A stretch of DNA of 64,000 nt from an uncultured Rikenella sp. Its GTDB lineage: Bacteria > Bacteroidota > Bacteroidia > Bacteroidales > VadinHA17. Where the stretch lies: assembly GCA_964621005.1 (NCBI GenBank), contig CAZUIF010000014.1, positions 12,457 through 76,456 of the forward strand, read 5' to 3'. This document shows, piece by piece, positions 1-64,000 of this stretch. Below the pieces are notes generated by a model. The model was not told where the DNA came from. It worked only from the letters and a program-made list of their open reading frames with translations, and made no database searches. The first letter of the stretch is position 1, and each line of letters begins with the position of its first letter. The translations under genes were made by a program, and so were the position numbers.

Positions 1-1
1 G

Positions 2-754
2 CTGTACAACCAGCTGGAACTGGTCAATGATTCACTGACCCGGGCGCGCAGCCGCCGCTGGCACAAGAGAATAAAGGGCTTCCGCGAACTTGCCTTCATG
101 GGTATCAGGGAAGGAAATGATGAGATGTACAAATCACTCAACTCCAGGAATGAGATTCTCAGGATGGAAGCACAGATAGCACTTGTCCGCCTCAGCGAAA
201 AGGATCACTTCGAGTTTCTCTCACACCTGAAGAGGCCATTCTCCCTGTGGGAACAGATTACCCTTCATGATCTGATACTTCAGCATGACATGCCGGTACC
301 CGATTTCCAGAGATGGCTCCCCTCGGAAAATCCTACAGTGGTGATGTTTGCCCTGAGGATGATCAGGGAGTTCAGGCAGATTGAGGCCGAGGCAGAAATG
401 AGAAAAGTGCTCCTTCACCGTGACCCGCGCGTAAGCAGGCTGGCGGTTGAGGTGGCCGGCGATCTCGGGATGAAGAGTACCCTGGAGACGATGAAAAGAA
501 TGTACAAGTTCCAGGAATACCAGAACTGTCTTGAGATTGTAAAATCAATGGGCAAGATGCCCGAAACAACCATGCTGGGCTTCCTTAAACTGGTGCTTGA
601 CAAGGAGGATGACGTACAGTTGCAGATAGAAGCCGTGAAGGCCATCGAGAACATGGGCGAGGTAGGGGTGCAGGCCCTCGTCAAGGTTATGAAATCAGAA
701 TACAAGAACTATAATATAATAGTCAGGCACGTGCTTGACCGCAGGATATACTGA
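2..754 (+). CDS. HEAT/ARM-repeat protein (5' end cut by window edge)
   Basis: The reading frame is open from nt 2 (LYNQLELVNDSL...), so the Met listed at 98 is internal. Repeated helical units (DPRVSRLAVEVAGDLG, DVQLQIEAVKAIENMG) are typical of HEAT repeats. The gene ends 5 nt before the GT2 gene. Confidence 0.6.
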   Translation: MYNQLELVNDSLTRARSRRWHKRIKGFRELAFMGIREGNDEMYKSLNSRNEILRMEAQIALVRLSEKDHFEFLSHLKRPFSLWEQITLHDLILQHDMPVPDFQRWLPSENPTVVMFALRMIREFRQIEAEAEMRKVLLHRDPRVSRLAVEVAGDLGMKSTLETMKRMYKFQEYQNCLEIVKSMGKMPETTMLGFLKLVLDKEDDVQLQIEAVKAIENMGEVGVQALVKVMKSEYKNYNIIVRHVLDRRIY

Positions 755-759
755 ATACC

Positions 760-2178
760 ATGGGATTCATATTTGCACATCTGATATTCTGGCTGACCCT
801 CTTTCTCTTCGGGTCATACCTGCTTCTCGGCATACACTCGGCCCTGGCTCTGAGAAAGTACCTGCGCAAAAACAGTTACGTCAACTACAACTCACTTGTC
901 CTCTCACCTCTCAGTCCGAGGATTACAATCATCGCTCCGGCATTCAACGAGGGAAAGACGATCATTGACAACGTACGTACCCTGCTCTCTCTCTACTACA
1001 ATAACTTCGAGGTTATCATCGTCAACGACGGCTCAACCGATGACACATTCACGAAGATACGTGATGCATATGAGCTTGTCAGGGTCAACTACTATTTTGA
1101 CTACCGCATTCCGTGCGAAAGGATCAGAGGCGTCTACCGCTCAAAGGATCCTGCATACAACAGGCTGACCGTAATTGATAAGAATAACGGGGGCAAGGCT
1201 GACTCACTCAACGCAGGGATCAACATAAGCCGGAGTAACCTTATTGTGACGATTGATGCCGACTCGATCATTGAACCCGATTCCATCCTGAAGCTCGTCA
1301 AGCCTTTCCTGGAAGAAAAGGAGAAGAAGGTTATCGGAACGGGCGGTGTCATCCGCATAGTCAATTCATGCGATATCGAGCGCGGCCACATCCGGCAGAT
1401 CAACCTGCCGAAGAAGTTCCTGCCCAGGTTGCAGGTGCTTGACTATACCCGTGCATTCCTCCTTGGCCGTATGGCTTGGAGCCATCTTGACGGACTGATG
1501 CTTATCTCAGGTGCCATGGGCATGTTTGACCGCGAGACCGTCATCAGGGCTGGCGGGTACAACGTCAAGACTGTGGGAGAGGATATGGAACTGGTGCTGA
1601 GGATGCGTCGCTATATGGCTGAACACAAGCAGAATTACGAGGTCACTTATATTCCTGACCCACTGTGCTGGACCGAGGTGCCATCAGACCTGAAGTCTAT
1701 GCGCAAGCAGAGGACAAGGTGGACAAGAGGTCTCATCGAGTCGCTCTGGTCACACCGCAAGATGATGCTTAACGTAAAGTACGGCAGGCTCGGGCTTCTT
1801 GGCTATCCCTACTGGCTTATGTTTGAATGGGCTGCACCCCTCATTGCTTTCCTCGGGATAATCTATTCGATATACCTCGCCGTCACCGGCGCGCTGAACT
1901 GGCCGTTCTTCCTGCTTCTGTTCCTGTTCGTGTACAGCTTTGCAGTCAGCCTCTCAACATGGGCTGTACTGTTTGAGGAGATAACATTCCACAAGTATCC
2001 CAGGAAGCGTGATGTGTTCCGGCTGATAGGTACGGCAATGCTTGAGCCGTTCTTTTACCCCGTGCACACTTACTTCGCCGTCAGGGGCAACCTCGAGTCT
2101 CTCCGGGGCAAGAAGGGCTGGGGCAAGGCTGAGAGAAGCGGATTCCAGAATAAGAAGAAGCCTTCAACAGCAAGCTGA
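760..2178 (+). CDS. Processive family-2 glycosyltransferase (PgaC/IcaA/NodC-like membrane polysaccharide synthase)
   Basis: N-terminal TM helix, motifs DGSTDDT, TIDADS, VGEDMEL and QRTRWTRG (QxxRW), and a cluster of C-terminal TM helices. Confidence 0.85.
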   Translation: MGFIFAHLIFWLTLFLFGSYLLLGIHSALALRKYLRKNSYVNYNSLVLSPLSPRITIIAPAFNEGKTIIDNVRTLLSLYYNNFEVIIVNDGSTDDTFTKIRDAYELVRVNYYFDYRIPCERIRGVYRSKDPAYNRLTVIDKNNGGKADSLNAGINISRSNLIVTIDADSIIEPDSILKLVKPFLEEKEKKVIGTGGVIRIVNSCDIERGHIRQINLPKKFLPRLQVLDYTRAFLLGRMAWSHLDGLMLISGAMGMFDRETVIRAGGYNVKTVGEDMELVLRMRRYMAEHKQNYEVTYIPDPLCWTEVPSDLKSMRKQRTRWTRGLIESLWSHRKMMLNVKYGRLGLLGYPYWLMFEWAAPLIAFLGIIYSIYLAVTGALNWPFFLLLFLFVYSFAVSLSTWAVLFEEITFHKYPRKRDVFRLIGTAMLEPFFYPVHTYFAVRGNLESLRGKKGWGKAERSGFQNKKKPSTAS

Positions 2179-2187
2179 TTGCTTAGC

Positions 2188-2291
2188 AGGCAGTAGCCAT
2201 TAACCATCAGGCAATAGTGTTGGCAATAAGCGGGCCCTATCTTCCTGCCATAGAGAATTTCACTATTGCCTATTGCCTATTGCCTACTGGT
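2188..2291. repeat. Inverted heptamer-repeat element between convergent gene ends
   Basis: Left arm: AGGCAGTAG (2188-2196), GGCAATAGTG (2210-2219), TGGCAATAAG (2221-2230). Right arm: CACTATTGCC-TATTGCC-TATTGCC-TACTGGT (2261-2291), which is the reverse-complement word set. Period 7, so not coding. Confidence 0.8.
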
Positions 2292-2315
2292 TCTGCCCAC
2301 TGTAGACTATCCCGA

Positions 2316-5033
2316 TTAATCCACAAAATCCGGAATTGCTGACAGCCCTGTCTCAATGACATGAAGTGATGCCTTTTCCCTTTCAACAGTCTGGGGCACG
2401 GTCAGCCACTTCGGCCAGCTGTACCTGGTGGTCGTGTTGGTGACAACCCCTTTGTGCCACACGGATACTGCGATCCCGTCAGACTGGGCAGTGATTATAT
2501 TGAAATTATATCCCCCGTCATAGGAGACGGCGCCGTCATTGACCGTCATCTGGGTAGGATCATAGAAATAAAGCATAGTCCATGGGAGCCTGACTGTTAT
2601 CTTCCTGCCGTTCCATGCCACGGCTGCCCTGTTACCGTCAGTGAATGAGGAAGCATGTTCGAGCGGCACCTTGCCAATATCCTGGTATGTCAGCTCGAAG
2701 CCGTCATTGATCCATCTCATTACCTTCCACGGAGCTCCGTCGGTGGTGGTGCTTTTAAACTGCTGCACCGGATCTGTAAGGTTGAAGCGGACTGTCAGCC
2801 CGTTCATGTCATATGCCTCCGTAACATGATGCAGAGCCGTGTCGTCCTCAAGGGTGAAGGTAAGCAGGAACTCGGCCCTGTTTCCTGTGACAGCACCGTT
2901 CGGTAATCTCGATTCTCCGGTGTTACCACGGTAGGTGTCAAATGCCACCATGAATTCATCGGTAGGTACCAGGTCTTCTGCCGTGTTGATTTCAAGGTAA
3001 AGAAACCCTTCGTCGTGATTGGCCCTTACAGAGCTCACAGGTCCTGAAGGCTGGTCTGTATTGTAAGGCACAAACCCTGTGCTGTTCTTCTGTTCGAAGG
3101 CCAGCAGGCCGAAGCATTGCTCAGGTGATGTTTCGTTGTGCCACAGCTGGCGCGTTGGGATGGTCTCACCGCCGGCGTCAACGCCGTAGGCTTCCTGGTA
3201 GAGCACTATCCATGTCCGCTTGAACCATTCGTCCATCCAGGCAAACATGAATCCGCCGGCACAACCTGCATCGAGCATGTTGTTCATCATCCTCATGTTC
3301 TTTTCTCCCTGCTGTTGCTCGGAATAGCCGCCGTGGTGCATGGAGCTGTACGATTGGTGCGCACTCCCCCAGCTTGAGGGGACCCCGAATTCTGCTATCA
3401 CAAGCGGCATGTCTGCGTAGTGGTTCTTCATTGCGGTAAGGTAACCGAGATAGCTGTTCGCCCCTTCGCTGTCACTGAATCCGAGGTACGATGGTTGCTG
3501 GCTGATGAAGTTGGGGTAGTATGGATAGGCGTGGTAGCTGGCAAAAAGTCCCGGTCCGCCGTTACGCACTATCCTGGTAATATCGAATGAGGCAACATCT
3601 TCGTCAGTGTAAATTTCAGTAGGATGCTCCAGCGGATCAAGAGTAGGCCAGCTTGAGAAGCTGACCGGCCTGCTGACAGAGTATTCGTTTTCCTCGAACA
3701 CAACAACCCTGTCGAGCATTTCTGTTACAAAAGCCTCCGAAGCGGTACCGCTGCTGATGCTGAAACGGGTTCCTGAATAGGAGGTGTTCCCCGGGTGAAA
3801 CTTATTTGTTGTATCTATCTCCTGGGGTGCCACCTCGCGGCCTATAATATACCCTGCCGTCCACTGTGATACGTCGGTCCTGTATATCCCGTATGACTTT
3901 CCGTACCTGAAGGCTATGTCGGCATTGCCGTGGATACAGTCGATAACTTCCGAAATTTCGGAACTGAATGCAGCCCTGCGCCTTACCAGGTCATAACTGA
4001 GCGGGTCGGTGCCGTCTTCCACCTCCTCAAGCCAGATTCCCTGGAAGAGCAGCAGGGGCCTTTCCGGGTGATGCTGGTTGTACTCGGCCAGCTTCTCATA
4101 GAAAACGGGCGGATGAAGAGTATAAACCCTTACTGTGTTGAACCCGGCCTCCCCCATGCGGTTTATCCACTTCTCGTAGGTTTCGGGAGTTATGGCGTAG
4201 GCGATCTCGCCGGGGAAGTACCCGGGAGGCGATGATCCGAGGTTTACCCCCTTGAGTATCATTTCCTTGTATCCGTCATCCATGTACCTGGCGATGTAAT
4301 TTCCTGCCACCGTAAACGGCATCGGGTTTTTCAGTGTCAGGACGAAGTCGATTACTGTATCTCGCTCAAGTGTGATGTTTGTGAGCCTCACGGGATAATA
4401 ATCCCGGGCTGTCACCTCCGCAGTCACAGGGAAGCGGAGTGCCGGTTCAGATAGTGGCACCTCGGGAGGGAGCATTACAGGTTCCAGGACACTGCCTGAG
4501 GTTCCTGAAGCTTCTCCGGTAGCCTTTACAAGCCGCCCGCTGTACGATCTGCCCTTGAAGGTGATGGCATAGATATACATCCCTGCGCTCATCGGTGCAT
4601 TATTCTGCCCGCAGCCATCCCAAACAGCATTGTAGCTTCCCGGCATGACATCAGGGAAAACCATCACCCTGATCTTTTCCCCGGCCATGTTGTAGATAGA
4701 AAGCATCAGGTCACCGGAAATGTTGATAATAAAAGGGATGTTTACCGTGTTGTCGAACGGGTTAGGGTAGGGGGTGCCGGCTTGAAATTCGCCGGCCACA
4801 TCACTGTATGAACCGGTAACCTTAACCGAATAGCGGCCGTCAGTTCCTGTTGAGACCCTGAACTCCCTGGAATTAAGAAAGAATGAGACTCTGGCGTTCA
4901 TTACAGGCCCCCCGTTGCGGTCTGAGACAGTTCCGGTAACTGTCACATCCCCGGCAAGAGCTCCGGGATGTATCAATAAAAAACACAATATGCTGATAAA
5001 CAAACGTATATGGTATAATGCCATCCCTGTCAT
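2316..5033 (-). CDS. Secreted multidomain protein: CarboxypepD_reg-like domain, T9SS-CTD/FlgD-Ig-like beta-sandwich and a clan GH-A-like TIM-barrel glycoside hydrolase/transglycosylase
   Basis: Signal peptide (MALYHIRLFISILCFLLIHPGALAG). GTVSDRNGGPVMNARVSF (carboxypeptidase-regulatory-like). PYPNPFDNTVNIPF...LSIYNMAGEKI...GMYIYAITF...GRLVKA (T9SS/FlgD-type sandwich). Putative acid/base IIGREVAP and nucleophile IAEFGVPSSWG. The GH family is not assignable by eye. Confidence 0.6.
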   Translation of the reverse strand: MTGMALYHIRLFISILCFLLIHPGALAGDVTVTGTVSDRNGGPVMNARVSFFLNSREFRVSTGTDGRYSVKVTGSYSDVAGEFQAGTPYPNPFDNTVNIPFIINISGDLMLSIYNMAGEKIRVMVFPDVMPGSYNAVWDGCGQNNAPMSAGMYIYAITFKGRSYSGRLVKATGEASGTSGSVLEPVMLPPEVPLSEPALRFPVTAEVTARDYYPVRLTNITLERDTVIDFVLTLKNPMPFTVAGNYIARYMDDGYKEMILKGVNLGSSPPGYFPGEIAYAITPETYEKWINRMGEAGFNTVRVYTLHPPVFYEKLAEYNQHHPERPLLLFQGIWLEEVEDGTDPLSYDLVRRRAAFSSEISEVIDCIHGNADIAFRYGKSYGIYRTDVSQWTAGYIIGREVAPQEIDTTNKFHPGNTSYSGTRFSISSGTASEAFVTEMLDRVVVFEENEYSVSRPVSFSSWPTLDPLEHPTEIYTDEDVASFDITRIVRNGGPGLFASYHAYPYYPNFISQQPSYLGFSDSEGANSYLGYLTAMKNHYADMPLVIAEFGVPSSWGSAHQSYSSMHHGGYSEQQQGEKNMRMMNNMLDAGCAGGFMFAWMDEWFKRTWIVLYQEAYGVDAGGETIPTRQLWHNETSPEQCFGLLAFEQKNSTGFVPYNTDQPSGPVSSVRANHDEGFLYLEINTAEDLVPTDEFMVAFDTYRGNTGESRLPNGAVTGNRAEFLLTFTLEDDTALHHVTEAYDMNGLTVRFNLTDPVQQFKSTTTDGAPWKVMRWINDGFELTYQDIGKVPLEHASSFTDGNRAAVAWNGRKITVRLPWTMLYFYDPTQMTVNDGAVSYDGGYNFNIITAQSDGIAVSVWHKGVVTNTTTRYSWPKWLTVPQTVEREKASLHVIETGLSAIPDFVD

Positions 5034-5182
5034 AATTCGGTATTCGCGTGTAGCATGTTGCTCTCTTCACCAAATGTAACATAAAGGAGTGTTATTTTCC
5101 CCGGAATTTTTCAACATGGTGGTAAGATTTGTCTATTTAGGAGGAAATCCATACATTTATGCTTTGCTGCTGATTCACGTTT

Positions 5183-5566
5183 ATGGAAAAAATAGAGATC
5201 AGGGAGACCTCCAAAACACCGTCGGTTAGTTTCGATCCCGCACAGGGTGTCTTTGAGATGCGAGGCAAGTCAATACCTGAGAACTCCAACAGCTTCTACA
5301 GTCCGCTTTTACAGTATGTTGAAAAATATGCAGGTAATCCTGCAGAGAGGACCTTGCTGAGTGTAAGGTTCGAATTCTTCAATACCAGTTCATCAAACAG
5401 GATCCATGCACTCTTCAAGCGTTTCGAGCGGATCTTCCTTGCGGACAGGGATGTCCTTATAAGATGGTATTGTGAATACGGAGATGAGAATATGCGGGAT
5501 GCCGGCAGGGACTTCAAGGCAATACTGCAATGTCCCTTTGAAATAATCGAGGTGGATGAGCTCTGA
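5183..5566 (+). CDS. DUF1987 / SiaC-family partner-switch protein
   Basis: 127 aa with TPSVSFDPAQGVFEMRGKSIPENSNSFYSPLL and FEFFNTSSS motifs, characteristic of DUF1987. Thr68 lies in the FNTSS motif. Confidence 0.75.
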   Translation: MEKIEIRETSKTPSVSFDPAQGVFEMRGKSIPENSNSFYSPLLQYVEKYAGNPAERTLLSVRFEFFNTSSSNRIHALFKRFERIFLADRDVLIRWYCEYGDENMRDAGRDFKAILQCPFEIIEVDEL

Positions 5567-5630
5567 ATCTTCAGTCTTCCCGGTGAGAAATGAAATTTTC
5601 CTTATTTTTAAGACCTGAGACTGTTACCGG

Positions 5631-6863
5631 ATGGCACTGAACTATATCTGGATCGCTTTTTTTCTCATTGGGTTCCTCTTCGCCCTGGGTCAGCTGATAT
5701 TTAACGGTGATACAACCGTATTCAACAGGATTGTTGAATCAACATTTTCAAGTGCAAAAACCGGATTTGAGATATCCCTCGGACTTACCGGTGTGCTGAC
5801 CCTGTGGATGGGCCTGATGAAGATTGGTGAAAAAGGCGGCGCTGTAGGGCTTCTGTCAAAGGCAATCGGACCTTTGTTCAGGAAGCTGTTTCCGCAGTTG
5901 CCTGCAAACAGCCCGGCACACGGTTCAATGATGCTCAACGTAGCCGCAAACATGCTTGGCCTTGACAATGCCGCTACTCCCATGGGGCTAAAGGCAATGA
6001 AGGAGCTGCAGGAACATAATCCTGACAAGGAGGTGGCCTCTGATCCCATGATCATGTTCCTTGTCCTGAATGCGTCAGGACTTGTGATCATTCCCGTGAC
6101 AATCATGGTTTACCGGGCCCAGCTCGGGGCTGCCAATCCCGCCGATGTATTTATTCCTATTCTGATTTCAACCTTTATAGCAACCCTGGCCGGGCTGATC
6201 AGCGTAGCTATCGCTCAGAAGATAAACCTTCTCAACAGGGTGGTGCTTGCCTATCTCGGCGGACTGACTGCCATCATTGCCGGTATTGTATGGTATTTCA
6301 GCACCCTGCCGCAGGACCAGATAAACACTATATCCACCTTCACGGCAAACTTCATCCTTCTCAGCATTATCGTCTCATTCATCGTAATGGCTATGATGAG
6401 AAAGGTGAATGTTTATGAGACTTTCATAGAAGGGGCAAAAGATGGGTTCAAGACTGCGATAACAATAATTCCCTACCTGGTTGCCATCCTTGTGGCCATC
6501 GGGGTATTCAGGGCATCCGGAGCCATGGACCTGCTGGTTGACGGCATAACCTCGGTGGTAGCATGGTTGGGGCTTGATACGGCATTCACCGAAGCGCTCC
6601 CCACTGCCTTCATGAAGCCGCTCAGCGGCAGCGGATCGAGGGGTATGATGATTGATGCAATGACAATCCACGGAGCTGACTCCTTTGTGGGGAGGCTGGC
6701 ATGCTGTCTCCAGGGATCCACCGATACCGTCTTTTACGTCCTGGCGGTATATTTTGGCTCCGTGGGCATTAAAAATTCCAGATATGCAGTCATCTGCGGT
6801 CTCATTGCCGATATAGTCGGGAGCATCTCTGCCATCTTCATTGCATACCTGTTTTTTGCCTGA
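5631..6863 (+). CDS. Nucleoside-recognition domain membrane protein (fused SpmA/SpmB-like)
   Basis: 410 aa, polytopic. N-terminus MALNYIWIAFFLIGF...GFEISLGLTGVLTLWMGLMKIGEKGG resembles SpmA, and the C-terminal half resembles SpmB. Confidence 0.7.
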   Translation: MALNYIWIAFFLIGFLFALGQLIFNGDTTVFNRIVESTFSSAKTGFEISLGLTGVLTLWMGLMKIGEKGGAVGLLSKAIGPLFRKLFPQLPANSPAHGSMMLNVAANMLGLDNAATPMGLKAMKELQEHNPDKEVASDPMIMFLVLNASGLVIIPVTIMVYRAQLGAANPADVFIPILISTFIATLAGLISVAIAQKINLLNRVVLAYLGGLTAIIAGIVWYFSTLPQDQINTISTFTANFILLSIIVSFIVMAMMRKVNVYETFIEGAKDGFKTAITIIPYLVAILVAIGVFRASGAMDLLVDGITSVVAWLGLDTAFTEALPTAFMKPLSGSGSRGMMIDAMTIHGADSFVGRLACCLQGSTDTVFYVLAVYFGSVGIKNSRYAVICGLIADIVGSISAIFIAYLFFA

Positions 6864-6965
6864 GATCCTTCTGTGACTGCGGCCCCTATGTCCTTCCCGG
6901 CCGCCTCTTTGCCTGACAAACAGCTTTTTTTACCTGTCCGAAGCATAAATTTCACTTCCAAATTG

Positions 6966-6973
6966 TATTTTTG
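6966..6973 (+). promoter_or_regulatory. Candidate Bacteroidota -7 promoter box (TAnnTTTG) upstream of yebC
   Basis: TATTTTTG lies 72 nt upstream of the ATG at 7045. Confidence 0.35.
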
Positions 6974-7044
6974 CCCCGCCTTACCCGGACCGATATGACG
7001 TATACCGGGCACCTTAACAGGAAACCAAACTTTATTTCACAGAA

Positions 7045-7755
7045 ATGGGACGCGCATTTGAATATCGCAGGGCATCCAAGGAAGCCAGATGGGATAAGAT
7101 GTCAAAACTCTTTCCGAAGCTCGCCAAGGCAATTACCATGGCAGCAAGGGAGGGAGGCACTGACCCGGAGATGAATCCACGGCTGCGTACGGCCATACTT
7201 AACGCCAAGGCGCAGAACATGCCAAAGGACAATATCAAGGCCGCGATCGAACGTGCTTCCGGGAAGGATACGGCGGAATATGCCGAGATAACATATGAGG
7301 GCAAAGGCCCCCACGGTGTCCTGATAATGGTGGAAGCCGCAACCGACAATAACACCCGGACGGTCGCAAACGTGAGGGCCTATTTCAGCAAGAACGGAGG
7401 GACGGTGGTCCCGACCGGTTCGCTTGAGTTCATGTTCTCCCGTAAGGCGGTGTTTGAGTTCGATACCCCTGAGAACATCACTAGGGACGACCTTGAGCTG
7501 GAACTGATCGAAGCCGGACTGGAATCACTTGAGGAATATGATGATACCTGGTACGTTTACAGCGACTGGGCCAATTTCGGGTCACTCTCAAAAGCATTGG
7601 AGGATAAGGAGATAGAGGTGAAGAAGGCCTCGCTGAAGCGTATCCCTCTCAATCCTGTCACCCTGACCGAGGATCAGCTTGCCGATGTAGAGAAACTCAT
7701 CGACCGCCTCGAGGATGATGATGACGTTCAGGCGGTTTATACCAACATCGCATAG
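7045..7755 (+). CDS. yebC: YebC/PmpR-family DNA-binding regulator
   Basis: [23 protein letters not shown]...[15 protein letters not shown] is the hallmark YebC N-terminus. 236 aa. Confidence 0.9.
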
Positions 7756-7803
7756 ATAGTTCCCGTTACTGTAGGGTCTTGCACTGTTGCAGATCTGAAA
7801 GGC

Positions 7804-8502
7804 CTACTGCTGCAGTCTCTTTCTCAGTTCACGGTATCCCGGAAGGATACGGCGCAGCAAATCGTAGTATTCCTTTCCGTGGTTGTGGTGCACCAGGTGG
7901 CACAGCTCGTGAATAATGACATAGTCTATCAGGTCGGGAGCTTTCTTCATCAGTTCACGGTTAAGCCAGATGGCACCGCCGGAATGGCATGTGCCCCAGC
8001 GCCTTTTCATCTTCCTTACACTGACCGCCCCCGGGGAAGGGAGCAAGGCTGAGTGTTCTGCTGCAAGCTTATGTGTCCGGCCGGGAAGGTAAGCCTTAGC
8101 CTCCCGGAGATACCATGAATCGGTCAGCAGGGCCAGCTCTTCAGGGGTGGCCTCGCCGCTCACCGTCAGCCTGAGTACTCCTTCTTCACGTGTTGCCTTT
8201 CTGGTTCTGCCCTGCACCACCTCAACCCTCAGGCAGAACCCCATGAATGGCACTGTACCGCCGTCACTGACGGCGACTGGCGAGCCGGGAGGGGTGATCT
8301 CCTTCAGCCTCCTTATCTGTCGTTCAATCCACTCTGATTTCTGACCTGCGAACTGCATCAGCAGCTTAAGGGGTACATACCACGGTGCCCTGATGAGCAG
8401 AGTGCCTCCGGGTTGCACATAAAGAGCCACCGTACGTCTTGATGATCTGATGATGCTGACTTCAACCTCCCCTGATGCCAGGGAGAGCGTTCTCCTACCC
8501 AT
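7804..8502 (-). CDS. YgjP-like (DUF45) metal-dependent hydrolase
   Basis: WGTCHSGGAIWLNRELMKKAP...IIHELCHLVHHNHG (HExxH motif). Confidence 0.8.
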   Translation of the reverse strand: MGRRTLSLASGEVEVSIIRSSRRTVALYVQPGGTLLIRAPWYVPLKLLMQFAGQKSEWIERQIRRLKEITPPGSPVAVSDGGTVPFMGFCLRVEVVQGRTRKATREEGVLRLTVSGEATPEELALLTDSWYLREAKAYLPGRTHKLAAEHSALLPSPGAVSVRKMKRRWGTCHSGGAIWLNRELMKKAPDLIDYVIIHELCHLVHHNHGKEYYDLLRRILPGYRELRKRLQQ

Positions 8503-8519
8503 GCCCGGAAACCGAAGCT

Positions 8520-10100
8520 TTATTCGTCTGCCTCTTTAACATTGAAGTCTGGCCTCGAAGCAACCCTGTATCCTGTAAGGAATCCGGCCTTCGATACCTT
8601 GACGAGCTTGTCAAAATCGATGAATTCAAAGTCGTCAGTCTGCCTGTGGTAATCCTGGTGCAATCCTGTAAAGAAGAAAAGCACGGGGATCTTCTTGCGG
8701 AAGAAGGGATAATGATCTGATCCTGAGAAATGGGTGCCCTTTCCTTCATCTATAGGGTAAACACCTGATTCCCTGCATGCCTGGGTTGCCATGGAGACCA
8801 GCTCCGGACAGTCGGCCCCATGTATGACTTTTATTGAATCCTTTCCCGTTATGTCAATTTCACCGCTGAGTGATGCCCCTACATCAGTGTCACGGCGTGA
8901 CCGCCCGATCATGTCAAAGTTGAGTGCAGCGACTGTTTTGTTAAGCGGGAAGGAAGGATTTTCAGTATAATAGGTTGAGCCGTGCAGTCCCTCTTCTTCG
9001 CCGGTAGCCCAGAGGAATATTGCACTCCTGGGAGGTTTCCGGGTGAGAGCAGAATAGGCAGCAGCTATGTTAAGCAATCCAACGCTTCCGGATGCATTGT
9101 CATTGGCGCCGTTGAACACATTCCCGGAAGCATCCTTGCCTACATGATCATAATGAGCGGTATATATTACTGCCTCATCCTTCAGAACCGGGTCAGATCC
9201 CTCAATGTACCCCACGACGTTGTAGCTTGTCACTGTATCCTTGACAACGTTGACCGCGATGTGAGTCCTGAGGTTCGGGATTACAAACGAAGCAGGCTTC
9301 CTGGAAGTTGCGATGCTGTCCTGCAGCTTCTTCAGGGTAAGTCCTGAGTTGCCCAGCATCCTGTCAGCTGTCTCTGTGGTGATTGCATAGGCATTTACCG
9401 AGAAGCTGAAAACCTGTTTCCTGAACAGTGGTGTGAGCTGGTAAGTTGAACCCATGGAAAGCAGATCTGAGGATATATCGGTTCCAAGTGCCGGGTCAGC
9501 CACAAAAAGGATTGCTTTCGCCTGCTGCAGCATTATCATCGGCAGCTTCCTGGCCTCGGTCATCTCACTTATGCCTGACCCCGGTGCAGGCATCCCGTTT
9601 CCCTTTATCTCAGGCATCCTGGTCATCACAATTACTACCCTGTCCTTGATACTTATCCCGGCCAGGTCATTGTATTTCTCCGACGAGTTCATGTACCCGT
9701 AACCGGCGAAGACCACTTCACCGTCAAGGCTGACTGTATCTCCGGGCGGCATCAGCGGCATGACATCTGCTGAACTTATGAAGCCGGAACTGCTGTCACG
9801 GAGTGTGATCTGAGACTCGCCAGGTACAATATTGGTTTTCAGATACCTGAGCGGCTGAAAGAGGTCATCACTGCCGGGTAGGGGGCGGAGGCCCAGCTTC
9901 AGGGCTTCTTCCTTAATGTATTCGGCAGCTGTGTTGTTTCCGTCGCTGCCTGTCCGTCTCCCTTCAAGGCTGTCCGAGGAAAGAAACAACATGTATGCTT
10001 CTGAATTCTTTACGGTGATGGCTTTGAGTGCCTCTTTCTGGGAATAGGATGGTAATGCCGCCAACAGTGCGGCTGCTACGATTGCAGGTTTAAGTCTCAT
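8520..10100 (-). CDS. Secreted M28-family aminopeptidase with PA domain
   Basis: ATG at 10100 gives MRLKPAIVAAALLAALPSYSQ (signal peptide); the longer ORF to 10160 is unlikely. M28 motifs: YTAHYDHVG, NDNASGSVGLL, ATGEEEGLHGS, LNFDMIG, SDHYPF. Confidence 0.85.
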   Translation of the reverse strand: MRLKPAIVAAALLAALPSYSQKEALKAITVKNSEAYMLFLSSDSLEGRRTGSDGNNTAAEYIKEEALKLGLRPLPGSDDLFQPLRYLKTNIVPGESQITLRDSSSGFISSADVMPLMPPGDTVSLDGEVVFAGYGYMNSSEKYNDLAGISIKDRVVIVMTRMPEIKGNGMPAPGSGISEMTEARKLPMIMLQQAKAILFVADPALGTDISSDLLSMGSTYQLTPLFRKQVFSFSVNAYAITTETADRMLGNSGLTLKKLQDSIATSRKPASFVIPNLRTHIAVNVVKDTVTSYNVVGYIEGSDPVLKDEAVIYTAHYDHVGKDASGNVFNGANDNASGSVGLLNIAAAYSALTRKPPRSAIFLWATGEEEGLHGSTYYTENPSFPLNKTVAALNFDMIGRSRRDTDVGASLSGEIDITGKDSIKVIHGADCPELVSMATQACRESGVYPIDEGKGTHFSGSDHYPFFRKKIPVLFFFTGLHQDYHRQTDDFEFIDFDKLVKVSKAGFLTGYRVASRPDFNVKEADE

Positions 10101-10193
10101 ACTTTCAATAGAGTCGTAAGATGCCCCAAAGTTACAAAAATGGAGAATCCGTTGTAACACACGGGAGTCAAATAGATTTTCGTCGGTCTGCCG

Positions 10194-11378
10194 TCATTCT
10201 GCCCTTAGGGTTATCAGCACTATCTCCGGGGGCATGAAAAACCTGGCTGCCATTCCCATTGAGCCAAGACCGGAGGTGACATAGAGGTGACTGCCCCTGA
10301 ATTCATAAATACCTTTCCAGCGCTCATGGACGAGGGATGCCGGAGACCAGATTTCGAACGGCAGAGCAGCCTGGAAACCGTGGGTATGGCCTGCGACGCT
10401 CAGCTGCGGGATGTTCCCCGAAACAGCTGACAGGAGCCATGACTCAGGATCATGGATCAGCAGTATCGTGAATAGCGAATCAGGCAGAGGCCCGAGCACC
10501 TTCTCAAAATTACCGTAATGCATATCAAGATGGTGCCCGTGAGTCTCCACACCGGCAATGACCATTGCTCTTCCCCTGTAAGTGACAGTAACTGCGGAGT
10601 CCCTGAGGAGAGTATAACCTGATGCTTCAATTTTCTCTTTTATCATTTCCCGGCACAGGGCACCGTACGCCTTATCGTAGGAGGGGTAATAAGTCCCGTC
10701 ATCATGATTCCCCTCCACCGCAAAGGATCCTGACTGCCCGGCAGCCTTTCGCAGTATCGTATCACTCGCGCCGAATTCAGGCCAGCCGTAGGTTATGAAG
10801 TCACCTGTATTCAGGACAAGGTCGGGTTTCTCTTCGGCAACCCTGATCATTGCCCTGTCAAGAAGATCATAGTTGCCCTGCCATGACGACAGATGCAGGT
10901 CAGAGATGAGGGCTATCTTAAGTCCCTCCAGTACAGGGTCCAGGCCCTGAATCTTCACCTCCTGCCTGACGAACCTGATGTCAAGCCGCTGGCGGAAGTA
11001 GCCGTCGGCTACAATAACCACTGCAAGGACGAAGATTATTGTTGTTATTAAAATGTTCCTGCTCCTCTTTTTAGCCCTCTTCTTCATGAAAGACCCGGCA
11101 AGCATGGCAATGAGAGTCAACAGGAGGCTGGTTCCTGCAGATGAAAGAAGGAGAAGAGCCATAGTCCCCATCTGTATCTGCCTGAAGGCATTTGCCGGCT
11201 CGGCAAACTCACCGCGATAAAGAATAATCCGGAAGAAGAGCGTAAGGAAAATCACGGTAACTGCCGACTTAAGAGACAGGACAGCCAGCTTCAGATATAT
11301 GTTCCTTCCCTTCAGCTCTTTGAGCAGAAGGTACCACAGAATCAGGTCCGAGAACAACAGTGCAGTATAAAGAAACAT
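10194..11378 (-). CDS. Membrane-anchored metallophosphoesterase (YkuE/calcineurin-like)
   Basis: About 4 N-terminal TM helices, then ISDLHLS, TGDFITYG, VEGNHD, GHTHG motifs. Confidence 0.85.
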   Translation of the reverse strand: MFLYTALLFSDLILWYLLLKELKGRNIYLKLAVLSLKSAVTVIFLTLFFRIILYRGEFAEPANAFRQIQMGTMALLLLSSAGTSLLLTLIAMLAGSFMKKRAKKRSRNILITTIIFVLAVVIVADGYFRQRLDIRFVRQEVKIQGLDPVLEGLKIALISDLHLSSWQGNYDLLDRAMIRVAEEKPDLVLNTGDFITYGWPEFGASDTILRKAAGQSGSFAVEGNHDDGTYYPSYDKAYGALCREMIKEKIEASGYTLLRDSAVTVTYRGRAMVIAGVETHGHHLDMHYGNFEKVLGPLPDSLFTILLIHDPESWLLSAVSGNIPQLSVAGHTHGFQAALPFEIWSPASLVHERWKGIYEFRGSHLYVTSGLGSMGMAARFFMPPEIVLITLRAE

Positions 11379-11455
11379 ACTTGCGGGTTTTGAACAAAAG
11401 TAACATTAAAGGGATAATCCGGTACCAAATTCTCTTTTTGATTTACTTTTACCGT

Positions 11456-11887
11456 ATGGTTACAGTTGAACTTGTTGATGGAAGTGTTGTCCCGCATCAT
11501 CTCTCCTATGTAGTGATTGCCGCCCGTCACAACGGAGGCTGGCTTTTTGTGAAGCACCGCAGGAGGGGAGGATGGGAGATGGCTGCCGGTCATCCTGAAC
11601 AGGGTGAAGGAAGCGTCGGGGCGGCGGTCAGGGAACTGACGGAAGAGACAGGTGCTCTTGATTTTGTGATGGTCCCGGTTACATACTATTGGGTTGATTC
11701 CGGGCAGGGGAGGCAGTATGGCCGGCTTTTCCTTGCAGAGGTTGAGACGCTCGGTGAGCTGACAGACAAGGCTGAAATTGAGGAGGCACGGATCTTCCGG
11801 CGGCTGCCGCGAAGTCTCTCACTTCCGGAGGTGATGTCATTCCTGTATGGGGTAGCGAGACAACATGCCAGGGGACTGAGAGTCTGA
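11456..11887 (+). CDS. NUDIX hydrolase
   Basis: Nudix box GGWEMAAGHPEQGEGSVGAAVRELTEETG. I prefer the ATG at 11456 (MVTVELVDG), because the ORF start at 11360 would overlap the divergent gene. Confidence 0.8.
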   Translation: MVTVELVDGSVVPHHLSYVVIAARHNGGWLFVKHRRRGGWEMAAGHPEQGEGSVGAAVRELTEETGALDFVMVPVTYYWVDSGQGRQYGRLFLAEVETLGELTDKAEIEEARIFRRLPRSLSLPEVMSFLYGVARQHARGLRV

Positions 11888-11897
11888 TTGTAAAGTT

Positions 11898-12000
11898 TTC
11901 AGTCTTCAGTCAGCAGAAGCCTGCTGGACTTAATGACAGAATAATAGCCCAATAACTGCCTGCTGATACTGCCTACTGCCGGCTGGCACTGCCAACTGGT
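11898..12000. repeat. Heptamer-word repeat cluster plus hairpin downstream of the NUDIX gene
   Basis: TTCAGTC x2 (11898-11911). Hairpin CAGCAG-AAGC-CTGCTG (11911-11926). Then AACTGCC..TACTGCC-TACTGCC..CACTGCC-AACTGGT (11954-12000). Confidence 0.75.
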
Positions 12001-12020
12001 CCGGCAAATTGCCATCTTTA

Positions 12021-13235
12021 TCAAATATAATCGATGGATACCTGCTTCATCCACTTGTCCTCCAGTATCCGGGCTATCCGCTTGACAACGGTACGCCGGA
12101 TCTCCAGGTCTACCGGAAGGGTCGGATCCTGGTGAGCCACATTGATGCGGGTACCTACCAGGAAGTTGATCTCGTCACTCTCCATTATCATTCTGACGAT
12201 CTTGTCTGCAGGTCCCTTGCCCAGCTTGACGCTGTTCCTGTATCCCTTGACCAGCTCATTTACCTTCTGCAGCGTCAGTATACCCTCGGTCACCAGGTCA
12301 ACACCCTCCATGAAGCTCTCGGGCGGAAGGTCAGGGTCCTCGAATATCAGCTCGTCAACTATCTTTCGGTTCAGCTCACGGGCCACGATATCAGCCGTTG
12401 TGCCGCCGCAAAGTATCACCTTTCCATTGTATCCGGTCACGCTTTCAGCGAGTTTCTTGTCCTTCTCCTCCTCGTAGGGAGGGCCTGTACATATGAGCAG
12501 CTTCCGCGGCTCCCTGAAATAGAGTATGGCACATGAGATATCGTCCTTTGCCTCGTAGTTGTCATGCTTATAGGCCATGTTCACTATCTTGGCGGCAAGG
12601 GTTGAAGCCGATATGGAGGGTTCGTTGGCAACCAGCGAGACAGCATATTGCTGAACGTTGTCGCGTTCCCATCCCAGTGGCCAGGCCGGTGATCCCATAC
12701 CGCTCTGGGCAACGCCGTCCGAAAGAAGTATTATCCTGTCTTCCTTGGCAGGGTAGAATGTGCACTTGTGCAGCCGCTTGCCGGCATTCCTCCCCTTGTC
12801 AAGAACCACATCCCTCCAGTCGGGTTCAAAGGGCTGGTTCCCTCTCAGGATGATGCAGCGAGGGTTGTCATACTCAAGTATGTTTGCCCTGCCGTCATTC
12901 TCAATGTCAACTATCGAAAAGGTGGCATAGCTGATCTTCCTCTCGGAACAGATTGGGAGTGTATTCATTATGATCTCCGCAATCCGGTCCGGCTCCTTGT
13001 GTTCACGGGTGAAGTTGAGAGCCATCGTAGAGGTGAGGGTGGCAAGTATATTGGCCTTGACCCCGTGTCCCATGCCGTCAGACAGAACGGTTATGATGCG
13101 GTTCTCCTCGCGTACGTTCTCTGACAGCAAGACATCACCGCAGATACGCTCATCGTGATGGTTGCGCTGCTGGCTGTTGACTTCGATGAAGAACTGCCTT
13201 TCCGTTATCGGGTTCGTGCTACTTTCCGGCTGCAT
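12021..13235 (-). CDS. PP2C/SpoIIE-family serine phosphatase with an uncharacterised C-terminal domain
   Basis: CGDVLL...ITVLSDGMGHGVKANILATL and ILLSDGV motifs. The ATG at 13235 (MQPESST) is preferred over the TTG at 13262. It overlaps the upstream sensory hydrogenase gene by 17 nt. Confidence 0.8.
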   Translation of the reverse strand: MQPESSTNPITERQFFIEVNSQQRNHHDERICGDVLLSENVREENRIITVLSDGMGHGVKANILATLTSTMALNFTREHKEPDRIAEIIMNTLPICSERKISYATFSIVDIENDGRANILEYDNPRCIILRGNQPFEPDWRDVVLDKGRNAGKRLHKCTFYPAKEDRIILLSDGVAQSGMGSPAWPLGWERDNVQQYAVSLVANEPSISASTLAAKIVNMAYKHDNYEAKDDISCAILYFREPRKLLICTGPPYEEEKDKKLAESVTGYNGKVILCGGTTADIVARELNRKIVDELIFEDPDLPPESFMEGVDLVTEGILTLQKVNELVKGYRNSVKLGKGPADKIVRMIMESDEINFLVGTRINVAHQDPTLPVDLEIRRTVVKRIARILEDKWMKQVSIDYI

Positions 13236-15096
13236 TCTTCTTCTGACGGAAAGATTCGACAATGGAATTGAGCATCTTCTCGGTCTCTGAGGCTCCCTCC
13301 CCGAGGAGGAAACCTATCTTCTGAACCATCTCAAGGTTCTTGTCAATGACGTCTGAGACCCTGGTTATCACCTCCTCACGCTGCACTTCCGGCGAAAACA
13401 GGTCGCGTATCACCGCCCCGGCAATCCTGTTCTGCCTTATAGGGAAGATCGAAATGTTGAACATCCGGTCTTCCAGTTGTACATCACGGCTGATAACCGA
13501 TTCGTTTTCGCGCAGAACGAAGGAGAAAATATTGTAGACGTTGAAAGGCAGCAGTGTCTTCAGGTCAGCCCCGCGCAGTCCCGGGATAATCTCGGCAATA
13601 GCCTTTGCATCTTCACCTATTATTTCAAGGAAACGGGCATTCGACTGGAGTATTTTCAGTTCGTTGTCAACTATCACCACCCCGTTGGGCAGCTTGTTGA
13701 GCATGCTGTTCATGGTTTCGGAGGCATCCTGGGCTGCATCCTTCTCGCGCATGGCCTGTTCCTCTGACTCCTTCAGCGCCTTCTTGGTCTCTGAGAGCTT
13801 TTTGTTCGTCTGCCTGAGAGTCTCAATGTATTCCTGCTTGTTTCGCAGGTTATATGTATGGCACATCTCCGGCACGGCCAGACCCTTCGCCACGGTGGCG
13901 GCAAACTCGCGGCACGACCCGTAACCGCAGGCATTGCAGTTGAGCTCTTCGGCCCGGTTATCCTTGCCGATGATTTTCAGCACCTCAACGATAGCCTCCG
14001 GAGAGGGCTCCGGGATACGCTGGTCATTGACGGTGAAACGGCGCGTGAGGTCAAGCTTCGACCACCGTTCCATATCCTTCTTCCACTGTTCCTTGTCAAG
14101 TGACTCAACCCGTTTTTCAGCGTACTGTTTAACAAGGGAGCGGCGCCTGAACCGCTCGTCATGCCGGATCATGCCAGGCCCGAGCATGCAGCCCGGACAG
14201 AAGAAGAGGTTGAAATGGTGCCTGATCGTGTCAATATGATCGTCGAAGTCGCTGATGGCCTCCTTCACATCCTCAGACCCTGAGGCAGTGATAACATGGC
14301 TTGATACAATGTCGCGCTTGATCCCTGCCGCCTGCAGGATGCCGGCAGGGTAGGGGTATAAGGCACCCCAGTTGCCGAAGGGAGGATCAAACTCGGCCAT
14401 CTTGACAGTCTTTTCCTGTATTTCGTTTTCTTCGAAGAGCTGCCTGATCTCAATAAAGGTCAAGACAGCCTCAACAAGGTTTTTCTCACTGTATAGGGCT
14501 GCTTCAGCCTTGATGTCTATGCACGGCCCGATAAAGACGTTGGCCACATCCCCGCCGTACAGATCACGCGTCACCATTGCCGTGGCAACCATAGGGGAGG
14601 CCAGCGGCGCAAGGTTGGGAACCAGGTGCGGGTGGTACTTTTCTATCATCTCAACTATTGAGGGGCAGTTCGATGTGATATAATACTTGCCGCTCGACTC
14701 CTCGAAGAGCTTCCGGTACTCATAGGCCACAAGGTCAACACCAAAGGAGACCTCATGGACATACGTGAATCCCAGGCTTCGGATCATTCCGACGAATTTG
14801 CGGTAGTCGGTAATGTCATCAAATTCCGAAGCAATGCTGGGCGCAATAAGGGCTGCTGTAGGGCGGCCCGACTGCAGTAACTGCCTTACCCGGGAACGGG
14901 AATCACTGAACTCGATCGCTCTTGGGGAACATGCCAGGAAACAGAGCCCGCAACCTATGCACCTGTCAGCAATGATTACCGGGTGAGCCCTCTCGGGCCT
15001 GACCTCAATTGCATTTACAGGACATACCCTTACACAGGAATAAGAGTTGCGGCACTTTTCCTCATTTATATAAATTACCTGGTCAGGTATATTCAT
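13219..15096 (-). CDS. hydS: Sensory-type [FeFe]-hydrogenase-like protein with C-terminal PAS domain (HydS / HfsB-like, phosphatase-linked)
   Basis: N-terminal ferredoxin-like Cys motifs. H-domain motifs TSNCPS (L1), GPCIDIKAE (L2), FFCPGCMLGPG (L3). Extra CNACGYGSC-x16-C (Cx2Cx4Cx16C). Coiled coil, then PAS (LPNGVVIVDNELKILQSNARFLEIIG). Confidence 0.8.
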   Translation of the reverse strand: MNIPDQVIYINEEKCRNSYSCVRVCPVNAIEVRPERAHPVIIADRCIGCGLCFLACSPRAIEFSDSRSRVRQLLQSGRPTAALIAPSIASEFDDITDYRKFVGMIRSLGFTYVHEVSFGVDLVAYEYRKLFEESSGKYYITSNCPSIVEMIEKYHPHLVPNLAPLASPMVATAMVTRDLYGGDVANVFIGPCIDIKAEAALYSEKNLVEAVLTFIEIRQLFEENEIQEKTVKMAEFDPPFGNWGALYPYPAGILQAAGIKRDIVSSHVITASGSEDVKEAISDFDDHIDTIRHHFNLFFCPGCMLGPGMIRHDERFRRRSLVKQYAEKRVESLDKEQWKKDMERWSKLDLTRRFTVNDQRIPEPSPEAIVEVLKIIGKDNRAEELNCNACGYGSCREFAATVAKGLAVPEMCHTYNLRNKQEYIETLRQTNKKLSETKKALKESEEQAMREKDAAQDASETMNSMLNKLPNGVVIVDNELKILQSNARFLEIIGEDAKAIAEIIPGLRGADLKTLLPFNVYNIFSFVLRENESVISRDVQLEDRMFNISIFPIRQNRIAGAVIRDLFSPEVQREEVITRVSDVIDKNLEMVQKIGFLLGEGASETEKMLNSIVESFRQKKNAAGK

Positions 15097-15124
15097 AATC
15101 AGTTAATTAATTTGTTGTTCCGGG

Positions 15125-15382
15125 CTAAACAAGCTCTTTTTCCAGGATCTTCTCTATATCCTGTACGCCGATACCTGTAAATGTCTTCCCGTTGATAATT
15201 ATAAATGGACCCTCGCTGCACCGGTTCATGCAGCGTGCACCCCTGAGAACCACTTTGTCATCAAGGTGATTTTTTCTCAGAAAATCCCTGATGACCTGTA
15301 CTACCTCCCTGTTACCTCTTGAAAAACAAGAGCTTCCAAGGCAAATTTCAATGTTGTACGATTGTCCCAACACCCTTTGCAT
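15125..15382 (-). CDS. Thioredoxin-like [2Fe-2S] ferredoxin (HfsA-like)
   Basis: ICLGSSCFSRGN ... ARCMNRCSEGPFII (Cx4C...Cx3C). The ATG at 15382 is preferred; the ORF track start at 15400 is a TTG. Confidence 0.7.
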   Translation of the reverse strand: MQRVLGQSYNIEICLGSSCFSRGNREVVQVIRDFLRKNHLDDKVVLRGARCMNRCSEGPFIIINGKTFTGIGVQDIEKILEKELV

Positions 15383-15454
15383 TAGTTCATACTCACTCAA
15401 AAGTACAACAATTTACAACGCACTCACCTCCAAAAAGCTAATTTGAAATGTTAT

Positions 15455-15472
15455 TTGTTAATAAAATAACAA
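15455..15472. promoter_or_regulatory. Candidate Rex operator in the divergent hydrogenase promoter region
   Basis: TTGTTAATAAAATAACAA has palindromic half-sites TTGTTA/TAACAA and is close to the reported Rex consensus TTGTKAAnnnnTTMACAA. It is nested in the larger inverted repeat TGTTATTT(15449-15456)/AAATAACA(15464-15471), with a further AAATAACAAT copy at 15481-15490. Confidence 0.5.
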
Positions 15473-15499
15473 TGTTTTTGAAATAACAATAAAAATCTA

Positions 15500-15507
15500 T
15501 AGCTTTG
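15500..15507 (+). promoter_or_regulatory. Candidate -7 promoter box (TAnnTTTG) for the hydCBA operon
   Basis: TAGCTTTG lies 32 nt upstream of the ATG at 15539. The Rex-like box lies where a -33 element would be. Confidence 0.4.
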
Positions 15508-15538
15508 TATTTCTCTGAAAAGTCAGATCATTTTTAAA

Positions 15539-16006
15539 ATGAGTAAGATAGATGATATTCTGAGCCGTTACAGGGAGGGCAGTCATGAGAACCTGATACC
15601 CATCCTCCAGGATGTCCAGGAGGCGGAGGGATATCTCTCTGAGAGTGCCATAGTGCAGATTGGCAGTTTCCTCAGGATGTCAACCACAAAGATTTACGGC
15701 CTGGCCACCTTTTATGACCGTTTCAGGTTTATTCCGGCAGGAAGGGTGCACATGCGGATCTGTAACGGTACCACCTGTTTCATTAACGGTTCTGCGGCGG
15801 TGGTTGCAGCGGTCAGGGATACACTTGGCATTGACCCGGGGCAGACAACCCGTGACGGCAGGTTCAGCTATGAACTGACTGCCTGCCAGGGTGGATGCAA
15901 CGACAGCCCCGTTGTATGCGTTGGCGGGAACTATTTTACACGCCTGCGTCCTGAGGATGTCCCTGAACTCATTACCAAACTTAAAGCACTGGCGGACCTT
16001 AAATGA
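15539..16006 (+). CDS. hydC: NuoE-like [2Fe-2S] subunit of an NAD(P)H-linked hydrogenase (HydC/HndA-like)
   Basis: 155 aa. LIPILQDVQ, CNGTTCFINGS and CQGGCNDSPVV motifs. 4-nt overlap with the next gene. Confidence 0.85.
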   Translation: MSKIDDILSRYREGSHENLIPILQDVQEAEGYLSESAIVQIGSFLRMSTTKIYGLATFYDRFRFIPAGRVHMRICNGTTCFINGSAAVVAAVRDTLGIDPGQTTRDGRFSYELTACQGGCNDSPVVCVGGNYFTRLRPEDVPELITKLKALADLK

Positions 16007-17952
16007 AACAGATCGCAGATTACGGCACGAAGGAATTCCTTATCAGGGAGGTGTTGCTTCACGGCTCTGACAGCCTGCCTGCCGGGACAGTGGGGAGGCT
16101 TGCTGAAATACGCCGCGACAAACCTTCAGCGCCGGTTATTTATGTTGCTTCAGGCTCGGCTGCAATCATTGCCGGAGCCAATGCTACTGCCATGGCTGCC
16201 GTTCAGTGGCTTGAGGAAATGGGAATAAACGGAGAGGTGGTACGAACAGGCTGCCAGGGACCTGCCGCCTTCGAGCCCCTTGTCTGTGTCCACATTCCGG
16301 GTAAGAATAAGCTGATATTCAGGAATATATCCGAGGATAAGGTGGAGCCGCTGCTCAACGGCGTCTTCCATAAGGACATGCCGGCGGAGGATCTCGTGGC
16401 CCAGTCGGGAAACACCGGATTCGAGGCATGGCATGATATTCCCTTCCTTGAGGAGGTGCCATTCTTCAGGATGCAGAAGAGGGTGGTACTGGGCAATTGC
16501 GGCTGGTATGATCCTGAGAGCATTGAGGAATACATAGCCCGCGGAGGTTACCGTACCTTTCTCAAGACCATACGCAATTACACCCATGAGGAGGTTTGTG
16601 ACATCATTGAGCGCAGCGGTCTGAGGGGACGCAGCGGCGGCGGCTTCAATACCGGACTGAAATGGAAATATGCACTTAACTCGGCCTCGGACAACAGGTT
16701 TCTTATCTGCAACGCCAAGGAGAGTGACCCCGGATCATACGCTGACAGGTCGGTGATGGAGGGCGATCCGCACCGTCTGATAGAAGGGATATGCATTGCC
16801 TCCTACGCCATAGGTGCTTCCAGCGCCGTCATCTACCTCAAGACCGGATCGCCCCACCCGCTGGCACGTCTGCGAAAGGCCCTCGCCGCCGCCGCCGACT
16901 ACGGCATTACCGGACATAATATCCTTTCCAGTGGCTTTAACCTCGAGATAATGATCAGGGAAGAGGCAGGAGCCTTCGTATGCGGTGAGGAAACCGCACT
17001 GATAGCTTCCCTCGAAGGCAAGCGGGGCATGCCTGAACTTAAACCCCCGTATCCCACAACAAGCGGCCTCTTCGGCAAACCGACCGTCATCAACAACGTG
17101 GAGACGCTGATGAATGTTCCGCTTATCATGTCACATGGCCCGGAATGGTTCCGCGCCATGGGGACAGAAGGAAGCAAGGGAACCAAACTGTTCTCCCTCG
17201 GCGGAAGAGGCCGTTATACGGGCCTGATAGAAGTGGAGATGGGTACCACCTTCCGGACTATCTCCGAAGGAATAGCCGATGGCATTAGGGATGGAAAGGC
17301 GTTCAAGACCATGCAGATAGGAGGTCCGTCGGGTACCTTCATCACAGAAAATAACCTTGACCTGCCAGTCGATTTCGATGTACTCCGGGACAACGGAATA
17401 GCCATGGGTTCCGGCGGGCTTATTATAATTGACGAAACCACCTGCCTGGTCGATTTCGTACGGTATTACATGGAGTTCATCCACAAGGAGAGCTGCGGCA
17501 AATGCATCCCATGCCGTGAAGGTACGGGCCGTATGCTCGAGATCCTTGAGAATGTGGTTCGGAAGCCTCACAATGAGGACTCAAATGCCACCCTCGAGAG
17601 GTTCAAGGGTGTGATGCAGCTTGAGACAATTGCCTCGGTGATGAAGGACACTTCGCTCTGCGGGCTTGGCCAGACGGCTCCCAACCCTTTCATCAGCGCA
17701 CTTGCCAACTACCGTGAGGAGTTTGAGGAGCATATCTTTGACCGCCGTTGCCGTGCCAATGTTTGCCGGGGACTCAGGACCTTCAGCATCGATGTCGAGA
17801 AGTGCACCGGTTGTACTGTATGTGCCGCCAAATGCCCGGTAAACGCCATCTACGGCACCCGGCTCCAGCCTTTCTTCATCGTGGAGGACAAATGCATCGG
17901 GTGCGGGGTCTGCCATGATGTATGCAAGTTCAGTGCCGTTACAGTAAAATAA
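16003..17952 (+). CDS. hydB: NuoF-like flavoprotein subunit (HydB/HndC-like) with N-terminal thioredoxin-like domain and C-terminal 2x[4Fe-4S]
   Basis: GRSGGGFNTGLKWKY (FMN site), CNAKESDPGSYADRS (NADH site), ESCGKCIPCREGT (N3 cluster), CTGCTVCAAKCP and CIGCGVCHDVC. The N-terminal domain keeps only 1-2 of the expected cluster Cys. Confidence 0.85.
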   Translation: MKQIADYGTKEFLIREVLLHGSDSLPAGTVGRLAEIRRDKPSAPVIYVASGSAAIIAGANATAMAAVQWLEEMGINGEVVRTGCQGPAAFEPLVCVHIPGKNKLIFRNISEDKVEPLLNGVFHKDMPAEDLVAQSGNTGFEAWHDIPFLEEVPFFRMQKRVVLGNCGWYDPESIEEYIARGGYRTFLKTIRNYTHEEVCDIIERSGLRGRSGGGFNTGLKWKYALNSASDNRFLICNAKESDPGSYADRSVMEGDPHRLIEGICIASYAIGASSAVIYLKTGSPHPLARLRKALAAAADYGITGHNILSSGFNLEIMIREEAGAFVCGEETALIASLEGKRGMPELKPPYPTTSGLFGKPTVINNVETLMNVPLIMSHGPEWFRAMGTEGSKGTKLFSLGGRGRYTGLIEVEMGTTFRTISEGIADGIRDGKAFKTMQIGGPSGTFITENNLDLPVDFDVLRDNGIAMGSGGLIIIDETTCLVDFVRYYMEFIHKESCGKCIPCREGTGRMLEILENVVRKPHNEDSNATLERFKGVMQLETIASVMKDTSLCGLGQTAPNPFISALANYREEFEEHIFDRRCRANVCRGLRTFSIDVEKCTGCTVCAAKCPVNAIYGTRLQPFFIVEDKCIGCGVCHDVCKFSAVTVK

Positions 17953-17955
17953 GCC

Positions 17956-19671
17956 ATGCAGTTCACCATAGAAGTAAATAACAAGAGCATCAGGGCGGAG
18001 AAGGGTGAAACCATCCTTTCAGCGCTGAACCGCAACGGCATTATCATACCCACCCTGTGCCGCATGGCAGAGTTCACCCCTACAGGCGCCTGCCGCATGT
18101 GCGTGGTGGAGGTCGAGGGTCGCGACAGGCTGGTTACTGCCTGTTCCGCACCCGTTGAGGAGTGGATGAAGATAAAGACCCATTCTCCCCGCGTCATCAG
18201 GGCCCGCAAGACAATCGTCGAGCTTCTCCTCTCAAACCATCCCGATGACTGTCTGTACTGTGACCGCAATCTCGACTGTGAGCTTCAGCGCCTTTCAGAT
18301 GAGATGCAGGTCAGGGAGCGGCGCATTCGCGGAAGCAAGATCAAGCCCCGCCGCGACCAGTCGAGCCCTGCAATTGTCCGTGAGCTCTCGAAGTGCATCC
18401 TTTGCGGCCGTTGCCTCAGGGTTTGTGAGGAAGTTGTCACAGCAACATCAATTGACTTTATAGGCCGGGGCCGCTATACCCATGTTGGTCCCGCCATGGA
18501 CCGCGACTTCAACTTCTCGAGCTGCATTCACTGCGGTCAGTGCGTGCTTGTCTGCCCTACCGGAGCCCTTCATGAAAAGCATTACCTCACAGAGGTACAG
18601 GAACAGCTCAGTAACAGTGATGTGACCCGCGTCATCCAGTATTCGCCCCTGGTGCCATATGCTCTTGCCGAAGAGCTGGGGATAAAATACAACCGCGACT
18701 TCGACAGGCTGCTCAACGCTGCACTGAGGAAAACAGGCTTCGACAGGATCTTTCTTTCAGGGACCGGAACAGATATCCTGATAACCGAACTTACTGATGC
18801 GATTATCAACGGCAAAAACAATCCGGAAAGGAAGCCGCTGATAGTTTCGGCATGTCCGGCATGGGTCAAGTACTGTGAGCAGTTCACACCAGAGTTGCTG
18901 CCCATGCTTTCGACCCTGAAGACACCGCAGCAGATATCAGGCGCTATCATAAAGTCCGTGGTCCCGGTCAGTGAAGAGAAGCCGCGGGTTTATACCGTAA
19001 GCGTCACCCCGTGCACTGCCATGAAGTTCGAAGCACGCCGCGACAGCATGACAAGAAAGGGGATCAGCGATATCGATACCGTGCTGACTGTGAGGGAGCT
19101 GGCGAGACTGATCGTCCTCTACGGAATTGATATCACGAACATAGACCCGGAGCCGGCCGATGAACCGATGGCACTGCGCAGTTCAGCATCCTTCCTCGCT
19201 GAGTCGGCAGGCGGTATTACCGAATCAGTTCTGCGGTCACTTGCAGCACGTATGGGAGAGAAGGAGGCTGACAGGCCTGCGGTGAAGAAGCTGCGCAATA
19301 CCGGCACCTTCCGTGAGACAATGGTCACGGCGGGAGGAGAGACATACTCTGTTGCCGTTGTTGACGGGCTGAAAGGCCTTTCAAAGCTCAGGCAGATGAT
19401 TGAGGGAGGAGCGCAGTATGACCTTGTGGAGGTGATGGCATGCCCCGGAGGATGTGTCAACGGAGGGGGAATGCTTCCGGCAGGGTCAAGGGAGGCCGTC
19501 AAGCAGAGAACACGCTTCATATGGCAGACGGATGACCAGGAGGCAGTTCGCGCACCGGAACAGTCGGCCTCGGTGGCTGACCTCTACGGCAGGGTATTTG
19601 AACAGTGTTCCGAGCTTGCTGACAAGAAGCTGTTTAATACTCACTTCAGCAAGCGCGAGGTATTGCTATAA
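17956..19671 (+). CDS. hydA: M3-type [FeFe]-hydrogenase large subunit (NuoG-like N-terminus) with non-canonical H-cluster motifs
   Basis: N-terminal [2Fe-2S] region (CRMAEF..GACRMC..C), HPDDCLYCDRNLDCELQ, CILCGRCLRVC, CIHCGQCVLVCP. H-domain aligns colinearly with CpI: IVSACPAWV (L1), VTPCTAMKFEA (L2), VEVMACPGGCVNGGGMLP (L3). Confidence 0.8.
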   Translation: MQFTIEVNNKSIRAEKGETILSALNRNGIIIPTLCRMAEFTPTGACRMCVVEVEGRDRLVTACSAPVEEWMKIKTHSPRVIRARKTIVELLLSNHPDDCLYCDRNLDCELQRLSDEMQVRERRIRGSKIKPRRDQSSPAIVRELSKCILCGRCLRVCEEVVTATSIDFIGRGRYTHVGPAMDRDFNFSSCIHCGQCVLVCPTGALHEKHYLTEVQEQLSNSDVTRVIQYSPLVPYALAEELGIKYNRDFDRLLNAALRKTGFDRIFLSGTGTDILITELTDAIINGKNNPERKPLIVSACPAWVKYCEQFTPELLPMLSTLKTPQQISGAIIKSVVPVSEEKPRVYTVSVTPCTAMKFEARRDSMTRKGISDIDTVLTVRELARLIVLYGIDITNIDPEPADEPMALRSSASFLAESAGGITESVLRSLAARMGEKEADRPAVKKLRNTGTFRETMVTAGGETYSVAVVDGLKGLSKLRQMIEGGAQYDLVEVMACPGGCVNGGGMLPAGSREAVKQRTRFIWQTDDQEAVRAPEQSASVADLYGRVFEQCSELADKKLFNTHFSKREVLL

Positions 19672-19683
19672 AAGAAGGAACCG

Positions 19684-21654
19684 ATGCTTGTATATACAAT
19701 AAAGGAGCTTTGCCGTACATGCTACACCTGCGTGAGGGAGTGCCCTGCCCGTGCTATCCGTATTGTGGGCGGACAGGCAGAGGTGATAACCGAAAAGTGT
19801 ATTGCATGCGGCAACTGTACAAAGGTGTGCAGCCAGGGAGCCAAGGTGTTTGTAAATACCGTTGACCTGGTGCGCAAGGTACTTGCAAGGCCCGGCAAAA
19901 AGGCAGCATTGGTGGCCCCCAGCTTCCCCGCGGAGTTTTATGACATCGATGACTACCGGAAGATGGTCGGGATGATCCGGGCCCTGGGCTTTGACTACGT
20001 CTCGGAGGTTTCATTCGGGGCTGACCTTGTTGCTCACCGCTACCGCAACCTCATAAGCGAAGCCGGTGCAAAAAACTATATTTCATCTGACTGTCCGGCA
20101 ATAGTATCATTCATAAGGTTCTATCATTCCGATCTTACTCCTGATCTTATCCCCGTCGTTTCACCCATGGTGGCCATGACCAGGGTTATGAGGAAGAAGT
20201 ACGGCGATGACCTGTCAGTGGTATTTATCGGTCCTTGCGTTGCCAAAAAGGCCGAAAACGCCGAAGTGGATGCAGCTATCACATTCATTGAGCTGCGCGA
20301 GATGTTTGAAACATCCGGTATCACCCCTGAAACGGCAGCACTTTCCGGGTTTGATCCGCCGCTTGGCGGAAGGGGGGCAATATTCCCCGTAACAAGAGGG
20401 CTGCTCCAGACTGCCGGTGTAAATGATGACGCTATAACCGGAAATATTATTGCAGCGGAAGGACGGATCGGCTTCCAGGAAGCAATCAAGGAGTTTGAAC
20501 AGGGAATGATAGGCGGTCAGCACCTTGAGCTGCTGTGCTGTGAAGGATGCATAATGGGCCCGGGAATGAGCAAGGGCGGCAAACAGTACAACAGGAGGGC
20601 ACTGGTGAGTTCCTATGCCCAGAATAAGATGGCTGCACTTGACATGGCGGAGTGGCGAAACAACCTTGAGAACTATGACAGGCTTGACCTCTCCGTTCGC
20701 TACCGTCCCGAAGACAAAAGGCAGCTGATTCCTCCCGACGACAATGAAGAAGTGCGGCAGGTCCTGGCTTCGATGGGGAAGGTGACTGACAAGGATCACC
20801 TTAACTGCGGTGCATGCGGATATGATACCTGCTATGATCACGCAGTAGCAATAATAAGGGGACTGGCCGAGGAGGAGATGTGCCTGCCCTATACCATTGA
20901 AAAACTGCATAAATCAGTACAGGACCTGGCACTGTCGAATGCCAAGCTCACTACAATGCAGAACGCCCTCAAGCAGTCGGAGAAGCTGGCGCACATGGGG
21001 CAGCTCTCCGCAGGCATAGCACATGAGCTTAACAACCCGCTCGGTGTGGTCATCATGTACAGTAATATCCTGCTTGATGAGTGCAGGCCGGAGGACCCGG
21101 TGCGGGAAGACCTGCAACTGATTGTTGAGCAGGCCGCGAGATGCAAGAAGATAGTTGCCGGACTTCTCAACTTCGCACGCAAGAACCAGGTCAACCACCA
21201 GTTCATTGACATCAGGAAACTTACAGAGAACAGCGTTGCCGGTGTAGTCTTCCCTGATGACGTGAAGGCTGTCATTGAAGACCGGACAACCAGCCCTGAT
21301 GCATCACTTGACTCAGAGCAGATGACCCAGGTGCTGACAAACCTGTTCAGGAACGCCATCGATGCCATGCCCGGCGGAGGAATACTGAAAATAACCCTTG
21401 AAGATACGCCCGGAGATGTTATATTCATAGTTTCGGATACCGGAAGCGGGATTAAGGACGAAGACAAGCCCAAGATCTTTGAGCCCTTCTTTACAACCAA
21501 GGGGCTTGGCAAGGGCACCGGCCTCGGACTGGCTACCACCTACGGCATTGTTAAAATGCACAAGGGGCAGATAACGGTGGAGACAAACAGCAACCCTGCC
21601 AAGGGACCCACAGGCACCACCTTCAGGATCATCCTTCCAAGGAGACCTGAGTGA
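19684..21654 (+). CDS. Sensory-type [FeFe]-hydrogenase-like domain fused to a histidine kinase (HydS-HK / HfsD-like)
   Basis: CRTCYTCVRECP and CIACGNCTKVC. H-domain motifs SSDCPA, GPCVAKKAE, LLCCEGCIMGPG. CGACGYDTC-x16-C. H-box LSAGIAHELNNPL. HATPase motifs NLFRNAIDAMPGGG, DTGSGI, GTGLGLATTYGIV. Confidence 0.85.
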   Translation: MLVYTIKELCRTCYTCVRECPARAIRIVGGQAEVITEKCIACGNCTKVCSQGAKVFVNTVDLVRKVLARPGKKAALVAPSFPAEFYDIDDYRKMVGMIRALGFDYVSEVSFGADLVAHRYRNLISEAGAKNYISSDCPAIVSFIRFYHSDLTPDLIPVVSPMVAMTRVMRKKYGDDLSVVFIGPCVAKKAENAEVDAAITFIELREMFETSGITPETAALSGFDPPLGGRGAIFPVTRGLLQTAGVNDDAITGNIIAAEGRIGFQEAIKEFEQGMIGGQHLELLCCEGCIMGPGMSKGGKQYNRRALVSSYAQNKMAALDMAEWRNNLENYDRLDLSVRYRPEDKRQLIPPDDNEEVRQVLASMGKVTDKDHLNCGACGYDTCYDHAVAIIRGLAEEEMCLPYTIEKLHKSVQDLALSNAKLTTMQNALKQSEKLAHMGQLSAGIAHELNNPLGVVIMYSNILLDECRPEDPVREDLQLIVEQAARCKKIVAGLLNFARKNQVNHQFIDIRKLTENSVAGVVFPDDVKAVIEDRTTSPDASLDSEQMTQVLTNLFRNAIDAMPGGGILKITLEDTPGDVIFIVSDTGSGIKDEDKPKIFEPFFTTKGLGKGTGLGLATTYGIVKMHKGQITVETNSNPAKGPTGTTFRIILPRRPE

Positions 21655-21696
21655 CTGCCCCGGGAAAAAGAGTGAACAATCAAAACAAACTTAGCA

Positions 21697-22089
21697 ATGA
21701 GTAAAACATATTCAGTCCTGCTTGCCGACGATGACCCTGATTACCTCTTCCAGGTGGCATACTACCTGCGCAAGGCCGGGTTCGGGGTGATGGCTGTGGA
21801 GAGCCAGGCTGAAGCAGAGCAGGTGATGGCAAAGACGAAGCCTGACATCGCAGTGTTTGACCTGATGATGGAGAGTGATGACAGCGGCTTCATACTGTGC
21901 TACAAGCTGAAGAGAAAGTATCCGGAGGTGCCGGTCATCCTGGCAACCGCCGTCTCCCGTGAGACAGGCATCACCTTCGGACTAAGCGGTGGACAGGACC
22001 GCGAGTGGATAAGGGCCGATCTCTACCTTGAAAAGGGTGTCAGGCCTGAACAACTGGAACAGGAGATAAAAAAACTTCTCAAAATCTGA
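21697..22089 (+). CDS. Stand-alone response-regulator receiver protein
   Basis: 130 aa. LLADDDPD, IAVFDLMM (phospho-acceptor Asp), no output domain. Confidence 0.8.
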   Translation: MSKTYSVLLADDDPDYLFQVAYYLRKAGFGVMAVESQAEAEQVMAKTKPDIAVFDLMMESDDSGFILCYKLKRKYPEVPVILATAVSRETGITFGLSGGQDREWIRADLYLEKGVRPEQLEQEIKKLLKI

Positions 22090-22091
22090 CC

Positions 22092-23240
22092 ATGGCACAA
22101 CTGAAGATACTTGTAGTTGATGACGAACCGGGCATAAGATCAGGTGTCACCAGGATCCTGGGCAATTTCCACGTTACTTATCCATTCATGGATGAGGACT
22201 ATAAGTTTAATATCCTGGAGGCTGCCACCGGTGAGGAAGGGATAGAAATTATTGACCGGGAGATGCCTGACATCCTCCTGCTTGACAACAAGCTCCCGGG
22301 AATCCAGGGAGTGGAGGTGCTCGAATATGTAAGGAAAAAGAATTATGACATCGTGGTGGCAATGATAACATCTTACGCCTCCATCGACGTCGCCGTAAGA
22401 GCGCATAATGACGGCGCCATCGACTTCATTCCCAAGCCGTTTACACCGCAGGAACTGAAGGCATCTATTGAGCAGATAACAAAGCAGCAGTATCTCCGGA
22501 GGATAACCCACAAGCTGAAGGTTGAAGGCAGGAAGGTCAGGTTCCAGTTTCTTTCCGTGCTGTCGCACGAACTGAAAGCGCCGCTCAACGCCATCGAAGG
22601 CTACCTCAGGATGATGCAGGGGAGGCAGATGGGCGACTCGCTCGATGAATACGCATCTGCTATTGAAAGATCGCTTCAGCGCATTGAAAGCATGAGGAAC
22701 CTGATAATGGACCTCCTCGATTTCACCAAGGTGAGCTTTGAGAGGCAGATGGAGAAGATGCAGAACGTGAACATGAAGGAGCTTTTATCCATGGCAGTGG
22801 GAACAGTCAGCCCCTACGCCATACACAAGGATATACAGTTTGTAACCGAGGTGAAGGGATGTGAGACAATATGGGCTGACCCCAACGATTTTGAGATAAT
22901 TCTCAACAACCTGGTTTCCAATGCCGTCAAGTACAATAAGCCGGGCGGAACAGTTACTGTTACCGTTGACTGCACTGAGAATGAATTCACCGTTTCGGTG
23001 GCTGATACCGGGATAGGGATGAACGGTGATGAGCGTGACATGCTCTTTGAGGAGTTCTCAAGAATCCGTAATGACAAGACCCGAAATATAAGCGGGAGCG
23101 GTCTGGGACTATCAATAGTGAAAAAAGTTGTTGATCTTTACCACGGCGTGATCAATGTGGAGAGTTCCCCTGACAGGGGATCGGTCTTCACGGTGATCAT
23201 TCCCAGGTCACAGGTATCCAATATTAAAACAGGAATATGA
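22092..23240 (+). CDS. Hybrid receiver + histidine kinase
   Basis: ILVVDDEPGIRSG...ILLLDNKLPG receiver, then FLSVLSHELKAPLNAI (HisKA) and NLVSNAVKYNKPGG, DTGIGM, GSGLGLSIVK (HATPase). Confidence 0.85.
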   Translation: MAQLKILVVDDEPGIRSGVTRILGNFHVTYPFMDEDYKFNILEAATGEEGIEIIDREMPDILLLDNKLPGIQGVEVLEYVRKKNYDIVVAMITSYASIDVAVRAHNDGAIDFIPKPFTPQELKASIEQITKQQYLRRITHKLKVEGRKVRFQFLSVLSHELKAPLNAIEGYLRMMQGRQMGDSLDEYASAIERSLQRIESMRNLIMDLLDFTKVSFERQMEKMQNVNMKELLSMAVGTVSPYAIHKDIQFVTEVKGCETIWADPNDFEIILNNLVSNAVKYNKPGGTVTVTVDCTENEFTVSVADTGIGMNGDERDMLFEEFSRIRNDKTRNISGSGLGLSIVKKVVDLYHGVINVESSPDRGSVFTVIIPRSQVSNIKTGI

Positions 23241-23875
23241 AAACACTCCCCGGAAAGACAGTTGAACGACTCAGCCAGTACCGCAGAGCGCTGACAGCCA
23301 CCCTTGCTTCAAACAGAAATTATGTTTTTTCACATGAGCTTGCCGCCATGCTGCACATCACTGCTGTGCAGGTAAGACGTGATCTCATGCTGATCGGTTA
23401 CGGCAGCGTGATGAGAAAAGGCTATGACGTGAGAGAACTGATCAATACAATAGGGTCAATTATTGATGGACCGACCAGCCTCAATGTGGCCATCATCGGG
23501 ATGGGCAACCTCGGCAGGGCCATCACCGGTTACTTCAAGGGCAAGCGTACCAACATGAATGTTGTGGCAGCTTTTGATGTCGATCCCCAGAAGGTTGACA
23601 AGGTGGTTGCCGGAGTCAGGTGCTACAATATCAGCCAGTTGAGGAAGTTCAGAGAGGAGCTCGATATCTCGGTAGCTGTCCTTGCCATTCCCGCCGACCA
23701 GGCGGTCACAATGGCTTCCATGCTTGTCAGCAACGGGATAAAGGGTATCATGAACTTTACAACCGTTCCCCTCAACATGCCCGACACAGTTTACCTGGAA
23801 GAGTTTGACATGATCACATCTATAGAGAAGGTGGCCTATTTTGTAAAGGAGAACCAGCAGCCGGCGGGACAATGA
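23237..23875 (+). CDS. rex: Redox-sensing transcriptional repressor Rex
   Basis: TVERLSQYRR...SHELAAMLHITAVQVRRDL (wHTH) and IIGMGNLGRAI (Rossmann NADH site). 212 aa. ATGA overlaps on both sides. Confidence 0.9.
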   Translation: MKTLPGKTVERLSQYRRALTATLASNRNYVFSHELAAMLHITAVQVRRDLMLIGYGSVMRKGYDVRELINTIGSIIDGPTSLNVAIIGMGNLGRAITGYFKGKRTNMNVVAAFDVDPQKVDKVVAGVRCYNISQLRKFREELDISVAVLAIPADQAVTMASMLVSNGIKGIMNFTTVPLNMPDTVYLEEFDMITSIEKVAYFVKENQQPAGQ

Positions 23876-24783
23876 GGATATTCAGGAGCTTTGAGGAGGC
23901 GTCGGTCATTAATGCCCCTGTGGTCACAACAGGCACCTTTGACGGCGTACACATCGGGCACCGGACAATCATAAACAGGCTGAAGAAACTTGCGTCGGAG
24001 CACGGCGGCGAAAGCGTGCTGATCACCTTCCATCCGCATCCGAGGGTGGTACTTTACCCTGAAACCGCAGGCAAGGGGCTGAAGCTGATATGTTCCCAGG
24101 AGGAAAAGACAGAGCTCCTGCGCAAGGCAGGGCTTGACAATGTAATTATTATTGAGTTTACCCGCGAGTTTGCGAAGATCACCAGCGAGGAATTCGTGAG
24201 GGATATCCTATGCGGGGTACTGGGGGCGAAGGTGATAGTCGTCGGCCATAACCACCACTTCGGGTTCAACCAGGAGGGTGACTACCGCAGGCTGTGGGAG
24301 TGGAGGGAGCAGTATGGCTTTGAGGCCGAAGAGATACCGATGCAGGAGGTGCAGAACGAGACCGTCAGTTCCACCCGCATACGGCAGGCTCTTACAGAAG
24401 GATACATCCAGCGTGCCAACGCATACCTGGATCATTTCTACCTTGTTATAGGCACCGCAGTAAAGGATGATCCCGGACTGTCACCGCTTGTGCCGATGAT
24501 ACGGATACCGGTGACAGACGTCACGAAGCTCGTCCCGGCACCGGGACTTTATGCTGTGTCCTGTGCCGCCGAGACTTACTTTTCAAGGGGGATGGTTTTC
24601 ATCCCGGACAACGGGACGCTTTTGCCGGATATATTCCTCCATCTTGAAAAATATGAGAGTGATATTCCGGGCAAGCGGATGACACTTTTCTTTCACAAGC
24701 GGCTCCAGGCGTCACGCTTCGGCATGGGTACAGAAAAGGCTCTTATTGAGGGTGTTAGGGAGATAGGTGAACTTATATTCTGA
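23872..24783 (+). CDS. ribF: RibF-like FMN adenylyltransferase/riboflavin kinase with a degenerate kinase motif
   Basis: N-terminal VVTTGTFDGVHIGHRTII and VSSTRIRQAL (FMNAT module). The C-terminal RFK-like module has GLYAV, but PMIR sits where the PTAN motif is expected. Confidence 0.75.
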   Translation: MRIFRSFEEASVINAPVVTTGTFDGVHIGHRTIINRLKKLASEHGGESVLITFHPHPRVVLYPETAGKGLKLICSQEEKTELLRKAGLDNVIIIEFTREFAKITSEEFVRDILCGVLGAKVIVVGHNHHFGFNQEGDYRRLWEWREQYGFEAEEIPMQEVQNETVSSTRIRQALTEGYIQRANAYLDHFYLVIGTAVKDDPGLSPLVPMIRIPVTDVTKLVPAPGLYAVSCAAETYFSRGMVFIPDNGTLLPDIFLHLEKYESDIPGKRMTLFFHKRLQASRFGMGTEKALIEGVREIGELIF

Positions 24784-24813
24784 TTCCCCGGAACACCGGG
24801 AAACTTTAATCCG

Positions 24814-24821
24814 TATCTTTG
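24814..24821 (+). promoter_or_regulatory. Candidate -7 promoter box (TAnnTTTG) upstream of hydG
   Basis: TATCTTTG lies 45 nt upstream of the ATG at 24866. A weak hairpin CCCGG-AACA-CCGGG (24787-24800) follows ribF. Confidence 0.35.
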
Positions 24822-24865
24822 TATGATATATCTCTGCGAGGGGGACAGAGCAAAAAAGTAAAGAG

Positions 24866-26287
24866 ATGAAATTCAATCCTGAAAAATGCAGTATTCCTGA
24901 CCGCAGGATGGAGCCGTTCATTGATCCGGCTGAACTGTGGAATCATATAAATAATAACAAGGCTGACGCCGTAAGGGTGAGGGAGCTGATAGCCAAATCG
25001 CTTTCCAAGGAGCGCCTTACACTGGCTGAGACAGCTGTGCTCATCAATGCCGGAGGCAGCCTGGTTGAGGAGATCAAGGCCGGCGCACGCGAGCTGAAGA
25101 AAAAGGTCTACGGAAACAGGATAGTACTGTTTGCCCCTTTGTACATAGGGAACAAATGCACAAACAACTGCCAGTACTGCGGATTCAGGGTCACAAACAA
25201 GGAAGCAAGGCGCAAGACACTTTCCGATGAAGAGATTACGGCCGAGGTTGAGGCGCTTGAGGACAACGGCCAGAAGAGACTTATCCTGGTTTACGGTGAG
25301 CATCCGGAATACGGTCCTGATTATATAGCCCATACCGTAAACCTGGTCTATGGCATCAAGAAGGACCGGGGTGAGATCCGAAGAGTAAACATCAATGCTG
25401 CACCTCTTGATGTGGACGGATTCCGCACTGTTGGCAGATCAGGTATTGGCACCTACCAGATATTCCAGGAGACCTATGACCCGGAAGCATACAAATGGTA
25501 CCACCTCGGCGGGAAGAAAAAGGACTATGAGTGGCGCCTTACCGCCCTTGACAGGGCGCAGGAAGCCGGAATTGACGATGTGGGCATCGGAGCCCTGTTC
25601 GGCCTGTACGACTGGCGTTTCGAGGTGATGGGCCTGGTGAGGCATGCAAACCACCTGGAGGCCTGCTATAATGTGGGCCCTCATACAATCTCCTTCCCCA
25701 GGATCAAGGATGCCTCGGCGCTGAACCTCAACGGACAGTACTATGTCAGCGATGAGAACTTCAAGAAGCTGATAGCAATTTTGCGCCTGGCTGTTCCGTA
25801 TACCGGGCTTATTCTCACTGCCCGCGAGGCACCTGACGTCAGGTCCGAGGCTATGGCCTTCGGAGTGTCGCAGATAGACGGCGGAACAAAGCTTGAGCTG
25901 GGAGGGTACTCGGCCTCGAAAAATGCGGAGCAGAATCTCAACCGCGAGCAGTTCAAGATCAATGATGAACGGTCACTTGCTGACGTTATCGATGAGCTGA
26001 TAGACAATGACTACATACCGTCGTTCTGCACGGCATGCTACCGCCTTGGCCGTACCGGCGAGCACTTCATGGAGTTCTCAGTGCCCGGGTTTATAAAGCG
26101 GTACTGCACTCCCAACGCCATTCTTACACTGTCTGAGTATATTGTTGACTATGCATCGCCGGAACTGGCTGAAAAGGGATGGAAGGCAATCGAAAAGAAC
26201 ATGGCTGACCTCGACGAGGGGATGAAGCAGAGCATACTTAAGAAGATAGACAGGATAAAGAAAGGGGAGAGGGACCTTTACTACTAA
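24866..26287 (+). CDS. hydG: [FeFe]-hydrogenase H-cluster radical-SAM maturase HydG
   Basis: 473 aa, ThiH-like. CTNNCQYCGF radical-SAM motif and C-terminal CTACYRLGRTGEHFME...C cluster motif. Confidence 0.9.
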   Translation: MKFNPEKCSIPDRRMEPFIDPAELWNHINNNKADAVRVRELIAKSLSKERLTLAETAVLINAGGSLVEEIKAGARELKKKVYGNRIVLFAPLYIGNKCTNNCQYCGFRVTNKEARRKTLSDEEITAEVEALEDNGQKRLILVYGEHPEYGPDYIAHTVNLVYGIKKDRGEIRRVNINAAPLDVDGFRTVGRSGIGTYQIFQETYDPEAYKWYHLGGKKKDYEWRLTALDRAQEAGIDDVGIGALFGLYDWRFEVMGLVRHANHLEACYNVGPHTISFPRIKDASALNLNGQYYVSDENFKKLIAILRLAVPYTGLILTAREAPDVRSEAMAFGVSQIDGGTKLELGGYSASKNAEQNLNREQFKINDERSLADVIDELIDNDYIPSFCTACYRLGRTGEHFMEFSVPGFIKRYCTPNAILTLSEYIVDYASPELAEKGWKAIEKNMADLDEGMKQSILKKIDRIKKGERDLYY

Positions 26288-26298
26288 AATCAAAAATC

Positions 26299-26823
26299 AT
26301 GGTCAGAGTATTGGGTATTAAGATCACTGACAGGATCAAGGAGGCAGGCCTGGTTCAGAAGGCACTCTCGGAGTACGGCTCTGTTGTCAGCACCAGGCTT
26401 GGTTTTCATGAGCTGAATGATGAGCTGTGCAGCCGCGAAGGATTCATGGTCATCCACCTTGCCGGCCATGTCGACGACTGTGAGGAACTGGTGGCCAGGC
26501 TTAAGGGCATTGAGGGGCTTTTTGTGAAGGAGATGGCTTTTTCACATGGTCTCTCGGATGCTTCAACAGATTGCGACGGCACCACCGTTTTAGGTATCAT
26601 GGTCCCAAGGCGTGAAGAGCTGGGACCTGCGGTGCAGGCGCTGCTTACCACTTACGGATGCGTCATCCGCACAAGGCTTGGGGTCAATGAGGTTTATTTC
26701 GGCGAGCCGGCCGGGCTGATCATCCTTGAACTTGCAGGCGACAGGAGCCAGTATGCTTCACTGGAACGTTCGCTGCGCGAGATAGATGAGATAGCAATTG
26801 GCCGTATCTGCTTTCCTGCCTGA
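26299..26823 (+). CDS. TM1266-type putative iron-only hydrogenase system regulator, tandem duplicated
   Basis: Two homologous ~80-aa halves: VLGIKITDRIKEAGLVQKALSEYGSVVSTRLGFHE...IHLAG and VLGIMVPRREELGPAVQALLTTYGCVIRTRLGVNE...LELAG. Confidence 0.7.
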   Translation: MVRVLGIKITDRIKEAGLVQKALSEYGSVVSTRLGFHELNDELCSREGFMVIHLAGHVDDCEELVARLKGIEGLFVKEMAFSHGLSDASTDCDGTTVLGIMVPRREELGPAVQALLTTYGCVIRTRLGVNEVYFGEPAGLIILELAGDRSQYASLERSLREIDEIAIGRICFPA

Positions 26824-26832
26824 ACAAGAAAA

Positions 26833-29415
26833 CTACTCTCCGTACCTGCCTTCCTGCCTTAGAAGCTGCCCGAAGAACACTGCATTCATAAAGAGCTTCG
26901 AGGTGCCGTACCAGATGGCCCTGAAGTTCGTATCGTCATAGATGGATATAACTCTTCCCGGACCCTGGTGAACTGCCACTGCGGCACTTCCTGCAATCCT
27001 CTCCGCGTTCTCCTTCGAACAGTATCCGCTCAGCAGGGGATCAGCGGTGTATTTCACCGGAGTGTTGTAGCTGCTGCCGGTGACCTTCACTGCCGAGGCA
27101 TCTGTTTTAAACACCGGCAGGAAAGGCTTCGTGTACCCGTAGCAAAGCGGGTGCGTGACATCAACGGATGCCCGGAAAATGGTTCCCGGTACAGTGTGGA
27201 TTGCTCTTTCAATCGACCTGTCTGCGTAACTCAGCACCCTGCCTGAAGGGATTGAAGCGCTCTCGATATAGTTTATCTCTGCAAACTTGTTCGCTGCAAG
27301 CCACCGGTTCCCTCCGCGGTAGCCAATCAATGTTCCGCCGGAACGGTTCCAGTCGCGCATACGGTCAACTGCTGCAGAAGGGATTGCCGGGTTCCCTGCG
27401 ATGATTATCACGTTATATTTTCCCAGTGAAGCTGACCTGATCCTTGACGGTGAGATCAGGGTGACAGGCATGCCGTAGCGGGTATCAAGCAGGTGCCATA
27501 TCTCACCGGCATCGTCTGCTGCGGTGCCCTCATCAATTACCAGCATCACCGAGGGTCTGCCCAGAACTGCAAAACCTCCGCTGCCAAGGTCAATACCCGT
27601 TGGGGTGAGCCCGGTGGAGACACCCTGCATGGTTATCCCGCACACCTCTGCAACCTTTCGCAGAATTGCGGTGACAGCTCCTGCGGGAAGGGCGTTTTCA
27701 CCCTGCTGAACCATTATCGTTCCGTAACCGAACTGTTTCTTCTTCCCGTCACTCATTACTGCAGTGAAGGGCGCCGTAGCCACCCGTGCCGTGAGGCCGG
27801 CCGACTGTATCATATACAGCGCTTTTGGGGCATAGGTGTCACCCCATTCAAAAAGCCATGCATAGTCATTGTCTGTACCGGTTACAGTCCCGGCAGGGAA
27901 CGGCGGTGCTGTCAGCCTCTCGCCGGTCATACCGGTTGTTTCAGTGCTTCCGAGAGGAGTGTAGCTCACGTTGAAGGCCATGGGCATCACCCATGTTGAA
28001 ATATCATAGAATACAGTGTCGGAGAAAGTTTTTACGGTTTCAAACAGGGCCCTGACAAAACGGTAATCCTTCTGCCTTACGGGTACAAAATAACTGTCTG
28101 ACGGGCTGTATGTGACACCGCCCTTCGTCAGCGTGCGACCGCACCGGTATACTTCTATTTTGTGCCTGAGAAGGTTTTCTATGAACCGGGCAGATCCCCC
28201 GCGGTCATCCCCGGCGCTGAACAGGTAGCCCTTAACCGGTGCGGCATCAGCCTCCTTCAGTGCGGAGAGATAGAAATCCCTCTGCATGTTAAGCAGTTTG
28301 ACCCTCATGTTCATGCCCGCCTCAATCGATGAGAGTGAAACATTAAACTGGTTTCTTATGGCGAAGGGGAAGGAAAGCACTCCTCCCGGCACTTCCCTGA
28401 GGTGTCCCTTGGTGCCTGCCTGCTCGAAGAGGATGCCGATGGATCCGTGTGCATCGGGGTAGGAGGAACCTTTCCCCAGGTAGTAGTCATCATAGCTTTC
28501 CTCGGTATAGTAGAGGCTGCCGATGGAGTCAAGATACTCTGCATGATAGTTACCTATCTCTGCTGTCAGTGTCTGGTTGTCTGGCGGGATCACAGGATTG
28601 TTGCGCGACTGGACGCCGGGCTGGAAGAAGAATGTTGAATTGGCGCCCATCTCATGATGGTCAGTATTGATGTTGGGCATCCAGCGGTAGAAGGCAGCCA
28701 CACGTCCCACACTCTCCGGATGCTGGAGCATCAGGTAATCGCGGTTCAGGTCAAACCAGTAGTGATTTGTACGGCCACCCGGCCATGCCTCATTGAATTC
28801 CCGTCCTGAAGGATCTGTGGCCAGGGTCATCCCGCGGTGCATGTTGACCCATGTTGAGTGACGCTGCATGCCGTCAGGATTGAGTGAAGGATCAATGAGT
28901 ATTACGCATTTGTCAAGGATCCCGTCAATTTCAGGCCCCTGGCCCGCAACCAGGTAATATGCCGTTAAAAGTGATGCGTTCTGTGCGCTTGATTCATTTC
29001 CGTGAACACCGTAGCCCAGCTTTATTATCAGCGGCATGTCTGCAGTGTTCAATCCTGCCGAGGCAGACGGGTCTGACAGCTTCAGGTGCTGCAGTCTGAT
29101 CTCCTCAAGCCGGGCCATGTTCTTCTCTGAGGTGATAATTAGCTGGCCAAGCGGTCTCCCTTCCCAGCTTTTGCCGTACTCCTCCCAAACTGCCTTACCT
29201 GAGACGGCATCAAGCAGTTTCATGTATGCGACGAGCTTGTCATGGGTCACATGCCATTCCCCGACCTCATGACCTATGGAGGCAGATGGTACCGGAATGT
29301 TGCTGCTAAAGGTGACGCCTGCCGGCAAATAATAATCCAGTGTGGGCCTGGTCTGGCTGAAACTGATCAGTGATGCAATAAGGATCACCGATGAAAGGAG
29401 TATTTTTTTCATCAT
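26833..29415 (-). CDS. Secreted M14-family zinc carboxypeptidase-like protein (large, multidomain)
   Basis: ATG at 29415 gives MMKKILLSSVILIASLISFSQ; the ORF track start at 29439 is a TTG. GYGVHGNESSAQNASLL zinc-ligand motif. Confidence 0.8.
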   Translation of the reverse strand: MMKKILLSSVILIASLISFSQTRPTLDYYLPAGVTFSSNIPVPSASIGHEVGEWHVTHDKLVAYMKLLDAVSGKAVWEEYGKSWEGRPLGQLIITSEKNMARLEEIRLQHLKLSDPSASAGLNTADMPLIIKLGYGVHGNESSAQNASLLTAYYLVAGQGPEIDGILDKCVILIDPSLNPDGMQRHSTWVNMHRGMTLATDPSGREFNEAWPGGRTNHYWFDLNRDYLMLQHPESVGRVAAFYRWMPNINTDHHEMGANSTFFFQPGVQSRNNPVIPPDNQTLTAEIGNYHAEYLDSIGSLYYTEESYDDYYLGKGSSYPDAHGSIGILFEQAGTKGHLREVPGGVLSFPFAIRNQFNVSLSSIEAGMNMRVKLLNMQRDFYLSALKEADAAPVKGYLFSAGDDRGGSARFIENLLRHKIEVYRCGRTLTKGGVTYSPSDSYFVPVRQKDYRFVRALFETVKTFSDTVFYDISTWVMPMAFNVSYTPLGSTETTGMTGERLTAPPFPAGTVTGTDNDYAWLFEWGDTYAPKALYMIQSAGLTARVATAPFTAVMSDGKKKQFGYGTIMVQQGENALPAGAVTAILRKVAEVCGITMQGVSTGLTPTGIDLGSGGFAVLGRPSVMLVIDEGTAADDAGEIWHLLDTRYGMPVTLISPSRIRSASLGKYNVIIIAGNPAIPSAAVDRMRDWNRSGGTLIGYRGGNRWLAANKFAEINYIESASIPSGRVLSYADRSIERAIHTVPGTIFRASVDVTHPLCYGYTKPFLPVFKTDASAVKVTGSSYNTPVKYTADPLLSGYCSKENAERIAGSAAVAVHQGPGRVISIYDDTNFRAIWYGTSKLFMNAVFFGQLLRQEGRYGE

Positions 29416-29492
29416 GTCAGGTTTGAGTAGTGCGGGCAATTTCGGAAAAAAGAGGATTGGTTGTTACTGCAGGAGCTTGTTATGCAGCATAA

Positions 29493-30581
29493 TCATTTTT
29501 TTGTCAGCCGCCTGCCGAAGTGCGGTGTATCACCCCAGGTGCCGAGACCCAGGCTGGTTCCGGGTATGAGATCGAGGTTCAGGCCGCTCACGTTTGTTTC
29601 ATCCACCTCGCGGTAACCCGGCTTGCCTTCATATATCTGGTAACCAGCCCTGTACTGTGCAGGGGTAATGTTGGGCATCACCACATTTGCCCCGCATGAT
29701 ATTGCCTTCTCGCGTCCTGCGGAATCAATTGTCTGCATGGCGGTTGAAGCAACAATATTAATATCCTTCATGATTATCCTCGTAATGGCTATCATCCTGA
29801 GGGTCAGATTGAAGCGTTCCTTCAGGAAAAGATTGTCAGTCCCCCTTTCCCCCAGGGGAGTGTCGGAATGCTCTATGAAGGGACCCATACCGCACATGTC
29901 GATGTCAAAATCACGCATGAAAAGGATGTCATCTGCAAGGTCGCCCATGGTCTGAAAAGGCAGACCAACCATCACTCCGGTGCCTGTCTGGTATCCTGTC
30001 TCCTGAATGATTTTCAGGCACTCAAGTCTCCTGTTGTACCGGTGCATGTCATCATCAGGGTGCACCCTCCGGTAGAGCGCCTGGCTGGAGGCCTCTATCC
30101 TCAGGAGGTAGCGGTGTGCACCGGCGTCAAACCATCTCTGATAGGTTTCCCGGCTCTGCTCTCCCAGCGACAGGGTGATTCCGAGCCTGTTGTCAGTCAT
30201 CTTCCGTATGGTTCTGACAAGGTCTTCAATTGTATCGACGAAAACTTTAGAGGAGTTCTCTCCCGACTGGATGGCGATGGATCCGAGGTTGAGCCTGTAT
30301 GCGGTCATTGCTGCATCCAGCACCTCTTCGCGGGTAAGGGTGTATCTGTCAACCTTCTCGTTGTCACGTCTTACTCCGCAATACAGGCAGTTTTTACCGC
30401 ATATGTTCGAGTATTCGATGAGTCCCCTCAGGTAGACGTGGTTACCTACATAGCGGTCTCTGACGGCTGCTGCCCTGCGGTATAAGAGGGGTGCCTCCTC
30501 CTCGCTGGAATGCAACAGGGCAAGAATGTCTGACCTGTCGAGGATTTTTTTGTCAATAATTGAGGCTATGCCCGAACCCAT
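29493..30581 (-). CDS. hydE: [FeFe]-hydrogenase H-cluster radical-SAM maturase HydE
   Basis: BioB-like. CGKNCLYCGVRRDN radical-SAM motif. The ATG at 30581 (MGSGIASIIDKK) is preferred, because the longer ORF would overlap the upstream gene. Confidence 0.85.
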   Translation of the reverse strand: MGSGIASIIDKKILDRSDILALLHSSEEEAPLLYRRAAAVRDRYVGNHVYLRGLIEYSNICGKNCLYCGVRRDNEKVDRYTLTREEVLDAAMTAYRLNLGSIAIQSGENSSKVFVDTIEDLVRTIRKMTDNRLGITLSLGEQSRETYQRWFDAGAHRYLLRIEASSQALYRRVHPDDDMHRYNRRLECLKIIQETGYQTGTGVMVGLPFQTMGDLADDILFMRDFDIDMCGMGPFIEHSDTPLGERGTDNLFLKERFNLTLRMIAITRIIMKDINIVASTAMQTIDSAGREKAISCGANVVMPNITPAQYRAGYQIYEGKPGYREVDETNVSGLNLDLIPGTSLGLGTWGDTPHFGRRLTKK

Positions 30582-30648
30582 TTTTTGCGTGAATCGTTTA
30601 ACATTAACAAGCCGGATGATTATAAGTTCAGCCCGGGCATAAATAAGA

Positions 30649-32271
30649 TCAGAATCCCCGGCCAAACATCTGCCAGAGTTCTGCCTTCAGCTCCTGCCAG
30701 CGGCTCATGGCGCCGTGGGCAAACGCATTGGTATATTCAGTTACGGCCTTCCTGGCCTCATCATTTTTGCCTTCGTTGACAAGTCCCTTTACTCTCTCCT
30801 CCAGGGCGGGCAGTTCGGCAAGCGCTTTCTGCTCCATTTCAGCAACAGCCGGTTCCAGCAGTTTACGCCCGCGGTCCCAGTTCACCGTCGCGAGCCTGTT
30901 GGCTTCACGGAATGACCATATGGCGGCGTCTTCGCGGTAGCGGTGCTGCCCGCATATGCGGAAGCTCTGAGGCAGTGCCATGGTACCGGAGAAGACAGGT
31001 ATGCGAGGGCTCTGTCCCGGGTTGTCAAACGAGAACCATGCTACGGCGCCCACCTCATCGGGGAGCCATGAGCGGCACTGTATCACGTGCGAGTAGGAGC
31101 ATCCTGCGATTGCAATTGTACGCTGCCTTTCGACAGTGCCTGGTTTCAGCTCGTTGATAAGGGTGCGGATGTCTGCATTCATCCAGTTGTTTATTGCGGG
31201 CGATTTCACTGTCTCGGTTATCTCGTTTCCGGCCTCATCCTTTTTCTTTACAGTGATCATCAGGTTCTTCGTCATGTCCCAGGGGGTGCCTTCATAGGTC
31301 TCGCGGAAGATGGCGGTCACGTCACTTACAGAAAGTTTTTTGTCAGCCTTGACCGAGAAGGGAAGTTCCTCCATCTCCATCGTCAGGTTCAGCCCGGGTG
31401 CCAGTTTATTAAGCACGTAGAACTCGCGGATGGCATAGGGCTTTCCCGTACCTATCACCTTATAGAATTTGAACGGTTCCTTCCCGTCCCAGTAACCGAG
31501 GTCCTTTGCTTTTTTACGGAGGTCAGTTGAGGTCATGAATTTATCAGCGTCCCTGAAGTTGACATCGGAGATCCTTGGAATGTTTGCGGCGATGCCGACA
31601 TGGTCATCAGGTATCCTCTGTGCCACCCACAGTGCAGAGGGTTTGCCCGGTCCTGAGCCGGCTATCTCGAGCTGCCACACCTCCTTCGGGTCGGCTATAG
31701 TGATGCATTCGGCCATGTCACCGTATCCGTACTGCTCCGCCAGCGAGCCTATCAGGGCAATTGCCTGGCGTGCCGTGGTGCAGCGCTGAAGCGCGATCTT
31801 TTCAAGCTCCTCGATTAGAAACAGACCGTCCTTGTTGATAAGCTCCTGTTTCCCGTAAATTGTAGTTTCGCCGATGGCAAGCTGTTTTTCATTGAGACAG
31901 GGATAAGCGGTACTGAGATATGAATATGTCTCTTTCACCTCCGGTATTTCTCCCTTGCGGGTCACGTTGGTCATATTCCAGGCCTCCTCCGTGAACAGGG
32001 TGCCCCAGCAGACCGGATGGACAGTGTCACGTGCAAATTTCATAGCCGGAACAACCTCCAGCCAGGTGCGGTATCTGCCGTCACAGGTGTGTGAGGTCAT
32101 CACAGAACCGTCAGTTGATGCCAGCCTGCCGACCATTATACTGGTACAGTTTTCGGCATAGCCGGGGCCGTCAGGGTCAATTTCCTTTTCAGGCTGGGAA
32201 TAGGCGATAAAGGAAAGATTTAGCAGCGCAACCGCAAGAACGGCGGAGAAGGATCGGAATGTTGGATTCAT
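30649..32271 (-). CDS. Secreted C69-family dipeptidase
   Basis: Signal peptide, then ENCTSIMVGRLASTDGSVMTSHTCDG (N-terminal nucleophile Cys of the C69 family). Confidence 0.85.
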   Translation of the reverse strand: MNPTFRSFSAVLAVALLNLSFIAYSQPEKEIDPDGPGYAENCTSIMVGRLASTDGSVMTSHTCDGRYRTWLEVVPAMKFARDTVHPVCWGTLFTEEAWNMTNVTRKGEIPEVKETYSYLSTAYPCLNEKQLAIGETTIYGKQELINKDGLFLIEELEKIALQRCTTARQAIALIGSLAEQYGYGDMAECITIADPKEVWQLEIAGSGPGKPSALWVAQRIPDDHVGIAANIPRISDVNFRDADKFMTSTDLRKKAKDLGYWDGKEPFKFYKVIGTGKPYAIREFYVLNKLAPGLNLTMEMEELPFSVKADKKLSVSDVTAIFRETYEGTPWDMTKNLMITVKKKDEAGNEITETVKSPAINNWMNADIRTLINELKPGTVERQRTIAIAGCSYSHVIQCRSWLPDEVGAVAWFSFDNPGQSPRIPVFSGTMALPQSFRICGQHRYREDAAIWSFREANRLATVNWDRGRKLLEPAVAEMEQKALAELPALEERVKGLVNEGKNDEARKAVTEYTNAFAHGAMSRWQELKAELWQMFGRGF

Positions 32272-32549
32272 AACAAGTTTGCTTCAGTTTAAAACTCCGG
32301 TCATCATTGCCATAACAGACACATGATGTATAAGTAATTAAGTCGGGCAATCAGTCAGGCACAGATTCTCACATCCTTGCCGGGCAAAGCCGACATGATA
32401 CAAAAATAATCAGACCGGACAGACAACCCGCCATAAAGATAATATTCTGCAACATATGGGAAGCCTTCAGGGAAATGTATAACATGTTTAACTTATCATT
32501 TGGTAAGTTTTAAAATGTTTTTACCTTTCAAACACCACAGACCCCGATT

Positions 32550-34679
32550 ATGATCAATGCTAAATTATTAAATCCCAGGAGTATAGCCGTTATTGGCGGA
32601 TCCGATGATATCACCAAGGCCGGAGGCAAGGTGCTAAAGAATCTGCTCAACGGCGGTTTCCCCGGTGAGATTTTTGTCGTCAATCCTAAAGCACCGGTTG
32701 TTCAGGGTCTGACTGCATTTGCCGATGTTTCGATGTTGCCCCGCACTGACCTGGCAGTGATTGCAGTTGCGGCACGCTACTGTCCGGGAATCGTCAGGAC
32801 GCTGGCAACTGAGAAGGGGACGGGAGGATTCATCATTCTCTCGGCCGGATTCAGTGAAGAGGATGCTGAGGGTGCCGCGCTTGAAAGGGAGATAGTTGAT
32901 ATGATAAACAGTACAGGAGGCACACTCATTGGTCCAAACTGTATCGGCTATCTGAACAATAATTATCACGGTGTCTTTACCGAGCCTATCCCCAGGCTGT
33001 CACCTAAAGGGATTGACTTCATCTCGGGCTCCGGTGCCACGGCGGTCTTTATCCTCGAAACAGCCATCACCGGAGGGATGCCCTTCTCAAGCGTATGGTC
33101 TGTTGGCAACAGTGCACAGACAGGTGTTGAGGATGTGCTGGAACATCTCGATAATACTTTTGATCCGATCACCAGTTCAAGGATTAAGCTTCTCTATATT
33201 GAGAACATTGCTGATCCCGGTCGGTTCCTGATGCATGCAGCGTCACTGATAAGGAAAGGATGCAGGATTGCTGCCATAAAAGCGGGTTCTTCAGAGGCGG
33301 GGTCCCGTGCCGCCTCCTCGCACACAGGTGCAATGGCCTCTCCCGACACGGCAGTTGATGCACTGCTTCGTAAAGCCGGGGTTGTAAGGTGCTACAGCCG
33401 TACCGATCTGGCCACCGTAGCCGCCCTGTTTACATATAAACCCCTCAGAGGAAAAAGGATAGCTATCATTACACATGCCGGAGGACCTGCAGTGATGATG
33501 ACCGATGCACTGAGCGAAGGGGGGATGGAAATTCCCCGCCTGTCGGGACCGGCAGCAGACCGGCTTCTGGAGAAACTCTTCGCCGGGTCATCAGTGGCGA
33601 ACCCGATAGATTTCCTGGCCACAGGGACTGCCGAACAGCTCGGTTATATAATTGATGCCTGTGAAAACGATTTTGAGGAGATTGATGCTATGGCGGTCAT
33701 CTTTGGCAGCCCGGGACTCTTCCCCGTGGATGATGTATATAGCCTGCTTCACGAGAAAATCCGCACCTGCAGGAAACCGGTTTATCCCGTCATGCCGTCA
33801 GTCATCAACGTGAAGAGGGAGATAGCGGATTTCATTGCCAGGGGCAATGCCATATTTACTGACGAGGTGCTTTTCGGAAGGGCTTTGTGCAGGGTTAACA
33901 CAACCCCTGCACCTTCCGTGCCTGAGAAGCTGGCAGATGTCACCGCTGAATCGTCTGATATGAATGACAGTATATCACGTACTGACCTCAGGGCTGTCAG
34001 GGAGGTCATTGACGGAGCAGAAGAGGGATACCTGCCGCCCGATAAAGTATCTGTTCTGCTGAAGGCTGCCGGAATCGACACAGTGCCTGAAAGTGTTGTC
34101 ATCACGGCCGAAGCGGCCGTCACGACTGCTGCCTCAATGGGATACCCTGTAGTTATGAAGGTGGTGGGACCGGTGCATAAATCGGATATTGGCGGTGTTG
34201 CACTGAACATCAGCACTGAGGAGAGGGTGCGGCAGGAGTTTGCCCGCATGATGCCCTTGCCGGGTGTGACCGGGATACTGATTCAGAAGATGATAAGCGG
34301 TCGCGAGCTCTTCTGCGGCGCTGCCCGCGAGGGGCGCTTCGGCCACCTTGTGATGGCCGGTATGGGAGGGATCTTTATCGAGGTCTTCAAAGATGTTGCC
34401 ACCGCGCTGGTACCTGTCTCCGACAAGGAAGCCAGATCAATGATACGGTCACTGAAGTCATACAAGATAATCAAGGGTGTCAGAGGTTCAGAAGGTGTCA
34501 GTGAAGAGGCGTTTGTAAGGGTGATCACCTCCCTGTCTGACCTGCTTATTGCTGCCCCGGAGATTGAGGAGATGGATATCAATCCGCTCCTTGGCACGCC
34601 TGACAGGATAGTGGCTGTAGATGCCAGGATAAGAGTCGGGAGACGGCAGTCAGATAAGGCAAGAGCAAATAGGCAGTAG
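32550..34679 (+). CDS. ADP-forming acyl/acetyl-CoA synthetase (fused alpha-beta, CoA-binding + ATP-grasp)
   Basis: LLNPRSIAVIGGSDD..KAGGKVLKNL...VVNPK (CoA-binding), GPNCIGY, C-terminal ATP-grasp (GYPVVMKVVGPVHKSDIGGV). 709 aa. Confidence 0.85.
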   Translation: MINAKLLNPRSIAVIGGSDDITKAGGKVLKNLLNGGFPGEIFVVNPKAPVVQGLTAFADVSMLPRTDLAVIAVAARYCPGIVRTLATEKGTGGFIILSAGFSEEDAEGAALEREIVDMINSTGGTLIGPNCIGYLNNNYHGVFTEPIPRLSPKGIDFISGSGATAVFILETAITGGMPFSSVWSVGNSAQTGVEDVLEHLDNTFDPITSSRIKLLYIENIADPGRFLMHAASLIRKGCRIAAIKAGSSEAGSRAASSHTGAMASPDTAVDALLRKAGVVRCYSRTDLATVAALFTYKPLRGKRIAIITHAGGPAVMMTDALSEGGMEIPRLSGPAADRLLEKLFAGSSVANPIDFLATGTAEQLGYIIDACENDFEEIDAMAVIFGSPGLFPVDDVYSLLHEKIRTCRKPVYPVMPSVINVKREIADFIARGNAIFTDEVLFGRALCRVNTTPAPSVPEKLADVTAESSDMNDSISRTDLRAVREVIDGAEEGYLPPDKVSVLLKAAGIDTVPESVVITAEAAVTTAASMGYPVVMKVVGPVHKSDIGGVALNISTEERVRQEFARMMPLPGVTGILIQKMISGRELFCGAAREGRFGHLVMAGMGGIFIEVFKDVATALVPVSDKEARSMIRSLKSYKIIKGVRGSEGVSEEAFVRVITSLSDLLIAAPEIEEMDINPLLGTPDRIVAVDARIRVGRRQSDKARANRQ

Positions 34680-34750
34680 GCAATAGTGAGGTCTTGCAGT
34701 CTTGCAGTCCTGCAGTCCTGCAGTCTTGCGGTCCTTAAGTCCTTCAGTCC
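34671..34750. repeat. Heptamer words followed by a 7.5-unit octamer tandem array
   Basis: AGGCAGT-AGGCAAT-AGTGAGG overlaps the stop codon (TAG 34677-34679). Then GTCTTGCA x2, GTCCTGCA x2, GTCTTGCG, GTCCTTAA, GTCCTTCA, GTCC (34691-34750). The array ends 27 nt before the next ATG. Confidence 0.9.
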
Positions 34751-34777
34751 GGGAAAAATCATAAATAGCAGATCCAT

Positions 34778-35473
34778 ATGAAGCGTTCAGATATTATTTT
34801 CATCTTGGTTTTTATCGGGATTTTTGTTCCGTTTTTTCTGTCCCGCCAACTCTATGAATTTTTTGTCTGGTTCAGCACAGACTGGGCATTTACTGCAAGC
34901 TTCATAAAGTTTGCGATACTTGCCACCATGGGCGAGATGCTCGGCAGCAGGATAAAGACCGGTTTTTACCTGCCGCAGGGATTTGCACTGGTATACAGGG
35001 CTGTTGTATGGGGATTCCTGGGAATGACGGTCAAGGCTGCATTCATGATTTTTGGCGGCGGTACACCCCTGATAATGGAACACCTGGGGATGGAGAATGC
35101 CTCAGCGGTCATGGCGGGCCCGGTGACTGCCACCAGGGTGCTTCTTGCATTTGCAATCAGCACTTTCCTGAATATCTTCTATGCACCAGTTTTGATGGTA
35201 ACCCACCGGGTAAGTGACCTGCATATTGCAGCCGCTGCAGGTGACCGGCACAAGCTTATGACGGTACCTGATGTCAGGAAGCTGCTGGCATCAATCGACT
35301 GGAACAGCATGTGGGGGATTGTGCTGAAAAAAAGCATCCCCCTCTTCTGGATACCGGCACAGACGGTCAACTTCCTCCTGCCGGAAGAATTCAGGATCCT
35401 TGTGGCCGCACTCTACAGCACCGTTCTGGGAGTCATCCTGGCGCTGGCAGCGGGTGTCAATACAAAAAGATAA
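34778..35473 (+). CDS. Integral membrane protein of unknown function (possible Mpv17/PMP22-like C-terminal motif)
   Basis: 231 aa, about 6 hydrophobic segments. LFWIPAQTVNFLLPEEFRILVAALYS resembles the Mpv17/PMP22 signature. This is a weak call. Confidence 0.45.
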   Translation: MKRSDIIFILVFIGIFVPFFLSRQLYEFFVWFSTDWAFTASFIKFAILATMGEMLGSRIKTGFYLPQGFALVYRAVVWGFLGMTVKAAFMIFGGGTPLIMEHLGMENASAVMAGPVTATRVLLAFAISTFLNIFYAPVLMVTHRVSDLHIAAAAGDRHKLMTVPDVRKLLASIDWNSMWGIVLKKSIPLFWIPAQTVNFLLPEEFRILVAALYSTVLGVILALAAGVNTKR

Positions 35474-35679
35474 GCACAGGCAGCGGATGTCTTTACCAAT
35501 GGATAAGTACAGCCAGCGCCCTGTTGATATCAGGACTATGGATGACAAAACCCTGCAGTAGCGCCCGTGCATGGTCGTCGAACCGATCTGTAGGAAAAAT
35601 TAAAGCCTTTCTCATATGGCATCAGAGTGGGGCGTTCCTGAGGAGCATTTCACGATGCGGAGAATAGAATCGCTTATCG

Positions 35680-35694
35680 CCGCATATATTGCGG
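35680..35694. promoter_or_regulatory. Perfect palindrome CCGCA-N5-TGCGG (operator candidate 1) upstream of the Fic gene
   Basis: CCGCATATATTGCGG. Extra TGCGG half-sites at 35656-35660 and 35709-35713. Confidence 0.45.
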
Positions 35695-35724
35695 ATATTA
35701 TTTTTGATTGCGGCGAATAATATG

Positions 35725-35732
35725 TATATTTG
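35725..35732 (+). promoter_or_regulatory. Candidate -7 promoter box (TAnnTTTG) of the Fic gene
   Basis: TATATTTG lies immediately upstream of the second palindrome and 19 nt before the ATG at 35751. Confidence 0.4.
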
Positions 35733-35747
35733 CCGCAAAAATTGCGG
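35733..35747. promoter_or_regulatory. Perfect palindrome CCGCA-N5-TGCGG (operator candidate 2) over the predicted transcription start
   Basis: CCGCAAAAATTGCGG. Its centre is 53 bp from the centre of the first palindrome. Confidence 0.45.
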
Positions 35748-35750
35748 AGA

Positions 35751-36860
35751 ATGAAAATGTACCTCTACAGGCAGCCGGATTGGCCGGAATTCACATGGGA
35801 CAGCAGGTCCATTTTATTGCCACTTTCCAATGCCAGGCATCTGCAGGGAAAGTTGGCTGGAAAGATGCAGACCCTGGGATTTAATCTGAGAAATGAGGCT
35901 GTTTTGGAAACATTGACAGCTGAGGTGATAAAAACATCAGAAATTGAAGGTCAGATACTGGATCCTGGACAGGTTCGATCTTCCATAGCAAGAAGACTCG
36001 GAATAGAAGTTTCCGGCCTCGTACCATCAGACCGGGATGTAGATGGAGTGGTGGAGATGATGTTGGATGCTACCCAGAACTTTATGAAATCATTGACCAC
36101 AGACAGACTGTTTGGCTGGCATTCAGCATTGTTTCCTGCAGGCAGAAGCGGCATGTACAGGATTATTTCGGGTAGCTGGAGAGACGATTCAACCGGGCCT
36201 ATGCAGGTTGTTTCAGGAGCGTTGGGAAAAGAGAGAGTACATTTTGAAGCTCCACCTGCCAAAGAGATTAAAGTCGAAATGAAAGCGTTTTTATCATGGT
36301 ATAACGGGGTGCCTGATAATGATTTAATCTTAAAATCTGCCATTGCTCACCTATGGTTTGTAACAATACATCCTTTTGAAGATGGTAACGGCAGAATTGC
36401 CCGTGCTTTGTCAGAAATGTTACTTGCCAGGTCAGACGAATCACCCCAGCGATTTTATAGCTTGTCTTCCCAGATCAGAGCAGAGAGAAAGGAATATTAT
36501 AAAATATTGGAAAAAACTCAGAAGGGAACTCTCGATGTAACGGAATGGCTGGTCTGGTATTTAAATTGCCTGGCAAATGCTATTAAAGCCTCAGATAGAA
36601 TTCTTGCAAAGGTTCTGTACAAGCACAGATTCTGGATAAAATATTCATCTGAGACTCTGAACAGCAGACAAACCCTGATGATAAACAAATTACTGGACGA
36701 CTTTACCGGAAAACTGACGACCTCAAAGTGGGCAAAAATTGCGAAATGTTCTCAGGATACAGCGCTCAGAGATATTCAGGATCTATTAAATAAAAGAATT
36801 CTCCGGAAAAATATGTCAGGTGGCCGAAGCACAAATTACGATCTAATTACCCTGGAATAA
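35751..36860 (+). CDS. Fic-family protein (DUF4172 N-terminus, Fic core, C-terminal winged-helix)
   Basis: HPFEDGNGRIARAL (HPFxxGNGRxxR Fic motif). YRQPDWPEFTWD N-terminus. C-terminal KWAKIAKCSQDTALRDIQDLLNK HTH-like. ATG at 35751 or 35757 (the ORF track start at 35730 is a TTG). Visibly more AT-rich than its neighbours. Confidence 0.85.
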   Translation: MKMYLYRQPDWPEFTWDSRSILLPLSNARHLQGKLAGKMQTLGFNLRNEAVLETLTAEVIKTSEIEGQILDPGQVRSSIARRLGIEVSGLVPSDRDVDGVVEMMLDATQNFMKSLTTDRLFGWHSALFPAGRSGMYRIISGSWRDDSTGPMQVVSGALGKERVHFEAPPAKEIKVEMKAFLSWYNGVPDNDLILKSAIAHLWFVTIHPFEDGNGRIARALSEMLLARSDESPQRFYSLSSQIRAERKEYYKILEKTQKGTLDVTEWLVWYLNCLANAIKASDRILAKVLYKHRFWIKYSSETLNSRQTLMINKLLDDFTGKLTTSKWAKIAKCSQDTALRDIQDLLNKRILRKNMSGGRSTNYDLITLE

Positions 36861-36980
36861 CGAAAATTGTCTCTATGTCAAATGCCATGAAGTTATAAAT
36901 TCAACAGACCTTCAGACTATTTTGAAATATGACAAATAGCAGTAATCGTTATCTTATAAATTTTTATCTTAGAGCCACAA

Positions 36981-38327
36981 ATGAGGGCGCTAAATAAAAA
37001 ATTTATGAAAAATACCCCCATTAATCGTCAAACAGTAAGCAACGCCATAGTATCCAGCGGTATCACAGACCTCGGACGCGCAAGCATCAGGGAGATTGTA
37101 AAGCTGGTTAATGTGCTGCGCCGTGAGACAGGAGTGGATTTCATCCGCATGGAGATGGGTGTCCCCGGACTTCCCTCTGCAGAAGTGGGTGTCAGGGCCG
37201 AGATAGAAGCCCTGAGAAGAGGCGTTGCCTCTGACTACCCAGACATCGAAGGGCTGCCTGAGATGAAAACGGAAGCTTCGAAATTCGTGAAGAATTTTCT
37301 CGATGTGGATGTGAAACCGGAATGCTGCGTGCCAACCGGAGGCGCCATGATGGGAGGGATGGCAAGCTTCATGGTGGCAAACAGGAATGACCATACAAAA
37401 GAGGGAACACTCTTCATCGATCCGGGATTCCCGGTGCAGAAGACCCAGACCAGGATCCTCGGACAGGACTTCAGATCATTTGATGTTTACAACTACCGAG
37501 GGGAAAAGCTCGGCCCGAAACTGGAATCAATACTGGAATGCGGAAAGGTGTCAACCATCCTCTACTCCAATCCCAACAACCCGTCATGGATCTGCTTCAC
37601 AGATGAAGAGCTCAGGACAATCGGCACCCTGGCAAAAAAATACGATGCCATCGTAATTGAGGACCTGGCATATTTCGGGATGGACTTCCGCGAGAACTAC
37701 TCCGTTCCGGGCCAGCCTCCCTTCCAGCCGACGGTGGCCAAATACTGCGATGATTATATTTTACTGATCTCCAGTTCAAAGATATTCAGCTACGCCGGCC
37801 AGAGGATCGGCCTGCTGGTTATGTCTGACCACCTTTATAACCGTCATTACCCGGATCTCCTTCGTTATTACAGCTCTGAGATATTCGGCCGGGCGATGAT
37901 ATTCGGGGCACTCTATGCCCTCTCATCCGGTGTCAGTCACTCTGCACAGTACGGTTTTACAGCCATACTCAAGGCGGTCAATGAGGGACTTTATAACTTT
38001 GTTGACAATACCAGGGTCTACGGTGATAAGGCTGCCAGGATGAAGGAGATGTTCATAAGGAACGGTTTCAGGATCGTTTATGACATGGACATTGACAGGC
38101 CTGTAGCCGACGGCTTCTATTTTACAATCTCCTACCCGGGTATGAGCGGGGGAGAGCTCCTGCAGGAACTTCTGTCATATGGCATAGCAGCCATCACCCT
38201 CAACATATGCGGCAGCGAGAGACATGAAGGACTCAGGGCATGCGTGTCACAGGTCAGAAGAAGTCAGTTGCCGCTGCTGGAGGAGCGACTCGCACTATTC
38301 AGTGAGAATAATCCGATAGGGAAATAA
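36981..38327 (+). CDS. Class I/II PLP-dependent aminotransferase
   Basis: LLISSSKIFSYAGQRIG (PLP-Lys region) and NPNNPSW. An alternative start at ATG 37005 (MKNTPINR) is possible. Confidence 0.8.
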   Translation: MRALNKKFMKNTPINRQTVSNAIVSSGITDLGRASIREIVKLVNVLRRETGVDFIRMEMGVPGLPSAEVGVRAEIEALRRGVASDYPDIEGLPEMKTEASKFVKNFLDVDVKPECCVPTGGAMMGGMASFMVANRNDHTKEGTLFIDPGFPVQKTQTRILGQDFRSFDVYNYRGEKLGPKLESILECGKVSTILYSNPNNPSWICFTDEELRTIGTLAKKYDAIVIEDLAYFGMDFRENYSVPGQPPFQPTVAKYCDDYILLISSSKIFSYAGQRIGLLVMSDHLYNRHYPDLLRYYSSEIFGRAMIFGALYALSSGVSHSAQYGFTAILKAVNEGLYNFVDNTRVYGDKAARMKEMFIRNGFRIVYDMDIDRPVADGFYFTISYPGMSGGELLQELLSYGIAAITLNICGSERHEGLRACVSQVRRSQLPLLEERLALFSENNPIGK

Positions 38328-38363
38328 ATTATACTTTTAAACCGCAGTAAATTCAAAAAAGAA

Positions 38364-38591
38364 ATGGCAAAGATAAAAGGAGCAGTTGTTGTTGACCGTG
38401 AGAAGTGCAAGGGTTGCGAGGTGTGCGTGGTGACATGCCCTACTGAAACTCTGGCATTGGCAACGGAAGTGAATTCAAAGGGATATCATTACAGTTATGC
38501 AGCCAGGCCTGAGACATGCATCGGTTGCTCTAACTGCGCGGTTGTGTGTCCTGACGGCGTTATTACCGTCTATAAAATGAAAATAGGATAA
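38364..38591 (+). CDS. 2-oxoacid:ferredoxin oxidoreductase delta subunit (2x[4Fe-4S] ferredoxin)
   Basis: CKGCEVCVVTCP and CIGCSNCAVVCP. 75 aa. First gene of the four-gene OFOR cluster. Confidence 0.85.
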   Translation: MAKIKGAVVVDREKCKGCEVCVVTCPTETLALATEVNSKGYHYSYAARPETCIGCSNCAVVCPDGVITVYKMKIG

Positions 38592-38613
38592 CGAAAAGAA
38601 ACAATATACGTTA

Positions 38614-39681
38614 ATGGAAAAGGAACTGAGACTGATGAAAGGCAACGAAGCTATCGCCGAGGCGGCGATACGCGCCGGTGCCGACGGTTATTTCGGGTAT
38701 CCCATCACTCCGCAGAGCGAGATACTTGAATATCTTATGGAGGCCAATCCCCAGGCAACGACCGGGATGGTTGTGCTCCAGGCGGAGAGCGAGGTGGCTG
38801 CCATCAACATGGTTTACGGCGGCGCTGCCTGCGGCAAGAAGGTGATGACCTCATCATCCTCCCCGGGCATAAGCCTCAAACAGGAGGGAATAACATACAT
38901 CGCAGGAGCAGAGCTGCCCTGTCTTATAGTGAACGTTGTACGCGGCGGTCCGGGACTCGGTACAATACAGCCTGCCCAGAGCGACTACTTCCAGGCTACC
39001 AAAGGGGGCGGTCACGGCGACTATCACCTGCTTGTCCTCGCCCCGGCATCAGTACAGGAAATGGCTGACTTCGTCGAACTTGGCTTTGAACTTGCATTCA
39101 AATACAGGAATCCTGCCATGATCCTCTCTGACGGTGCGATAGGGCAGATGATGGAAAAGGTGTGGCTCAAGCCTCAGAAGAAGAGATCTGAAGAGATCCT
39201 CCCGTGGTCGACCACCGGCAAGCCTGCCACCCGTGAACGCAATATAATCACCTCGCTTGACCTCGATCCGGAGCGGCAGGAGAAGTTCAACCTGAAGCTT
39301 ATTGCCAAATACCGTGAGATGGAGGAAAAGGAGGTTCGCTTCGAGGAATTCATGACAGAAGATGCTGAATATCTCTTCGTGGCATACGGAACCAGCGCAA
39401 GGCTGTGCCAGAAGGCACTGCAGCTGGCCAGGGCCGAAGGGATCAAAGCCGGGTTGCTGAGGCCTATAACCCTGTATCCCTATCCGAAGAAGAGACTCAA
39501 TGAGCTCGCTGACAGGGTAAAAGGGATGCTGGCCGTGGAAATGAGCGCCGGCCAGATGGTTGAAGACGTCTTGCTCTCTGTTAACGGCAAGACAAGGGTG
39601 AGTCACTACGGCAGAATGGGAGGTATGATTCCCACACCCGAAGAGGTTGTTGAAAACCTGAAAATATTCATTAAAGGATAA
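38614..39681 (+). CDS. 2-oxoacid:ferredoxin oxidoreductase alpha subunit (KorA/VorB-like)
   Basis: MKGNEAIAEAAIRAGADGYFGYPITPQSEI is the typical OFOR alpha N-terminus. Confidence 0.85.
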   Translation: MEKELRLMKGNEAIAEAAIRAGADGYFGYPITPQSEILEYLMEANPQATTGMVVLQAESEVAAINMVYGGAACGKKVMTSSSSPGISLKQEGITYIAGAELPCLIVNVVRGGPGLGTIQPAQSDYFQATKGGGHGDYHLLVLAPASVQEMADFVELGFELAFKYRNPAMILSDGAIGQMMEKVWLKPQKKRSEEILPWSTTGKPATRERNIITSLDLDPERQEKFNLKLIAKYREMEEKEVRFEEFMTEDAEYLFVAYGTSARLCQKALQLARAEGIKAGLLRPITLYPYPKKRLNELADRVKGMLAVEMSAGQMVEDVLLSVNGKTRVSHYGRMGGMIPTPEEVVENLKIFIKG

Positions 39682-39686
39682 CTGAC

Positions 39687-40463
39687 ATGGCAGACATAAC
39701 ATTCAATGATATTATCAAGCCCGAGAACCTGACTTACAAAAAGTCGAAGCTGATGACGGATAACGTCATGCACTACTGCCCGGGCTGCGGACACGGAACC
39801 GCCCACCAGGTGCTGGCTGAGGTGCTGGAGGAGGAAGATTTGCAGAGCAGGACGGTGGGCATAACCCCGGTTGGATGCTCGGTGCTGATGTACAACTATA
39901 TCGATGTCGATTTCCAGGAGGCTGCACACGGACGGGCACCTGCACTGGCAACAGCCGTAAAGAGGCTGATGCCTGACAAATTCGTATTCACATACCAGGG
40001 CGACGGCGACCTTGCTGCTATCGGCACAGCTGAGACAATCCATACCTGCAACAGGGGAGAGAACATACTGATGCTCTTTATAAACAACGGCATCTACGGG
40101 ATGACCGGAGGGCAGATGGCCCCCACAACCCTGGCAGGGATGAAGTCGTCCACCTCTCCCTACGGAAGGGACGTTTCGATGATGGGTTCACCGATAAAGA
40201 TGGCAGATATCGTGGCCATGCTTCCCGGCACCTGCTACGTTACACGCCAGAGCGTCAATACCGCAGCGGGAGTGAGAAAGCTGAAGAAGGCACTCAGGAA
40301 AGCTGTGCAGTACCAGAACGAAAACAGGGGCACATGCTTCATCGAGGTGGTTTCAAACTGCCCTTCCGGATGGAAAATGACACCTGTTGAGTCAAACAAG
40401 TGGATGGAGGAGAACATGTTCCCGTTCTACCCGCTGGGTGATATCAAGGTGCCGGCTGAATAG
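39687..40463 (+). CDS. 2-oxoacid:ferredoxin oxidoreductase beta subunit (TPP-binding)
   Basis: YCPGCGHG and QGDGDLAAIG...NNGIYGMTGGQ (TPP motif). Confidence 0.85.
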   Translation: MADITFNDIIKPENLTYKKSKLMTDNVMHYCPGCGHGTAHQVLAEVLEEEDLQSRTVGITPVGCSVLMYNYIDVDFQEAAHGRAPALATAVKRLMPDKFVFTYQGDGDLAAIGTAETIHTCNRGENILMLFINNGIYGMTGGQMAPTTLAGMKSSTSPYGRDVSMMGSPIKMADIVAMLPGTCYVTRQSVNTAAGVRKLKKALRKAVQYQNENRGTCFIEVVSNCPSGWKMTPVESNKWMEENMFPFYPLGDIKVPAE

Positions 40464-40535
40464 CGACGGGTTGCAGCTGCCGGCGGACTTCATCTGCTGC
40501 CGGTCACAAGGTTAAATTCATAAACATTACAGACC

Positions 40536-41078
40536 ATGACAGAAGAAATTATAATAGCAGGTTTTGGCGGACAGGGCGTGCTCTCAATGGGGAAAATAAT
40601 GGCCTATTCAGGCATGATGCAGGATATGGAGGTGAGCTGGATGCCATCTTACGGTCCCGAGATGAGAGGCGGTACGGCCAACGTCAATGTCATACTTAGC
40701 GATGAACGGATCAGTTCTCCGATTCTCCGCAGCTTCGACACGGCTATCATCCTCAACCAGCAGAGCATGGACAAGTTCGAAAAATCGGTCAAGCCAGGCG
40801 GAACCCTTATCTATGACGGCAACGGCATAACGAGGCATCCCGAACGGAAAGACATAACAGTTTACCGGATTGATGCGGCAGAAGAGGCTTCGAAGCTGAA
40901 GATGCAGAAGATGTTCAATATGTTTGTCCTCGGCGGTTTCATGAAAGTCAAGCCTATACTGAAAACCGAATATGTTCTCAAGGGACTTAAGAAGTCACTC
41001 CCCGAACGTTACCATAACCTCATCCCGCTGAACGAGAAGGCAATTGAACGAGGCATGGAGATAATCAATAAAGTCTGA
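40536..41078 (+). CDS. 2-oxoacid:ferredoxin oxidoreductase gamma subunit
   Basis: IIIAGFGGQGVLSMGKI...SYGPEMRGGTANV. Confidence 0.85.
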   Translation: MTEEIIIAGFGGQGVLSMGKIMAYSGMMQDMEVSWMPSYGPEMRGGTANVNVILSDERISSPILRSFDTAIILNQQSMDKFEKSVKPGGTLIYDGNGITRHPERKDITVYRIDAAEEASKLKMQKMFNMFVLGGFMKVKPILKTEYVLKGLKKSLPERYHNLIPLNEKAIERGMEIINKV

Positions 41079-41093
41079 AGGTCTGAAGATCTG
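41073..41093. repeat. Octamer direct repeat overlapping a stop codon
   Basis: GTCTGAAG-GTCTGAAG-ATCTG. The TGA at 41076-41078 lies inside the first unit. Confidence 0.7.
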
Positions 41094-41132
41094 TCGCTTC
41101 GCTCCGTCGTGCTGTCATGCAGTCCAGATACC

Positions 41133-41186
41133 TTGACTGTAAGACCGCAAGACCGCAAGACCGCAAGACCGCAAAGACCGTAAGAC
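41133..41186. repeat. Octamer tandem array (AAGACCGC x4 perfect plus degenerate flanks); reverse complement of the GTCTTGCG word family
   Basis: TTGACTGT, AAGACCGC x4 (41141-41172), AAAGACCGT, AAGAC. Lies between convergent korC-like and nadD ends. Confidence 0.9.
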
Positions 41187-41188
41187 TT

Positions 41189-41782
41189 TTATTCATAAAA
41201 ATGCATCTCCCGGATGTACTTCCAGACGGGAGCGGGGACAAACCACGAGACATCCTTTCCCTCGCTGATGGCGCTGCGGATAAAGGTGCCGGAAATCTCC
41301 ATGATCGGGGCGTCAATCTCCTGTACCGATGCCATGGCCAGTATCTCCTGAAGCCTCTTGCTGCTCTTCCTTCCGGGGTAAATCCTTGGATAGACCACAA
41401 TCGGATATTGCTTTACAAGCAGCTCAGCATTCTTCCATTTATGCAGGGTGGTCAGATTATCCTCACCCATTATCAGTGTGAACCGGCGTGACGGGTATTT
41501 CTCTGCAAGATATGCAAGGGTGTCGATTGTGTAGGATGGTTGGGGCAGGGTAAACTCTATGTCTGATGCCCTGAACCTGGGATCATCACCTATCGCCAGC
41601 TGGGTCATGTAGAACCTGTCGCGCTCGCTGAGAAGTGACTCCTTAACCTTCAGGGGATTGTGCGGACTTACGACAAACCATACCTCCTTCAGCGGGGAGT
41701 ACTCGGTAATGTAGTTGGCGATGGCAAGGTGTCCAATATGCACCGGATTGAATGATCCGAAGAAGAGTCCTGTCTCAGTCAT
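41189..41782 (-). CDS. nadD: Nicotinate-nucleotide adenylyltransferase
   Basis: GLFFGSFNPVHIGH. 197 aa. 4-nt overlap with gmk. Confidence 0.9.
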   Translation of the reverse strand: MTETGLFFGSFNPVHIGHLAIANYITEYSPLKEVWFVVSPHNPLKVKESLLSERDRFYMTQLAIGDDPRFRASDIEFTLPQPSYTIDTLAYLAEKYPSRRFTLIMGEDNLTTLHKWKNAELLVKQYPIVVYPRIYPGRKSSKRLQEILAMASVQEIDAPIMEISGTFIRSAISEGKDVSWFVPAPVWKYIREMHFYE

Positions 41783-42360
41783 GGCCTGTCCATAAATTCC
41801 CTGACAATGTTAACTATTGCAATGCAGGCTTTCTCCAGGTTGTCGTTGATGACCACCTTGTCAAAATGTTCTGCCAGCAGGATCTCCGAGGCTGCCTTCT
41901 CCACCCTCATCGCTATCTGTTCCGGAGTGTCGGTGCCGCGGCGAACCAGCCTCTTGCGCAGCTCTTCAACACTGGGGGGCATGATGAACACTGACAGGGC
42001 ATCGTCACCGAAGATCTTCTTCAGGTTTATGCCTCCCTGGACATCAACATCAAACAGCGGAATCTTGCCTTCATCGCGTATACGCTCAATTTCCCTGCGA
42101 AGGGTTCCGTAGTAATGGTCCCTGTATACCTCCTGCCACTCAATGAACTCGTCTCTTTTGATCCTCCTGCGGAACTCTCCGGCAGTAATGAAGTAGTATT
42201 CCCGGCCGTCGGTTTCGTTGCCGCGGGGCTTCCTGCTGGTTGCTGATACAGAGAACATAAGGGGAAAGCCTGACACAAGCAGGTGATTGACCAGGGTCGA
42301 CTTGCCGGCTCCGGACGGGGCCGAAATGATAAGCACTTTTTTACTGTCGGCGGCGCGCAT
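41779..42360 (-). CDS. gmk: Guanylate kinase
   Basis: ISAPSGAGKSTL P-loop and SATSRKPRGNE. Confidence 0.9.
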   Translation of the reverse strand: MRAADSKKVLIISAPSGAGKSTLVNHLLVSGFPLMFSVSATSRKPRGNETDGREYYFITAGEFRRRIKRDEFIEWQEVYRDHYYGTLRREIERIRDEGKIPLFDVDVQGGINLKKIFGDDALSVFIMPPSVEELRKRLVRRGTDTPEQIAMRVEKAASEILLAEHFDKVVINDNLEKACIAIVNIVREFMDRP

Positions 42361-42364
42361 CCGG

Positions 42365-43240
42365 CTAAAGGATATTTAGGGTCAGTTCCTTGATTTTTTC
42401 CAGTTCATCCTTCATCATCACCACCAGCTTCTGCATGGCGGCATCGTTGGCCTTGGAGCCGATGGTATTGATTTCCCTTCCCATCTCCTGTGAGATGAAG
42501 TTGAGCATTTTCCCGTGGGTCCCTTCGGCTTTCATTGTCTCGAGGAAGTAGTCGCAGTGCTTCCGCAGACGGACCTTTTCTTCATTGATGTCAAGTTTTT
42601 CCAGGTAGAATATCAGTTCCTGCTCGAACCGGTTCTTGTCAATATTTTCTGATCCCACAGCATCTTTCAGCGAGGCGTTCAGTTTTTCGCGCATGCGCGA
42701 AATCCGGTCGCCCTCGACGGCCCCGAGGTTTTCAAGGTTAGCAAGTATGGCCGCAACCGATTTGGAAAGATCCTTTTCCATCGCCTTACCCTCCTCCAGC
42801 CGGTAAAGGTCAGTCATCGTGAGTGCCTCATCGGTGAGTCCGGATATCCTGATCCACTCTTCGTCAGAGAGCTCCGCCTTCTCGGTGCGGAGGGTCTCCG
42901 GGAGACGCATCACGATGGCCAGCAGTCCGGCGTCATCAGTGATGCCAAGTTCGCCGCTGATTTCCTTCATCTGGGTGAAGTAGCTCTTCACGTTGTTTTT
43001 GTTGATCACCGGCACCTGCTCGCTGTCCATGGTGTCAAAGTTTACCGAGAGGTCGATCTTTCCTCTCTCGAGCTTCCTCATGACCATGTTTCGGATATCA
43101 AGTTCCTTCTCCTTGCATATCCAGGGGAGCCTGGTGTTGATGTCTGCCTGCTTGCTGTTGAGAGATTTGATCTCAACGGTTATCTTTCTCTGAGGAGTCT
43201 CCAGCATGGCCTTGCCATAGCCGGTCATCGATCTTATCAT
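42365..43240 (-). CDS. yicC: YicC-family stress-induced protein
   Basis: MIRSMTGYGKA N-terminus and C-terminal EMGREINTIGSKAND. 291 aa. Confidence 0.9.
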   Translation of the reverse strand: MIRSMTGYGKAMLETPQRKITVEIKSLNSKQADINTRLPWICKEKELDIRNMVMRKLERGKIDLSVNFDTMDSEQVPVINKNNVKSYFTQMKEISGELGITDDAGLLAIVMRLPETLRTEKAELSDEEWIRISGLTDEALTMTDLYRLEEGKAMEKDLSKSVAAILANLENLGAVEGDRISRMREKLNASLKDAVGSENIDKNRFEQELIFYLEKLDINEEKVRLRKHCDYFLETMKAEGTHGKMLNFISQEMGREINTIGSKANDAAMQKLVVMMKDELEKIKELTLNIL

Positions 43241-43367
43241 TGGGTGCCGGTAATTATAAGGGTAAAGATATGTTTTTTCTCGCAGCCGCGAAGTGGTTCG
43301 CAGCCATGCATCGATGTCAGGTCAGGGAAGTGCCTGTTGAAAAAAGCTGATGTCGCGGAGCGGTCAC

Positions 43368-44747
43368 TCAACCCAGCAGGTCGAGTTCCACTGTGAAATG
43401 CCTCATGATTGGCGCTTCCCACCTTATCGCAAGACCCCTTCTGACGGTCTCCCTTCTCTCCCAGACGTTCTTCACTGCCGCCGCAACATAGTCCATATGG
43501 TTGTCAGTGTAAACCCTCCGGGGAATGGCCAGCCTGACAAGTTCAAGCTCCGGGTACCTGTTCTCGCGGGTGACCGGGTCACGGTCAGCCATCAGGGTGC
43601 CTATCTCGGTGCCGCGGATGCCGCCTTCCAGGTAGATATCAACTGCAAGCCTCTGCGCGGGGAATTCCGATGCCGGTATCTGCGGGTAGAATTTGCCTGC
43701 ATCGATGAAGATGGCATGGCCGCCGATAGGCATCTGCACGGGTATTCCTGCTGCATTGAGATTTTCCCCGAGGCGTGTTACCTGGCCGATGCGTGCCCCC
43801 AGGTAGTCAGACTCAGTCCCTTCGTACAGCCCCTGTGCAAGCGCGTTCATGTCGCGGCCCGACATGCCTCCGTATGTGATGAATCCCTCGAACATTATGT
43901 TGAAGGTAGAGGCCTTCCTGAAGAGTTCGCGGTCCTTCATCCCGATGAATCCGCCTATGTTGACAATAGCGTCCTTTTTAGAGCTCATTGTCATTGCATC
44001 GGCATAGGAGAACATCTCCCGGGTGATATCCCTTATGTCCTTCTCGGCGTAGCCCTCTTCACGGGTCTTGATGAACCATGCATTCTCGGCAAAGCGGGCC
44101 GAGTCGATGACAAGCAGAACACCGTATCTGTCAGCCAGCTGGCGTACCCCGCGGAGGTTGGCCATGCTCACCGGCTGGCCCCCTGCAGTGTTGTTTGTTA
44201 CGGTCATTACTATACAACCGAGCTTCTCGCGGGGTGTATCCTTCAGCACCTTTTCCAGGTGCCCGAGATCGGCATTGCCCTTGAACGGGTCCTTGTTTGT
44301 GATATCCCTCGCCCACGAGACGGTGCAGTCAACAGCTTTCGCCTTGCGGAACTCAATATGCCCCTTGGTGGTGTCAAAGTGGGCGTTGCCGGGGATTATG
44401 TCACCCTCCTTAACCAGCACCGAGAAGAGTACGTTTTCTGCAGCCCTGCCCTGGTGTGTGGGCAGGAAATACTCAAAACCGGTGATATCGCGGATAGCCT
44501 CCTTAAGCCTGAAGTATGATGAGGCTCCCGCGTAGCTTTCGTCGCCGGTCATTATGGCGCCCCACTGTTTGTCGCTCATGGCGCCGGTGCCGGAGTCGGT
44601 CAGCAGGTCAATGAACACCTGTTCTGACCGGAGGTTGAAGAGGTTGTATGATGCGGTTTTTATCCACCCGGCACGCTCTTCAAGGGTGCTCTGGCGGATA
44701 GTCTCGACGGTCTTTATCTTATATGGTTCACAATATGGTAAGTTCAT
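43368..44747 (-). CDS. tnaA: Tryptophanase (beta-eliminating lyase family)
   Basis: FIDLLTDSGTGAMSDKQW, PTHQGRAAE, HFDTTKGH and DSARFAENAWF (TnaA-like rather than TPL-like variants), SSKKDAIVNIGGF (PLP Lys). Confidence 0.8.
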   Translation of the reverse strand: MNLPYCEPYKIKTVETIRQSTLEERAGWIKTASYNLFNLRSEQVFIDLLTDSGTGAMSDKQWGAIMTGDESYAGASSYFRLKEAIRDITGFEYFLPTHQGRAAENVLFSVLVKEGDIIPGNAHFDTTKGHIEFRKAKAVDCTVSWARDITNKDPFKGNADLGHLEKVLKDTPREKLGCIVMTVTNNTAGGQPVSMANLRGVRQLADRYGVLLVIDSARFAENAWFIKTREEGYAEKDIRDITREMFSYADAMTMSSKKDAIVNIGGFIGMKDRELFRKASTFNIMFEGFITYGGMSGRDMNALAQGLYEGTESDYLGARIGQVTRLGENLNAAGIPVQMPIGGHAIFIDAGKFYPQIPASEFPAQRLAVDIYLEGGIRGTEIGTLMADRDPVTRENRYPELELVRLAIPRRVYTDNHMDYVAAAVKNVWERRETVRRGLAIRWEAPIMRHFTVELDLLG

Positions 44748-44890
44748 GGGAATTGAGATTTACATTGCTTGTTGCCCTGCAGACAACGATAATAATTATG
44801 TTTTGCTGCAAATGTCTGACCCCCGGCGGGGAAACCTGATTACATGCTATCGCACTGCAATGCAGAACGACCTGTGGCTTGCGTTGTCAA

Positions 44891-44921
44891 CACTATTGCC
44901 TATTGCCTGTTGCCTACTGCC
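44891..44921. repeat. Heptamer tandem repeat in the tnaA 5' region
   Basis: CAC-TATTGCC-TATTGCC-TGTTGCC-TACTGCC. The first 18 nt (CACTATTGCCTATTGCCT) are identical to 2261-2278. Confidence 0.85.
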
Positions 44922-44944
44922 TAAATTGCATGCAACCCCTGGAC

Positions 44945-45019
44945 TCAGAATGCGTCCCTGTTCTTGATATTGCGGAATATCAGCTTCCTGTTTATGATCC
45001 AGCGATGGCGGGAATTCAT
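44945..45019 (-). other. Candidate 24-codon leader mini-ORF upstream of tnaA (speculative)
   Basis: ATG at 45019 to TGA at 44945 encodes MNSRHRWIINRKLIFRNIKNRDAF with a single Trp. It starts about 12 nt after the predicted transcription start and ends 197 nt before the tnaA ATG. Confidence 0.2.
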
Positions 45020-45029
45020 GGGAAACGGC

Positions 45030-45037
45030 TATTTTTG
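45030..45037 (+). promoter_or_regulatory. Candidate -7 box (TAnnTTTG) for the DUF3078 gene
   Basis: TATTTTTG directly abuts the opposite-strand box. Confidence 0.4.
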
Positions 45038-45045
45038 CAAATATA
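45038..45045 (-). promoter_or_regulatory. Candidate -7 box (TAnnTTTG) for the tnaA transcript
   Basis: CAAATATA on the + strand equals TATATTTG on the - strand. This implies a tnaA leader of about 285 nt. Confidence 0.4.
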
Positions 45046-45093
45046 ACTTTTTTAAGTTTGGGGTACAATCCGAATTTGTTTAAACATTATGCA

Positions 45094-47007
45094 ATGAGAC
45101 TGGGAACCATTAAGATTCTTTTGGCTGTTCTTTGCCTTGCCGGCACCGTGGTCCTTTCAGGCCAGACAATTGATACGCCGGCGGTGCCTCAGGTTACGGC
45201 GCCGCGAACCGATACACTTGCAGGGCCTGTCCATATCCTGAGGCAGATAAAGGCAGCACCTGTGCCGGGAATAAACGGCCCGCAGGATGTCAGCCTCGAC
45301 AGGGATGAGTCGCTGAAATTCCTTGAGCGCTTCTGTGCATCACCCGCACTCTGGAAAAAAAGCAACGACCCGCTGCGCGAGGCACTCAGAAACCTGCTAT
45401 GGCTTGCTTCAAAGCCGCCGGCAGACACTGTCATCAGTTTCCTTTCCCAATACCCCTTTGACCGGATCCGTGTACCGGCAGAAAGTTACTACCTGTTTGA
45501 TTCCGTCAGAATCATCCTTCCGGTCATTCAGCCTGACTCCCTCCGGAGAGATACCGCCGTGTCAAACGGCCATGCAGATGAGATGTTCATAAGTACCGGC
45601 CGGAAGCTCGAAAAGGTCAGGCTCTCGGCAGATGCCAGGCCAATCATGAAAAATGATACCCTGAAGCTGAATGACTCGGTATATATCCTGATGAAGGATT
45701 TCATCCCTGCAAGGCTGCCCCATCAGACCAACGACACAATAGTCCTTGTCATTACCGATACTCTCCCCGAAGTATCACTGGCCCGGACCGACTTCCCGTT
45801 CAGGTATCTGAGAAATCCTTACGTGAGTGATTCGCTCGAAGCAGCTGTCAATTCGCTCGTCGGTTACCTGGAGACACGTGATTCTTCGCTCTTGCGAATC
45901 ACCGGTGAGACTGGCCGCAGCTCTGAAATGTGGCTTAACGGCCTGTCTGACAACCTTGTGAGGTTCTGGCTGCCTGACGGCGAAGGCGACTCAGTGACTG
46001 TCTGGATAGGCAATCCTCTCCGCAATGCGATCACACTCAAGGCAGAGGAGGGAGTTCTTTTCAGGAAACAGGCATGGCATGACAGGTATGTTGATACCAG
46101 GGTAAATGTCACCACTGCGCAGGAAGAGGAGCTGAGAAGGGTGGCACTCAGCAAGATCAAGCCTGACCTCTGGAAGTTCAAGACAGACCTTTCATATCTT
46201 CTTTCGCAGGGTGTGATCTCAAACTGGGCCAAAGGGGGAGAGAGTAACATCTCATCAGTGCTTGATGTAACATCCGCCCTCAACTACAACAACAAGGTGA
46301 CGAAGGTCAATTCGGCAACCTCGGCCCGTTTTGCTCTCGGTCTCCAGGCATCGGGCAAGTACGGCGGCATCAGGAAAAACCTGGATATTTTCGAGATAAA
46401 CTCCAAGATCAACCACAAGGCGTTCGGCAAATTCGATCTGTCCGGCATTTTTCAGTTCAAGTCGCAGTTCCTTCCCGGATACACATACCCTAACGATACC
46501 ACCTCAATAATGGTCTCGAAGTTCTTCAACCCGGCCACTTTCATACTCGGTTACGGTCTCGAATACAAGCCTGACAAGAATACATCGATAAGTTTTTCAC
46601 CATTTTCGTACAAGGGGACATTTGTCACTGACACGGCAAACATCAACCAGACCAAGTACGGTATAGCCGCGGACAAACGTTCCAAGAACGAGCTGGGGGC
46701 CTATCTGACGTTAAACAGCAAGCTTGTGCTTTTCGAGAAGATTAACATGTCAAACAGAATCCAGTTGTTCAGTAACTTCCTTTCGAAGCCTCAGAATGTG
46801 GATGTCGACTGGGAGATGATTGCAACGATGCCGCTCAACTGGTTCACTGACCTGAGGGTGAACACCCACCTGATATATGATGACAACACCCTGCTTCCGG
46901 TTTTTGACAGGGGTGAGCCGGTGCTGGGCACTGACGGCAAGCAGAAGAAGGCACCAATGGTGCAGTTCAAGGAGCTCCTGGGGGTAAGTTTTGTGTTTAA
47001 GTTTTAA
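45094..47007 (+). CDS. DUF3078-domain outer-membrane protein with a long N-terminal extension
   Basis: ATG at 45094 gives MRLGTIKILLAVLCLAGTVVLSGQ (signal peptide). The C-terminal half has LSQGVISNWAKGGESNIS and a beta-barrel-like alternating pattern ending in F. Confidence 0.7.
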   Translation: MRLGTIKILLAVLCLAGTVVLSGQTIDTPAVPQVTAPRTDTLAGPVHILRQIKAAPVPGINGPQDVSLDRDESLKFLERFCASPALWKKSNDPLREALRNLLWLASKPPADTVISFLSQYPFDRIRVPAESYYLFDSVRIILPVIQPDSLRRDTAVSNGHADEMFISTGRKLEKVRLSADARPIMKNDTLKLNDSVYILMKDFIPARLPHQTNDTIVLVITDTLPEVSLARTDFPFRYLRNPYVSDSLEAAVNSLVGYLETRDSSLLRITGETGRSSEMWLNGLSDNLVRFWLPDGEGDSVTVWIGNPLRNAITLKAEEGVLFRKQAWHDRYVDTRVNVTTAQEEELRRVALSKIKPDLWKFKTDLSYLLSQGVISNWAKGGESNISSVLDVTSALNYNNKVTKVNSATSARFALGLQASGKYGGIRKNLDIFEINSKINHKAFGKFDLSGIFQFKSQFLPGYTYPNDTTSIMVSKFFNPATFILGYGLEYKPDKNTSISFSPFSYKGTFVTDTANINQTKYGIAADKRSKNELGAYLTLNSKLVLFEKINMSNRIQLFSNFLSKPQNVDVDWEMIATMPLNWFTDLRVNTHLIYDDNTLLPVFDRGEPVLGTDGKQKKAPMVQFKELLGVSFVFKF

Positions 47008-47876
47008 AGGAGAAGCAGATCCAACACAACGGCAAGTCCGAAGATTACCCCGGCAATACCGTTGGTGGTGCCGAAAGCAAGGTCTACCCGGCTCAGATCA
47101 TCAGGTTTCACAATCAGGTGCTGGTAAATCAGCATTGCCACGAAGATAGCTGCTCCGGCCCAGAAGATAAATCCGCTTCCGGCGACGGCGCCTGCCATGA
47201 TCACCAGTACCACAGTTACAAAATGAAGGGCTCCGGACACTGCCAGGGCTTTCCCGCGTGACATAACTGCAGGTATTGAGTAGAGTCCGGTCTCACGGTC
47301 AAACTGGTCGTCCTGGAGTGAATAGATAATATCAAATCCGCTGACCCAGGTAAGTACAATAAATGAATAGATAACCGGCAGAATTGCAAAGTGACCGGTC
47401 ACGGCAATATAAGCGCCTATCGGGGCAAGGCTCAGCCCAAGCCCCAGTACAAGATGGCACAGCGGGGTGAACCGCTTGGTATAGCTGTAGCCGAGTATTA
47501 CTGCAAGAGCCACTGGTGACAGTATGAGCGTCAGCCTGTTGAGCAGTGACGTGGCAGCTATGAAGAGGAGGGAGCTGGCAACAACAAACACCATCGCCTG
47601 GCGCGGGGTGATCTTTCCTGATGGGATTTCGCGTACGGCAGTGCGGGGATTCAGGGAGTCGAATCTCACATCGGCCCACCTGTTGAATGCCATTGCCGCG
47701 CTCCGCGCGAAAACCATGCAGGCCAGCACCAGCAGGAAAGTCCTCAGTGAGAAACCGTAACCAGGCTCCGTGGCTCCGATGAAATACCCTGCAAGGGCGA
47801 AGGGCATCGCAAAGACAGTGTGACTGAACTTTACGAGTGAAAAATAGTGTTGTGTCCTGCCAGGCAGCTTCTTCAT
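47004..47876 (-). CDS. UbiA-family aromatic prenyltransferase
   Basis: FSLVKFSHTVFAMPFAL, NRWADVRFD (Asp-rich motif), polytopic. 290 aa. Confidence 0.8.
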   Translation of the reverse strand: MKKLPGRTQHYFSLVKFSHTVFAMPFALAGYFIGATEPGYGFSLRTFLLVLACMVFARSAAMAFNRWADVRFDSLNPRTAVREIPSGKITPRQAMVFVVASSLLFIAATSLLNRLTLILSPVALAVILGYSYTKRFTPLCHLVLGLGLSLAPIGAYIAVTGHFAILPVIYSFIVLTWVSGFDIIYSLQDDQFDRETGLYSIPAVMSRGKALAVSGALHFVTVVLVIMAGAVAGSGFIFWAGAAIFVAMLIYQHLIVKPDDLSRVDLAFGTTNGIAGVIFGLAVVLDLLLL

Positions 47877-50323
47877 CTCAGTGTCGCTCCGAACTCGCGC
47901 TCAAAAGCCCTGATAAGAGCGCCCATGGTCTTTTCGATGTTCTTTTCGGTGAGTGTCTGCCTCTCATCACGAAGGATGAAGCTTACTGCATAAGATTTTC
48001 TGTCCTTACCCAGCGCTTCACTTTCATACAGGTCGAAGAGGTCGACATCCTGGAGGATGTTCCTCTCAGTTTTAAAGGCAAGATCGCGTATCTGGCTGAA
48101 TCGTACTGACCTGTCAAGCAGCAGTGCCAGGTCGCGGCGCACCCACGGGTATTTCGGAAGCTCACTGTACCTGATTGTGCGGTTATTTAAAAGCCTGATG
48201 ACGTTCTCCCAGTTTATTTCGCCGTAGAAGACATCCTGCCTGATGTCAAACATGGACAGATATTTGCGTGCCACCTTTCCGAATGAGGCTACATCAAGGC
48301 TCCCGGCGGTGTACTTCATCCCTTCCGCGAACCAGCCTGCAGTCTCATCTGCTTCAGTGATGTCACGCCTTGCTATACCGAAGCGGGAGAGAACCATTTC
48401 AATGTATCCCTTTATGTGGAAGAACCCTGTGGCTGTTTCGGCAGCATTCCACCTCTTCTCGTTCATGCTGCCGGTGATAGCAAGGGCAAGAACCTGCTTC
48501 TCACTGAAGTTATCAGTGATCTCAAGTGTTCCGCGCCCCTCTTTCCTGCTGTAGGTGTTGCCAAGCTCAAAGAGCCGGAGGCTGCTGTTCTGCCTGTTTA
48601 TGTTCCATGCAACTGTGCTGAGCATCCCCGGCAGAAGTGAAATGCGCATCACATTCAGGTCACTGCTCAGGGGGTTGGCCAGCCTGACGATTGCCGGCAC
48701 GTCAAAGTCGCCGGTAGTTTCATACCACGCAGCAGGAGTGAGAGAGTTGCACATGATCTCTGCAAACCCGTTGGCTGAGAGCATTTCTGCCATATTGGAA
48801 GCAACCTTCTCGCTGTCAGGTTTTTCTGTATGTGAGAGCATCGAATGCATCTCTCTGCTGATGCCGATATTGTCATAGCCGTATATCCTGAGCACCTCCT
48901 CGGTGACATCAGCCTCGCGGGTAACATCAACGCGGTAAGCAGGAATCTCCAGTGCAAGAGTGTCAGGTTCTTCAGAAGTTATGTGAATATCAAGACTGTA
49001 CAGGATTGTCTTGACAGTCTCCACAGGTATTTCCTTACCTATAAGCCTGGTCATACGGTCAAGTGAATATCTGACAACGGCTTTTCTTACCGGGGAAGGG
49101 TATATGTCAACTATGTCTCCTGTTATTTCACCTCCTGCAAGCTCCTTCACCAGCATGGCAGCCCTCTTCAGGGCGTAGAGTGTCATCTCGGGATCAGTAC
49201 CTCTCTCGAACCTGTAGGAGGCGTCCGTCCTCAGGTCATGTTTGCGTGAGGTCCGCCGTACAGATACAGGACTGAATGTGGCACTCTCGAGGAAGAGATC
49301 CGTTGTGGCTTCGGTTACGCCCGATTTCAGTCCTCCGAAAACACCTGCAATGCACATCCCTTCATCGCGGTTGCATATCATTAGGTCTGCTGAAGAGAGG
49401 GTGCGCTCAACACCGTCAAGTGTGACGAATTTTGTTTTTTCCGGCAGGTGCCTGACGCGGACGGTGTCTCCAGTGATAGCAGCGGCGTCAAATGCGTGCA
49501 GCGGCTGTCCCGTCTCGTGCAGCACGAAGTTGGTGATGTCAACGACGTTGTTTATGGGATTGAGCCCGATGGCTCTCAGCCTGGTCTGCAGCCATGCCGG
49601 GGAGGGACCTACCTTAATGCCGTGCAAGGTCAGGCCGGAATAGCGTATGCAGGCTTCCGGGGCTTCAACAGTCACGCTGATTGCACCCTTGTCCTTTTCC
49701 TTCCTGAAACCGGCTATTTCAGGCAGCTTTGCCCTGACGGGATGCTGAAGATTGAAGTATGCCGCCAGATCCCTGGCTACGCCGAAGTGTGAACTGCAAT
49801 CTATTCTGTTCGGCGTGAGACCTATCTCAAAAACAGTATCTGTTGTCACTCCGAAGTATTCGGCTGCAGGCATTCCTGGCCTTGCCTTGCTGTCGAGGAC
49901 TATTATACCTTCATGGTCAGTACCTATGCCAAGTTCATCCTCGGCACAGATCATCCCTTCGGAGAGCTGACCCCTTATCTTTGATTTTTTGATTTCAAAC
50001 TGCTCGTTACCGTGGAAGACCATTGTTCCGGGGAGAGCCACTGCCACCGTCTGACCGGCAGCTACATTGGGTGCTCCGCAGACTATTTGAAGCGGTTCCG
50101 TTCCCCCCGCGTCAACGGTGGTGACACTGAGCCTGTCGGCATCGGGATGCCTCTCACAGGTGAGTACCTTACCCACAACAACACCCTTCATGCCTCCCCT
50201 GACCGAGACCCACTCCTCCATACCCTCAACCTCAAGTCCCAGTGATGTCAGAACCGACGAAAGCTCATCGGACTGTGCATCAAAATCAAGATATTCCCTG
50301 AGCCAGTTGTAAGAAATCTTCAT
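47873..50323 (-). CDS. pheT: Phenylalanine--tRNA ligase beta subunit
   Basis: ATG at 50323 gives the canonical MKISYNWLREYLDF. tRNA-binding, B3/4, B5 and FDX-ACB regions are recognisable. Confidence 0.9.
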   Translation of the reverse strand: MKISYNWLREYLDFDAQSDELSSVLTSLGLEVEGMEEWVSVRGGMKGVVVGKVLTCERHPDADRLSVTTVDAGGTEPLQIVCGAPNVAAGQTVAVALPGTMVFHGNEQFEIKKSKIRGQLSEGMICAEDELGIGTDHEGIIVLDSKARPGMPAAEYFGVTTDTVFEIGLTPNRIDCSSHFGVARDLAAYFNLQHPVRAKLPEIAGFRKEKDKGAISVTVEAPEACIRYSGLTLHGIKVGPSPAWLQTRLRAIGLNPINNVVDITNFVLHETGQPLHAFDAAAITGDTVRVRHLPEKTKFVTLDGVERTLSSADLMICNRDEGMCIAGVFGGLKSGVTEATTDLFLESATFSPVSVRRTSRKHDLRTDASYRFERGTDPEMTLYALKRAAMLVKELAGGEITGDIVDIYPSPVRKAVVRYSLDRMTRLIGKEIPVETVKTILYSLDIHITSEEPDTLALEIPAYRVDVTREADVTEEVLRIYGYDNIGISREMHSMLSHTEKPDSEKVASNMAEMLSANGFAEIMCNSLTPAAWYETTGDFDVPAIVRLANPLSSDLNVMRISLLPGMLSTVAWNINRQNSSLRLFELGNTYSRKEGRGTLEITDNFSEKQVLALAITGSMNEKRWNAAETATGFFHIKGYIEMVLSRFGIARRDITEADETAGWFAEGMKYTAGSLDVASFGKVARKYLSMFDIRQDVFYGEINWENVIRLLNNRTIRYSELPKYPWVRRDLALLLDRSVRFSQIRDLAFKTERNILQDVDLFDLYESEALGKDRKSYAVSFILRDERQTLTEKNIEKTMGALIRAFEREFGATLR

Positions 50324-50418
50324 CGCGGTATAATTATCAGTTTTTTGAACATGCAAAAGTAAGGAAAAAAGGTTTGCGGCATCAACGGGCGCAGTATTAA
50401 AAGCAGCGTCATTATCAT

Positions 50419-50426
50419 TATATTTG
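50419..50426 (+). promoter_or_regulatory. Candidate -7 box (TAnnTTTG) upstream of surE
   Basis: TATATTTG lies 20 nt before the ATG at 50446. Confidence 0.4.
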
Positions 50427-50445
50427 CACGTCAACAGAAATCCAG

Positions 50446-51222
50446 ATGAAATTAAAGGAAAACGATAAACTGATACTTATCACCAATGATGACGGGTTGT
50501 ATGCAGGAGGGATCCGGACCCTCATCAGGATCATGGAAGACTTCGGCAAGCTGGTGGTTATCTCTGCCACAGAGAGCCGCAGCGCCATGTCGCAGGCACT
50601 CACGGTGAAACAGCCCCTCAGGGTCAAGCTTCTTGATGAGGATGACCGAAAGCGCATCTATGCCTGCAGCGGCACGCCGGCTGACGGGGTCAAGCTGGCG
50701 GTGAACCAGCTTCTCGACAGGAAGCCTGACCTGATAGTTTCAGGCATAAATCACGGATCAAACGCGTCAGCCAGCATTCTATACTCCGGCACCATGGCCG
50801 CGGCCCTGGAGGGCTGCCTATATGACATCACCTCGGTGGGTTTCTCTCTCAACAGTTACTCGTCGTCAGCTGACTTTTCCGGGTGCGAAGAGTATATCAG
50901 GAAGATCTGCGAAATGCTTCTTCGCGAACCCCTTCCTTCGGGAATATGCCTGAACGTTAACTTCCCGGCACTGCCGGCATCCGAGATCAAAGGGATGGTG
51001 GTGGCACGCCAGGCCTCAGGCAACTGGCAGGAGGAGTTTGAAAAAAGGAAAGATCCTGCCGGAAAGACTTATTACTGGCTGACAGGCAACTTTATCAACC
51101 ATGAACCGGATGCATCCGATACTGACGACTGGGCTATACAGAACGGGTATGTGTCAGTGGTGCCGGTAACAACTGACATGACAGCATACGGTTACCTGGA
51201 TAAACTAAAATCAAAGCTCTGA
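50446..51222 (+). CDS. surE: 5'/3'-nucleotidase SurE
   Basis: ILITNDDGLYAGGIRTL, SGINHGSN, YSGTMAAALEG. Confidence 0.9.
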   Translation: MKLKENDKLILITNDDGLYAGGIRTLIRIMEDFGKLVVISATESRSAMSQALTVKQPLRVKLLDEDDRKRIYACSGTPADGVKLAVNQLLDRKPDLIVSGINHGSNASASILYSGTMAAALEGCLYDITSVGFSLNSYSSSADFSGCEEYIRKICEMLLREPLPSGICLNVNFPALPASEIKGMVVARQASGNWQEEFEKRKDPAGKTYYWLTGNFINHEPDASDTDDWAIQNGYVSVVPVTTDMTAYGYLDKLKSKL

Positions 51223-51223
51223 G

Positions 51224-51520
51224 ATGCGGGCCACGCAAAGGTTCAACAATGCCCTGACCGGGGTGGCAGCCGGATTTGTGATTCCGGCAACAGCCTTCAT
51301 TGTATTTTTTCTTTTTACCCATAACGGTCTCTCATTCAGCGACTATTTCAAAAGAGTGGAAGAAGCCGGCAACATAACCAGCATAATGAGTGTCTGTGTC
51401 TTTTCCAATATCATTGCCTTTCTGCTCTTCAACCGCTTTGACATGCTCAGGGCATCCAGGGGAGTGCTGGGAATTACAATTGCCTGGGCATTCGTTGTAT
51501 TTGCCATAAAGCTGTTTTAG
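51224..51520 (+). CDS. Small membrane protein (3 predicted TM helices), unknown function
   Basis: 98 aa, hydrophobic segments. Tightly wedged between surE and lpxB with 1-nt and 0-nt gaps. Confidence 0.5.
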   Translation: MRATQRFNNALTGVAAGFVIPATAFIVFFLFTHNGLSFSDYFKRVEEAGNITSIMSVCVFSNIIAFLLFNRFDMLRASRGVLGITIAWAFVVFAIKLF

Positions 51521-52651
51521 ATGAAGTATTTCATAATTGCCGGTGAACCTTCAGGCGATCTTCACGGGTCAAACCTCGTGAAGCACCTTCAGATGGCTGA
51601 TCCGGACGCTGACATAGCCTGCTGGGGCGGCGAACTGATGAAGGAGGCCGGTGCCCGGCTGCTTAAGCACTATCGCGAAACAGCTTATATGGGCGTTTGG
51701 GAGGTCCTCGTCAACTTCCGGAAAATACAGGCCAATTTCGGCGAGTGCCGGCGCCAGATAAAGGAGATGAATCCGGATGTGGTGATCCTGATAGATTATC
51801 CCGGGTTCAACCTCCGTATGGCAAGGTTTGCGAAGGAATCAGGTATCAGGGTCTTTTACTACATATCTCCGAAATTCTGGGCATGGGGAGAGGGGAGAGT
51901 CAAAAAGATCAAAGAGACCGTAGACAGGCTCTATATAATCTTTCCGTTTGAAAAAGAGTTCTACATTAAACATGAATACCCGGCTATCTTCCTGGGCAAT
52001 CCCCTCATAGACCACATTGATGCCTGGCGCGCCGGTGCACCCGGCAATGAAGCCATCAGGGCCTCGATGGGACTCGACAGCCGGCCGGTGATAGCCTTGC
52101 TCTCCGGCAGCCGGTTCCAGGAGGTAAGCAGGATACTTCCGGTCATGGCTGCTGCGGCGCCGGCATACCCTGATTACCAGTTTGTGGTGGCAGCCATGGA
52201 TCACCTCCCTTCACGTCTTTATGAGGAAGTTGCTTCAAAATACCCGGTCAGGATTATAAAGGGAAAGACCTATGATCTACTGGCAGTGGCAGAGGCGGCC
52301 CTGGTTACATCGGGCACTGCAACCCTTGAGACAGCCCTTTTTGATGTGCCCCAGGTCGTATGCTACAACACCAGCCCGCTTACCTACCGGCTGGCAAAAA
52401 TGGCTATAAGGGTACGTTTCATATCACTCGTGAACCTCATAATGGACAGGGAGGTTGTCAGGGAACTGATACAGGGTGACCTCAATAATGCCAGGCTGCA
52501 CACGGAGCTGGATGAGATCCTGGTGACAGGCTATAGGTATCAGATGATAAAGAAGGATTACACTGAGCTCCGCGGGATACTTGGCGGCGGCGGCGCCTCC
52601 GGGAGGGTGGCGGCAGATATGGTGGCCAGTCTTGAAATAAATGCAGGATGA
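51521..52651 (+). CDS. lpxB: Lipid-A-disaccharide synthase
   Basis: MKYFIIAGEPSGDLHGSNL, ILIDYPGFNLR, SGTATLETAL. Confidence 0.9.
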   Translation: MKYFIIAGEPSGDLHGSNLVKHLQMADPDADIACWGGELMKEAGARLLKHYRETAYMGVWEVLVNFRKIQANFGECRRQIKEMNPDVVILIDYPGFNLRMARFAKESGIRVFYYISPKFWAWGEGRVKKIKETVDRLYIIFPFEKEFYIKHEYPAIFLGNPLIDHIDAWRAGAPGNEAIRASMGLDSRPVIALLSGSRFQEVSRILPVMAAAAPAYPDYQFVVAAMDHLPSRLYEEVASKYPVRIIKGKTYDLLAVAEAALVTSGTATLETALFDVPQVVCYNTSPLTYRLAKMAIRVRFISLVNLIMDREVVRELIQGDLNNARLHTELDEILVTGYRYQMIKKDYTELRGILGGGGASGRVAADMVASLEINAG

Positions 52652-53799
52652 TGAGGAGAGGAGCACTGATCTTCATATTCCTGTTAATTCTGCCGCTGGC
52701 AGGCTTTTCACAGATCTCGATACGGATCTTTGCACGGTCAAAGCCTGCCTCGGTCATCTTCACCCCGGAAAACGGGGTGTTCCTGCTCCGTGACGGCGCC
52801 GCCGCCGCTGTGCGCCTCACTGAGGGTGATGTTGTTGCCGTGACCAGTTTTGAAGACAGGGTTATCTACCGCACATTGTCCGGAATTTACGGGGCGGCCG
52901 ACTCAATAGCCTTTGACCCCGCTTCAGCAGACGCCCTGTTCAGGCTGCGCGCTCCCGGCAATGCCGAGCCTGAGAAGGTCCTCAACGGGAAACTGACTGT
53001 CAAACCATTTCCCGGGTCACTGCAGGTGCTGAATTTCACAACTGTAGAGGAGTCTCTGCCGGGTGTGGTCCGCGCCGAGGCTGGCAAACTGGGGCCGTCT
53101 CACTACTTCAGGGCCCAGGCGGTGGTAGCACGGACCTATTTCTACAGGAACATGGAAAGGCATTCGCTTGACGGGTACAACTTCTGTGATGATGTCCACT
53201 GCCAGGTTTATCCGGGGGTGGTTACTGACAGTGTGATTGTCAACGCCTGTCGTTCCACCGCAGGAAAGGTGCTGACAGACCGCGACAGCCTGCTGATAGA
53301 AGCTGCCTTCCACGGAAATTGCGGGGGAGAAACAGCCTCGTCGGCCGATGTGTGGCTGGCCGGATACCCGTATCTTGTCAGCGTGAAAGACCCGTGGTGC
53401 AGCTACTCAGCCTCCTTCACCTGGAGAAGGAGTATTGCCCGGGCTGAATGGGACAGCTTTCTGTTATCGAAGGGAATTATCCCCGGGAAGGAGGGGGCAC
53501 TTTATACAGGTCAGGCCGGTGAAGGAAGGATAGCCAGCCGGTCAGTTCAGGGGAAACAGGTTACAAGCGAGGAGATCAGGCTCCGTTTCGGACTGAGATC
53601 TTCCTATTTTTCACTTGCACAGGCAGGTGACAGCATTATTTTAAGCGGCAGGGGATACGGGCACGGGGTTGGCCTTTGCCAGGACGGCGCCAAACATATG
53701 GCTGAAAAGAAGTACAGTTTTGAAAGTATAATAGGGTTCTATTACCCAGGAACTATAATTACTGACATCAAAAATGCCCGGAGACCTGCAAGGCCTTGA
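52648..53799 (+). CDS. SpoIID/LytB-domain protein
   Basis: VVRAEAG, FRAQAVVARTY, FCDDVHCQVYPG, GHGVGLCQDGA. Confidence 0.85.
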   Translation: MMRRGALIFIFLLILPLAGFSQISIRIFARSKPASVIFTPENGVFLLRDGAAAAVRLTEGDVVAVTSFEDRVIYRTLSGIYGAADSIAFDPASADALFRLRAPGNAEPEKVLNGKLTVKPFPGSLQVLNFTTVEESLPGVVRAEAGKLGPSHYFRAQAVVARTYFYRNMERHSLDGYNFCDDVHCQVYPGVVTDSVIVNACRSTAGKVLTDRDSLLIEAAFHGNCGGETASSADVWLAGYPYLVSVKDPWCSYSASFTWRRSIARAEWDSFLLSKGIIPGKEGALYTGQAGEGRIASRSVQGKQVTSEEIRLRFGLRSSYFSLAQAGDSIILSGRGYGHGVGLCQDGAKHMAEKKYSFESIIGFYYPGTIITDIKNARRPARP

Positions 53800-53833
53800 A
53801 AGATTTGGATAATTTTACAGCAAACTTGAAAAT

Positions 53834-56236
53834 ATGTTGACTCTCTTCAGAAAAGAGGTAGCAGGTTTTTTCAGCTCCCTGACCGGTTATATTGTCATGA
53901 TCGTATTCCTCCTGGCCAACAGCCTGATCATGTGGATCATGCCCGGCCAGTGGAACCTGCTTGACAGCGGCTATGCAGGCCTTGATCCCCTCTTTGTTCT
54001 CTCACCTTGGATTTTCCTGTTCCTGGTACCCGCAGTGACAATGCGACTTTTTTCGGAAGAGCGCAGGGCGGGAACCATTGAGCTTCTGTGGTCACGCCCG
54101 GTTACTGACGGAGCAGTCATATACGGCAAATTCCTCTCATCGGTCTTCCTGGTACTGCTTGCCCTGCTGCCGGCACTGGTATTTGTCATCTCCGTGTGTG
54201 TACTGGGTGAGACTCCGGGAAATCTTGACAGGGGAGGCACTGCCGGGTCGTTCATCGGTCTGCTTATGCTTGCAGCTGTTTATTCGGCAATCGGACTGTT
54301 CGCTTCATCCCTTACCTCAAACCAGGTAATTTCATTCATCTTTGCTGCCGTCATCTCATTCATAATGTTCAGGGGTTTTGACTCCCTGGCAATGCTGCCC
54401 GGCCTCTCATCACTTGCCGGGGAGGTCTCCTCAATGGGTATCAACGAACACTACCGTTCAATCAGCCGGGGAGTGCTTGACATCCGCGATATTGCCTGGT
54501 TCCTGTTCGTCACAGTACTCTTCTGTGAAGCAGCACGAATTTCGCTGCGCCGCAGCCGCATCGTGAAGCCGCTGAGCATCATCGCCGTAACGGGAGCGTT
54601 GTGCGTTCTGGTCTCACTGATCCACATCAGGGCCGACCTGACCGAAGACAGGCGCTTCACCCTGGCAGAGCCGACAAGGAAGATACTCAGGGAGCTTGAC
54701 AGCGAAGTGAAGGTAGATGTTTACCTTGACGGCGAGTTGCCGATAGCTTTCCGGAAGCTCCGGCGCAGCGTGGAACAGTACCTGGACGAGTTCCGGATCA
54801 CCTCGGGCAGAAAGATCAAGTACGAGTTCATTAATCCCTCAGGGTCATCAGACAGGGCAGAACGCGACCGGTTCCACAGCGAACTGATGAACCGCGGCCT
54901 GAATCCGGTCAATGTAATGGCCTCCGACGGCGAGGGAGGAAGGACACAGAAACGGATCTTCCCGTCACTTACAGTCACCAGCGGCGAAACGGTTATCCCG
55001 GTGAACTTCCTCAGGAATAACCCGACCCTTCCTGCCGAGACAAATCTTCTTCACTCAACGGAAGGACTTGAATACGAGATTATCCAGGCTATTGCCACCG
55101 CCACCGCCGACACCGTCCACACGGTGGCATTCATCGAAGGGCACGGTGAGCTTGACGAGATCTTCGTGGCAGACCTGACCCTGGAGCTGGCAAAGTTCTA
55201 CAATATTGACAGGGGTGTGATAGGAGGACGACCCGGCGCCATAGACAAATATGCCGCCATCATCATCGCTGCACCCCAGAAGCCGATGGATGAGAAGGAC
55301 AAGTATGTGATTGACCAGTATATAATGAACGGCGGAAGGGTGCTCTGGCTGGCAGAGGAGGTGACAGTGAATGCTGACAGCCTTGTGGCCGGATCCACTG
55401 TAGCCCTTTATGAACCGCTGACAATAAGCGACATGCTCTTCAGGTACGGTGCCCGCATCAATCCTGTCATCGTACAGGATGCCGACTGCATGCTGATACC
55501 GCTGAAAGTAACGAATCCGGGCGGTGAGGCACAGTACGTTCCAACGCCGTGGGTCTACTACCCTCTTCTCAGGCCTTCACAGGAGCACCCGATAACCAGG
55601 AACCTCAACAGGGTGATGTCACAGTTCGCAGGTACAGTTGACACCGTTGGAAGAGATCCGGGGGTGAGGAAAAGCATTCTCCTGGCAACTTCTCCTGATG
55701 CCCGGACAGTTATGCCGCCAATGCTGATATCCCTTGAGGAAGCGGATGAGACAGTACCTGACGCCATGTTCAACGCCGGTCCCCTGCCCGTGGCAGTGCT
55801 GCTTGAAGGAACATTCAGCTCAGTCTTTGTAAACCGCATGGCTGCAAGTATAATGGGAGACCCGGGACTTGTAACCGTCACTGAGAGCAAACCGACAAAG
55901 ATGATAGTCATCGCCGACGGTGATATAATCAGGAATGAGATCACATGGGAGGGGGGGAACCCGGAACCGCTGACACTCGGGCTCGACAGGTACACGATGC
56001 AGACATTCGGAAACAAGGACTTCCTGGTTAACTGCGTCAACTACCTCGTCAATGACAACGGACTCATTGAGATGCGCTCAAGGGAACTGAAGCCCAGGCT
56101 GCTTGACCAGGCCAGGATTAGGAGCCAGAGAAGCCTGTGGCAGGTTGTGAACACCCTGGTGCCGGTGCTGATCATCATACTGGCAGGAGTGGTCTATAGC
56201 GCACTCAGGCGCAGGCATTATATTTCAGTGAAATAA
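53834..56236 (+). CDS. gldF-gldG: Fused gliding-motility-associated ABC transporter permease GldF and accessory protein GldG
   Basis: The N-terminal ~240 aa is an ABC-2-type permease (LFSEERRAGTIELL). From about ADLTEDRRFTL onward it has the GldG-like architecture, with a C-terminal TM anchor. Confidence 0.75.
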   Translation: MLTLFRKEVAGFFSSLTGYIVMIVFLLANSLIMWIMPGQWNLLDSGYAGLDPLFVLSPWIFLFLVPAVTMRLFSEERRAGTIELLWSRPVTDGAVIYGKFLSSVFLVLLALLPALVFVISVCVLGETPGNLDRGGTAGSFIGLLMLAAVYSAIGLFASSLTSNQVISFIFAAVISFIMFRGFDSLAMLPGLSSLAGEVSSMGINEHYRSISRGVLDIRDIAWFLFVTVLFCEAARISLRRSRIVKPLSIIAVTGALCVLVSLIHIRADLTEDRRFTLAEPTRKILRELDSEVKVDVYLDGELPIAFRKLRRSVEQYLDEFRITSGRKIKYEFINPSGSSDRAERDRFHSELMNRGLNPVNVMASDGEGGRTQKRIFPSLTVTSGETVIPVNFLRNNPTLPAETNLLHSTEGLEYEIIQAIATATADTVHTVAFIEGHGELDEIFVADLTLELAKFYNIDRGVIGGRPGAIDKYAAIIIAAPQKPMDEKDKYVIDQYIMNGGRVLWLAEEVTVNADSLVAGSTVALYEPLTISDMLFRYGARINPVIVQDADCMLIPLKVTNPGGEAQYVPTPWVYYPLLRPSQEHPITRNLNRVMSQFAGTVDTVGRDPGVRKSILLATSPDARTVMPPMLISLEEADETVPDAMFNAGPLPVAVLLEGTFSSVFVNRMAASIMGDPGLVTVTESKPTKMIVIADGDIIRNEITWEGGNPEPLTLGLDRYTMQTFGNKDFLVNCVNYLVNDNGLIEMRSRELKPRLLDQARIRSQRSLWQVVNTLVPVLIIILAGVVYSALRRRHYISVK

Positions 56237-56363
56237 ATTTGTTTGAGGGTAACATATTTTTTTGTAATATTGATAAGCCGGTTTTTAAAGCAGACTATAT
56301 TAATAATCAGATAGTTGCCGGCAGAATTTGAATAATAGCCGAATAACTTAAATAAACTTCAAT

Positions 56364-57494
56364 ATGAAATTTGTTGTATCAAGTACAGAGCTCCTGGGCC
56401 ACCTTCAGGCCATCAGCAGGGTGATCAGTTCAAAGAATACCCTTCCGATCCTTGACAATTTCCTTTTCAATATTACCGGAAATGATCTGGAGATCACGGC
56501 TTCAGACCTCGAGTCGACCCTTATCACCCGCATGCATCTTGACAACATCACCGGAAGCGGAACAGTGGCCCTGCCTGCCAGGATACTGCTTGATACGCTT
56601 AAAGAGTTCTCTGAACAGCCGCTCACTTTTGATATCAATCCTGATACGATGGCTGTCGTCATCAACTCTGAAAACGGCCGGTTCAGCATCGTGGGTCAAA
56701 ACGGGATTGATTTTCCCGTGCTGCCTGTGATAAAGAAGGAAAAGCGTTTCGGGTTCAATGTGGCTGCCGACGTGCTTCTGGCAGGTATATCACGCACACT
56801 GTTTGCGACAGCAGACGATGAGCTGCGTCCCGTCATGGGAGGGATACTGGTTGAGGCTTCAACAGAAAAGCTGACATTTGTTGCCTCCGATGCTCACAAG
56901 CTTGTGAGATACCAGAGGAGTGACGCGAAGGCTGATGACAATGCCTCTTTCATCCTCCCGAAGAAACCTGCATCACTGCTTAAGAATATCCTGCCCAGGG
57001 AAAACGGAGTGGTATCGGTTGAGTTCGATGACAGGAACGCCTTCTTCAACCTGTCTGACTACAGGGTTGTGTGCCGTCTTGTCGAGGGCAACTACCCCAA
57101 CTACAACTCGGTCATCCCGAAGAATAACCCAAGGAAGGTACGCATCGACAGGCTCGAGTTGTACAACATACTCCGCAGGGTATCCGTCTTCTCGAACCAG
57201 GCAAGCAACCTTGTCAAGCTGCAGTTCTCGCCGAACCAGATAACAGTCTCGGCACAGGATGTCGACTTCTCAATATCTGCCTATGAGCGCCACAAGTGCC
57301 TCTATGAGGGTGACGACATGGAGATAGGGTTCAAATCGGTCTTCCTGATTGAGATTCTTTCAAACATAGCATCACAGGATGTTGTCATCGAGCTTGCTGA
57401 TCCTACCAGGGCCGGGCTCTTCCTCCCCTCTGAGACAGCCAATGAAGATGAGGATCTCCTCATGCTTCTCATGCCTATGATGATAAACGCCTGA
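56364..57494 (+). CDS. dnaN: DNA polymerase III beta sliding clamp
   Basis: MKFVVSSTELLGHLQAISRVISSKNTLPILDNFLF. 376 aa. C-terminal LLMPMMIN. Confidence 0.9.
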   Translation: MKFVVSSTELLGHLQAISRVISSKNTLPILDNFLFNITGNDLEITASDLESTLITRMHLDNITGSGTVALPARILLDTLKEFSEQPLTFDINPDTMAVVINSENGRFSIVGQNGIDFPVLPVIKKEKRFGFNVAADVLLAGISRTLFATADDELRPVMGGILVEASTEKLTFVASDAHKLVRYQRSDAKADDNASFILPKKPASLLKNILPRENGVVSVEFDDRNAFFNLSDYRVVCRLVEGNYPNYNSVIPKNNPRKVRIDRLELYNILRRVSVFSNQASNLVKLQFSPNQITVSAQDVDFSISAYERHKCLYEGDDMEIGFKSVFLIEILSNIASQDVVIELADPTRAGLFLPSETANEDEDLLMLLMPMMINA

Positions 57495-57507
57495 GAAAAA
57501 GCAGTAT

Positions 57508-58278
57508 ATGGAGCTAAACCTCAGAAAACCCCTGGTCATCCTTGATCTCGAGACCACCGGGGTGAACATTGCTGCTGACCGTATCGTAGAGTTTTCCGCC
57601 CTTAAGGTTTCGCCGGGAGGCGCTGAAGAGTGGCTTACCCTGAGGCTCAATCCGGGTATACCAATATCCCCGGAGGCGACACGTGTACATGGCATTTCCG
57701 ATGCAGACGTGGCAAACGAGCCTCACTTCAAGGATGTGGCAAAAAAAATTGCTGCCTTTCTGGAAGGCTGTGACCTTGCCGGCTTCAACTCGATGAAGTT
57801 TGACATTCCCATCCTCTCCGAGGAGTTCCTGAGGGTGAATGTCGATTTCAACCCGGCGAGGCACAGGTACGTAGATGTGCAGGTGATCTTCCACAAGAAG
57901 GAGCAAAGGACCCTCAGTGCCGCATACAGGTTTTACTGCAACCTGGAACTCGAGAACGCTCACAGCTCAAAGGCGGACACAGCAGCAACATATGAGATAC
58001 TGAAGGCGCAGCTCGACAGGTATCCTGACCTCGAAAACGATATTGACAAGCTTTCGGCTTTCAGCGCGTTCAACAACAATGCTGACCTGGCCGGAAGAAT
58101 AGTCTTCAATGAACAGGGGCAGGAGGTGTTCAATTTCGGCAAGCACAAGGGCAAGCCGGTGGAACAGGTGTTTAAGGAAGAGCCCTCATATTACTCGTGG
58201 ATGATGAACGGCGACTTCCCGCTCAACACGAAGCAGGTGATAACAGCCATCAAGGTCCGCTCATTCGGAAAAGCCTAG
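57508..58278 (+). CDS. DnaQ-like 3'-5' exonuclease
   Basis: ILDLETTG (Exo I), HGISD (Exo II), HSSKADTAAT (Exo III). Confidence 0.8.
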   Translation: MELNLRKPLVILDLETTGVNIAADRIVEFSALKVSPGGAEEWLTLRLNPGIPISPEATRVHGISDADVANEPHFKDVAKKIAAFLEGCDLAGFNSMKFDIPILSEEFLRVNVDFNPARHRYVDVQVIFHKKEQRTLSAAYRFYCNLELENAHSSKADTAATYEILKAQLDRYPDLENDIDKLSAFSAFNNNADLAGRIVFNEQGQEVFNFGKHKGKPVEQVFKEEPSYYSWMMNGDFPLNTKQVITAIKVRSFGKA

Positions 58279-58279
58279 C

Positions 58280-58891
58280 ATGAAAATAATCTGTGTTGGA
58301 TTGAACTACCGCAAGCATGCGGCAGAAATGGGTCGTCCGCTGCCTGAGGAGCCGATGATCTTCCTGAAACCCGATTCGGCGCTGCTCAAGAAGAACAAGC
58401 CGTTTTTTCTTCCTGATTTCTCCAAGAACCTGCAGTTCGAGGCAGAGGTGGTGCTTCGCATCTCCAAGCTGGGAAAAGGGATCTCAGCAAAATACGCAAG
58501 CCGATATTATGATGCGCTGACTGTGGGGATAGATTTTACCGCACGTGACCTGCAGCATAAATTCTCGCAGGCAGGTCATCCCTGGGAGCTGGCGAAGACA
58601 TTTGACGGGTCGGCACCGCTTGGTTCATTCGTTCCTGCAGAAAAGTTTCAGAGCCATTCTGACATAGGTTTTTCGCTTGAGGTAAACGGGGAGACACGGC
58701 AGGAAGGGAACACCTCAGACCTGATCTTCAGTTTCGGGGAGATAATAGAATATGTTTCCAGGTTCTATACGCTGAAGACCGGTGATCTGATATTCACCGG
58801 CACCCCTTCAGGAGTCGGGCCGGTAAAAAAGGGAGACAACCTGGTTGCACGGCTGGCAGGTGAGACCGTTCTGGATTTTTATGTAAGGTAG
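58280..58891 (+). CDS. Fumarylacetoacetate hydrolase (FAH) family protein
   Basis: IICVGLNYRKHAAEMG, FLKP, EAEVVL, GDLIFTGTPSGVG. Confidence 0.85.
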   Translation: MKIICVGLNYRKHAAEMGRPLPEEPMIFLKPDSALLKKNKPFFLPDFSKNLQFEAEVVLRISKLGKGISAKYASRYYDALTVGIDFTARDLQHKFSQAGHPWELAKTFDGSAPLGSFVPAEKFQSHSDIGFSLEVNGETRQEGNTSDLIFSFGEIIEYVSRFYTLKTGDLIFTGTPSGVGPVKKGDNLVARLAGETVLDFYVR

Positions 58892-58921
58892 TCTTGCCGG
58901 CAAGACAATCCCCCGTTTTTT
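58891..58921. terminator. Hairpin plus T-tract between convergent genes
   Basis: 16-nt perfect palindrome GTCTTGCCGGCAAGAC (58891-58906, sharing the G of the stop codon) and a T-run at 58916-58921. Confidence 0.6.
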
Positions 58922-58960
58922 GCATCATGTAAGCTGCGCCTGCTGCGGGTGAGCAGGCTC

Positions 58961-60418
58961 TCAGGCAGGCTGCCCGGCCAGTTCTGCTCCAAGCCTTTTA
59001 ACACTTCCGATCAGCCTGTCAAGGTCACTGTCATCGGTCATGGCATTCATAAGAGCGGTTCGCAACCAGATGTTACCGTCAAGCTCTGTCTGGACAATGT
59101 AGAATTCGCCGCTGTGGACAAGTGCTTTCCTGATCATGCGGTTGAGCTCGTTGAGTCTTTCGCCGCCGGTCCCTTCAGGGGCATACCTGAAGCAAACAAT
59201 ATTTGACTCGGGATCGACAGCCAGTTCCATTCCTGGTTCCGATTTTATCACTTCGGCGAAGCGTGCTGCAAGGTCATACCGGCTTTCAATGTATTTTCCA
59301 AGTGTCTCCCTGCCATAATAATTGACAACTGCCCACGCCACTATGCCGAGGGCGCTCTTTGTGCATTCAAGCGTTCTCTTGGCTCCGTTGTACCACTCAT
59401 TTTCATCATGCTTCTCAAAGAGGTACCCGGCTTTCTGTGCAAAGGTCTCATATGACCTGTTGCCGTCACGGAACAGAACCATTGTATTCAGTCCCGGTGT
59501 CAGCAGCATCTTGTGAAAGTCAAGCACAACGGAATCAGCATATTCCAGTCCCCTGACGAGGTGCCTGTATTTTGGCGAGAAGAGTACACCGAGACCGTGT
59601 GCTCCGTCTACATGGAACCATAGTTTATTGTCACGGCAAAATGCGGCTATCTCCTCCAGGTTGTCATATGTGCCGGTTGCTGTTGAGCAGGCGTTGGCAG
59701 CCACGCAGATCACCCTGATGCCCTGGTCTTCAGCCCTGCGCATCGTCTCTGCCAGGAGGTCTGTCTTCATTGCGTACCGGCTGTCATAGGGGATCCTTAT
59801 GACTGAAGTACCGCCAAGGCCTATCACCTTCGCATTGCGGGAGATGCTGTAATGCGACTGGTCAGAGACTATTATTCCAACCGGCCGGTCGTTCCTGACG
59901 CCCTCTTCCCATACATTGTACTCACTCATCGCCTGGCGTGCTGCGAGAAGCCCTGTCAGGTTGCCTGCGCTTCCGCCGTGGGTGAAGATACCGTCCGCCT
60001 CAGGGCCATAGCCGATAAGCTTCGACATATACCTTATTACATTGCGCTCGGCAGCCATTGATGCCGGTCCCATCTCGTAAACAGCCACACCGTTGTTAAG
60101 CAGCGTGGTGCACATCTGCGCAATGATTCCAGCCGTCAGCGGCGGGGTGTTCTGGTGACCGACGAAACGGGGATGGTGAAGATGGTTCATCCCTGCCACC
60201 ACCTTGCGAATGAAACCGTCAAGCGGCAGATCACGGTTTGAAGGATCGTCAAGATCAAACTCTCCAACAAGGTCATCCGGCTCCCGGTATCCGAGGACAG
60301 GCATATCACTGCGTGAGGCTGCTTCCTTCAGATAATCTGCCAGTATATCAATCAGTTCATGTCCGTGTTTCCTGAACTCCTCACTGTCATAGACATGACT
60401 CAGCTTTGTCCCTGCCAT
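58961..60418 (-). CDS. Group II PLP-dependent amino-acid decarboxylase
   Basis: HHPRFVGHQ, THGGSAGNL, LDFHKMLLTPG (PLP Lys). The ATG at 60418 is preferred (60427 is a TTG). Confidence 0.8.
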   Translation of the reverse strand: MAGTKLSHVYDSEEFRKHGHELIDILADYLKEAASRSDMPVLGYREPDDLVGEFDLDDPSNRDLPLDGFIRKVVAGMNHLHHPRFVGHQNTPPLTAGIIAQMCTTLLNNGVAVYEMGPASMAAERNVIRYMSKLIGYGPEADGIFTHGGSAGNLTGLLAARQAMSEYNVWEEGVRNDRPVGIIVSDQSHYSISRNAKVIGLGGTSVIRIPYDSRYAMKTDLLAETMRRAEDQGIRVICVAANACSTATGTYDNLEEIAAFCRDNKLWFHVDGAHGLGVLFSPKYRHLVRGLEYADSVVLDFHKMLLTPGLNTMVLFRDGNRSYETFAQKAGYLFEKHDENEWYNGAKRTLECTKSALGIVAWAVVNYYGRETLGKYIESRYDLAARFAEVIKSEPGMELAVDPESNIVCFRYAPEGTGGERLNELNRMIRKALVHSGEFYIVQTELDGNIWLRTALMNAMTDDSDLDRLIGSVKRLGAELAGQPA

Positions 60419-60423
60419 AAAAA

Positions 60424-62205
60424 TCAATTTCCTGAATTAAACATGTTTCCAGCCTTCATAAGTCTTGCCACCGGGTATAACCTTGTTCTCTTCTCCAGTT
60501 CTGAAGCCGGCGTGTGCTGGTATAGCCACTGGAGCTGAGCCACAGGATCAGTGGCCACCTTTTCATCCTCACGCTTTGCCTTCTCAAAGCTTTCCCGCAG
60601 GGCGGGATCATGATCAAGCATTTCCTTCAGGTGACTTTCGAATCCCCATACGGAGTACCAGTCCTGCCCCTCGAGGAACGAGTCGAAGAAGTTCCAGGCG
60701 AAGAAGCCCGATTCGCTCTGCGGCTCCAGCATCGTGAGGATGTATTTCTTCGATTTCTGGTTAACCGGCACTACATAGTCACCTTTAAAGAAGGCAACTT
60801 CCTGGGTGACAGTGCGGAGTTTTACGTTGCTGTTGAAATAATGACCCTGTGCAGGCCTTTTGGCAGGTTCGTATCCGTCAATATAATACGTTTCCACAGT
60901 CAGGGTGGTGTCATTCTGCAACTGGTACATCTGGGTGCCGTTGACTTCAAGACGCCTGATAACCTCCTCCCATGCAAATGGGACGATGTAGGCCTCGGGG
61001 ACGGTGACTGTGATGGCGGGATTGAAATAATTATAGTACCTGATTTTTTCAGTGTAAGGTTTTTCGTGGTTGTAGAAACCTGTTTTCCTGCCGGTTATGG
61101 GAGTTGCTGTCTCTTCGTAGCGGTAACCGTGAAAGTCGAGCATGTCCCAGCGGGCAGTGTCCTGTTCCCAGTCAATAACGAACTCCTTTGCCGCCAGTGT
61201 ACGCCGGTTGGCTTCTGCCCTGAGCTGAAGTATCTCCCTGTTATTCTGCGATGCAAATCTCACCAGTTCCGTTATCAGCTGCAGCGTCCCGATGACCCGC
61301 TCATTGTAGGGTTTGTATACAAGGGTCTCCGTCATAAAGCCGAAGGAATTGAACAGAGCTGCATAGCCGGTTGAATAGTAGGCCTGCTCCTCGAAACCAA
61401 TGATTGCCTTTATTTCACCTCTCTCGGTATACTGGACATAGGGGACCATTTCATTCTTATGTTCCTCTCTCATCCTGTCATAAAGCTCCTTCAGCATTTT
61501 TTCACGGAAGAATTTCTCCATCTCCGGGTGCATCTTCTCCGGCTGTGTGGCGATGAGTGTCACGGTGAACTGGTGGTCAGAGCCGTTAGTTGTATGGGTG
61601 TCGAGGAAGACATCCGGGTCAAGGAACCGGTATATCCCTGCGAAAGCTTTGGCTTCACGGGAATCCTGCTTCACGAAGTCGCGGTTCAGGTCAAGGAACC
61701 TTGTGTTCCGTCTTGCCCCCTTTTCCTCGGGACCGTTCTGGTTTATGCGCCAGTAACGGCTTCGGGTAAGTGCCCCTCCTATATTATATACCGGTATTAT
61801 TGCAACTGAGCAGTTACGCAGGTACTTCTTCATTCCATCCCTATTGGCCAGAAGATCAGCTGCGAAGCGGGCGCTGGCGTCAATGCCTTCAGGCTCTCCG
61901 GGGTGAATGCCGTTATTTATGAGCACAATTGTTTTCCCCTGGCTGTGAATTTTTGCCGGATCGTTCTCTCCGTCAGATGAGATTATAAACAGGTGCAGCG
62001 GACGGCCGGCGTCTGTCATCCCCATCTCCATAAGGGTGGCTTCACTGTATTTTTTGTCCAGGTCGCTGTAAAAGGCGATGGCCTCCTCCCATGAGAGGCT
62101 TTTGTTCTCTTCATACCTGAGTACGGGTGCATCAGTGCGCTGCTGCGCAGCCAGCCCCATGGTTATGAGGGCTGCGGAAATGAATGTGATGAGTCTTCTT
62201 TTCAT
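60424..62205 (-). CDS. Secreted M14-family metallocarboxypeptidase-like protein
   Basis: Signal peptide MKRRLITFISAALITMGLAAQQ. INNGIHPGEPEG zinc-ligand motif, HTTNGSD. Confidence 0.8.
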   Translation of the reverse strand: MKRRLITFISAALITMGLAAQQRTDAPVLRYEENKSLSWEEAIAFYSDLDKKYSEATLMEMGMTDAGRPLHLFIISSDGENDPAKIHSQGKTIVLINNGIHPGEPEGIDASARFAADLLANRDGMKKYLRNCSVAIIPVYNIGGALTRSRYWRINQNGPEEKGARRNTRFLDLNRDFVKQDSREAKAFAGIYRFLDPDVFLDTHTTNGSDHQFTVTLIATQPEKMHPEMEKFFREKMLKELYDRMREEHKNEMVPYVQYTERGEIKAIIGFEEQAYYSTGYAALFNSFGFMTETLVYKPYNERVIGTLQLITELVRFASQNNREILQLRAEANRRTLAAKEFVIDWEQDTARWDMLDFHGYRYEETATPITGRKTGFYNHEKPYTEKIRYYNYFNPAITVTVPEAYIVPFAWEEVIRRLEVNGTQMYQLQNDTTLTVETYYIDGYEPAKRPAQGHYFNSNVKLRTVTQEVAFFKGDYVVPVNQKSKKYILTMLEPQSESGFFAWNFFDSFLEGQDWYSVWGFESHLKEMLDHDPALRESFEKAKREDEKVATDPVAQLQWLYQHTPASELEKRTRLYPVARLMKAGNMFNSGN

Positions 62206-62840
62206 CTGGCTTTATTTGTAAAATGATTTGTTACTTTCCCGGCTCCGGCCCTCATTTCCTCAACGAGGTCAGGAAACATTGAATAGGTTGATTCCAGGTG
62301 TCTGAATCTTGACATTACGTTGGGTATGATCAAAGCCGGCATATCACTGGCGGACACCCCTCTCATCGAATAGATCTCCTCATACCGGCTTATTCCCGTT
62401 TCGCCGAAGGCATCCATATCATCAGCCACTGATATGATTGCGGCCAGTGAGGAGGGATCTGAGTTTCCGGAGTATTCCTTGTTGTCATGCATCTCCACCG
62501 CGTCAAGGATCTCAGCCCGGTCTGCTTCACTGAAGCCGGATGCGGCGAGGAAGGTGCTGCATATGCGCCTGCTCTCCAGGCCGTGATCCGGACCGCGGTT
62601 GACAGTCAGCCCTGTGTCATGAAAAAATGCAGCGACAATTGCCTTCTCCGCGAGGCACGGGTCACTTATCAGTCCTTTGTTGTAGAGCAGCTCCATGAGC
62701 CGGGCCGCATTGTTCCAGACCCTCCCGTGATGAAGATGATCATGCGAGGGTATAAAGGTGCCGGAGAAGAGGCGTTCGCACTCCCCTGAAAGAAGATCCA
62801 TGTACTTCTCCTCAGCGAATGTTATATACGGGTGTGCCAT
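62202..62840 (-). CDS. HD-domain phosphohydrolase
   Basis: HDHLHHGRVW and FFHDTG (H...HD motif). ATGA overlap with the downstream M14 gene. Confidence 0.75.
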   Translation of the reverse strand: MAHPYITFAEEKYMDLLSGECERLFSGTFIPSHDHLHHGRVWNNAARLMELLYNKGLISDPCLAEKAIVAAFFHDTGLTVNRGPDHGLESRRICSTFLAASGFSEADRAEILDAVEMHDNKEYSGNSDPSSLAAIISVADDMDAFGETGISRYEEIYSMRGVSASDMPALIIPNVMSRFRHLESTYSMFPDLVEEMRAGAGKVTNHFTNKAR

Positions 62841-62850
62841 TGAAAAAACA

Positions 62851-62881
62851 AAAAAGCAAAAGTAGGAACTTTTGCTTTTTT
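62851..62881 (-). terminator. Strong intrinsic terminator hairpin
   Basis: AAAAAGCAAAAG-TAGGAA-CTTTTGCTTTTTT. 12-bp stem flanked by A- and T-tracts, 22 nt downstream of the stop of the 81-aa gene. Confidence 0.8.
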
Positions 62882-62902
62882 GGTTCCATGCAGGATTCAG
62901 AA

Positions 62903-63148
62903 TTAGCGGGCAAGCATACTTTCAGCAATGTCAAGTATTGTAGTGTCTTCTATTGTGACTATGCCCCCTTCGGGTCCTTTTTCTATATGGATCCCGGCAC
63001 TCTGCCCGCGGTCAAAGTTCCAGCCACCGAAATAATTCCTGACGGTCTCCTCTTCCAAATCCAGTTTGTCAGCTATCTTTCTGATGCTACCGTCAGGAAG
63101 CTGGTCCTTGATCTTCCTCAGTTGTAAAAATGTCAGTGTTCGTGCCAT
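62903..63148 (-). CDS. Small HTH-like protein, unknown function
   Basis: 81 aa. SIRKIADKLDLEEETVRNYF resembles a helix-turn-helix. It has its own terminator. Confidence 0.5.
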   Translation of the reverse strand: MARTLTFLQLRKIKDQLPDGSIRKIADKLDLEEETVRNYFGGWNFDRGQSAGIHIEKGPEGGIVTIEDTTILDIAESMLAR

Positions 63149-63235
63149 GATTTAAAATGGATAGATTTCTTCAAATATACTAAATAATCCAGGAAAAAGG
63201 AAATAAACCTCACTCTTTAAGGTTATTTTAACATT

Positions 63236-63673
63236 TTAAGGTTCAATGGATTGAATATCACGGATTATGTAGACATCATAATCTCCAAGGTATTCAAAAC
63301 CTGCCTTTTTATAGAGTCTGACAGCAGTTTCATTGTGCCTGTGAACCTCCAGTTTGACCTGGAAGCCCTTCTCCTTCACAAACCTGAGGGATTCCCTGAG
63401 CAGCCTGCCTGAAAGCCCTTTGCCCTGGTGTTCAGGGGCTATGCCGAAGTGATGCATGTGCAATCTCCTCCCGTCGAAGGTGAGCCATGAGGTGCCGGTG
63501 ATCCTGTCACTGTCAGACTCATCGTACATTATGAACATTGCCCCTCCCATTGCCAGGCTTCGTTCCACGGTGACTTCGTCGTCGCCTCTCTCCGGACGGC
63601 TCAGTCCGGTTGCAGTCCATACCTCCATTATACCGGTGAAATCACCTCTCCTGTATGCTCTTACCTTCATCAT
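63236..63673 (-). CDS. GNAT-family N-acetyltransferase
   Basis: HHFGIAPEHQGKGLSGRLL (acetyl-CoA-binding Q/RxxGxG/A motif). 145 aa. Confidence 0.85.
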   Translation of the reverse strand: MMKVRAYRRGDFTGIMEVWTATGLSRPERGDDEVTVERSLAMGGAMFIMYDESDSDRITGTSWLTFDGRRLHMHHFGIAPEHQGKGLSGRLLRESLRFVKEKGFQVKLEVHRHNETAVRLYKKAGFEYLGDYDVYIIRDIQSIEP

Positions 63674-63749
63674 TCAGTCTGTTTTTGCAGTGAAGCAGTC
63701 ATTGTTACTGCAGGTTTAAGACAGGCTGGCTGCCAGTCCGGGTCTGAAT

Positions 63750-64000
63750 TCATCCCTTTGCTGCTTCAACCACATAAAGCTGCCCCTGTTCCTCCCTTCT
63801 TACAACTATTTCGGTTCCCCTGGAAATGAAGCCTGTCTCGGCAACTGCAGGGTAGACATCATCGCCTATAATAACCTTGCCTGAGGGGCGAAGCACAGTA
63901 TGGGCCACACCGCGGGCGCCGACCAGCGACTGCAGTTTGCCCGTGTCGAAGCTGACAAATCCGTCTGCCTTGTTCACCGAGGTCTCCAGTGCCAGGCTTC
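63750..64000 (-). CDS. NfeD-family protein, C-terminal OB-fold part (5' end beyond window)
   Basis: GVAHTVLRPSGKVIIGDDVYPAVAETGFISRGTEIVV. The frame stays open to nt 64000. Confidence 0.65.
   Translation of the reverse strand, partial: SLALETSVNKADGFVSFDTGKLQSLVGARGVAHTVLRPSGKVIIGDDVYPAVAETGFISRGTEIVVRREEQGQLYVVEAAKG

Follow-up and report, generated by a model that had tools for sequence, protein, structure and literature searches.

[FeFe]-hydrogenases of groups C1 and C3 have been proposed as H2 sensors (PMC5037454), and sensors of both the histidine-kinase type and the PAS type are already known beside A3 hydrogenases (PMC11406978, PMC7768429, PMC5037454). The sensory TmHydS is marked as non-prototypical by the loss of Cys299 and Met353, and it has measurable turnover without the relay cysteine (PMC10055695). 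Deletion of hfsB rewires fermentation, and the genetics points to a regulatory role (PMC5707799). Furthermore, in Clostridium thermocellum and Caldicellulosiruptor bescii the genes repressed by Rex include those for hydrogenase, HydG and TM1266-type regulators, and the Rex regulons of Firmicutes are not confined to hydrogenases but also take in glycolysis and fermentation (PMC8457756). The clostridial Rex box consensus is quoted as TTGTTAANNNNTTAACAA (PMC5367854, PMC12044746).

We analyzed a locus in a 64-kb stretch of Rikenella sp. DNA, hereafter the window, in which 13 of 13 ORFs were recovered at the coordinates and on the strands given by the first-pass annotation. The genes considered here are as follows.

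12021..13235, minus strand: PP2C/SpoIIE-type Ser/Thr phosphatase, 404 aa (Pfam SpoIIE, E = 2.4e-13)
13219..15096, minus strand: PAS-type sensory-like [FeFe] hydrogenase, HydS/HfsB-like, hereafter PAS-HydS (Fe_hyd_lg_C, E = 5.6e-40; two Fer4; FeS PF04060)
15125..15382, minus strand: thioredoxin-like [2Fe-2S] ferredoxin, 85 aa (2Fe-2S_thioredx, PF01257, 6.6e-11)
15539..16006, plus strand: HydC, NuoE-like [2Fe-2S] subunit (Pfam, 1.8e-43)
16003..17952, plus strand: HydB, NuoF-like FMN/NADH subunit (Pfam Complex1_51K, NADH_4Fe-4S, Fer4)
17956..19671, plus strand: HydA, M3-type group-A [FeFe] hydrogenase subunit (Fe_hyd_lg_C, E = 3.7e-63; Pfam and NCBIfam)
19684..21654, plus strand: HydS-HK, sensory-like [FeFe] H-domain with HisKA/HATPase (Fe_hyd_lg_C, E = 1.1e-40)
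21697..22089, plus strand: lone response-regulator receiver (Pfam Response_reg, 2.7e-15)
22092..23240, plus strand: receiver-histidine kinase hybrid, REC-HisKA-HATPase (Pfam domains; LvrB-like architecture)
23237..23875, plus strand: Rex, NADH/NAD+-sensing repressor (NCBIfam NF003995, 190.9 bits; cutoff 126)
23872..24783, plus strand: RibF-like protein (Pfam FAD_syn, 9.4e-45)
24866..26287, plus strand: HydG, H-cluster radical-SAM maturase (NCBIfam TIGR03955, 481 bits; cutoff 312)
26299..26823, plus strand: tandem TM1266/CPF_0552-type putative hydrogenase-system regulator (NCBIfam NF052672, 136 bits, cutoff 85, in two stretches; Pfam TM1266-like)
29493..30665, minus strand: HydE maturase (NCBIfam TIGR03956, 319.9 bits; cutoff 254.6)

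The first-pass annotation had assigned three H-cluster-domain proteins, Rex, a phosphorelay, and flavin-cofactor and maturation genes to one locus, and the ORFs, domains and spacing agreed with this. Specifically, Fe_hyd_lg_C (PF02906) was found by Pfam in the products of 13219-15096(-), 17956-19671(+) and 19684-21654(+). In the plus-strand operon, ATGA overlaps occur at 16003, 23237 and 23872, and the intergenic gaps are 3, 12, 42 and 2 nt. The claimed translational coupling of rex and the ribF-like gene to the kinases holds as far as the 4-nt overlaps are concerned, and it is from these that we infer the coupling itself. The gap between the ribF-like gene and hydG is 82 nt with a hydG start at 24866; however, an alternative hydG start lies at 24908 (public gene call, 459 aa), with which the gap would be 124 nt. 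The start of PP2C is probably ATG 13235 (the mechanical ORF reaches TTG 13262, and homologues have 394-404 aa), and that of the ferredoxin, which has four Cys arranged as Cx4C...Cx3C, is probably 15382 (85 aa in the gene call of the public assembly; the ORF reaches TTG 15400). The hydE gene lies just beyond positions 12021-26823, with an M14 peptidase gene between, and this position is kept in related loci.

Synteny and strand of the whole block were kept in ~45 Bacteroidales species-representative genomes, across which the identity of HydS-HK falls to ~67%, and this synteny rules out chance as the source of the gene arrangement. The dN/dS values were 0.02-0.07 for all genes of the locus and 0.02-0.03 for hydA, indicating purifying selection. 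The relatives are all uncultured, and the nearest were all metagenome-assembled Bacteroidales genomes, in line with the Bacteroidota background recognized in the first pass. On the other hand, the union of kinase, phosphorelay, Rex and HydABC is not peculiar to the locus, as the cassette occurs in many phyla: of 79 loci outside this phylum, the majority had the order rex-hydCBA-hydS(HK)-REC-REC/HK. In those phyla, the cassette begins with rex and has no ribF-like gene, so the position of rex and the link to ribF are lineage-specific here. The 3'-terminal rex, the ribF-like gene and the divergent ferredoxin/PAS-HydS/PP2C operon are, as judged from the compared sequences, traits specific to Bacteroidales. 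The component parts are of known kinds; this Bacteroidales lineage has reshuffled a widespread cassette and changed the active site of its hydrogenase.

The following DNA elements were recognized in the divergent promoter region and upstream of hydG.

15398..15405, minus strand: Bacteroidetes-type -7 box TACTTTTG for the ferredoxin/PAS-HydS/PP2C operon, 16 nt before ATG 15382
15455..15472, no strand: predicted Rex operator TTGTTAATAAAATAACAA, one mismatch to TTGTTAANNNNTTAACAA
15473..15490, no strand: neighbouring conserved block TGTTTTTGAAATAACAAT, Rex half-site ATAACAA plus the hydC -33 element TTTG
15500..15507, plus strand: -7 box of the hydC operon TAGCTTTG, 19 nt past the -33 TTTG and 32 nt before hydC
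24787..24800, plus strand: GC hairpin CCCGG-AACA-CCGGG, read from the sequence right after the ribF-like stop codon
24814..24821, plus strand: hydG -7 box TATCTTTG, a TAnnTTTG match

The predicted Rex operator is unique in the 64 kb at up to two mismatches (chance expectation, 0.13), lies within the best-conserved intergenic block of 41 aligned orthologous regions, and borders directly on the hydC -33 element, whose TTTG is at 15477-15480. This conserved box in the divergent promoter, along with the family score of Rex above its cutoff, bears out the earlier designation of Rex as an NADH sensor. Of 48 loci from other phyla, 30 had Rex boxes ahead of the cassette, compared with 11 of 4089 background windows. 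Column identity in the block 15473-15490 is at least 90% across orthologues, and its flanks vary; a candidate second Rex site has four mismatches, and its conservation may come from the -33 element instead of Rex binding. The -7 consensus of Bacteroides promoters is TAnnTTTG, of which nine matches occur in 20 kb, three of them immediately before hydC, the ferredoxin gene and hydG. We propose, with somewhat better than even confidence, three transcription units: hydC to the ribF-like gene (plus strand), ferredoxin/PAS-HydS/PP2C (minus strand) and hydG with the TM1266-type gene (plus strand). Since the Rex box is ~50 nt away from the minus-strand -7 box, Rex control of the divergent operon is uncertain; the region before hydG showed no Rex box. 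The hairpin at 24787-24800 is a possible end of the operon; it has no T-run and failed the terminator scan.

Our main reading, to which we give a probability of roughly 60%, is that a widespread [FeFe]-hydrogenase regulon under Rex control takes its Bacteroidales form at this locus, equipped with two sensors and a phosphorelay. The plus-strand operon would be driven by a Bacteroidetes-type promoter whose -33 region is abutted and partly overlapped by the Rex operator, so that Rex would repress the operon, including rex itself, at low NADH/NAD+ and would be released as NADH rises. The operon would produce a HydABC-type hydrogenase, NADH-linked and probably ferredoxin-linked, together with HydS-HK, a predicted cytoplasmic histidine kinase with an H-cluster protein as its input domain. 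H2 would set the H-cluster's redox state, through which autophosphorylation would change, and the phosphate would pass to the lone receiver and/or the hybrid receiver and then to a regulator encoded outside the locus; note that a DNA-binding response regulator was not found within it. The divergent operon would contribute a further H2 sensor, similar in type to hfsB/hfsC, whose output would be protein dephosphorylation; neither a STAS-type protein nor a partner kinase, as candidate PP2C substrate, is encoded near the locus. HydG and the tandem TM1266-type protein, with hydE nearby, would serve H-cluster supply for all three H-domain proteins; hydF was looked for and is absent from the 64-kb window. 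Of the integrated H2/NADH/ferredoxin circuit suggested in the first pass, the H2/NADH part is plausible for Rex and the sensors, whereas ferredoxin sensing found no support.

The signalling proteins have intact catalytic and phospho-acceptor residues in both kinases, both receivers and PP2C. The lone receiver has a conserved DD, phospho-acceptor D54, T84 and K113, the hybrid has D65, H159 and the N and G boxes, and the metal-binding Asp motifs of PP2C are invariant across homologues. The AlphaFold2 model of PP2C (pLDDT 74.6) matched SpoIIE, RsbU and Rv1364c in Foldseek (E~1e-12); its conserved C-terminal Rossmann-like domain of ~160 aa, modelled alone (pLDDT 77), gave weak fold matches (TM<=0.45).

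The hydrogenase itself may be read differently, as an H-cluster protein of low turnover or strong bias that is no longer a fast H2 evolver and possibly acts as an NADH-coupled redox/H2 comparator, with bulk H2 metabolism running through another hydrogenase; we regard this as rather unlikely. The first-pass description of both sensory types flanking one NuoEF-coupled hydrogenase was right about the flanking, but the hydrogenase is not an ordinary one. HydA, whose closest structural relative is the bifurcating HydA1 of T. kivui (E=9.5e-121), has non-canonical H-cluster surroundings (VSACPAW, TPCTAMKFE), with the proton-relay Cys299 replaced by Ala, three other residues of the proton pathway also changed (Glu279 to Leu, Glu282 to Ala, Arg286 to Gly), and Met353 replaced by Thr and Lys358 by Met. 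Hydrogenase activity is therefore not to be assumed in a protein without Cys299, Glu279, Glu282, Arg286 and Lys358, and the joint loss of Cys299 and Met353 is the very mark of the sensory TmHydS (PMC10055695). The altered motifs were shared by all orthologues with >=64% identity and, apart from a few rows with a single-residue variant or no match, by the 120 nearest cluster representatives, and same-operon relatives of other Bacteroidales and other phyla keep the canonical motifs. Furthermore, the N-terminal thioredoxin-like domain of HydB lacks the [2Fe-2S] ligand cysteines (GSAA...TGCQGPA, compared with GTGC...TGCHGMC in the references), a loss that is clade-wide in the alignment of relatives. 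However, HydA retains the four cluster-ligating cysteines, Met497, Ser319 and the M3 electron-transfer domains, and has no signalling domain. The NuoEF-type partners are likewise kept: HydC scored at or slightly under the cutoffs of the NCBIfam NuoE-family models, and HydB, which among solved structures matched BfuB/HydB subunits best (E up to 3.6e-177), has its C-terminal 2x[4Fe-4S] domain. Ser and Asp occur naturally at the Cys299 position in related loci, and TmHydS turns over without this cysteine (PMC10055695). In our main reading, with the canonical proton-transfer pathway, Lys358 and the N-terminal HydB cluster lost, the HydABC of this clade probably has altered kinetics or uses another proton route.

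The opposite doubt applies to the two sensors, which might be catalytic hydrogenases with C-terminal domains that regulate their activity or are coupled to it, and this we consider quite improbable. H-cluster ligands and accessory clusters are kept in both proteins, and the relay position of HydS-HK is Asp, a residue that supports proton transfer in engineered enzymes (variants C298D/C169D). TmHydS itself is measurably active (PMC10055695). As claimed in the first pass, however, the two are sensor-like: they have a common architecture, their modules are 43% identical over 413 aa (23% over 132 aa to HydA), Cys299 is Asn in PAS-HydS and Asp in HydS-HK, and Met353 is Gly in both, with an altered L3 motif and no Glu279/Glu282-type residues identified. 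PAS-HydS carries TSNCP/GPCIDIK/LFFCPGC and an extra Cx2Cx4Cx16C motif; its HydS architecture was upheld, whereas the PAS assignment is weak (PAS_8 at the C-terminus, E=0.002, under the Pfam cutoff). HydS-HK carries SSDCP/GPCVAKK/ELLCCEGC, the FeS motif and the H-box IAHELNNP, and its relatives in species-representative genomes number at least 589; the fusion to a complete kinase with intact H-box, conserved across at least 150 loci and followed by receivers, is a signature of signalling. PAS-HydS, for its part, has a phosphatase as its neighbour, an arrangement shared with hfsBC, for which genetic work favours a regulatory role (PMC5707799). We also doubt that Rex and the RibF-like protein are housekeeping hitch-hikers at the operon end, i.e., a global redox regulator and the FAD synthetase of the cell, although the Firmicutes regulons extend well beyond hydrogenases (PMC8457756) and the cassettes of other phyla have rex at the other end and no ribF-like gene. 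Against it, rex accompanies the cassette in the majority of loci from many phyla, and the promoter of the cassette itself contains a Rex operator, both at this locus and elsewhere. Rex, with its winged-helix N-terminus, GMGNLG Rossmann motif and FDVD, is by these features a bona fide family member. The ribF-like gene follows rex in all Bacteroidales loci, down to ~45% identity. Of the flavin enzyme originally proposed, the FMN adenylyltransferase half stands and the riboflavin kinase half does not: the former module is predicted to be intact and the latter degenerate, with Flavokinase at 16.3 bits (cutoff 19.6), scores below cutoff on all NCBIfam RibF models, no G-x-PTAN motif or catalytic Glu found in the alignment, and solved-structure matches spanning mainly residues 16-199. 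Because the kinase half is degenerate, a specialized paralogue, not the sole RibF, is suggested.

Among described systems, the putative sensors of HydDB C1 (histidine-kinase-linked) and C3 (phosphatase-linked; PMC5037454) and TmHydS (PMC10055695) resemble the Rikenella sensors in having 2x[4Fe-4S], an H-domain, a four-Cys motif and a signalling domain, in the replaced relay Cys and Met353, and in standing beside A3-type hydABC. They differ in that both sensor types flank one hydABC here, the relay position has Asn in the PAS type and Asp in the HK type instead of Ala, and the kinase is fused in one polypeptide; the subgroup placement of our sensors is putative. As far as the passages of PMC11406978 on BfuABC go, sub-types IV and V of Hydrogenedentota, with bfuT (PAS- or histidine-kinase-type group C3), have in common with our locus the bfuC/B/A core and an adjoining sensory H-domain protein, and Hydrogenedentota loci were recovered among our cassette loci (L118, L123, L155). 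In the same passages, P1 motif variation is also noted; BfuA has TSC[C/S]P, compared with SACP/TPCxAMK here; the two sensor types belong to separate sub-types, whereas they occur together in Bacteroidales; and a receiver/receiver-kinase pair is not described. The paper has no mention of Rex.

The hfsABCD genes of Thermoanaerobacterium, which the first pass had named, and HydS of Ruminococcus albus are further parallels (PMC5707799, PMC11837493). The likeness to hfsABCD holds for hfsB and hfsC, which correspond to the divergent operon of small Fe-S protein, PAS-HydS and Ser/Thr phosphatase, the likeness being at the domain level and by the description of the Hfs proteins. It fails for HfsD, a catalytic ferredoxin-linked hydrogenase, not a kinase, which has no counterpart at our locus, and for HfsA, described as unlike any known protein and hence not obviously a thioredoxin-like [2Fe-2S] ferredoxin such as the Bacteroidales gene encodes (PMC11837493). 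The REC-HisKA-HATPase architecture and the 382 aa of Leptospira LvrB (PDB 8vc9) match the hybrid at 22092-23240, although the LvrB matches (NCBIfam and solved-structure search) came with HydS-HK as the query; this resemblance is one of architecture and sequence family, the functions being unrelated. The [NiFe] systems HoxBC-HoxJ-HoxA and HupUV-HupT-HupR (PMC5707799; HydDB group 2b) likewise connect a hydrogenase-type H2 sensor to a histidine kinase, but their metal site and protein family are unrelated, their NtrC-type output regulator is not encoded at our locus, and sensor and kinase are one polypeptide here. Finally, the Rex regulons of C. thermocellum and C. bescii (PMC8457756) are similar in the control of an [FeFe]-hydrogenase operon, in the operator sequence and in rex autoregulation, which is predicted here. 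Unlike in those species, where Rex controls hydG, the Bacteroidales hydG showed no Rex box upstream, and rex is itself part of the hydrogenase operon, placed at the 3' end, with a Bacteroidota genome and a Bacteroidetes-type promoter as its setting.

The open reading frames and profile searches recovered every gene that the first-pass annotation had named in this divergent locus, each where it had been placed. The spacing also agreed with its description: genes overlap by ATGA at 16003, 23237 and 23872 or lie a short distance apart. The genes, identified from the ORF listing and profile searches, are as follows.

12021-13235/13262, minus strand: SpoIIE/PP2C phosphatase
13219-15096, minus strand: PAS-HydS, with two [4Fe-4S] motifs, an H-domain, a PF04060 four-Cys motif and a weak PAS domain
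15125-15382/15400, minus strand: thioredoxin-like [2Fe-2S] ferredoxin
Plus strand, in order: HydC (NuoE-like), HydB (NuoF-like, from 16003), HydA (17956-19671) and an H-domain-HisKA-HATPase protein, HydS-HK (19684-21654)
Plus strand, following in order: lone receiver, receiver-HisKA-HATPase hybrid, Rex, FAD_syn (RibF-like) protein, HydG and a tandem TM1266/CPF_0552 protein
29493-30665: hydE, just outside the range given in the first-pass annotation

The PP2C gene is the last of the minus-strand operon in the ORF listing. Start codons were revised from homologue lengths and public gene calls to 13235 for PP2C and 15382 for the ferredoxin, and the same evidence possibly moves the start of hydG to 24908. 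HydG and HydE scored above their curated model cutoffs (481 against 312 and 319.9 against 254.6, respectively), and the CPF_0552 model matched two stretches of the tandem protein, with a score of 136 against a cutoff of 85. Among the flanking ORFs scanned by family search, neither hydF nor further hydrogenases were found. Scanning the window against Rfam and for tRNAs gave no matches, and therefore there is no FMN riboswitch.

We examined how far this arrangement is conserved. A close-relative scan of species-representative genomes yielded 110 confirmed relatives of the HydS-kinase. The best 80 of them were all metagenome-assembled, showed identities up to 93-95%, and were labelled almost exclusively as Bacteroidales, Rikenellaceae or Bacteroidota, the exceptions being L071 and L074-L076 (such handles denote related loci from other genomes). 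In about 45 of these genomes, with HydS-HK identity as low as ~67%, the entire block was syntenic and in the same orientation, and so were hydE and the neighbouring Nudix and metallophosphoesterase genes. Distant Bacteroidales kept the order hydCBA-hydS(HK)-REC-REC/HK-rex-ribF-like, and some of them also had the PAS-HydS/PP2C arm. The dN/dS values were 0.02-0.07 for all genes of the locus, these ratios being rough because dS was saturated (>1) in the compared pairs. An exact protein sequence from the locus was also present in public metagenome assemblies.

A profile of distant HydS-kinases detected at least 589 relatives, and those listed included members of Planctomycetota, Myxococcota, Acidobacteriota, Hydrogenedentota, Latescibacterota, Marinimicrobia, Nitrospirota, Caldisericota, Fibrobacterota and other phyla. 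In 79 loci fetched from other phyla, the commonest order was rex-hydC-hydB-hydA-hydS(HK)-REC-REC/HK, then often hydE and hydG. Since this order recurs across phyla, the union of a hydrogenase, a kinase-type sensor, a phosphorelay and Rex is widespread, and not peculiar to this locus. The ribF-like gene was found in none of the 79 loci, and the PAS-HydS/PP2C arm in one, L108 from Lentisphaerae. In L108, the genes for PP2C, PAS-HydS, ferredoxin and rex lie on one strand and HydS-HK is divergent, with no hydCBA in between; it was the sole non-Bacteroidota locus with that arrangement among those fetched. What sets Bacteroidales apart is that rex has moved to the 3′ end, that a ribF-like gene is present and that a second sensor operon runs divergently. 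The locus is a version of a widespread Rex-controlled hydrogenase/sensor cassette that this lineage has rearranged and elaborated. The first-pass annotation had read the 13 genes as an integrated circuit sensing H2, NADH and ferredoxin; its observations were confirmed, and its interpretation was supported in part only.

The Rex protein scored 190.9 with NF003995 (curated cutoff 126) and consists of Put_DNA-bind_N and CoA_binding domains, that is, a winged helix and a Rossmann NAD(H) domain, with GMGNLG and FDVD motifs. A Rex operator, TTGTTAATAAAATAACAA, was predicted at 15455-15472 within the 138-nt divergent intergenic region, one mismatch from the clostridial Rex consensus TTGTTAANNNNTTAACAA (PMC5367854, PMC12044746). 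It was the one Rex site in the 64 kb at two mismatches or fewer, where 0.13 would be expected by chance. When 41 orthologous regions were aligned, the Rex box and the adjoining TGTTTTTGAAATAACAAT formed the sole long conserved block, and the orthologue in the related locus L003 has a perfect Rex box. Downstream of the operator block lies TAGCTTTG (15500-15507), with TTTG 19 nt upstream of it, and we take these two to match the Bacteroides -33/-7 promoter consensus. With TTTG in this position, the operator block borders the -33 element of the hydC promoter and overlaps it in part. In L011, L014, L019, L039 and L078, the hydC 5′ leader contains two to five tandem hairpin-containing elements of ~50 nt (...CTACAATACTTTAACCGCTACGCGGTATGAA...) in the stretch that separates the promoter from the start of hydC; this element is absent from the window.

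Scans for sigma-70 promoters and intrinsic terminators gave no signal beyond shuffled expectation. Because such scans are unsuited to Bacteroidota promoters, we searched for TAnnTTTG boxes. There are only nine in 20 kb, and hydC, the ferredoxin gene and hydG each have one immediately upstream. Together with a GC hairpin 3′ of the ribF-like stop codon, the box positions argue for three transcription units. In the cassettes of other phyla, 30 of 48 loci had a Rex box (two or fewer mismatches to TTGTNAANNNNTTNACAA) in the 200 nt preceding the first gene, as compared with 11 of 4089 background windows. The region ahead of hydG showed no Rex box. In C. thermocellum and C. bescii, Rex is established as a regulator of [FeFe]-hydrogenase, hydG and TM1266-type genes (PMC8457756).

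Both PAS-HydS and HydS-HK are candidate group C sensory [FeFe] hydrogenases. They have an N-terminal Fer4 followed by Fe_hyd_lg_C in Pfam searches, and both retain the four cluster-ligating cysteines (CP in L1, PC in L2 and CxxC in L3). Their sensor modules share 43% identity over 413 aa, versus 23% with HydA over 132 aa. In TmHydS, the residues corresponding to Cys299, Met353 and Met497 of CpI are replaced, which marks it as non-prototypical (PMC10055695). At these positions, PAS-HydS has Asn, Gly and, tentatively, Phe, and HydS-HK has Asp, Gly and, tentatively, Leu, the L3 register having been read by eye and not by structural alignment. Both sensors contain an extra Cx2Cx4Cx16C motif (PF04060, E=5.5e-08 and 3.4e-09). 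The signalling part of HydS-HK gave strong HisKA and HATPase matches. The PAS domain of PAS-HydS was weak, with 18.4 bits for PAS_8 against a cutoff of 21.8 and PAS-kinase NCBIfam matches of ~1e-6. Among 158 kinase-type sequences, GPC[IV]AKK, the FeS motif and the H-box were conserved, and the relay residue was Asp among Bacteroidales, with Thr or Ser in the other sequences.

The kinases have the H-box His and the N and G boxes, and the receivers have the acidic pocket, the phospho-acceptor Asp, Thr/Ser and Lys, so that no residue required for phosphotransfer is missing. No response regulator with an output domain, for example a DNA-binding one, was found in the locus or in the related loci examined, and the locus has no gene for a PP2C substrate. 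The phosphatase has its metal-binding aspartates, its model adopts the PP2C fold, and a fold search with the full model returned PP2C matches alone. Its C-terminal ~160 aa (12021-12536) are highly conserved and Rossmann/flavodoxin-like, with a CGGTTAD loop. This domain had no Pfam or NCBIfam match; modelled alone, it gave weak matches to methylglyoxal synthase (MGS)-like, UbiX and SDR folds (TM≤0.45). It may bind a ligand.

HydA has the M3 architecture and adjoins NuoF-like HydB and NuoE-like HydC in an A3/Bfu-type layout, and among solved structures, bifurcating HydA1 and HydB/BfuB subunits are the closest. We aligned HydA to the bifurcating HydA of T. kivui, A. woodii and T. maritima and to cassette HydAs of other phyla. 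Canonical A3 motifs are TSCCPxW in L1 and MPCxxKxxE in L2 (PMC6085437). The L1 of HydA (~297-303) is VSACPAW, with Ala at CpI Cys299, and the L2 (~351-361) is TPCTAMKFE, with Thr at Met353 and Met at Lys358; both differ from the canonical motifs, and L3 is the canonical EVMACPGGC. Lys358 binds cyanide and is important for holding the diiron site. In the proton pathway, Glu279, Glu282 and Arg286 are replaced by Leu, Ala and Gly, respectively, so that with Cys299 the complete canonical chain for proton transfer is missing; Ser319, Met497 and all cluster ligands are retained.

The altered motifs were common to all orthologues at least 64% identical and to nearly all of the 120 nearest cluster representatives, apart from a few rows with single-residue variants or no match. 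Bacteroidales that have the same operon and a ~50% identical HydA show SSCCPAW/MPCIAKKFE. At the relay cysteine, HydA of related Bacteroidota has Asp (SSDCPAW) or Ser (TSSCPAW), as seen in L063 and L064 and in L067 and L069, and therefore the relay position varies naturally in this operon family. In the cassettes of other phyla, HydA has TSCSPGW/MPCTAKKFE and intact Glu residues, like A. woodii HydA1, the TSCSP variant having been noted earlier (PMC3787301, PMC11406978).

HydB is altered in the same clade as HydA. Specifically, two to three of the four [2Fe-2S] cysteines of its N-terminal thioredoxin-like domain (16003-16560) are lost clade-wide, while distant relatives retain them. The FMN core remains, as does the C-terminal 2x[4Fe-4S] domain (Fer4 at 595-642, CTGCTVCAAKCP and CIGCGVCHDVC), whose clusters, B3/B4, are held necessary for bifurcation (PMC11406978). 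Of all features of the locus, the remodelling of HydA and HydB was the least expected. A large uncultured Bacteroidales clade maintains this HydABC, together with maturases, under strong purifying selection. In a reading that we consider rather doubtful as a whole, it would be either a natural [FeFe] hydrogenase whose protons take a new route and whose cofactor is held in a new way, or a slow NADH-referenced H2 comparator. If the comparator reading were true, the locus would be a signalling device with three H-clusters, and the targets of the phosphorelay and the phosphatase would lie outside it.

The FMN adenylyltransferase half of the RibF-like protein is intact (FAD_syn, 9.4e-45) and aligns to residues 17-196 of CaFADS. 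The riboflavin-kinase half reached 16.3 bits with Flavokinase, under the Pfam cutoff of 19.6, and lacks the G-x-PTAN motif and the catalytic Glu in the alignment; all NCBIfam RibF models scored under cutoff. More distant orthologues retain more kinase features. A tie between this protein and the FMN of HydB is our conjecture.

The following genes lie in the flanks.

8520-10160: peptidase M28
26833-29439: peptidase M14 (carboxypeptidase)
30649-32271: peptidase C69
32550-34679: ADP-forming acyl-CoA synthetase-like protein
36981-38327: aminotransferase
38614-40463: 2-oxoacid:ferredoxin oxidoreductase

This gene set is in keeping with an organism that ferments amino acids or peptides, producing reduced ferredoxin that it has to dispose of. 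The M14 gene, located between the TM1266-type gene and hydE, is present in most related loci and missing from L032-L037 and L077. According to record titles, the related Bacteroidales come from digesters, wetlands and groundwater, where H2 partial pressure controls syntrophy and methanogenesis.

In this locus and its counterparts across many phyla, the system is compact and open to testing: an H-cluster is fused directly to a histidine kinase, and two candidate phospho-acceptors are encoded beside HydS-HK. The putative Rex operator in the promoter gives a prediction of how signals from NADH and H2 would converge on one hydrogenase, and the clade-wide changes in HydA bear on which residues an [FeFe] hydrogenase truly needs.

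In a literature search that covered sources other than subscription journals, we found no paper dissecting a HydS-kinase phosphorelay or Rex control of a hydrogenase in Bacteroidota. Likewise, the limited literature searched held no description of the receiver/receiver-kinase pair, of Rex operators in the cassette or of a SACP/TPCxAMK HydA. HydDB lists the C1 (histidine-kinase-linked) and C3 (phosphatase-linked) groups as putative sensors with undetermined roles (PMC5037454). BfuABC sub-types with a PAS- or kinase-type bfuT have been described in Hydrogenedentota (PMC11406978), and a C1 gene lies near the hnd genes in Petrimonas mucosa, a cultured member of Bacteroidales (PMC7768429). We also considered whether hfsD is a kinase-fused H-domain protein; this was ruled out, as it is described as a catalytic ferredoxin-linked hydrogenase (PMC11837493). 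The resemblance to hfsABCD drawn in the first-pass annotation does not extend to hfsD, which has no counterpart in the minus-strand operon. It does hold for the order of hfsB and hfsC, which, compared by domains alone, parallel PAS-HydS and PP2C of the divergent operon (PMC5707799, PMC11837493).

Follow-up and report, generated by a model that had tools for sequence, protein, structure and literature searches.

Laboratory variants of [FeFe]-hydrogenases that have lost Cys299 or Lys358 (numbering of CpI, from Clostridium pasteurianum) are inactive or cannot be loaded with cofactor, and both residues are regarded as near-essential. What, then, does a hydrogenase do when natural evolution has replaced both? 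The question is raised by a gene, here called hydA*, in a stretch of 64,000 nucleotides from an uncultured Rikenella species (the window). In the HydA* scaffold both residues, the proton wire and Phe417 are naturally replaced within a full HydABC, in hundreds of species. The clade is a natural test of which residues [FeFe]-hydrogenases truly need. The gene and its surroundings are as follows, in positions of the window.

12021-13262, minus strand: PP2C/SpoIIE-type phosphatase, partner of hydS-PAS
13219-15096, minus strand: hydS-PAS, a second sensory [FeFe]-hydrogenase homologue (Asn299, Ile358)
15125-15400, minus strand: small thioredoxin-like [2Fe-2S] protein
15455-15472, no strand assigned: Rex-type palindrome TTGTTAATAAAATAACAA, in the divergent promoter region upstream of hydC
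15539-16006, plus strand: hydC, NuoE-like [2Fe-2S] subunit
16003-17952, plus strand: hydB, NuoF-like FMN/NADH subunit with a C-terminal 2x[4Fe-4S] domain (Bfu type)
17956-19671, plus strand: hydA*, M3-type [FeFe]-hydrogenase large subunit of 571 amino acids, H-cluster pocket remodelled
19684-21654, plus strand: hydS-HK, group C1-type sensory [FeFe]-hydrogenase fused to a histidine kinase
21697-22089, plus strand: stand-alone response-regulator receiver
22092-23240, plus strand: hybrid receiver-histidine kinase
23237-23875, plus strand: Rex redox-sensing repressor
23872-24783, plus strand: RibF-like FAD synthetase/riboflavin kinase (FAD_syn Pfam matches on the syntenic gene in related loci)
24866-26287, plus strand: HydG H-cluster maturase (TIGR03955, 481 bits, cut-off 312)
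29493-30665, minus strand: HydE H-cluster maturase (TIGR03956, 320 bits, cut-off 254.6)

The hydA* reading frame is intact, from an ATG start to a TAA stop, and is placed between hydC/hydB and the histidine-kinase-fused HydS. Pfam finds the NuoE and NuoF genes directly upstream; hydS-HK starts 12 nucleotides past the hydA* stop, and in two related loci (L081, L089) the genes overlap by 4 nucleotides. HydB aligns over its full length with the A. mobile, NfnB and HydB structures (bifurcating BfuB), its C-terminal cluster ligands intact. Its N-terminal thioredoxin-like domain has lost three of four cluster cysteines, and its FMN-site motif is CNAKESDPG where canonical enzymes have CNADEGDPG. The Bfu core is present in HydBC: FMN/NADH, B1 and B3/B4 [4Fe-4S] sites in BfuB, and the [2Fe-2S] site in BfuC.

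The original prediction had placed the gene in a hydCBA arrangement typical of electron-bifurcating enzymes. HydBC is of the Bfu type, and the setting is not generic. The order hydC-hydB-hydA followed by an HK-fused HydS is specifically that of the sensor-linked sub-type V BfuABC-BfuT clusters, which include Bacteroidota with two bfuT genes (Zheng and Huang, 2024, PMC11406978); here, the second HydS lies upstream of hydC. The 12-gene locus is conserved, with hydC, hydB, hydS-HK, rex and hydG syntenic in about 70 of 80 loci. The Rex-type palindrome TTGTTA-N6-TAACAA has one match in the window (0.05 expected); about 55 of 80 related loci have it at the same position, as do the distant lineages L088, L089 and L091. 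It is the conserved form; the classical Rex box TGTGA-N-TCACA gave intragenic matches alone. HydF was not found among the window ORFs scanned. The window also encodes ferredoxin-reducing fermentative enzymes, namely VorB and an ADP-forming acyl-CoA synthetase family protein.

HydA* itself has the M3 architecture (Pfam order Fer2_4, NADH-G_4Fe-4S_3, two Fer4, Fe_hyd_lg_C), with a PF02906 (Fe_hyd_lg_C) match at E=3.7e-63. Among PDB chains (phmmer), T. kivui HydA1 (8a6t) comes top at E=9.5e-121, followed by A. woodii 7q4v (6.4e-103), T. maritima 7p5h (9.3e-99) and CpI (about 5e-88, the top CpI chain being the C299A variant 6gly); A. mobile HydA matches the N-terminal 209 residues alone. The NuoG-like FeS N-terminus is full, as had been claimed, with every accessory ligand in place: C35, C46, C49 and C63 for the [2Fe-2S] cluster, H95, C99, C102 and C108 for the His-ligated [4Fe-4S] cluster, and C146/149/152/156 with C189/192/195/199 for the other two. 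All four H-cluster cysteines, which in Fe_hyd_lg_C mark an [FeFe]-hydrogenase of any group, are present (C300, C353, C496 and C500, for CpI C300, C355, C499 and C503). Met497 (CpI numbering) and the bridging cysteine are retained. In the AlphaFold model the H-domain is predicted at pLDDT 84-95 and fits DdH with an rmsd of 3.2-3.5 A; the N-terminal FeS domains are poor (pLDDT below 50 over residues 120-207), and the H-domain part alone was used.

Alignments to CpI and to the solved HydABC enzymes bear out the predicted colinearity of the H-domain. With CpI there are no gaps over residues 201-302, so the numbering is the same through L1; L2 is shifted by -2 and L3 by -3, with zero gaps within the motifs. 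L1 reads IVSACPAW, L2 reads VTPCTAMKFE, and L3, predicted to be canonical, is VEVMACPGGCVNGGG, which follows the group A pattern. At four places codon and alignment define the replaced pocket.

18850-18852, plus strand: codon GCA, Ala299 at the CpI proton-relay Cys299; Ala in 97% of 115 clade sequences
19006-19008, plus strand: codon ACC, Thr351 at CpI Met353; 96% conserved in the clade
19021-19023, plus strand: codon ATG, Met356 at CpI Lys358, the distal-cyanide contact
19198-19203, plus strand: Ala415-Glu416 at CpI Phe417-Gly418; Ala in 106/115 and Glu in 110/115 clade sequences

The first three had been predicted, and CpI and three solved HydABC structures alike put Ala and Met opposite the relay Cys and the Lys. 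The extent of the change was understated, however. Against the same four references, HydA* also carries E279L, E282A, R286G, A230S, A272T, G412S, F417A and G418E. The last five are fixed in the clade; positions 279, 282 and 286 vary within it. The group A proton pathway C299-E279-S319-E282-R286 thus reads A, L, S, A, G in HydA*; judged from the alignment, E279L, E282A and R286G remove the entire wire, S319 alone being retained. The eight clade residues S230, T272, A299, T351, M356, S410, A415 and E416 are each 92-99% conserved, and canonical enzymes are invariant for other residues at these positions (Phe at 417 and Gly at 418, for example). The original prediction asked whether orthologues share the Ala and the Met. 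They do: among the best 120 cluster representatives (66-94% identity), SACPAW occurs in 107 and PC[TMLI]AMKFE in 116. Because these motifs are common to the closest representatives, the pocket changes are neither chance nor sequencing error.

Could a neighbouring residue stand in for what was lost? Lys357 (CpI K359) and Glu359 (CpI E361), right after Met356, are retained. The model makes residues 355-359 helical, with Met356 and Glu359 on one face and Lys357 off that face; these predicted faces tentatively speak against Lys357 as a substitute for Lys358. Glu416, by its position, is a candidate start of an alternative proton route. A route of the TamHydS type was considered and dropped: TamHydS E252, which we take to align with CpI V423, corresponds to Ile421 in HydA*, a position of Ile or Leu, and the two routes are not the same.

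Among known systems, the group A3 HydABC/Bfu enzymes (8a6t, 7q4v, 7p5h) are the best sequence and fold matches. They share with HydA* the M3 domain order, the FeS ligands, the NuoE/NuoF partners and the C-terminal 2x[4Fe-4S] domain of HydB; in contrast to them, HydA* has the relay Cys, E279, E282, R286, M353, K358, F417 and G418 replaced, and the window HydB is without N-terminal [2Fe-2S] ligands. The paper that defines sub-type V gives consensus motifs xTSCxPxW and xxMPCxAKK, with inter-sub-type variation noted there and left uninterpreted (PMC11406978); HydA* lacks their Cys and Lys. CpII of C. pasteurianum also has a natural Thr at M353, but is a prototypical [FeFe]-hydrogenase changed at M353 alone, and not a HydABC subunit (PMC10055695).

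The pocket resembles that of the putative sensory enzymes TmHydS (group C) and TamHydS (group D), which like HydA* have Ala at C299, a small residue at M353 and no canonical wire. The original prediction named the Cys-to-Ala change as a HydS trait, and the literature agrees (A131 in TmHydS, A137 in TamHydS; PMC10407848). Neither enzyme has the canonical wire, yet both take up [2Fe] and are active at low rates (PMC10055695, PMC10407848); by analogy, HydA* would also be slow and use an alternative proton route. Unlike them, HydA* has no PAS or kinase domain and does have a NuoG-like N-terminus and HydBC partners; compared with TmHydS, where Lys358 is reported to be conserved, it retains Met497 and has lost Lys358.

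HydA* scores 336.8 bits against TIGR02512 (FeFe_hydrog_A, cut-off 405.95) and 547 bits against NF040763 (group A6, cut-off 765), the latter still its best full-length model. Of the group A motifs (L1 TSCCPxW, L2 MPCxxKxxE, L3 ExMxCxxGCxxGxG) it has L3 alone. The HydDB rule for group A3 examines the downstream-encoded protein for a NuoF domain (PMC5037454); here the NuoF-type hydB is directly upstream, and the protein that the rule inspects is HydS-HK. The newer groups E-G, archaeal minimal or hybrid enzymes, differ in architecture and were set aside. The pocket has the sensory features (no Cys at 299, a small residue at M353, no Glu/Arg wire), but PAS, histidine kinase and MCP domains are absent from HydA*, whereas both flanking HydS proteins have output domains. 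Its architecture is therefore not that of a HydS-type sensor; a sensory role, one of the readings first offered, is conceivable via the adjacent HydS-HK alone.

How has selection treated this pocket? For hydA*, dN/dS is 0.02-0.06 (0.03 for the H-domain against locus L001), and the ORF is unbroken in 80 of 80 loci. Conservation reaches 92% or more at 15 of 19 pocket positions but at only 40% of H-domain positions overall (binomial P=6e-4). The pocket type is found in at least 309 species-level genomes. Among species genomes sampled arbitrarily, 59 HK-linked hydA genes could be assessed, and 26 of them have it. The clade pocket is fixed under strong purifying selection. The FeS domains evolve more slowly than the H-domain, whereas canonical paralogues show the opposite.

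Beyond the clade, the same operon (sub-type V BfuABC-T) bears a canonical HydA in other Bacteroidales and non-canonical pockets of different kinds in other lineages. Across nine lineages of the HK-linked operon the [2Fe] pocket is hypervariable, with 4-9 different residues per position and Phe, Leu or Glu at 299 in some. The lineages keep only 23 of 152 canonical H-domain invariants but 39 of the 56 that lie in the FeS domains; neither the FeS ligands nor the [4Fe-4S]H cysteines vary, and relaxation is concentrated in the H-domain. HydS-HK, with Asp299, Lys358 and Phe417, is near-invariant over the nine lineages at A230, P231, S232, A272, D299, K358, K359, E361 and F417. Neighbour-joining trees carried no support values, and their topology was left unused.

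The three readings first proposed (an enzyme with an alternative proton path, a slow or unidirectional enzyme, a wired sensor) are narrowed by the cut-off scores, the wire drift and selection, though none is settled. Our tentative preference, at somewhat under even confidence, is that HydA* is a sensor-grade H-cluster site of low turnover that receives protons by an alternative route and is wired to NADH and ferredoxin. Here, HydA* would supply the H-cluster to a HydABC complex that is controlled by Rex and flanked by sensors, in an HK-linked sub-type V operon, the second coordination shell of HydA* having been rebuilt and then frozen by selection in a very large uncultured Bacteroidales clade. 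The canonical wire (C299, E279, E282, R286) is gone from the aligned positions, its constraint lifted in the clade, and the distal-cyanide lysine is Met. The protein would still bind the [4Fe-4S]-[2Fe] cofactor, trade electrons with NADH and ferredoxin through HydBC, and serve as a low-rate H2 site, not a high-turnover group A enzyme. F417A may open a new proton route to the amine bridgehead, starting at Glu416, with Arg408, Ser409 and Ser410 as possible further members. Operon expression would respond to NADH/NAD+ via Rex and to H2 via the two flanking HydS proteins.

Several results speak against this slow-site reading. As had been predicted, loss of the lysine is severe: K228 variants, equivalent to K358, fail to assemble the H-cluster in model enzymes (PMC9516953), and HydA* has Met. 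The canonical-type pocket sits in HydS-HK, not in HydA*; the group A cut-offs of NCBIfam are missed; canonical invariants survive poorly in the H-domain; and the hypervariability of the [2Fe] pocket, with Phe, Leu or Glu at 299, suggests that the operon can do without a defined [2Fe] site. A less probable rival is that HydA* has lost the [2Fe] subcluster or useful H2 chemistry and is an FeS wire or scaffold joining HydBC to the translationally coupled HydS-HK. As a BfuA without its own catalytic site, it would leave the HydS-HK H-cluster as the sole H2-reactive site, the four proteins forming either an H2 sensor referenced to the NADH/ferredoxin pools or a hydrogenase with a catalytic HydS. 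The near-invariant HydS-HK pocket, the tight or overlapping gene spacing, the concentration of relaxation in the H-domain, the blocked cofactor assembly of model enzymes that lose K358 (PMC9516953), and the genomes in which two canonical HydABC operons adjoin the HK-linked non-canonical one (L092, L134, L150, L169) are consistent with it. There is also precedent, since scaffolds without an H-cluster are reused for FeS or electron transfer in NiFe-HydABCSL HydA and NARF/Nar1 (PMC9304861, PMC5037454); HydA*, in contrast, keeps a full H-domain, the L3 motif and the bridging Cys. A pocket and a Met497 conserved above the rest of the H-domain would be odd if the pocket were empty, and canonical HydA in the same operon of other Bacteroidales implies an ancestral role in catalysis. 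Among the matches listed for canonical Bacteroidales HydA queries (at least 80 loci each, a weak search), none shared an assembly with L001-L080; within that scope no canonical hydrogenase turned up in the window clade's assemblies, a weak point against the relay. One elaboration seems improbable: after repeated loss of the HydA shell, HydS-HK (Asp299, Lys358, putatively proton-competent) would be the H2-reactive site of a HydA*-HydB-HydC-HydS complex sensing H2 relative to NADH/NAD+ and ferredoxin. Were it true, the complex would gauge the driving force for confurcating H2 production and report into a phosphorelay.

At the other extreme, HydA*BC might be a fully competent bifurcating or confurcating hydrogenase with A3-like rates, perhaps altered in bias or inhibitor tolerance. 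This is unlikely, even though operon, maturases, Rex control and Bfu-type HydBC match canonical orthologues, the clade is species-rich with a fixed pocket, and VorB and the ADP-forming acyl-CoA synthetase family protein need an electron sink. Slow turnover is common to all characterised enzymes that lack C299 and the Glu/Arg wire (PMC10407848, PMC10055695), and in model enzymes C299A or a change at M353 or K358 causes severe impairment (PMC10055695, PMC9516953). The sub-cut-off scores, drifting wire positions and faster H-domain count against a typical A3 enzyme. That hydA* is a functionless, decaying relic might be supposed from the loss of residues held essential and from the generic PGAP names of clade members; intact frames in every locus, dN/dS of 0.02-0.06 and a pocket fixed in at least 309 species, above the H-domain background, effectively refute it.

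If HydA* binds an H-cluster, it would represent a ready-made alternative second-sphere design in which to study how protons are delivered, how cyanide is anchored and what sets catalytic bias. If there is no H-cluster, genome surveys that class such genes with the group A3 bifurcating hydrogenases put H2-producing capacity too high in habitats where these Bacteroidales are common: anaerobic digesters, sediments and soils. Canonical, intermediate and strongly diverged HydA in one operon, beside a HydS-HK of invariant pocket, offer a natural series for studying the interconversion of catalytic and sensory hydrogenases. The literature search found no description of a HydABC subunit with A299/M358, nor of non-canonical Bacteroidales forms of the sub-type V operon; the wider picture, of canonical and diverse non-canonical HydA pockets within one operon type, is new. 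No cultured or biochemically characterised representative of the pocket type was found. The cultured Perlabentimonas gracilis M08_MB was matched via its HydS-HK, but its locus ends before hydA; that HydS-HK groups with lineages having canonical linked HydA.

The main new result of this analysis is a wider family of non-canonical HydA proteins carried in one operon. The window contains one of these, an M3-type [FeFe]-hydrogenase large subunit (here, the window HydA), among the following features. Residues are numbered as in the Clostridium pasteurianum hydrogenase (CpI), except that residues 355-359 of the structure model, Glu416 and the conserved residues listed with it follow the window HydA, and HydB residues follow HydB.

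12021-13262, minus strand, PP2C phosphatase ORF, from its listed TTG start
13219-15096, minus strand, HydS-PAS, a sensory HydS with Asn at 299 and Ile at the Lys358 position
15455-15472, perfect 18-bp palindrome TTGTTAATAAAATAACAA, about 65 nt upstream of hydC
16003-17952, plus strand, hydB, whose product aligns end to end with BfuB subunits of bifurcating enzymes
17956-19671, plus strand, the window hydA, intact from ATG to TAA, 571 aa
19684-21654, plus strand, HydS-HK, a sensory HydS fused to a histidine kinase, with Asp at the C299 position (SSDCPA)
23237-23875, rex, part of the same locus
23872-24783, plus strand, RibF-like FAD synthetase/riboflavin kinase, a conserved operon member between rex and hydG

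The M3 architecture of the window HydA is complete, with the Pfam domains Fer2_4, NADH-G_4Fe-4S_3, two Fer4 and Fe_hyd_lg_C (E=3.7e-63). Among solved structures, it best matches the catalytic subunits of electron-bifurcating HydABC from T. kivui (8a6t, E=9.5e-121), A. woodii (7q4v, E=6.4e-103) and T. maritima (7p5h, E=9.3e-99); CpI matches with E about 5e-88. Since no gap interrupts the alignment with CpI between residues 201 and 302, the two numberings coincide through the first H-cluster motif (L1); the offset is -2 at L2 and -3 at L3. An AlphaFold2 model, with 35 family sequences as input, gives the H-domain a pLDDT of 84-95 and makes residues 355-359 helical. Foldseek places T. kivui HydA and CpI first among the matches to this model, and superposing its H-domain on the D. 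desulfuricans hydrogenase gives an rmsd of 3.2-3.5 A across about 368 columns.

The original prediction held that the motifs align colinearly with CpI, that Ala replaces the relay Cys299, Thr replaces Met353 and Met replaces Lys358, and that L3 is canonical. The alignment confirms the canonical L3 and the Thr. No motif contains a gap, and the codons for Ala (GCA, 18850-18852) and Met (ATG, 19021-19023) are correct; therefore, C299A, M353T and K358M are real. The change to the pocket exceeds this description. E279L, E282A and R286G remove the entire group-A proton wire, leaving S319 alone, and A230S, A272T, G412S, F417A and G418E also depart from residues invariant in canonical enzymes. Retained are the ligands of all five FeS clusters, the bridging cysteine, Met497, Lys359 and Glu361.

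Cys-to-Ala had also been named as a sensory trait, and the literature agrees. Putative sensory groups C and D typically have Ala at C299 and have lost the canonical wire (PMC10407848), as has the window HydA. Sensors typically have a small residue at M353; the Thr found here also occurs in CpII (PMC10055695). Lys358 (K228 of CrHydA1) is reported to be extremely well conserved, and its variants fail H-cluster assembly (PMC9516953); the window HydA has Met where these model enzymes need lysine. Groups E-G, being archaeal minimal or hybrid enzymes, do not fit. The best NCBIfam model is that of group A6 (NF040763, 547 bits against a cut-off of 765), and group A (TIGR02512) gives 336.8 bits against 405.95. 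Because both cut-offs are failed, clade members carry generic PGAP names.

The operon is already known. HydC, HydB and HydA do stand on the plus strand in the predicted order; Zheng and Huang had described this operon as sub-type V BfuABC with an HK-type BfuT, and a second bfuT upstream of bfuC in Bacteroidota, reporting canonical consensus motifs and leaving motif variation without interpretation (PMC11406978). In many canonical trimeric HydA, A. woodii HydA1 among them, the motif reads TSCSP, with Ser at the position of cluster ligand Cys300; this type had been seen in environmental hydA surveys (PMC4284687).

After HydA follow HydS-HK, a receiver, a hybrid receiver-kinase, Rex, RibF and HydG, with HydE farther on. 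The minus strand, read away from the promoter, carries a small [2Fe-2S] protein, HydS-PAS and the PP2C phosphatase. About 70 of 80 species genomes share this locus, with identities of 65-96%. HydG and HydE score above their own equivalog cut-offs; no HydF was found among the window ORFs scanned. About 55 of the 80 loci have the palindrome in the corresponding position, as do distant lineages. It resembles the Clostridia-type Rex operator, and the Rex encoded in the locus probably binds it as its operator.

HydB retains its C-terminal 2x[4Fe-4S] ligands, and its N-terminal thioredoxin-like domain (residues about 45-100) has lost three of the four [2Fe-2S] cysteines of A. mobile HydB. Its FMN-site motif (residues about 236-244) reads CNAKESDPG, an Asp-to-Lys change that 75 of 76 clade loci share; across the HK-linked family, 31 of 117 canonical-HydB invariant positions are lost. 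The RibF-like protein may supply flavin to HydB.

Selection, not accident, accounts for the pocket of the window HydA. Orthologues share it: among the 120 closest 90%-cluster representatives (66-94% identity, Bacteroidales MAGs without exception), 107 have SACPAW and 116 have PC[TMLI]AMKFE. Relatives occur in 309 stretches of the species-representative genome collection, the best 80 of which are uncultured Bacteroidales or Bacteroidia throughout. Compared pairwise with orthologues, the gene has a dN/dS of 0.02-0.06; the H-domain value is 0.03 where dS is unsaturated. Eight pocket substitutions are each 92-99% conserved in 115 clade sequences, while 69 canonical representatives (Bacteroidota only) are 81-100% conserved for a different residue. 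Mean top-residue frequency in the clade is 0.77 in the H-domain versus 0.94 in the FeS domains, a much lower conservation; even so, 15 of 19 pocket positions reach at least 92% conservation, versus 40% of H-domain positions (binomial P=6e-4). Glu416 (CpI G418), adjoining Ala415 (CpI F417), is Glu in 110 of 115, and Arg408, Ser409, Ser410, Tyr229 and Met494 vary little or not at all. The former proton-wire positions drift (279 L/I, 282 A/T/E, 286 A/K/S). The reading of a decaying gene is effectively refuted.

A search of 1.84 billion representatives returned, as nearest proteins, a diverse M3 HydA-like set, non-canonical at 299, 353, 358 and 497. All those with readable context (P0123, P0124, P0127, P0128, P0129, P0135, P0137, P0145) lie in the operon hydC-hydB-hydA-hydS(HK)-RR-RR/HK-rex-ribF, P0124 being checked for its upstream half only (small [2Fe-2S] gene, hydC, hydB), as its contig stops at hydA. 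The identical operon carries a fully canonical HydA in P0400 and P0320. Among 59 assessable HK-linked hydA, from arbitrary species genomes matched via the HydS-HK L3 motif, 26 are of the window Met358 type, the commonest non-canonical form, 25 are canonical and 8 are other variants. Perlabentimonas gracilis has the operon, and its HydS-HK groups with canonical-HydA lineages; no cultured carrier of the window-type HydA was found.

Nine lineages of the remodelled HK-linked HydA, each 35-45% identical to the window HydA, keep the four H-cluster cysteines, G421, G422, K359 and E361 nearly or fully invariant. Positions contacting [2Fe] or forming the proton wire hold four to nine different residues each (A, S, F, C, E, L, N at 299), versus a single residue in 20 canonical Bacteroidota paralogues. 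Of the positions invariant in canonical enzymes, the N-terminal FeS domains keep 39 of 56, the H-domain just 23 of 152. The HydS-HK pocket of these nine lineages, by contrast, is almost invariant (A230, P231, S232, A272, D299, C300, G353, K358, K359, E361, F417). We know of no characterised enzyme of group C1, the type of HydS-HK. Neighbor-joining trees, which carry no support values, interleave canonical and non-canonical HK-linked lineages, a topology that hints at repeated erosion.

The evidence points in two differing directions. Family-wide hypervariability, the loss of Lys358 and the conserved neighbouring HydS-HK pocket suggest that selection on the HK-linked operon is not for fast catalysis at HydA. 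A fully competent bifurcating enzyme we consider unlikely. Some HK-linked lineages may lack [2Fe] altogether. These same three observations favour the main rival, in which HydA is an FeS-only relay and HydS-HK the H2 site; purifying selection clearly acts on the window-type pocket and on Met497, however, and we hold this relay to be unlikely, if less so than full competence. Family-wide erosion and the conserved pocket of the window clade together lead us to favour, at slightly under even chances, a slow, sensor-grade H2 site. Here, the window HydA would carry its cofactor yet turn over H2 slowly, intact HydBC would connect it to NADH and ferredoxin, and a new proton route would begin at Glu416. 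In our reading, the substitutions of the window type appear to offset one another in side-chain volume (F417A with G418E; C299A with A230S and A272T).

Several loci (L092, L134, L150, L169, partly L111 and L170) hold a hydrogenase "supercluster" of five H-domain genes within about 20 kb, where two canonical HydABC operons, one TSCSP type and one TSCCP type in B-A-C order, lie directly upstream of the PP2C/HydS-PAS genes and the HK-linked non-canonical operon. P0122 has 4122 residues and aligns with the H-domain over seven distinct segments (745 bits, 30% identity). Either this is a giant protein with multiple H-domains, or it is an artefact of assembly or gene calling.

HydS-PAS relatives have A, S, N or T at the Lys358 position (GPCID[IASNT]K[AD]E), and HydS-PAS has an L3 spacing of C-x2-C versus C-x3-C in CpI. 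The listed PP2C ORF overlaps the hydS-PAS end by 44 nt, and its true start is probably farther downstream. Elsewhere in the window, genes for an ADP-forming acyl-CoA synthetase family protein (32550-34679), a VorB-type 2-oxoacid:ferredoxin oxidoreductase subunit (38614-39681) and tryptophanase (43368-44747) fit an amino-acid-fermenting, ferredoxin-reducing lifestyle.
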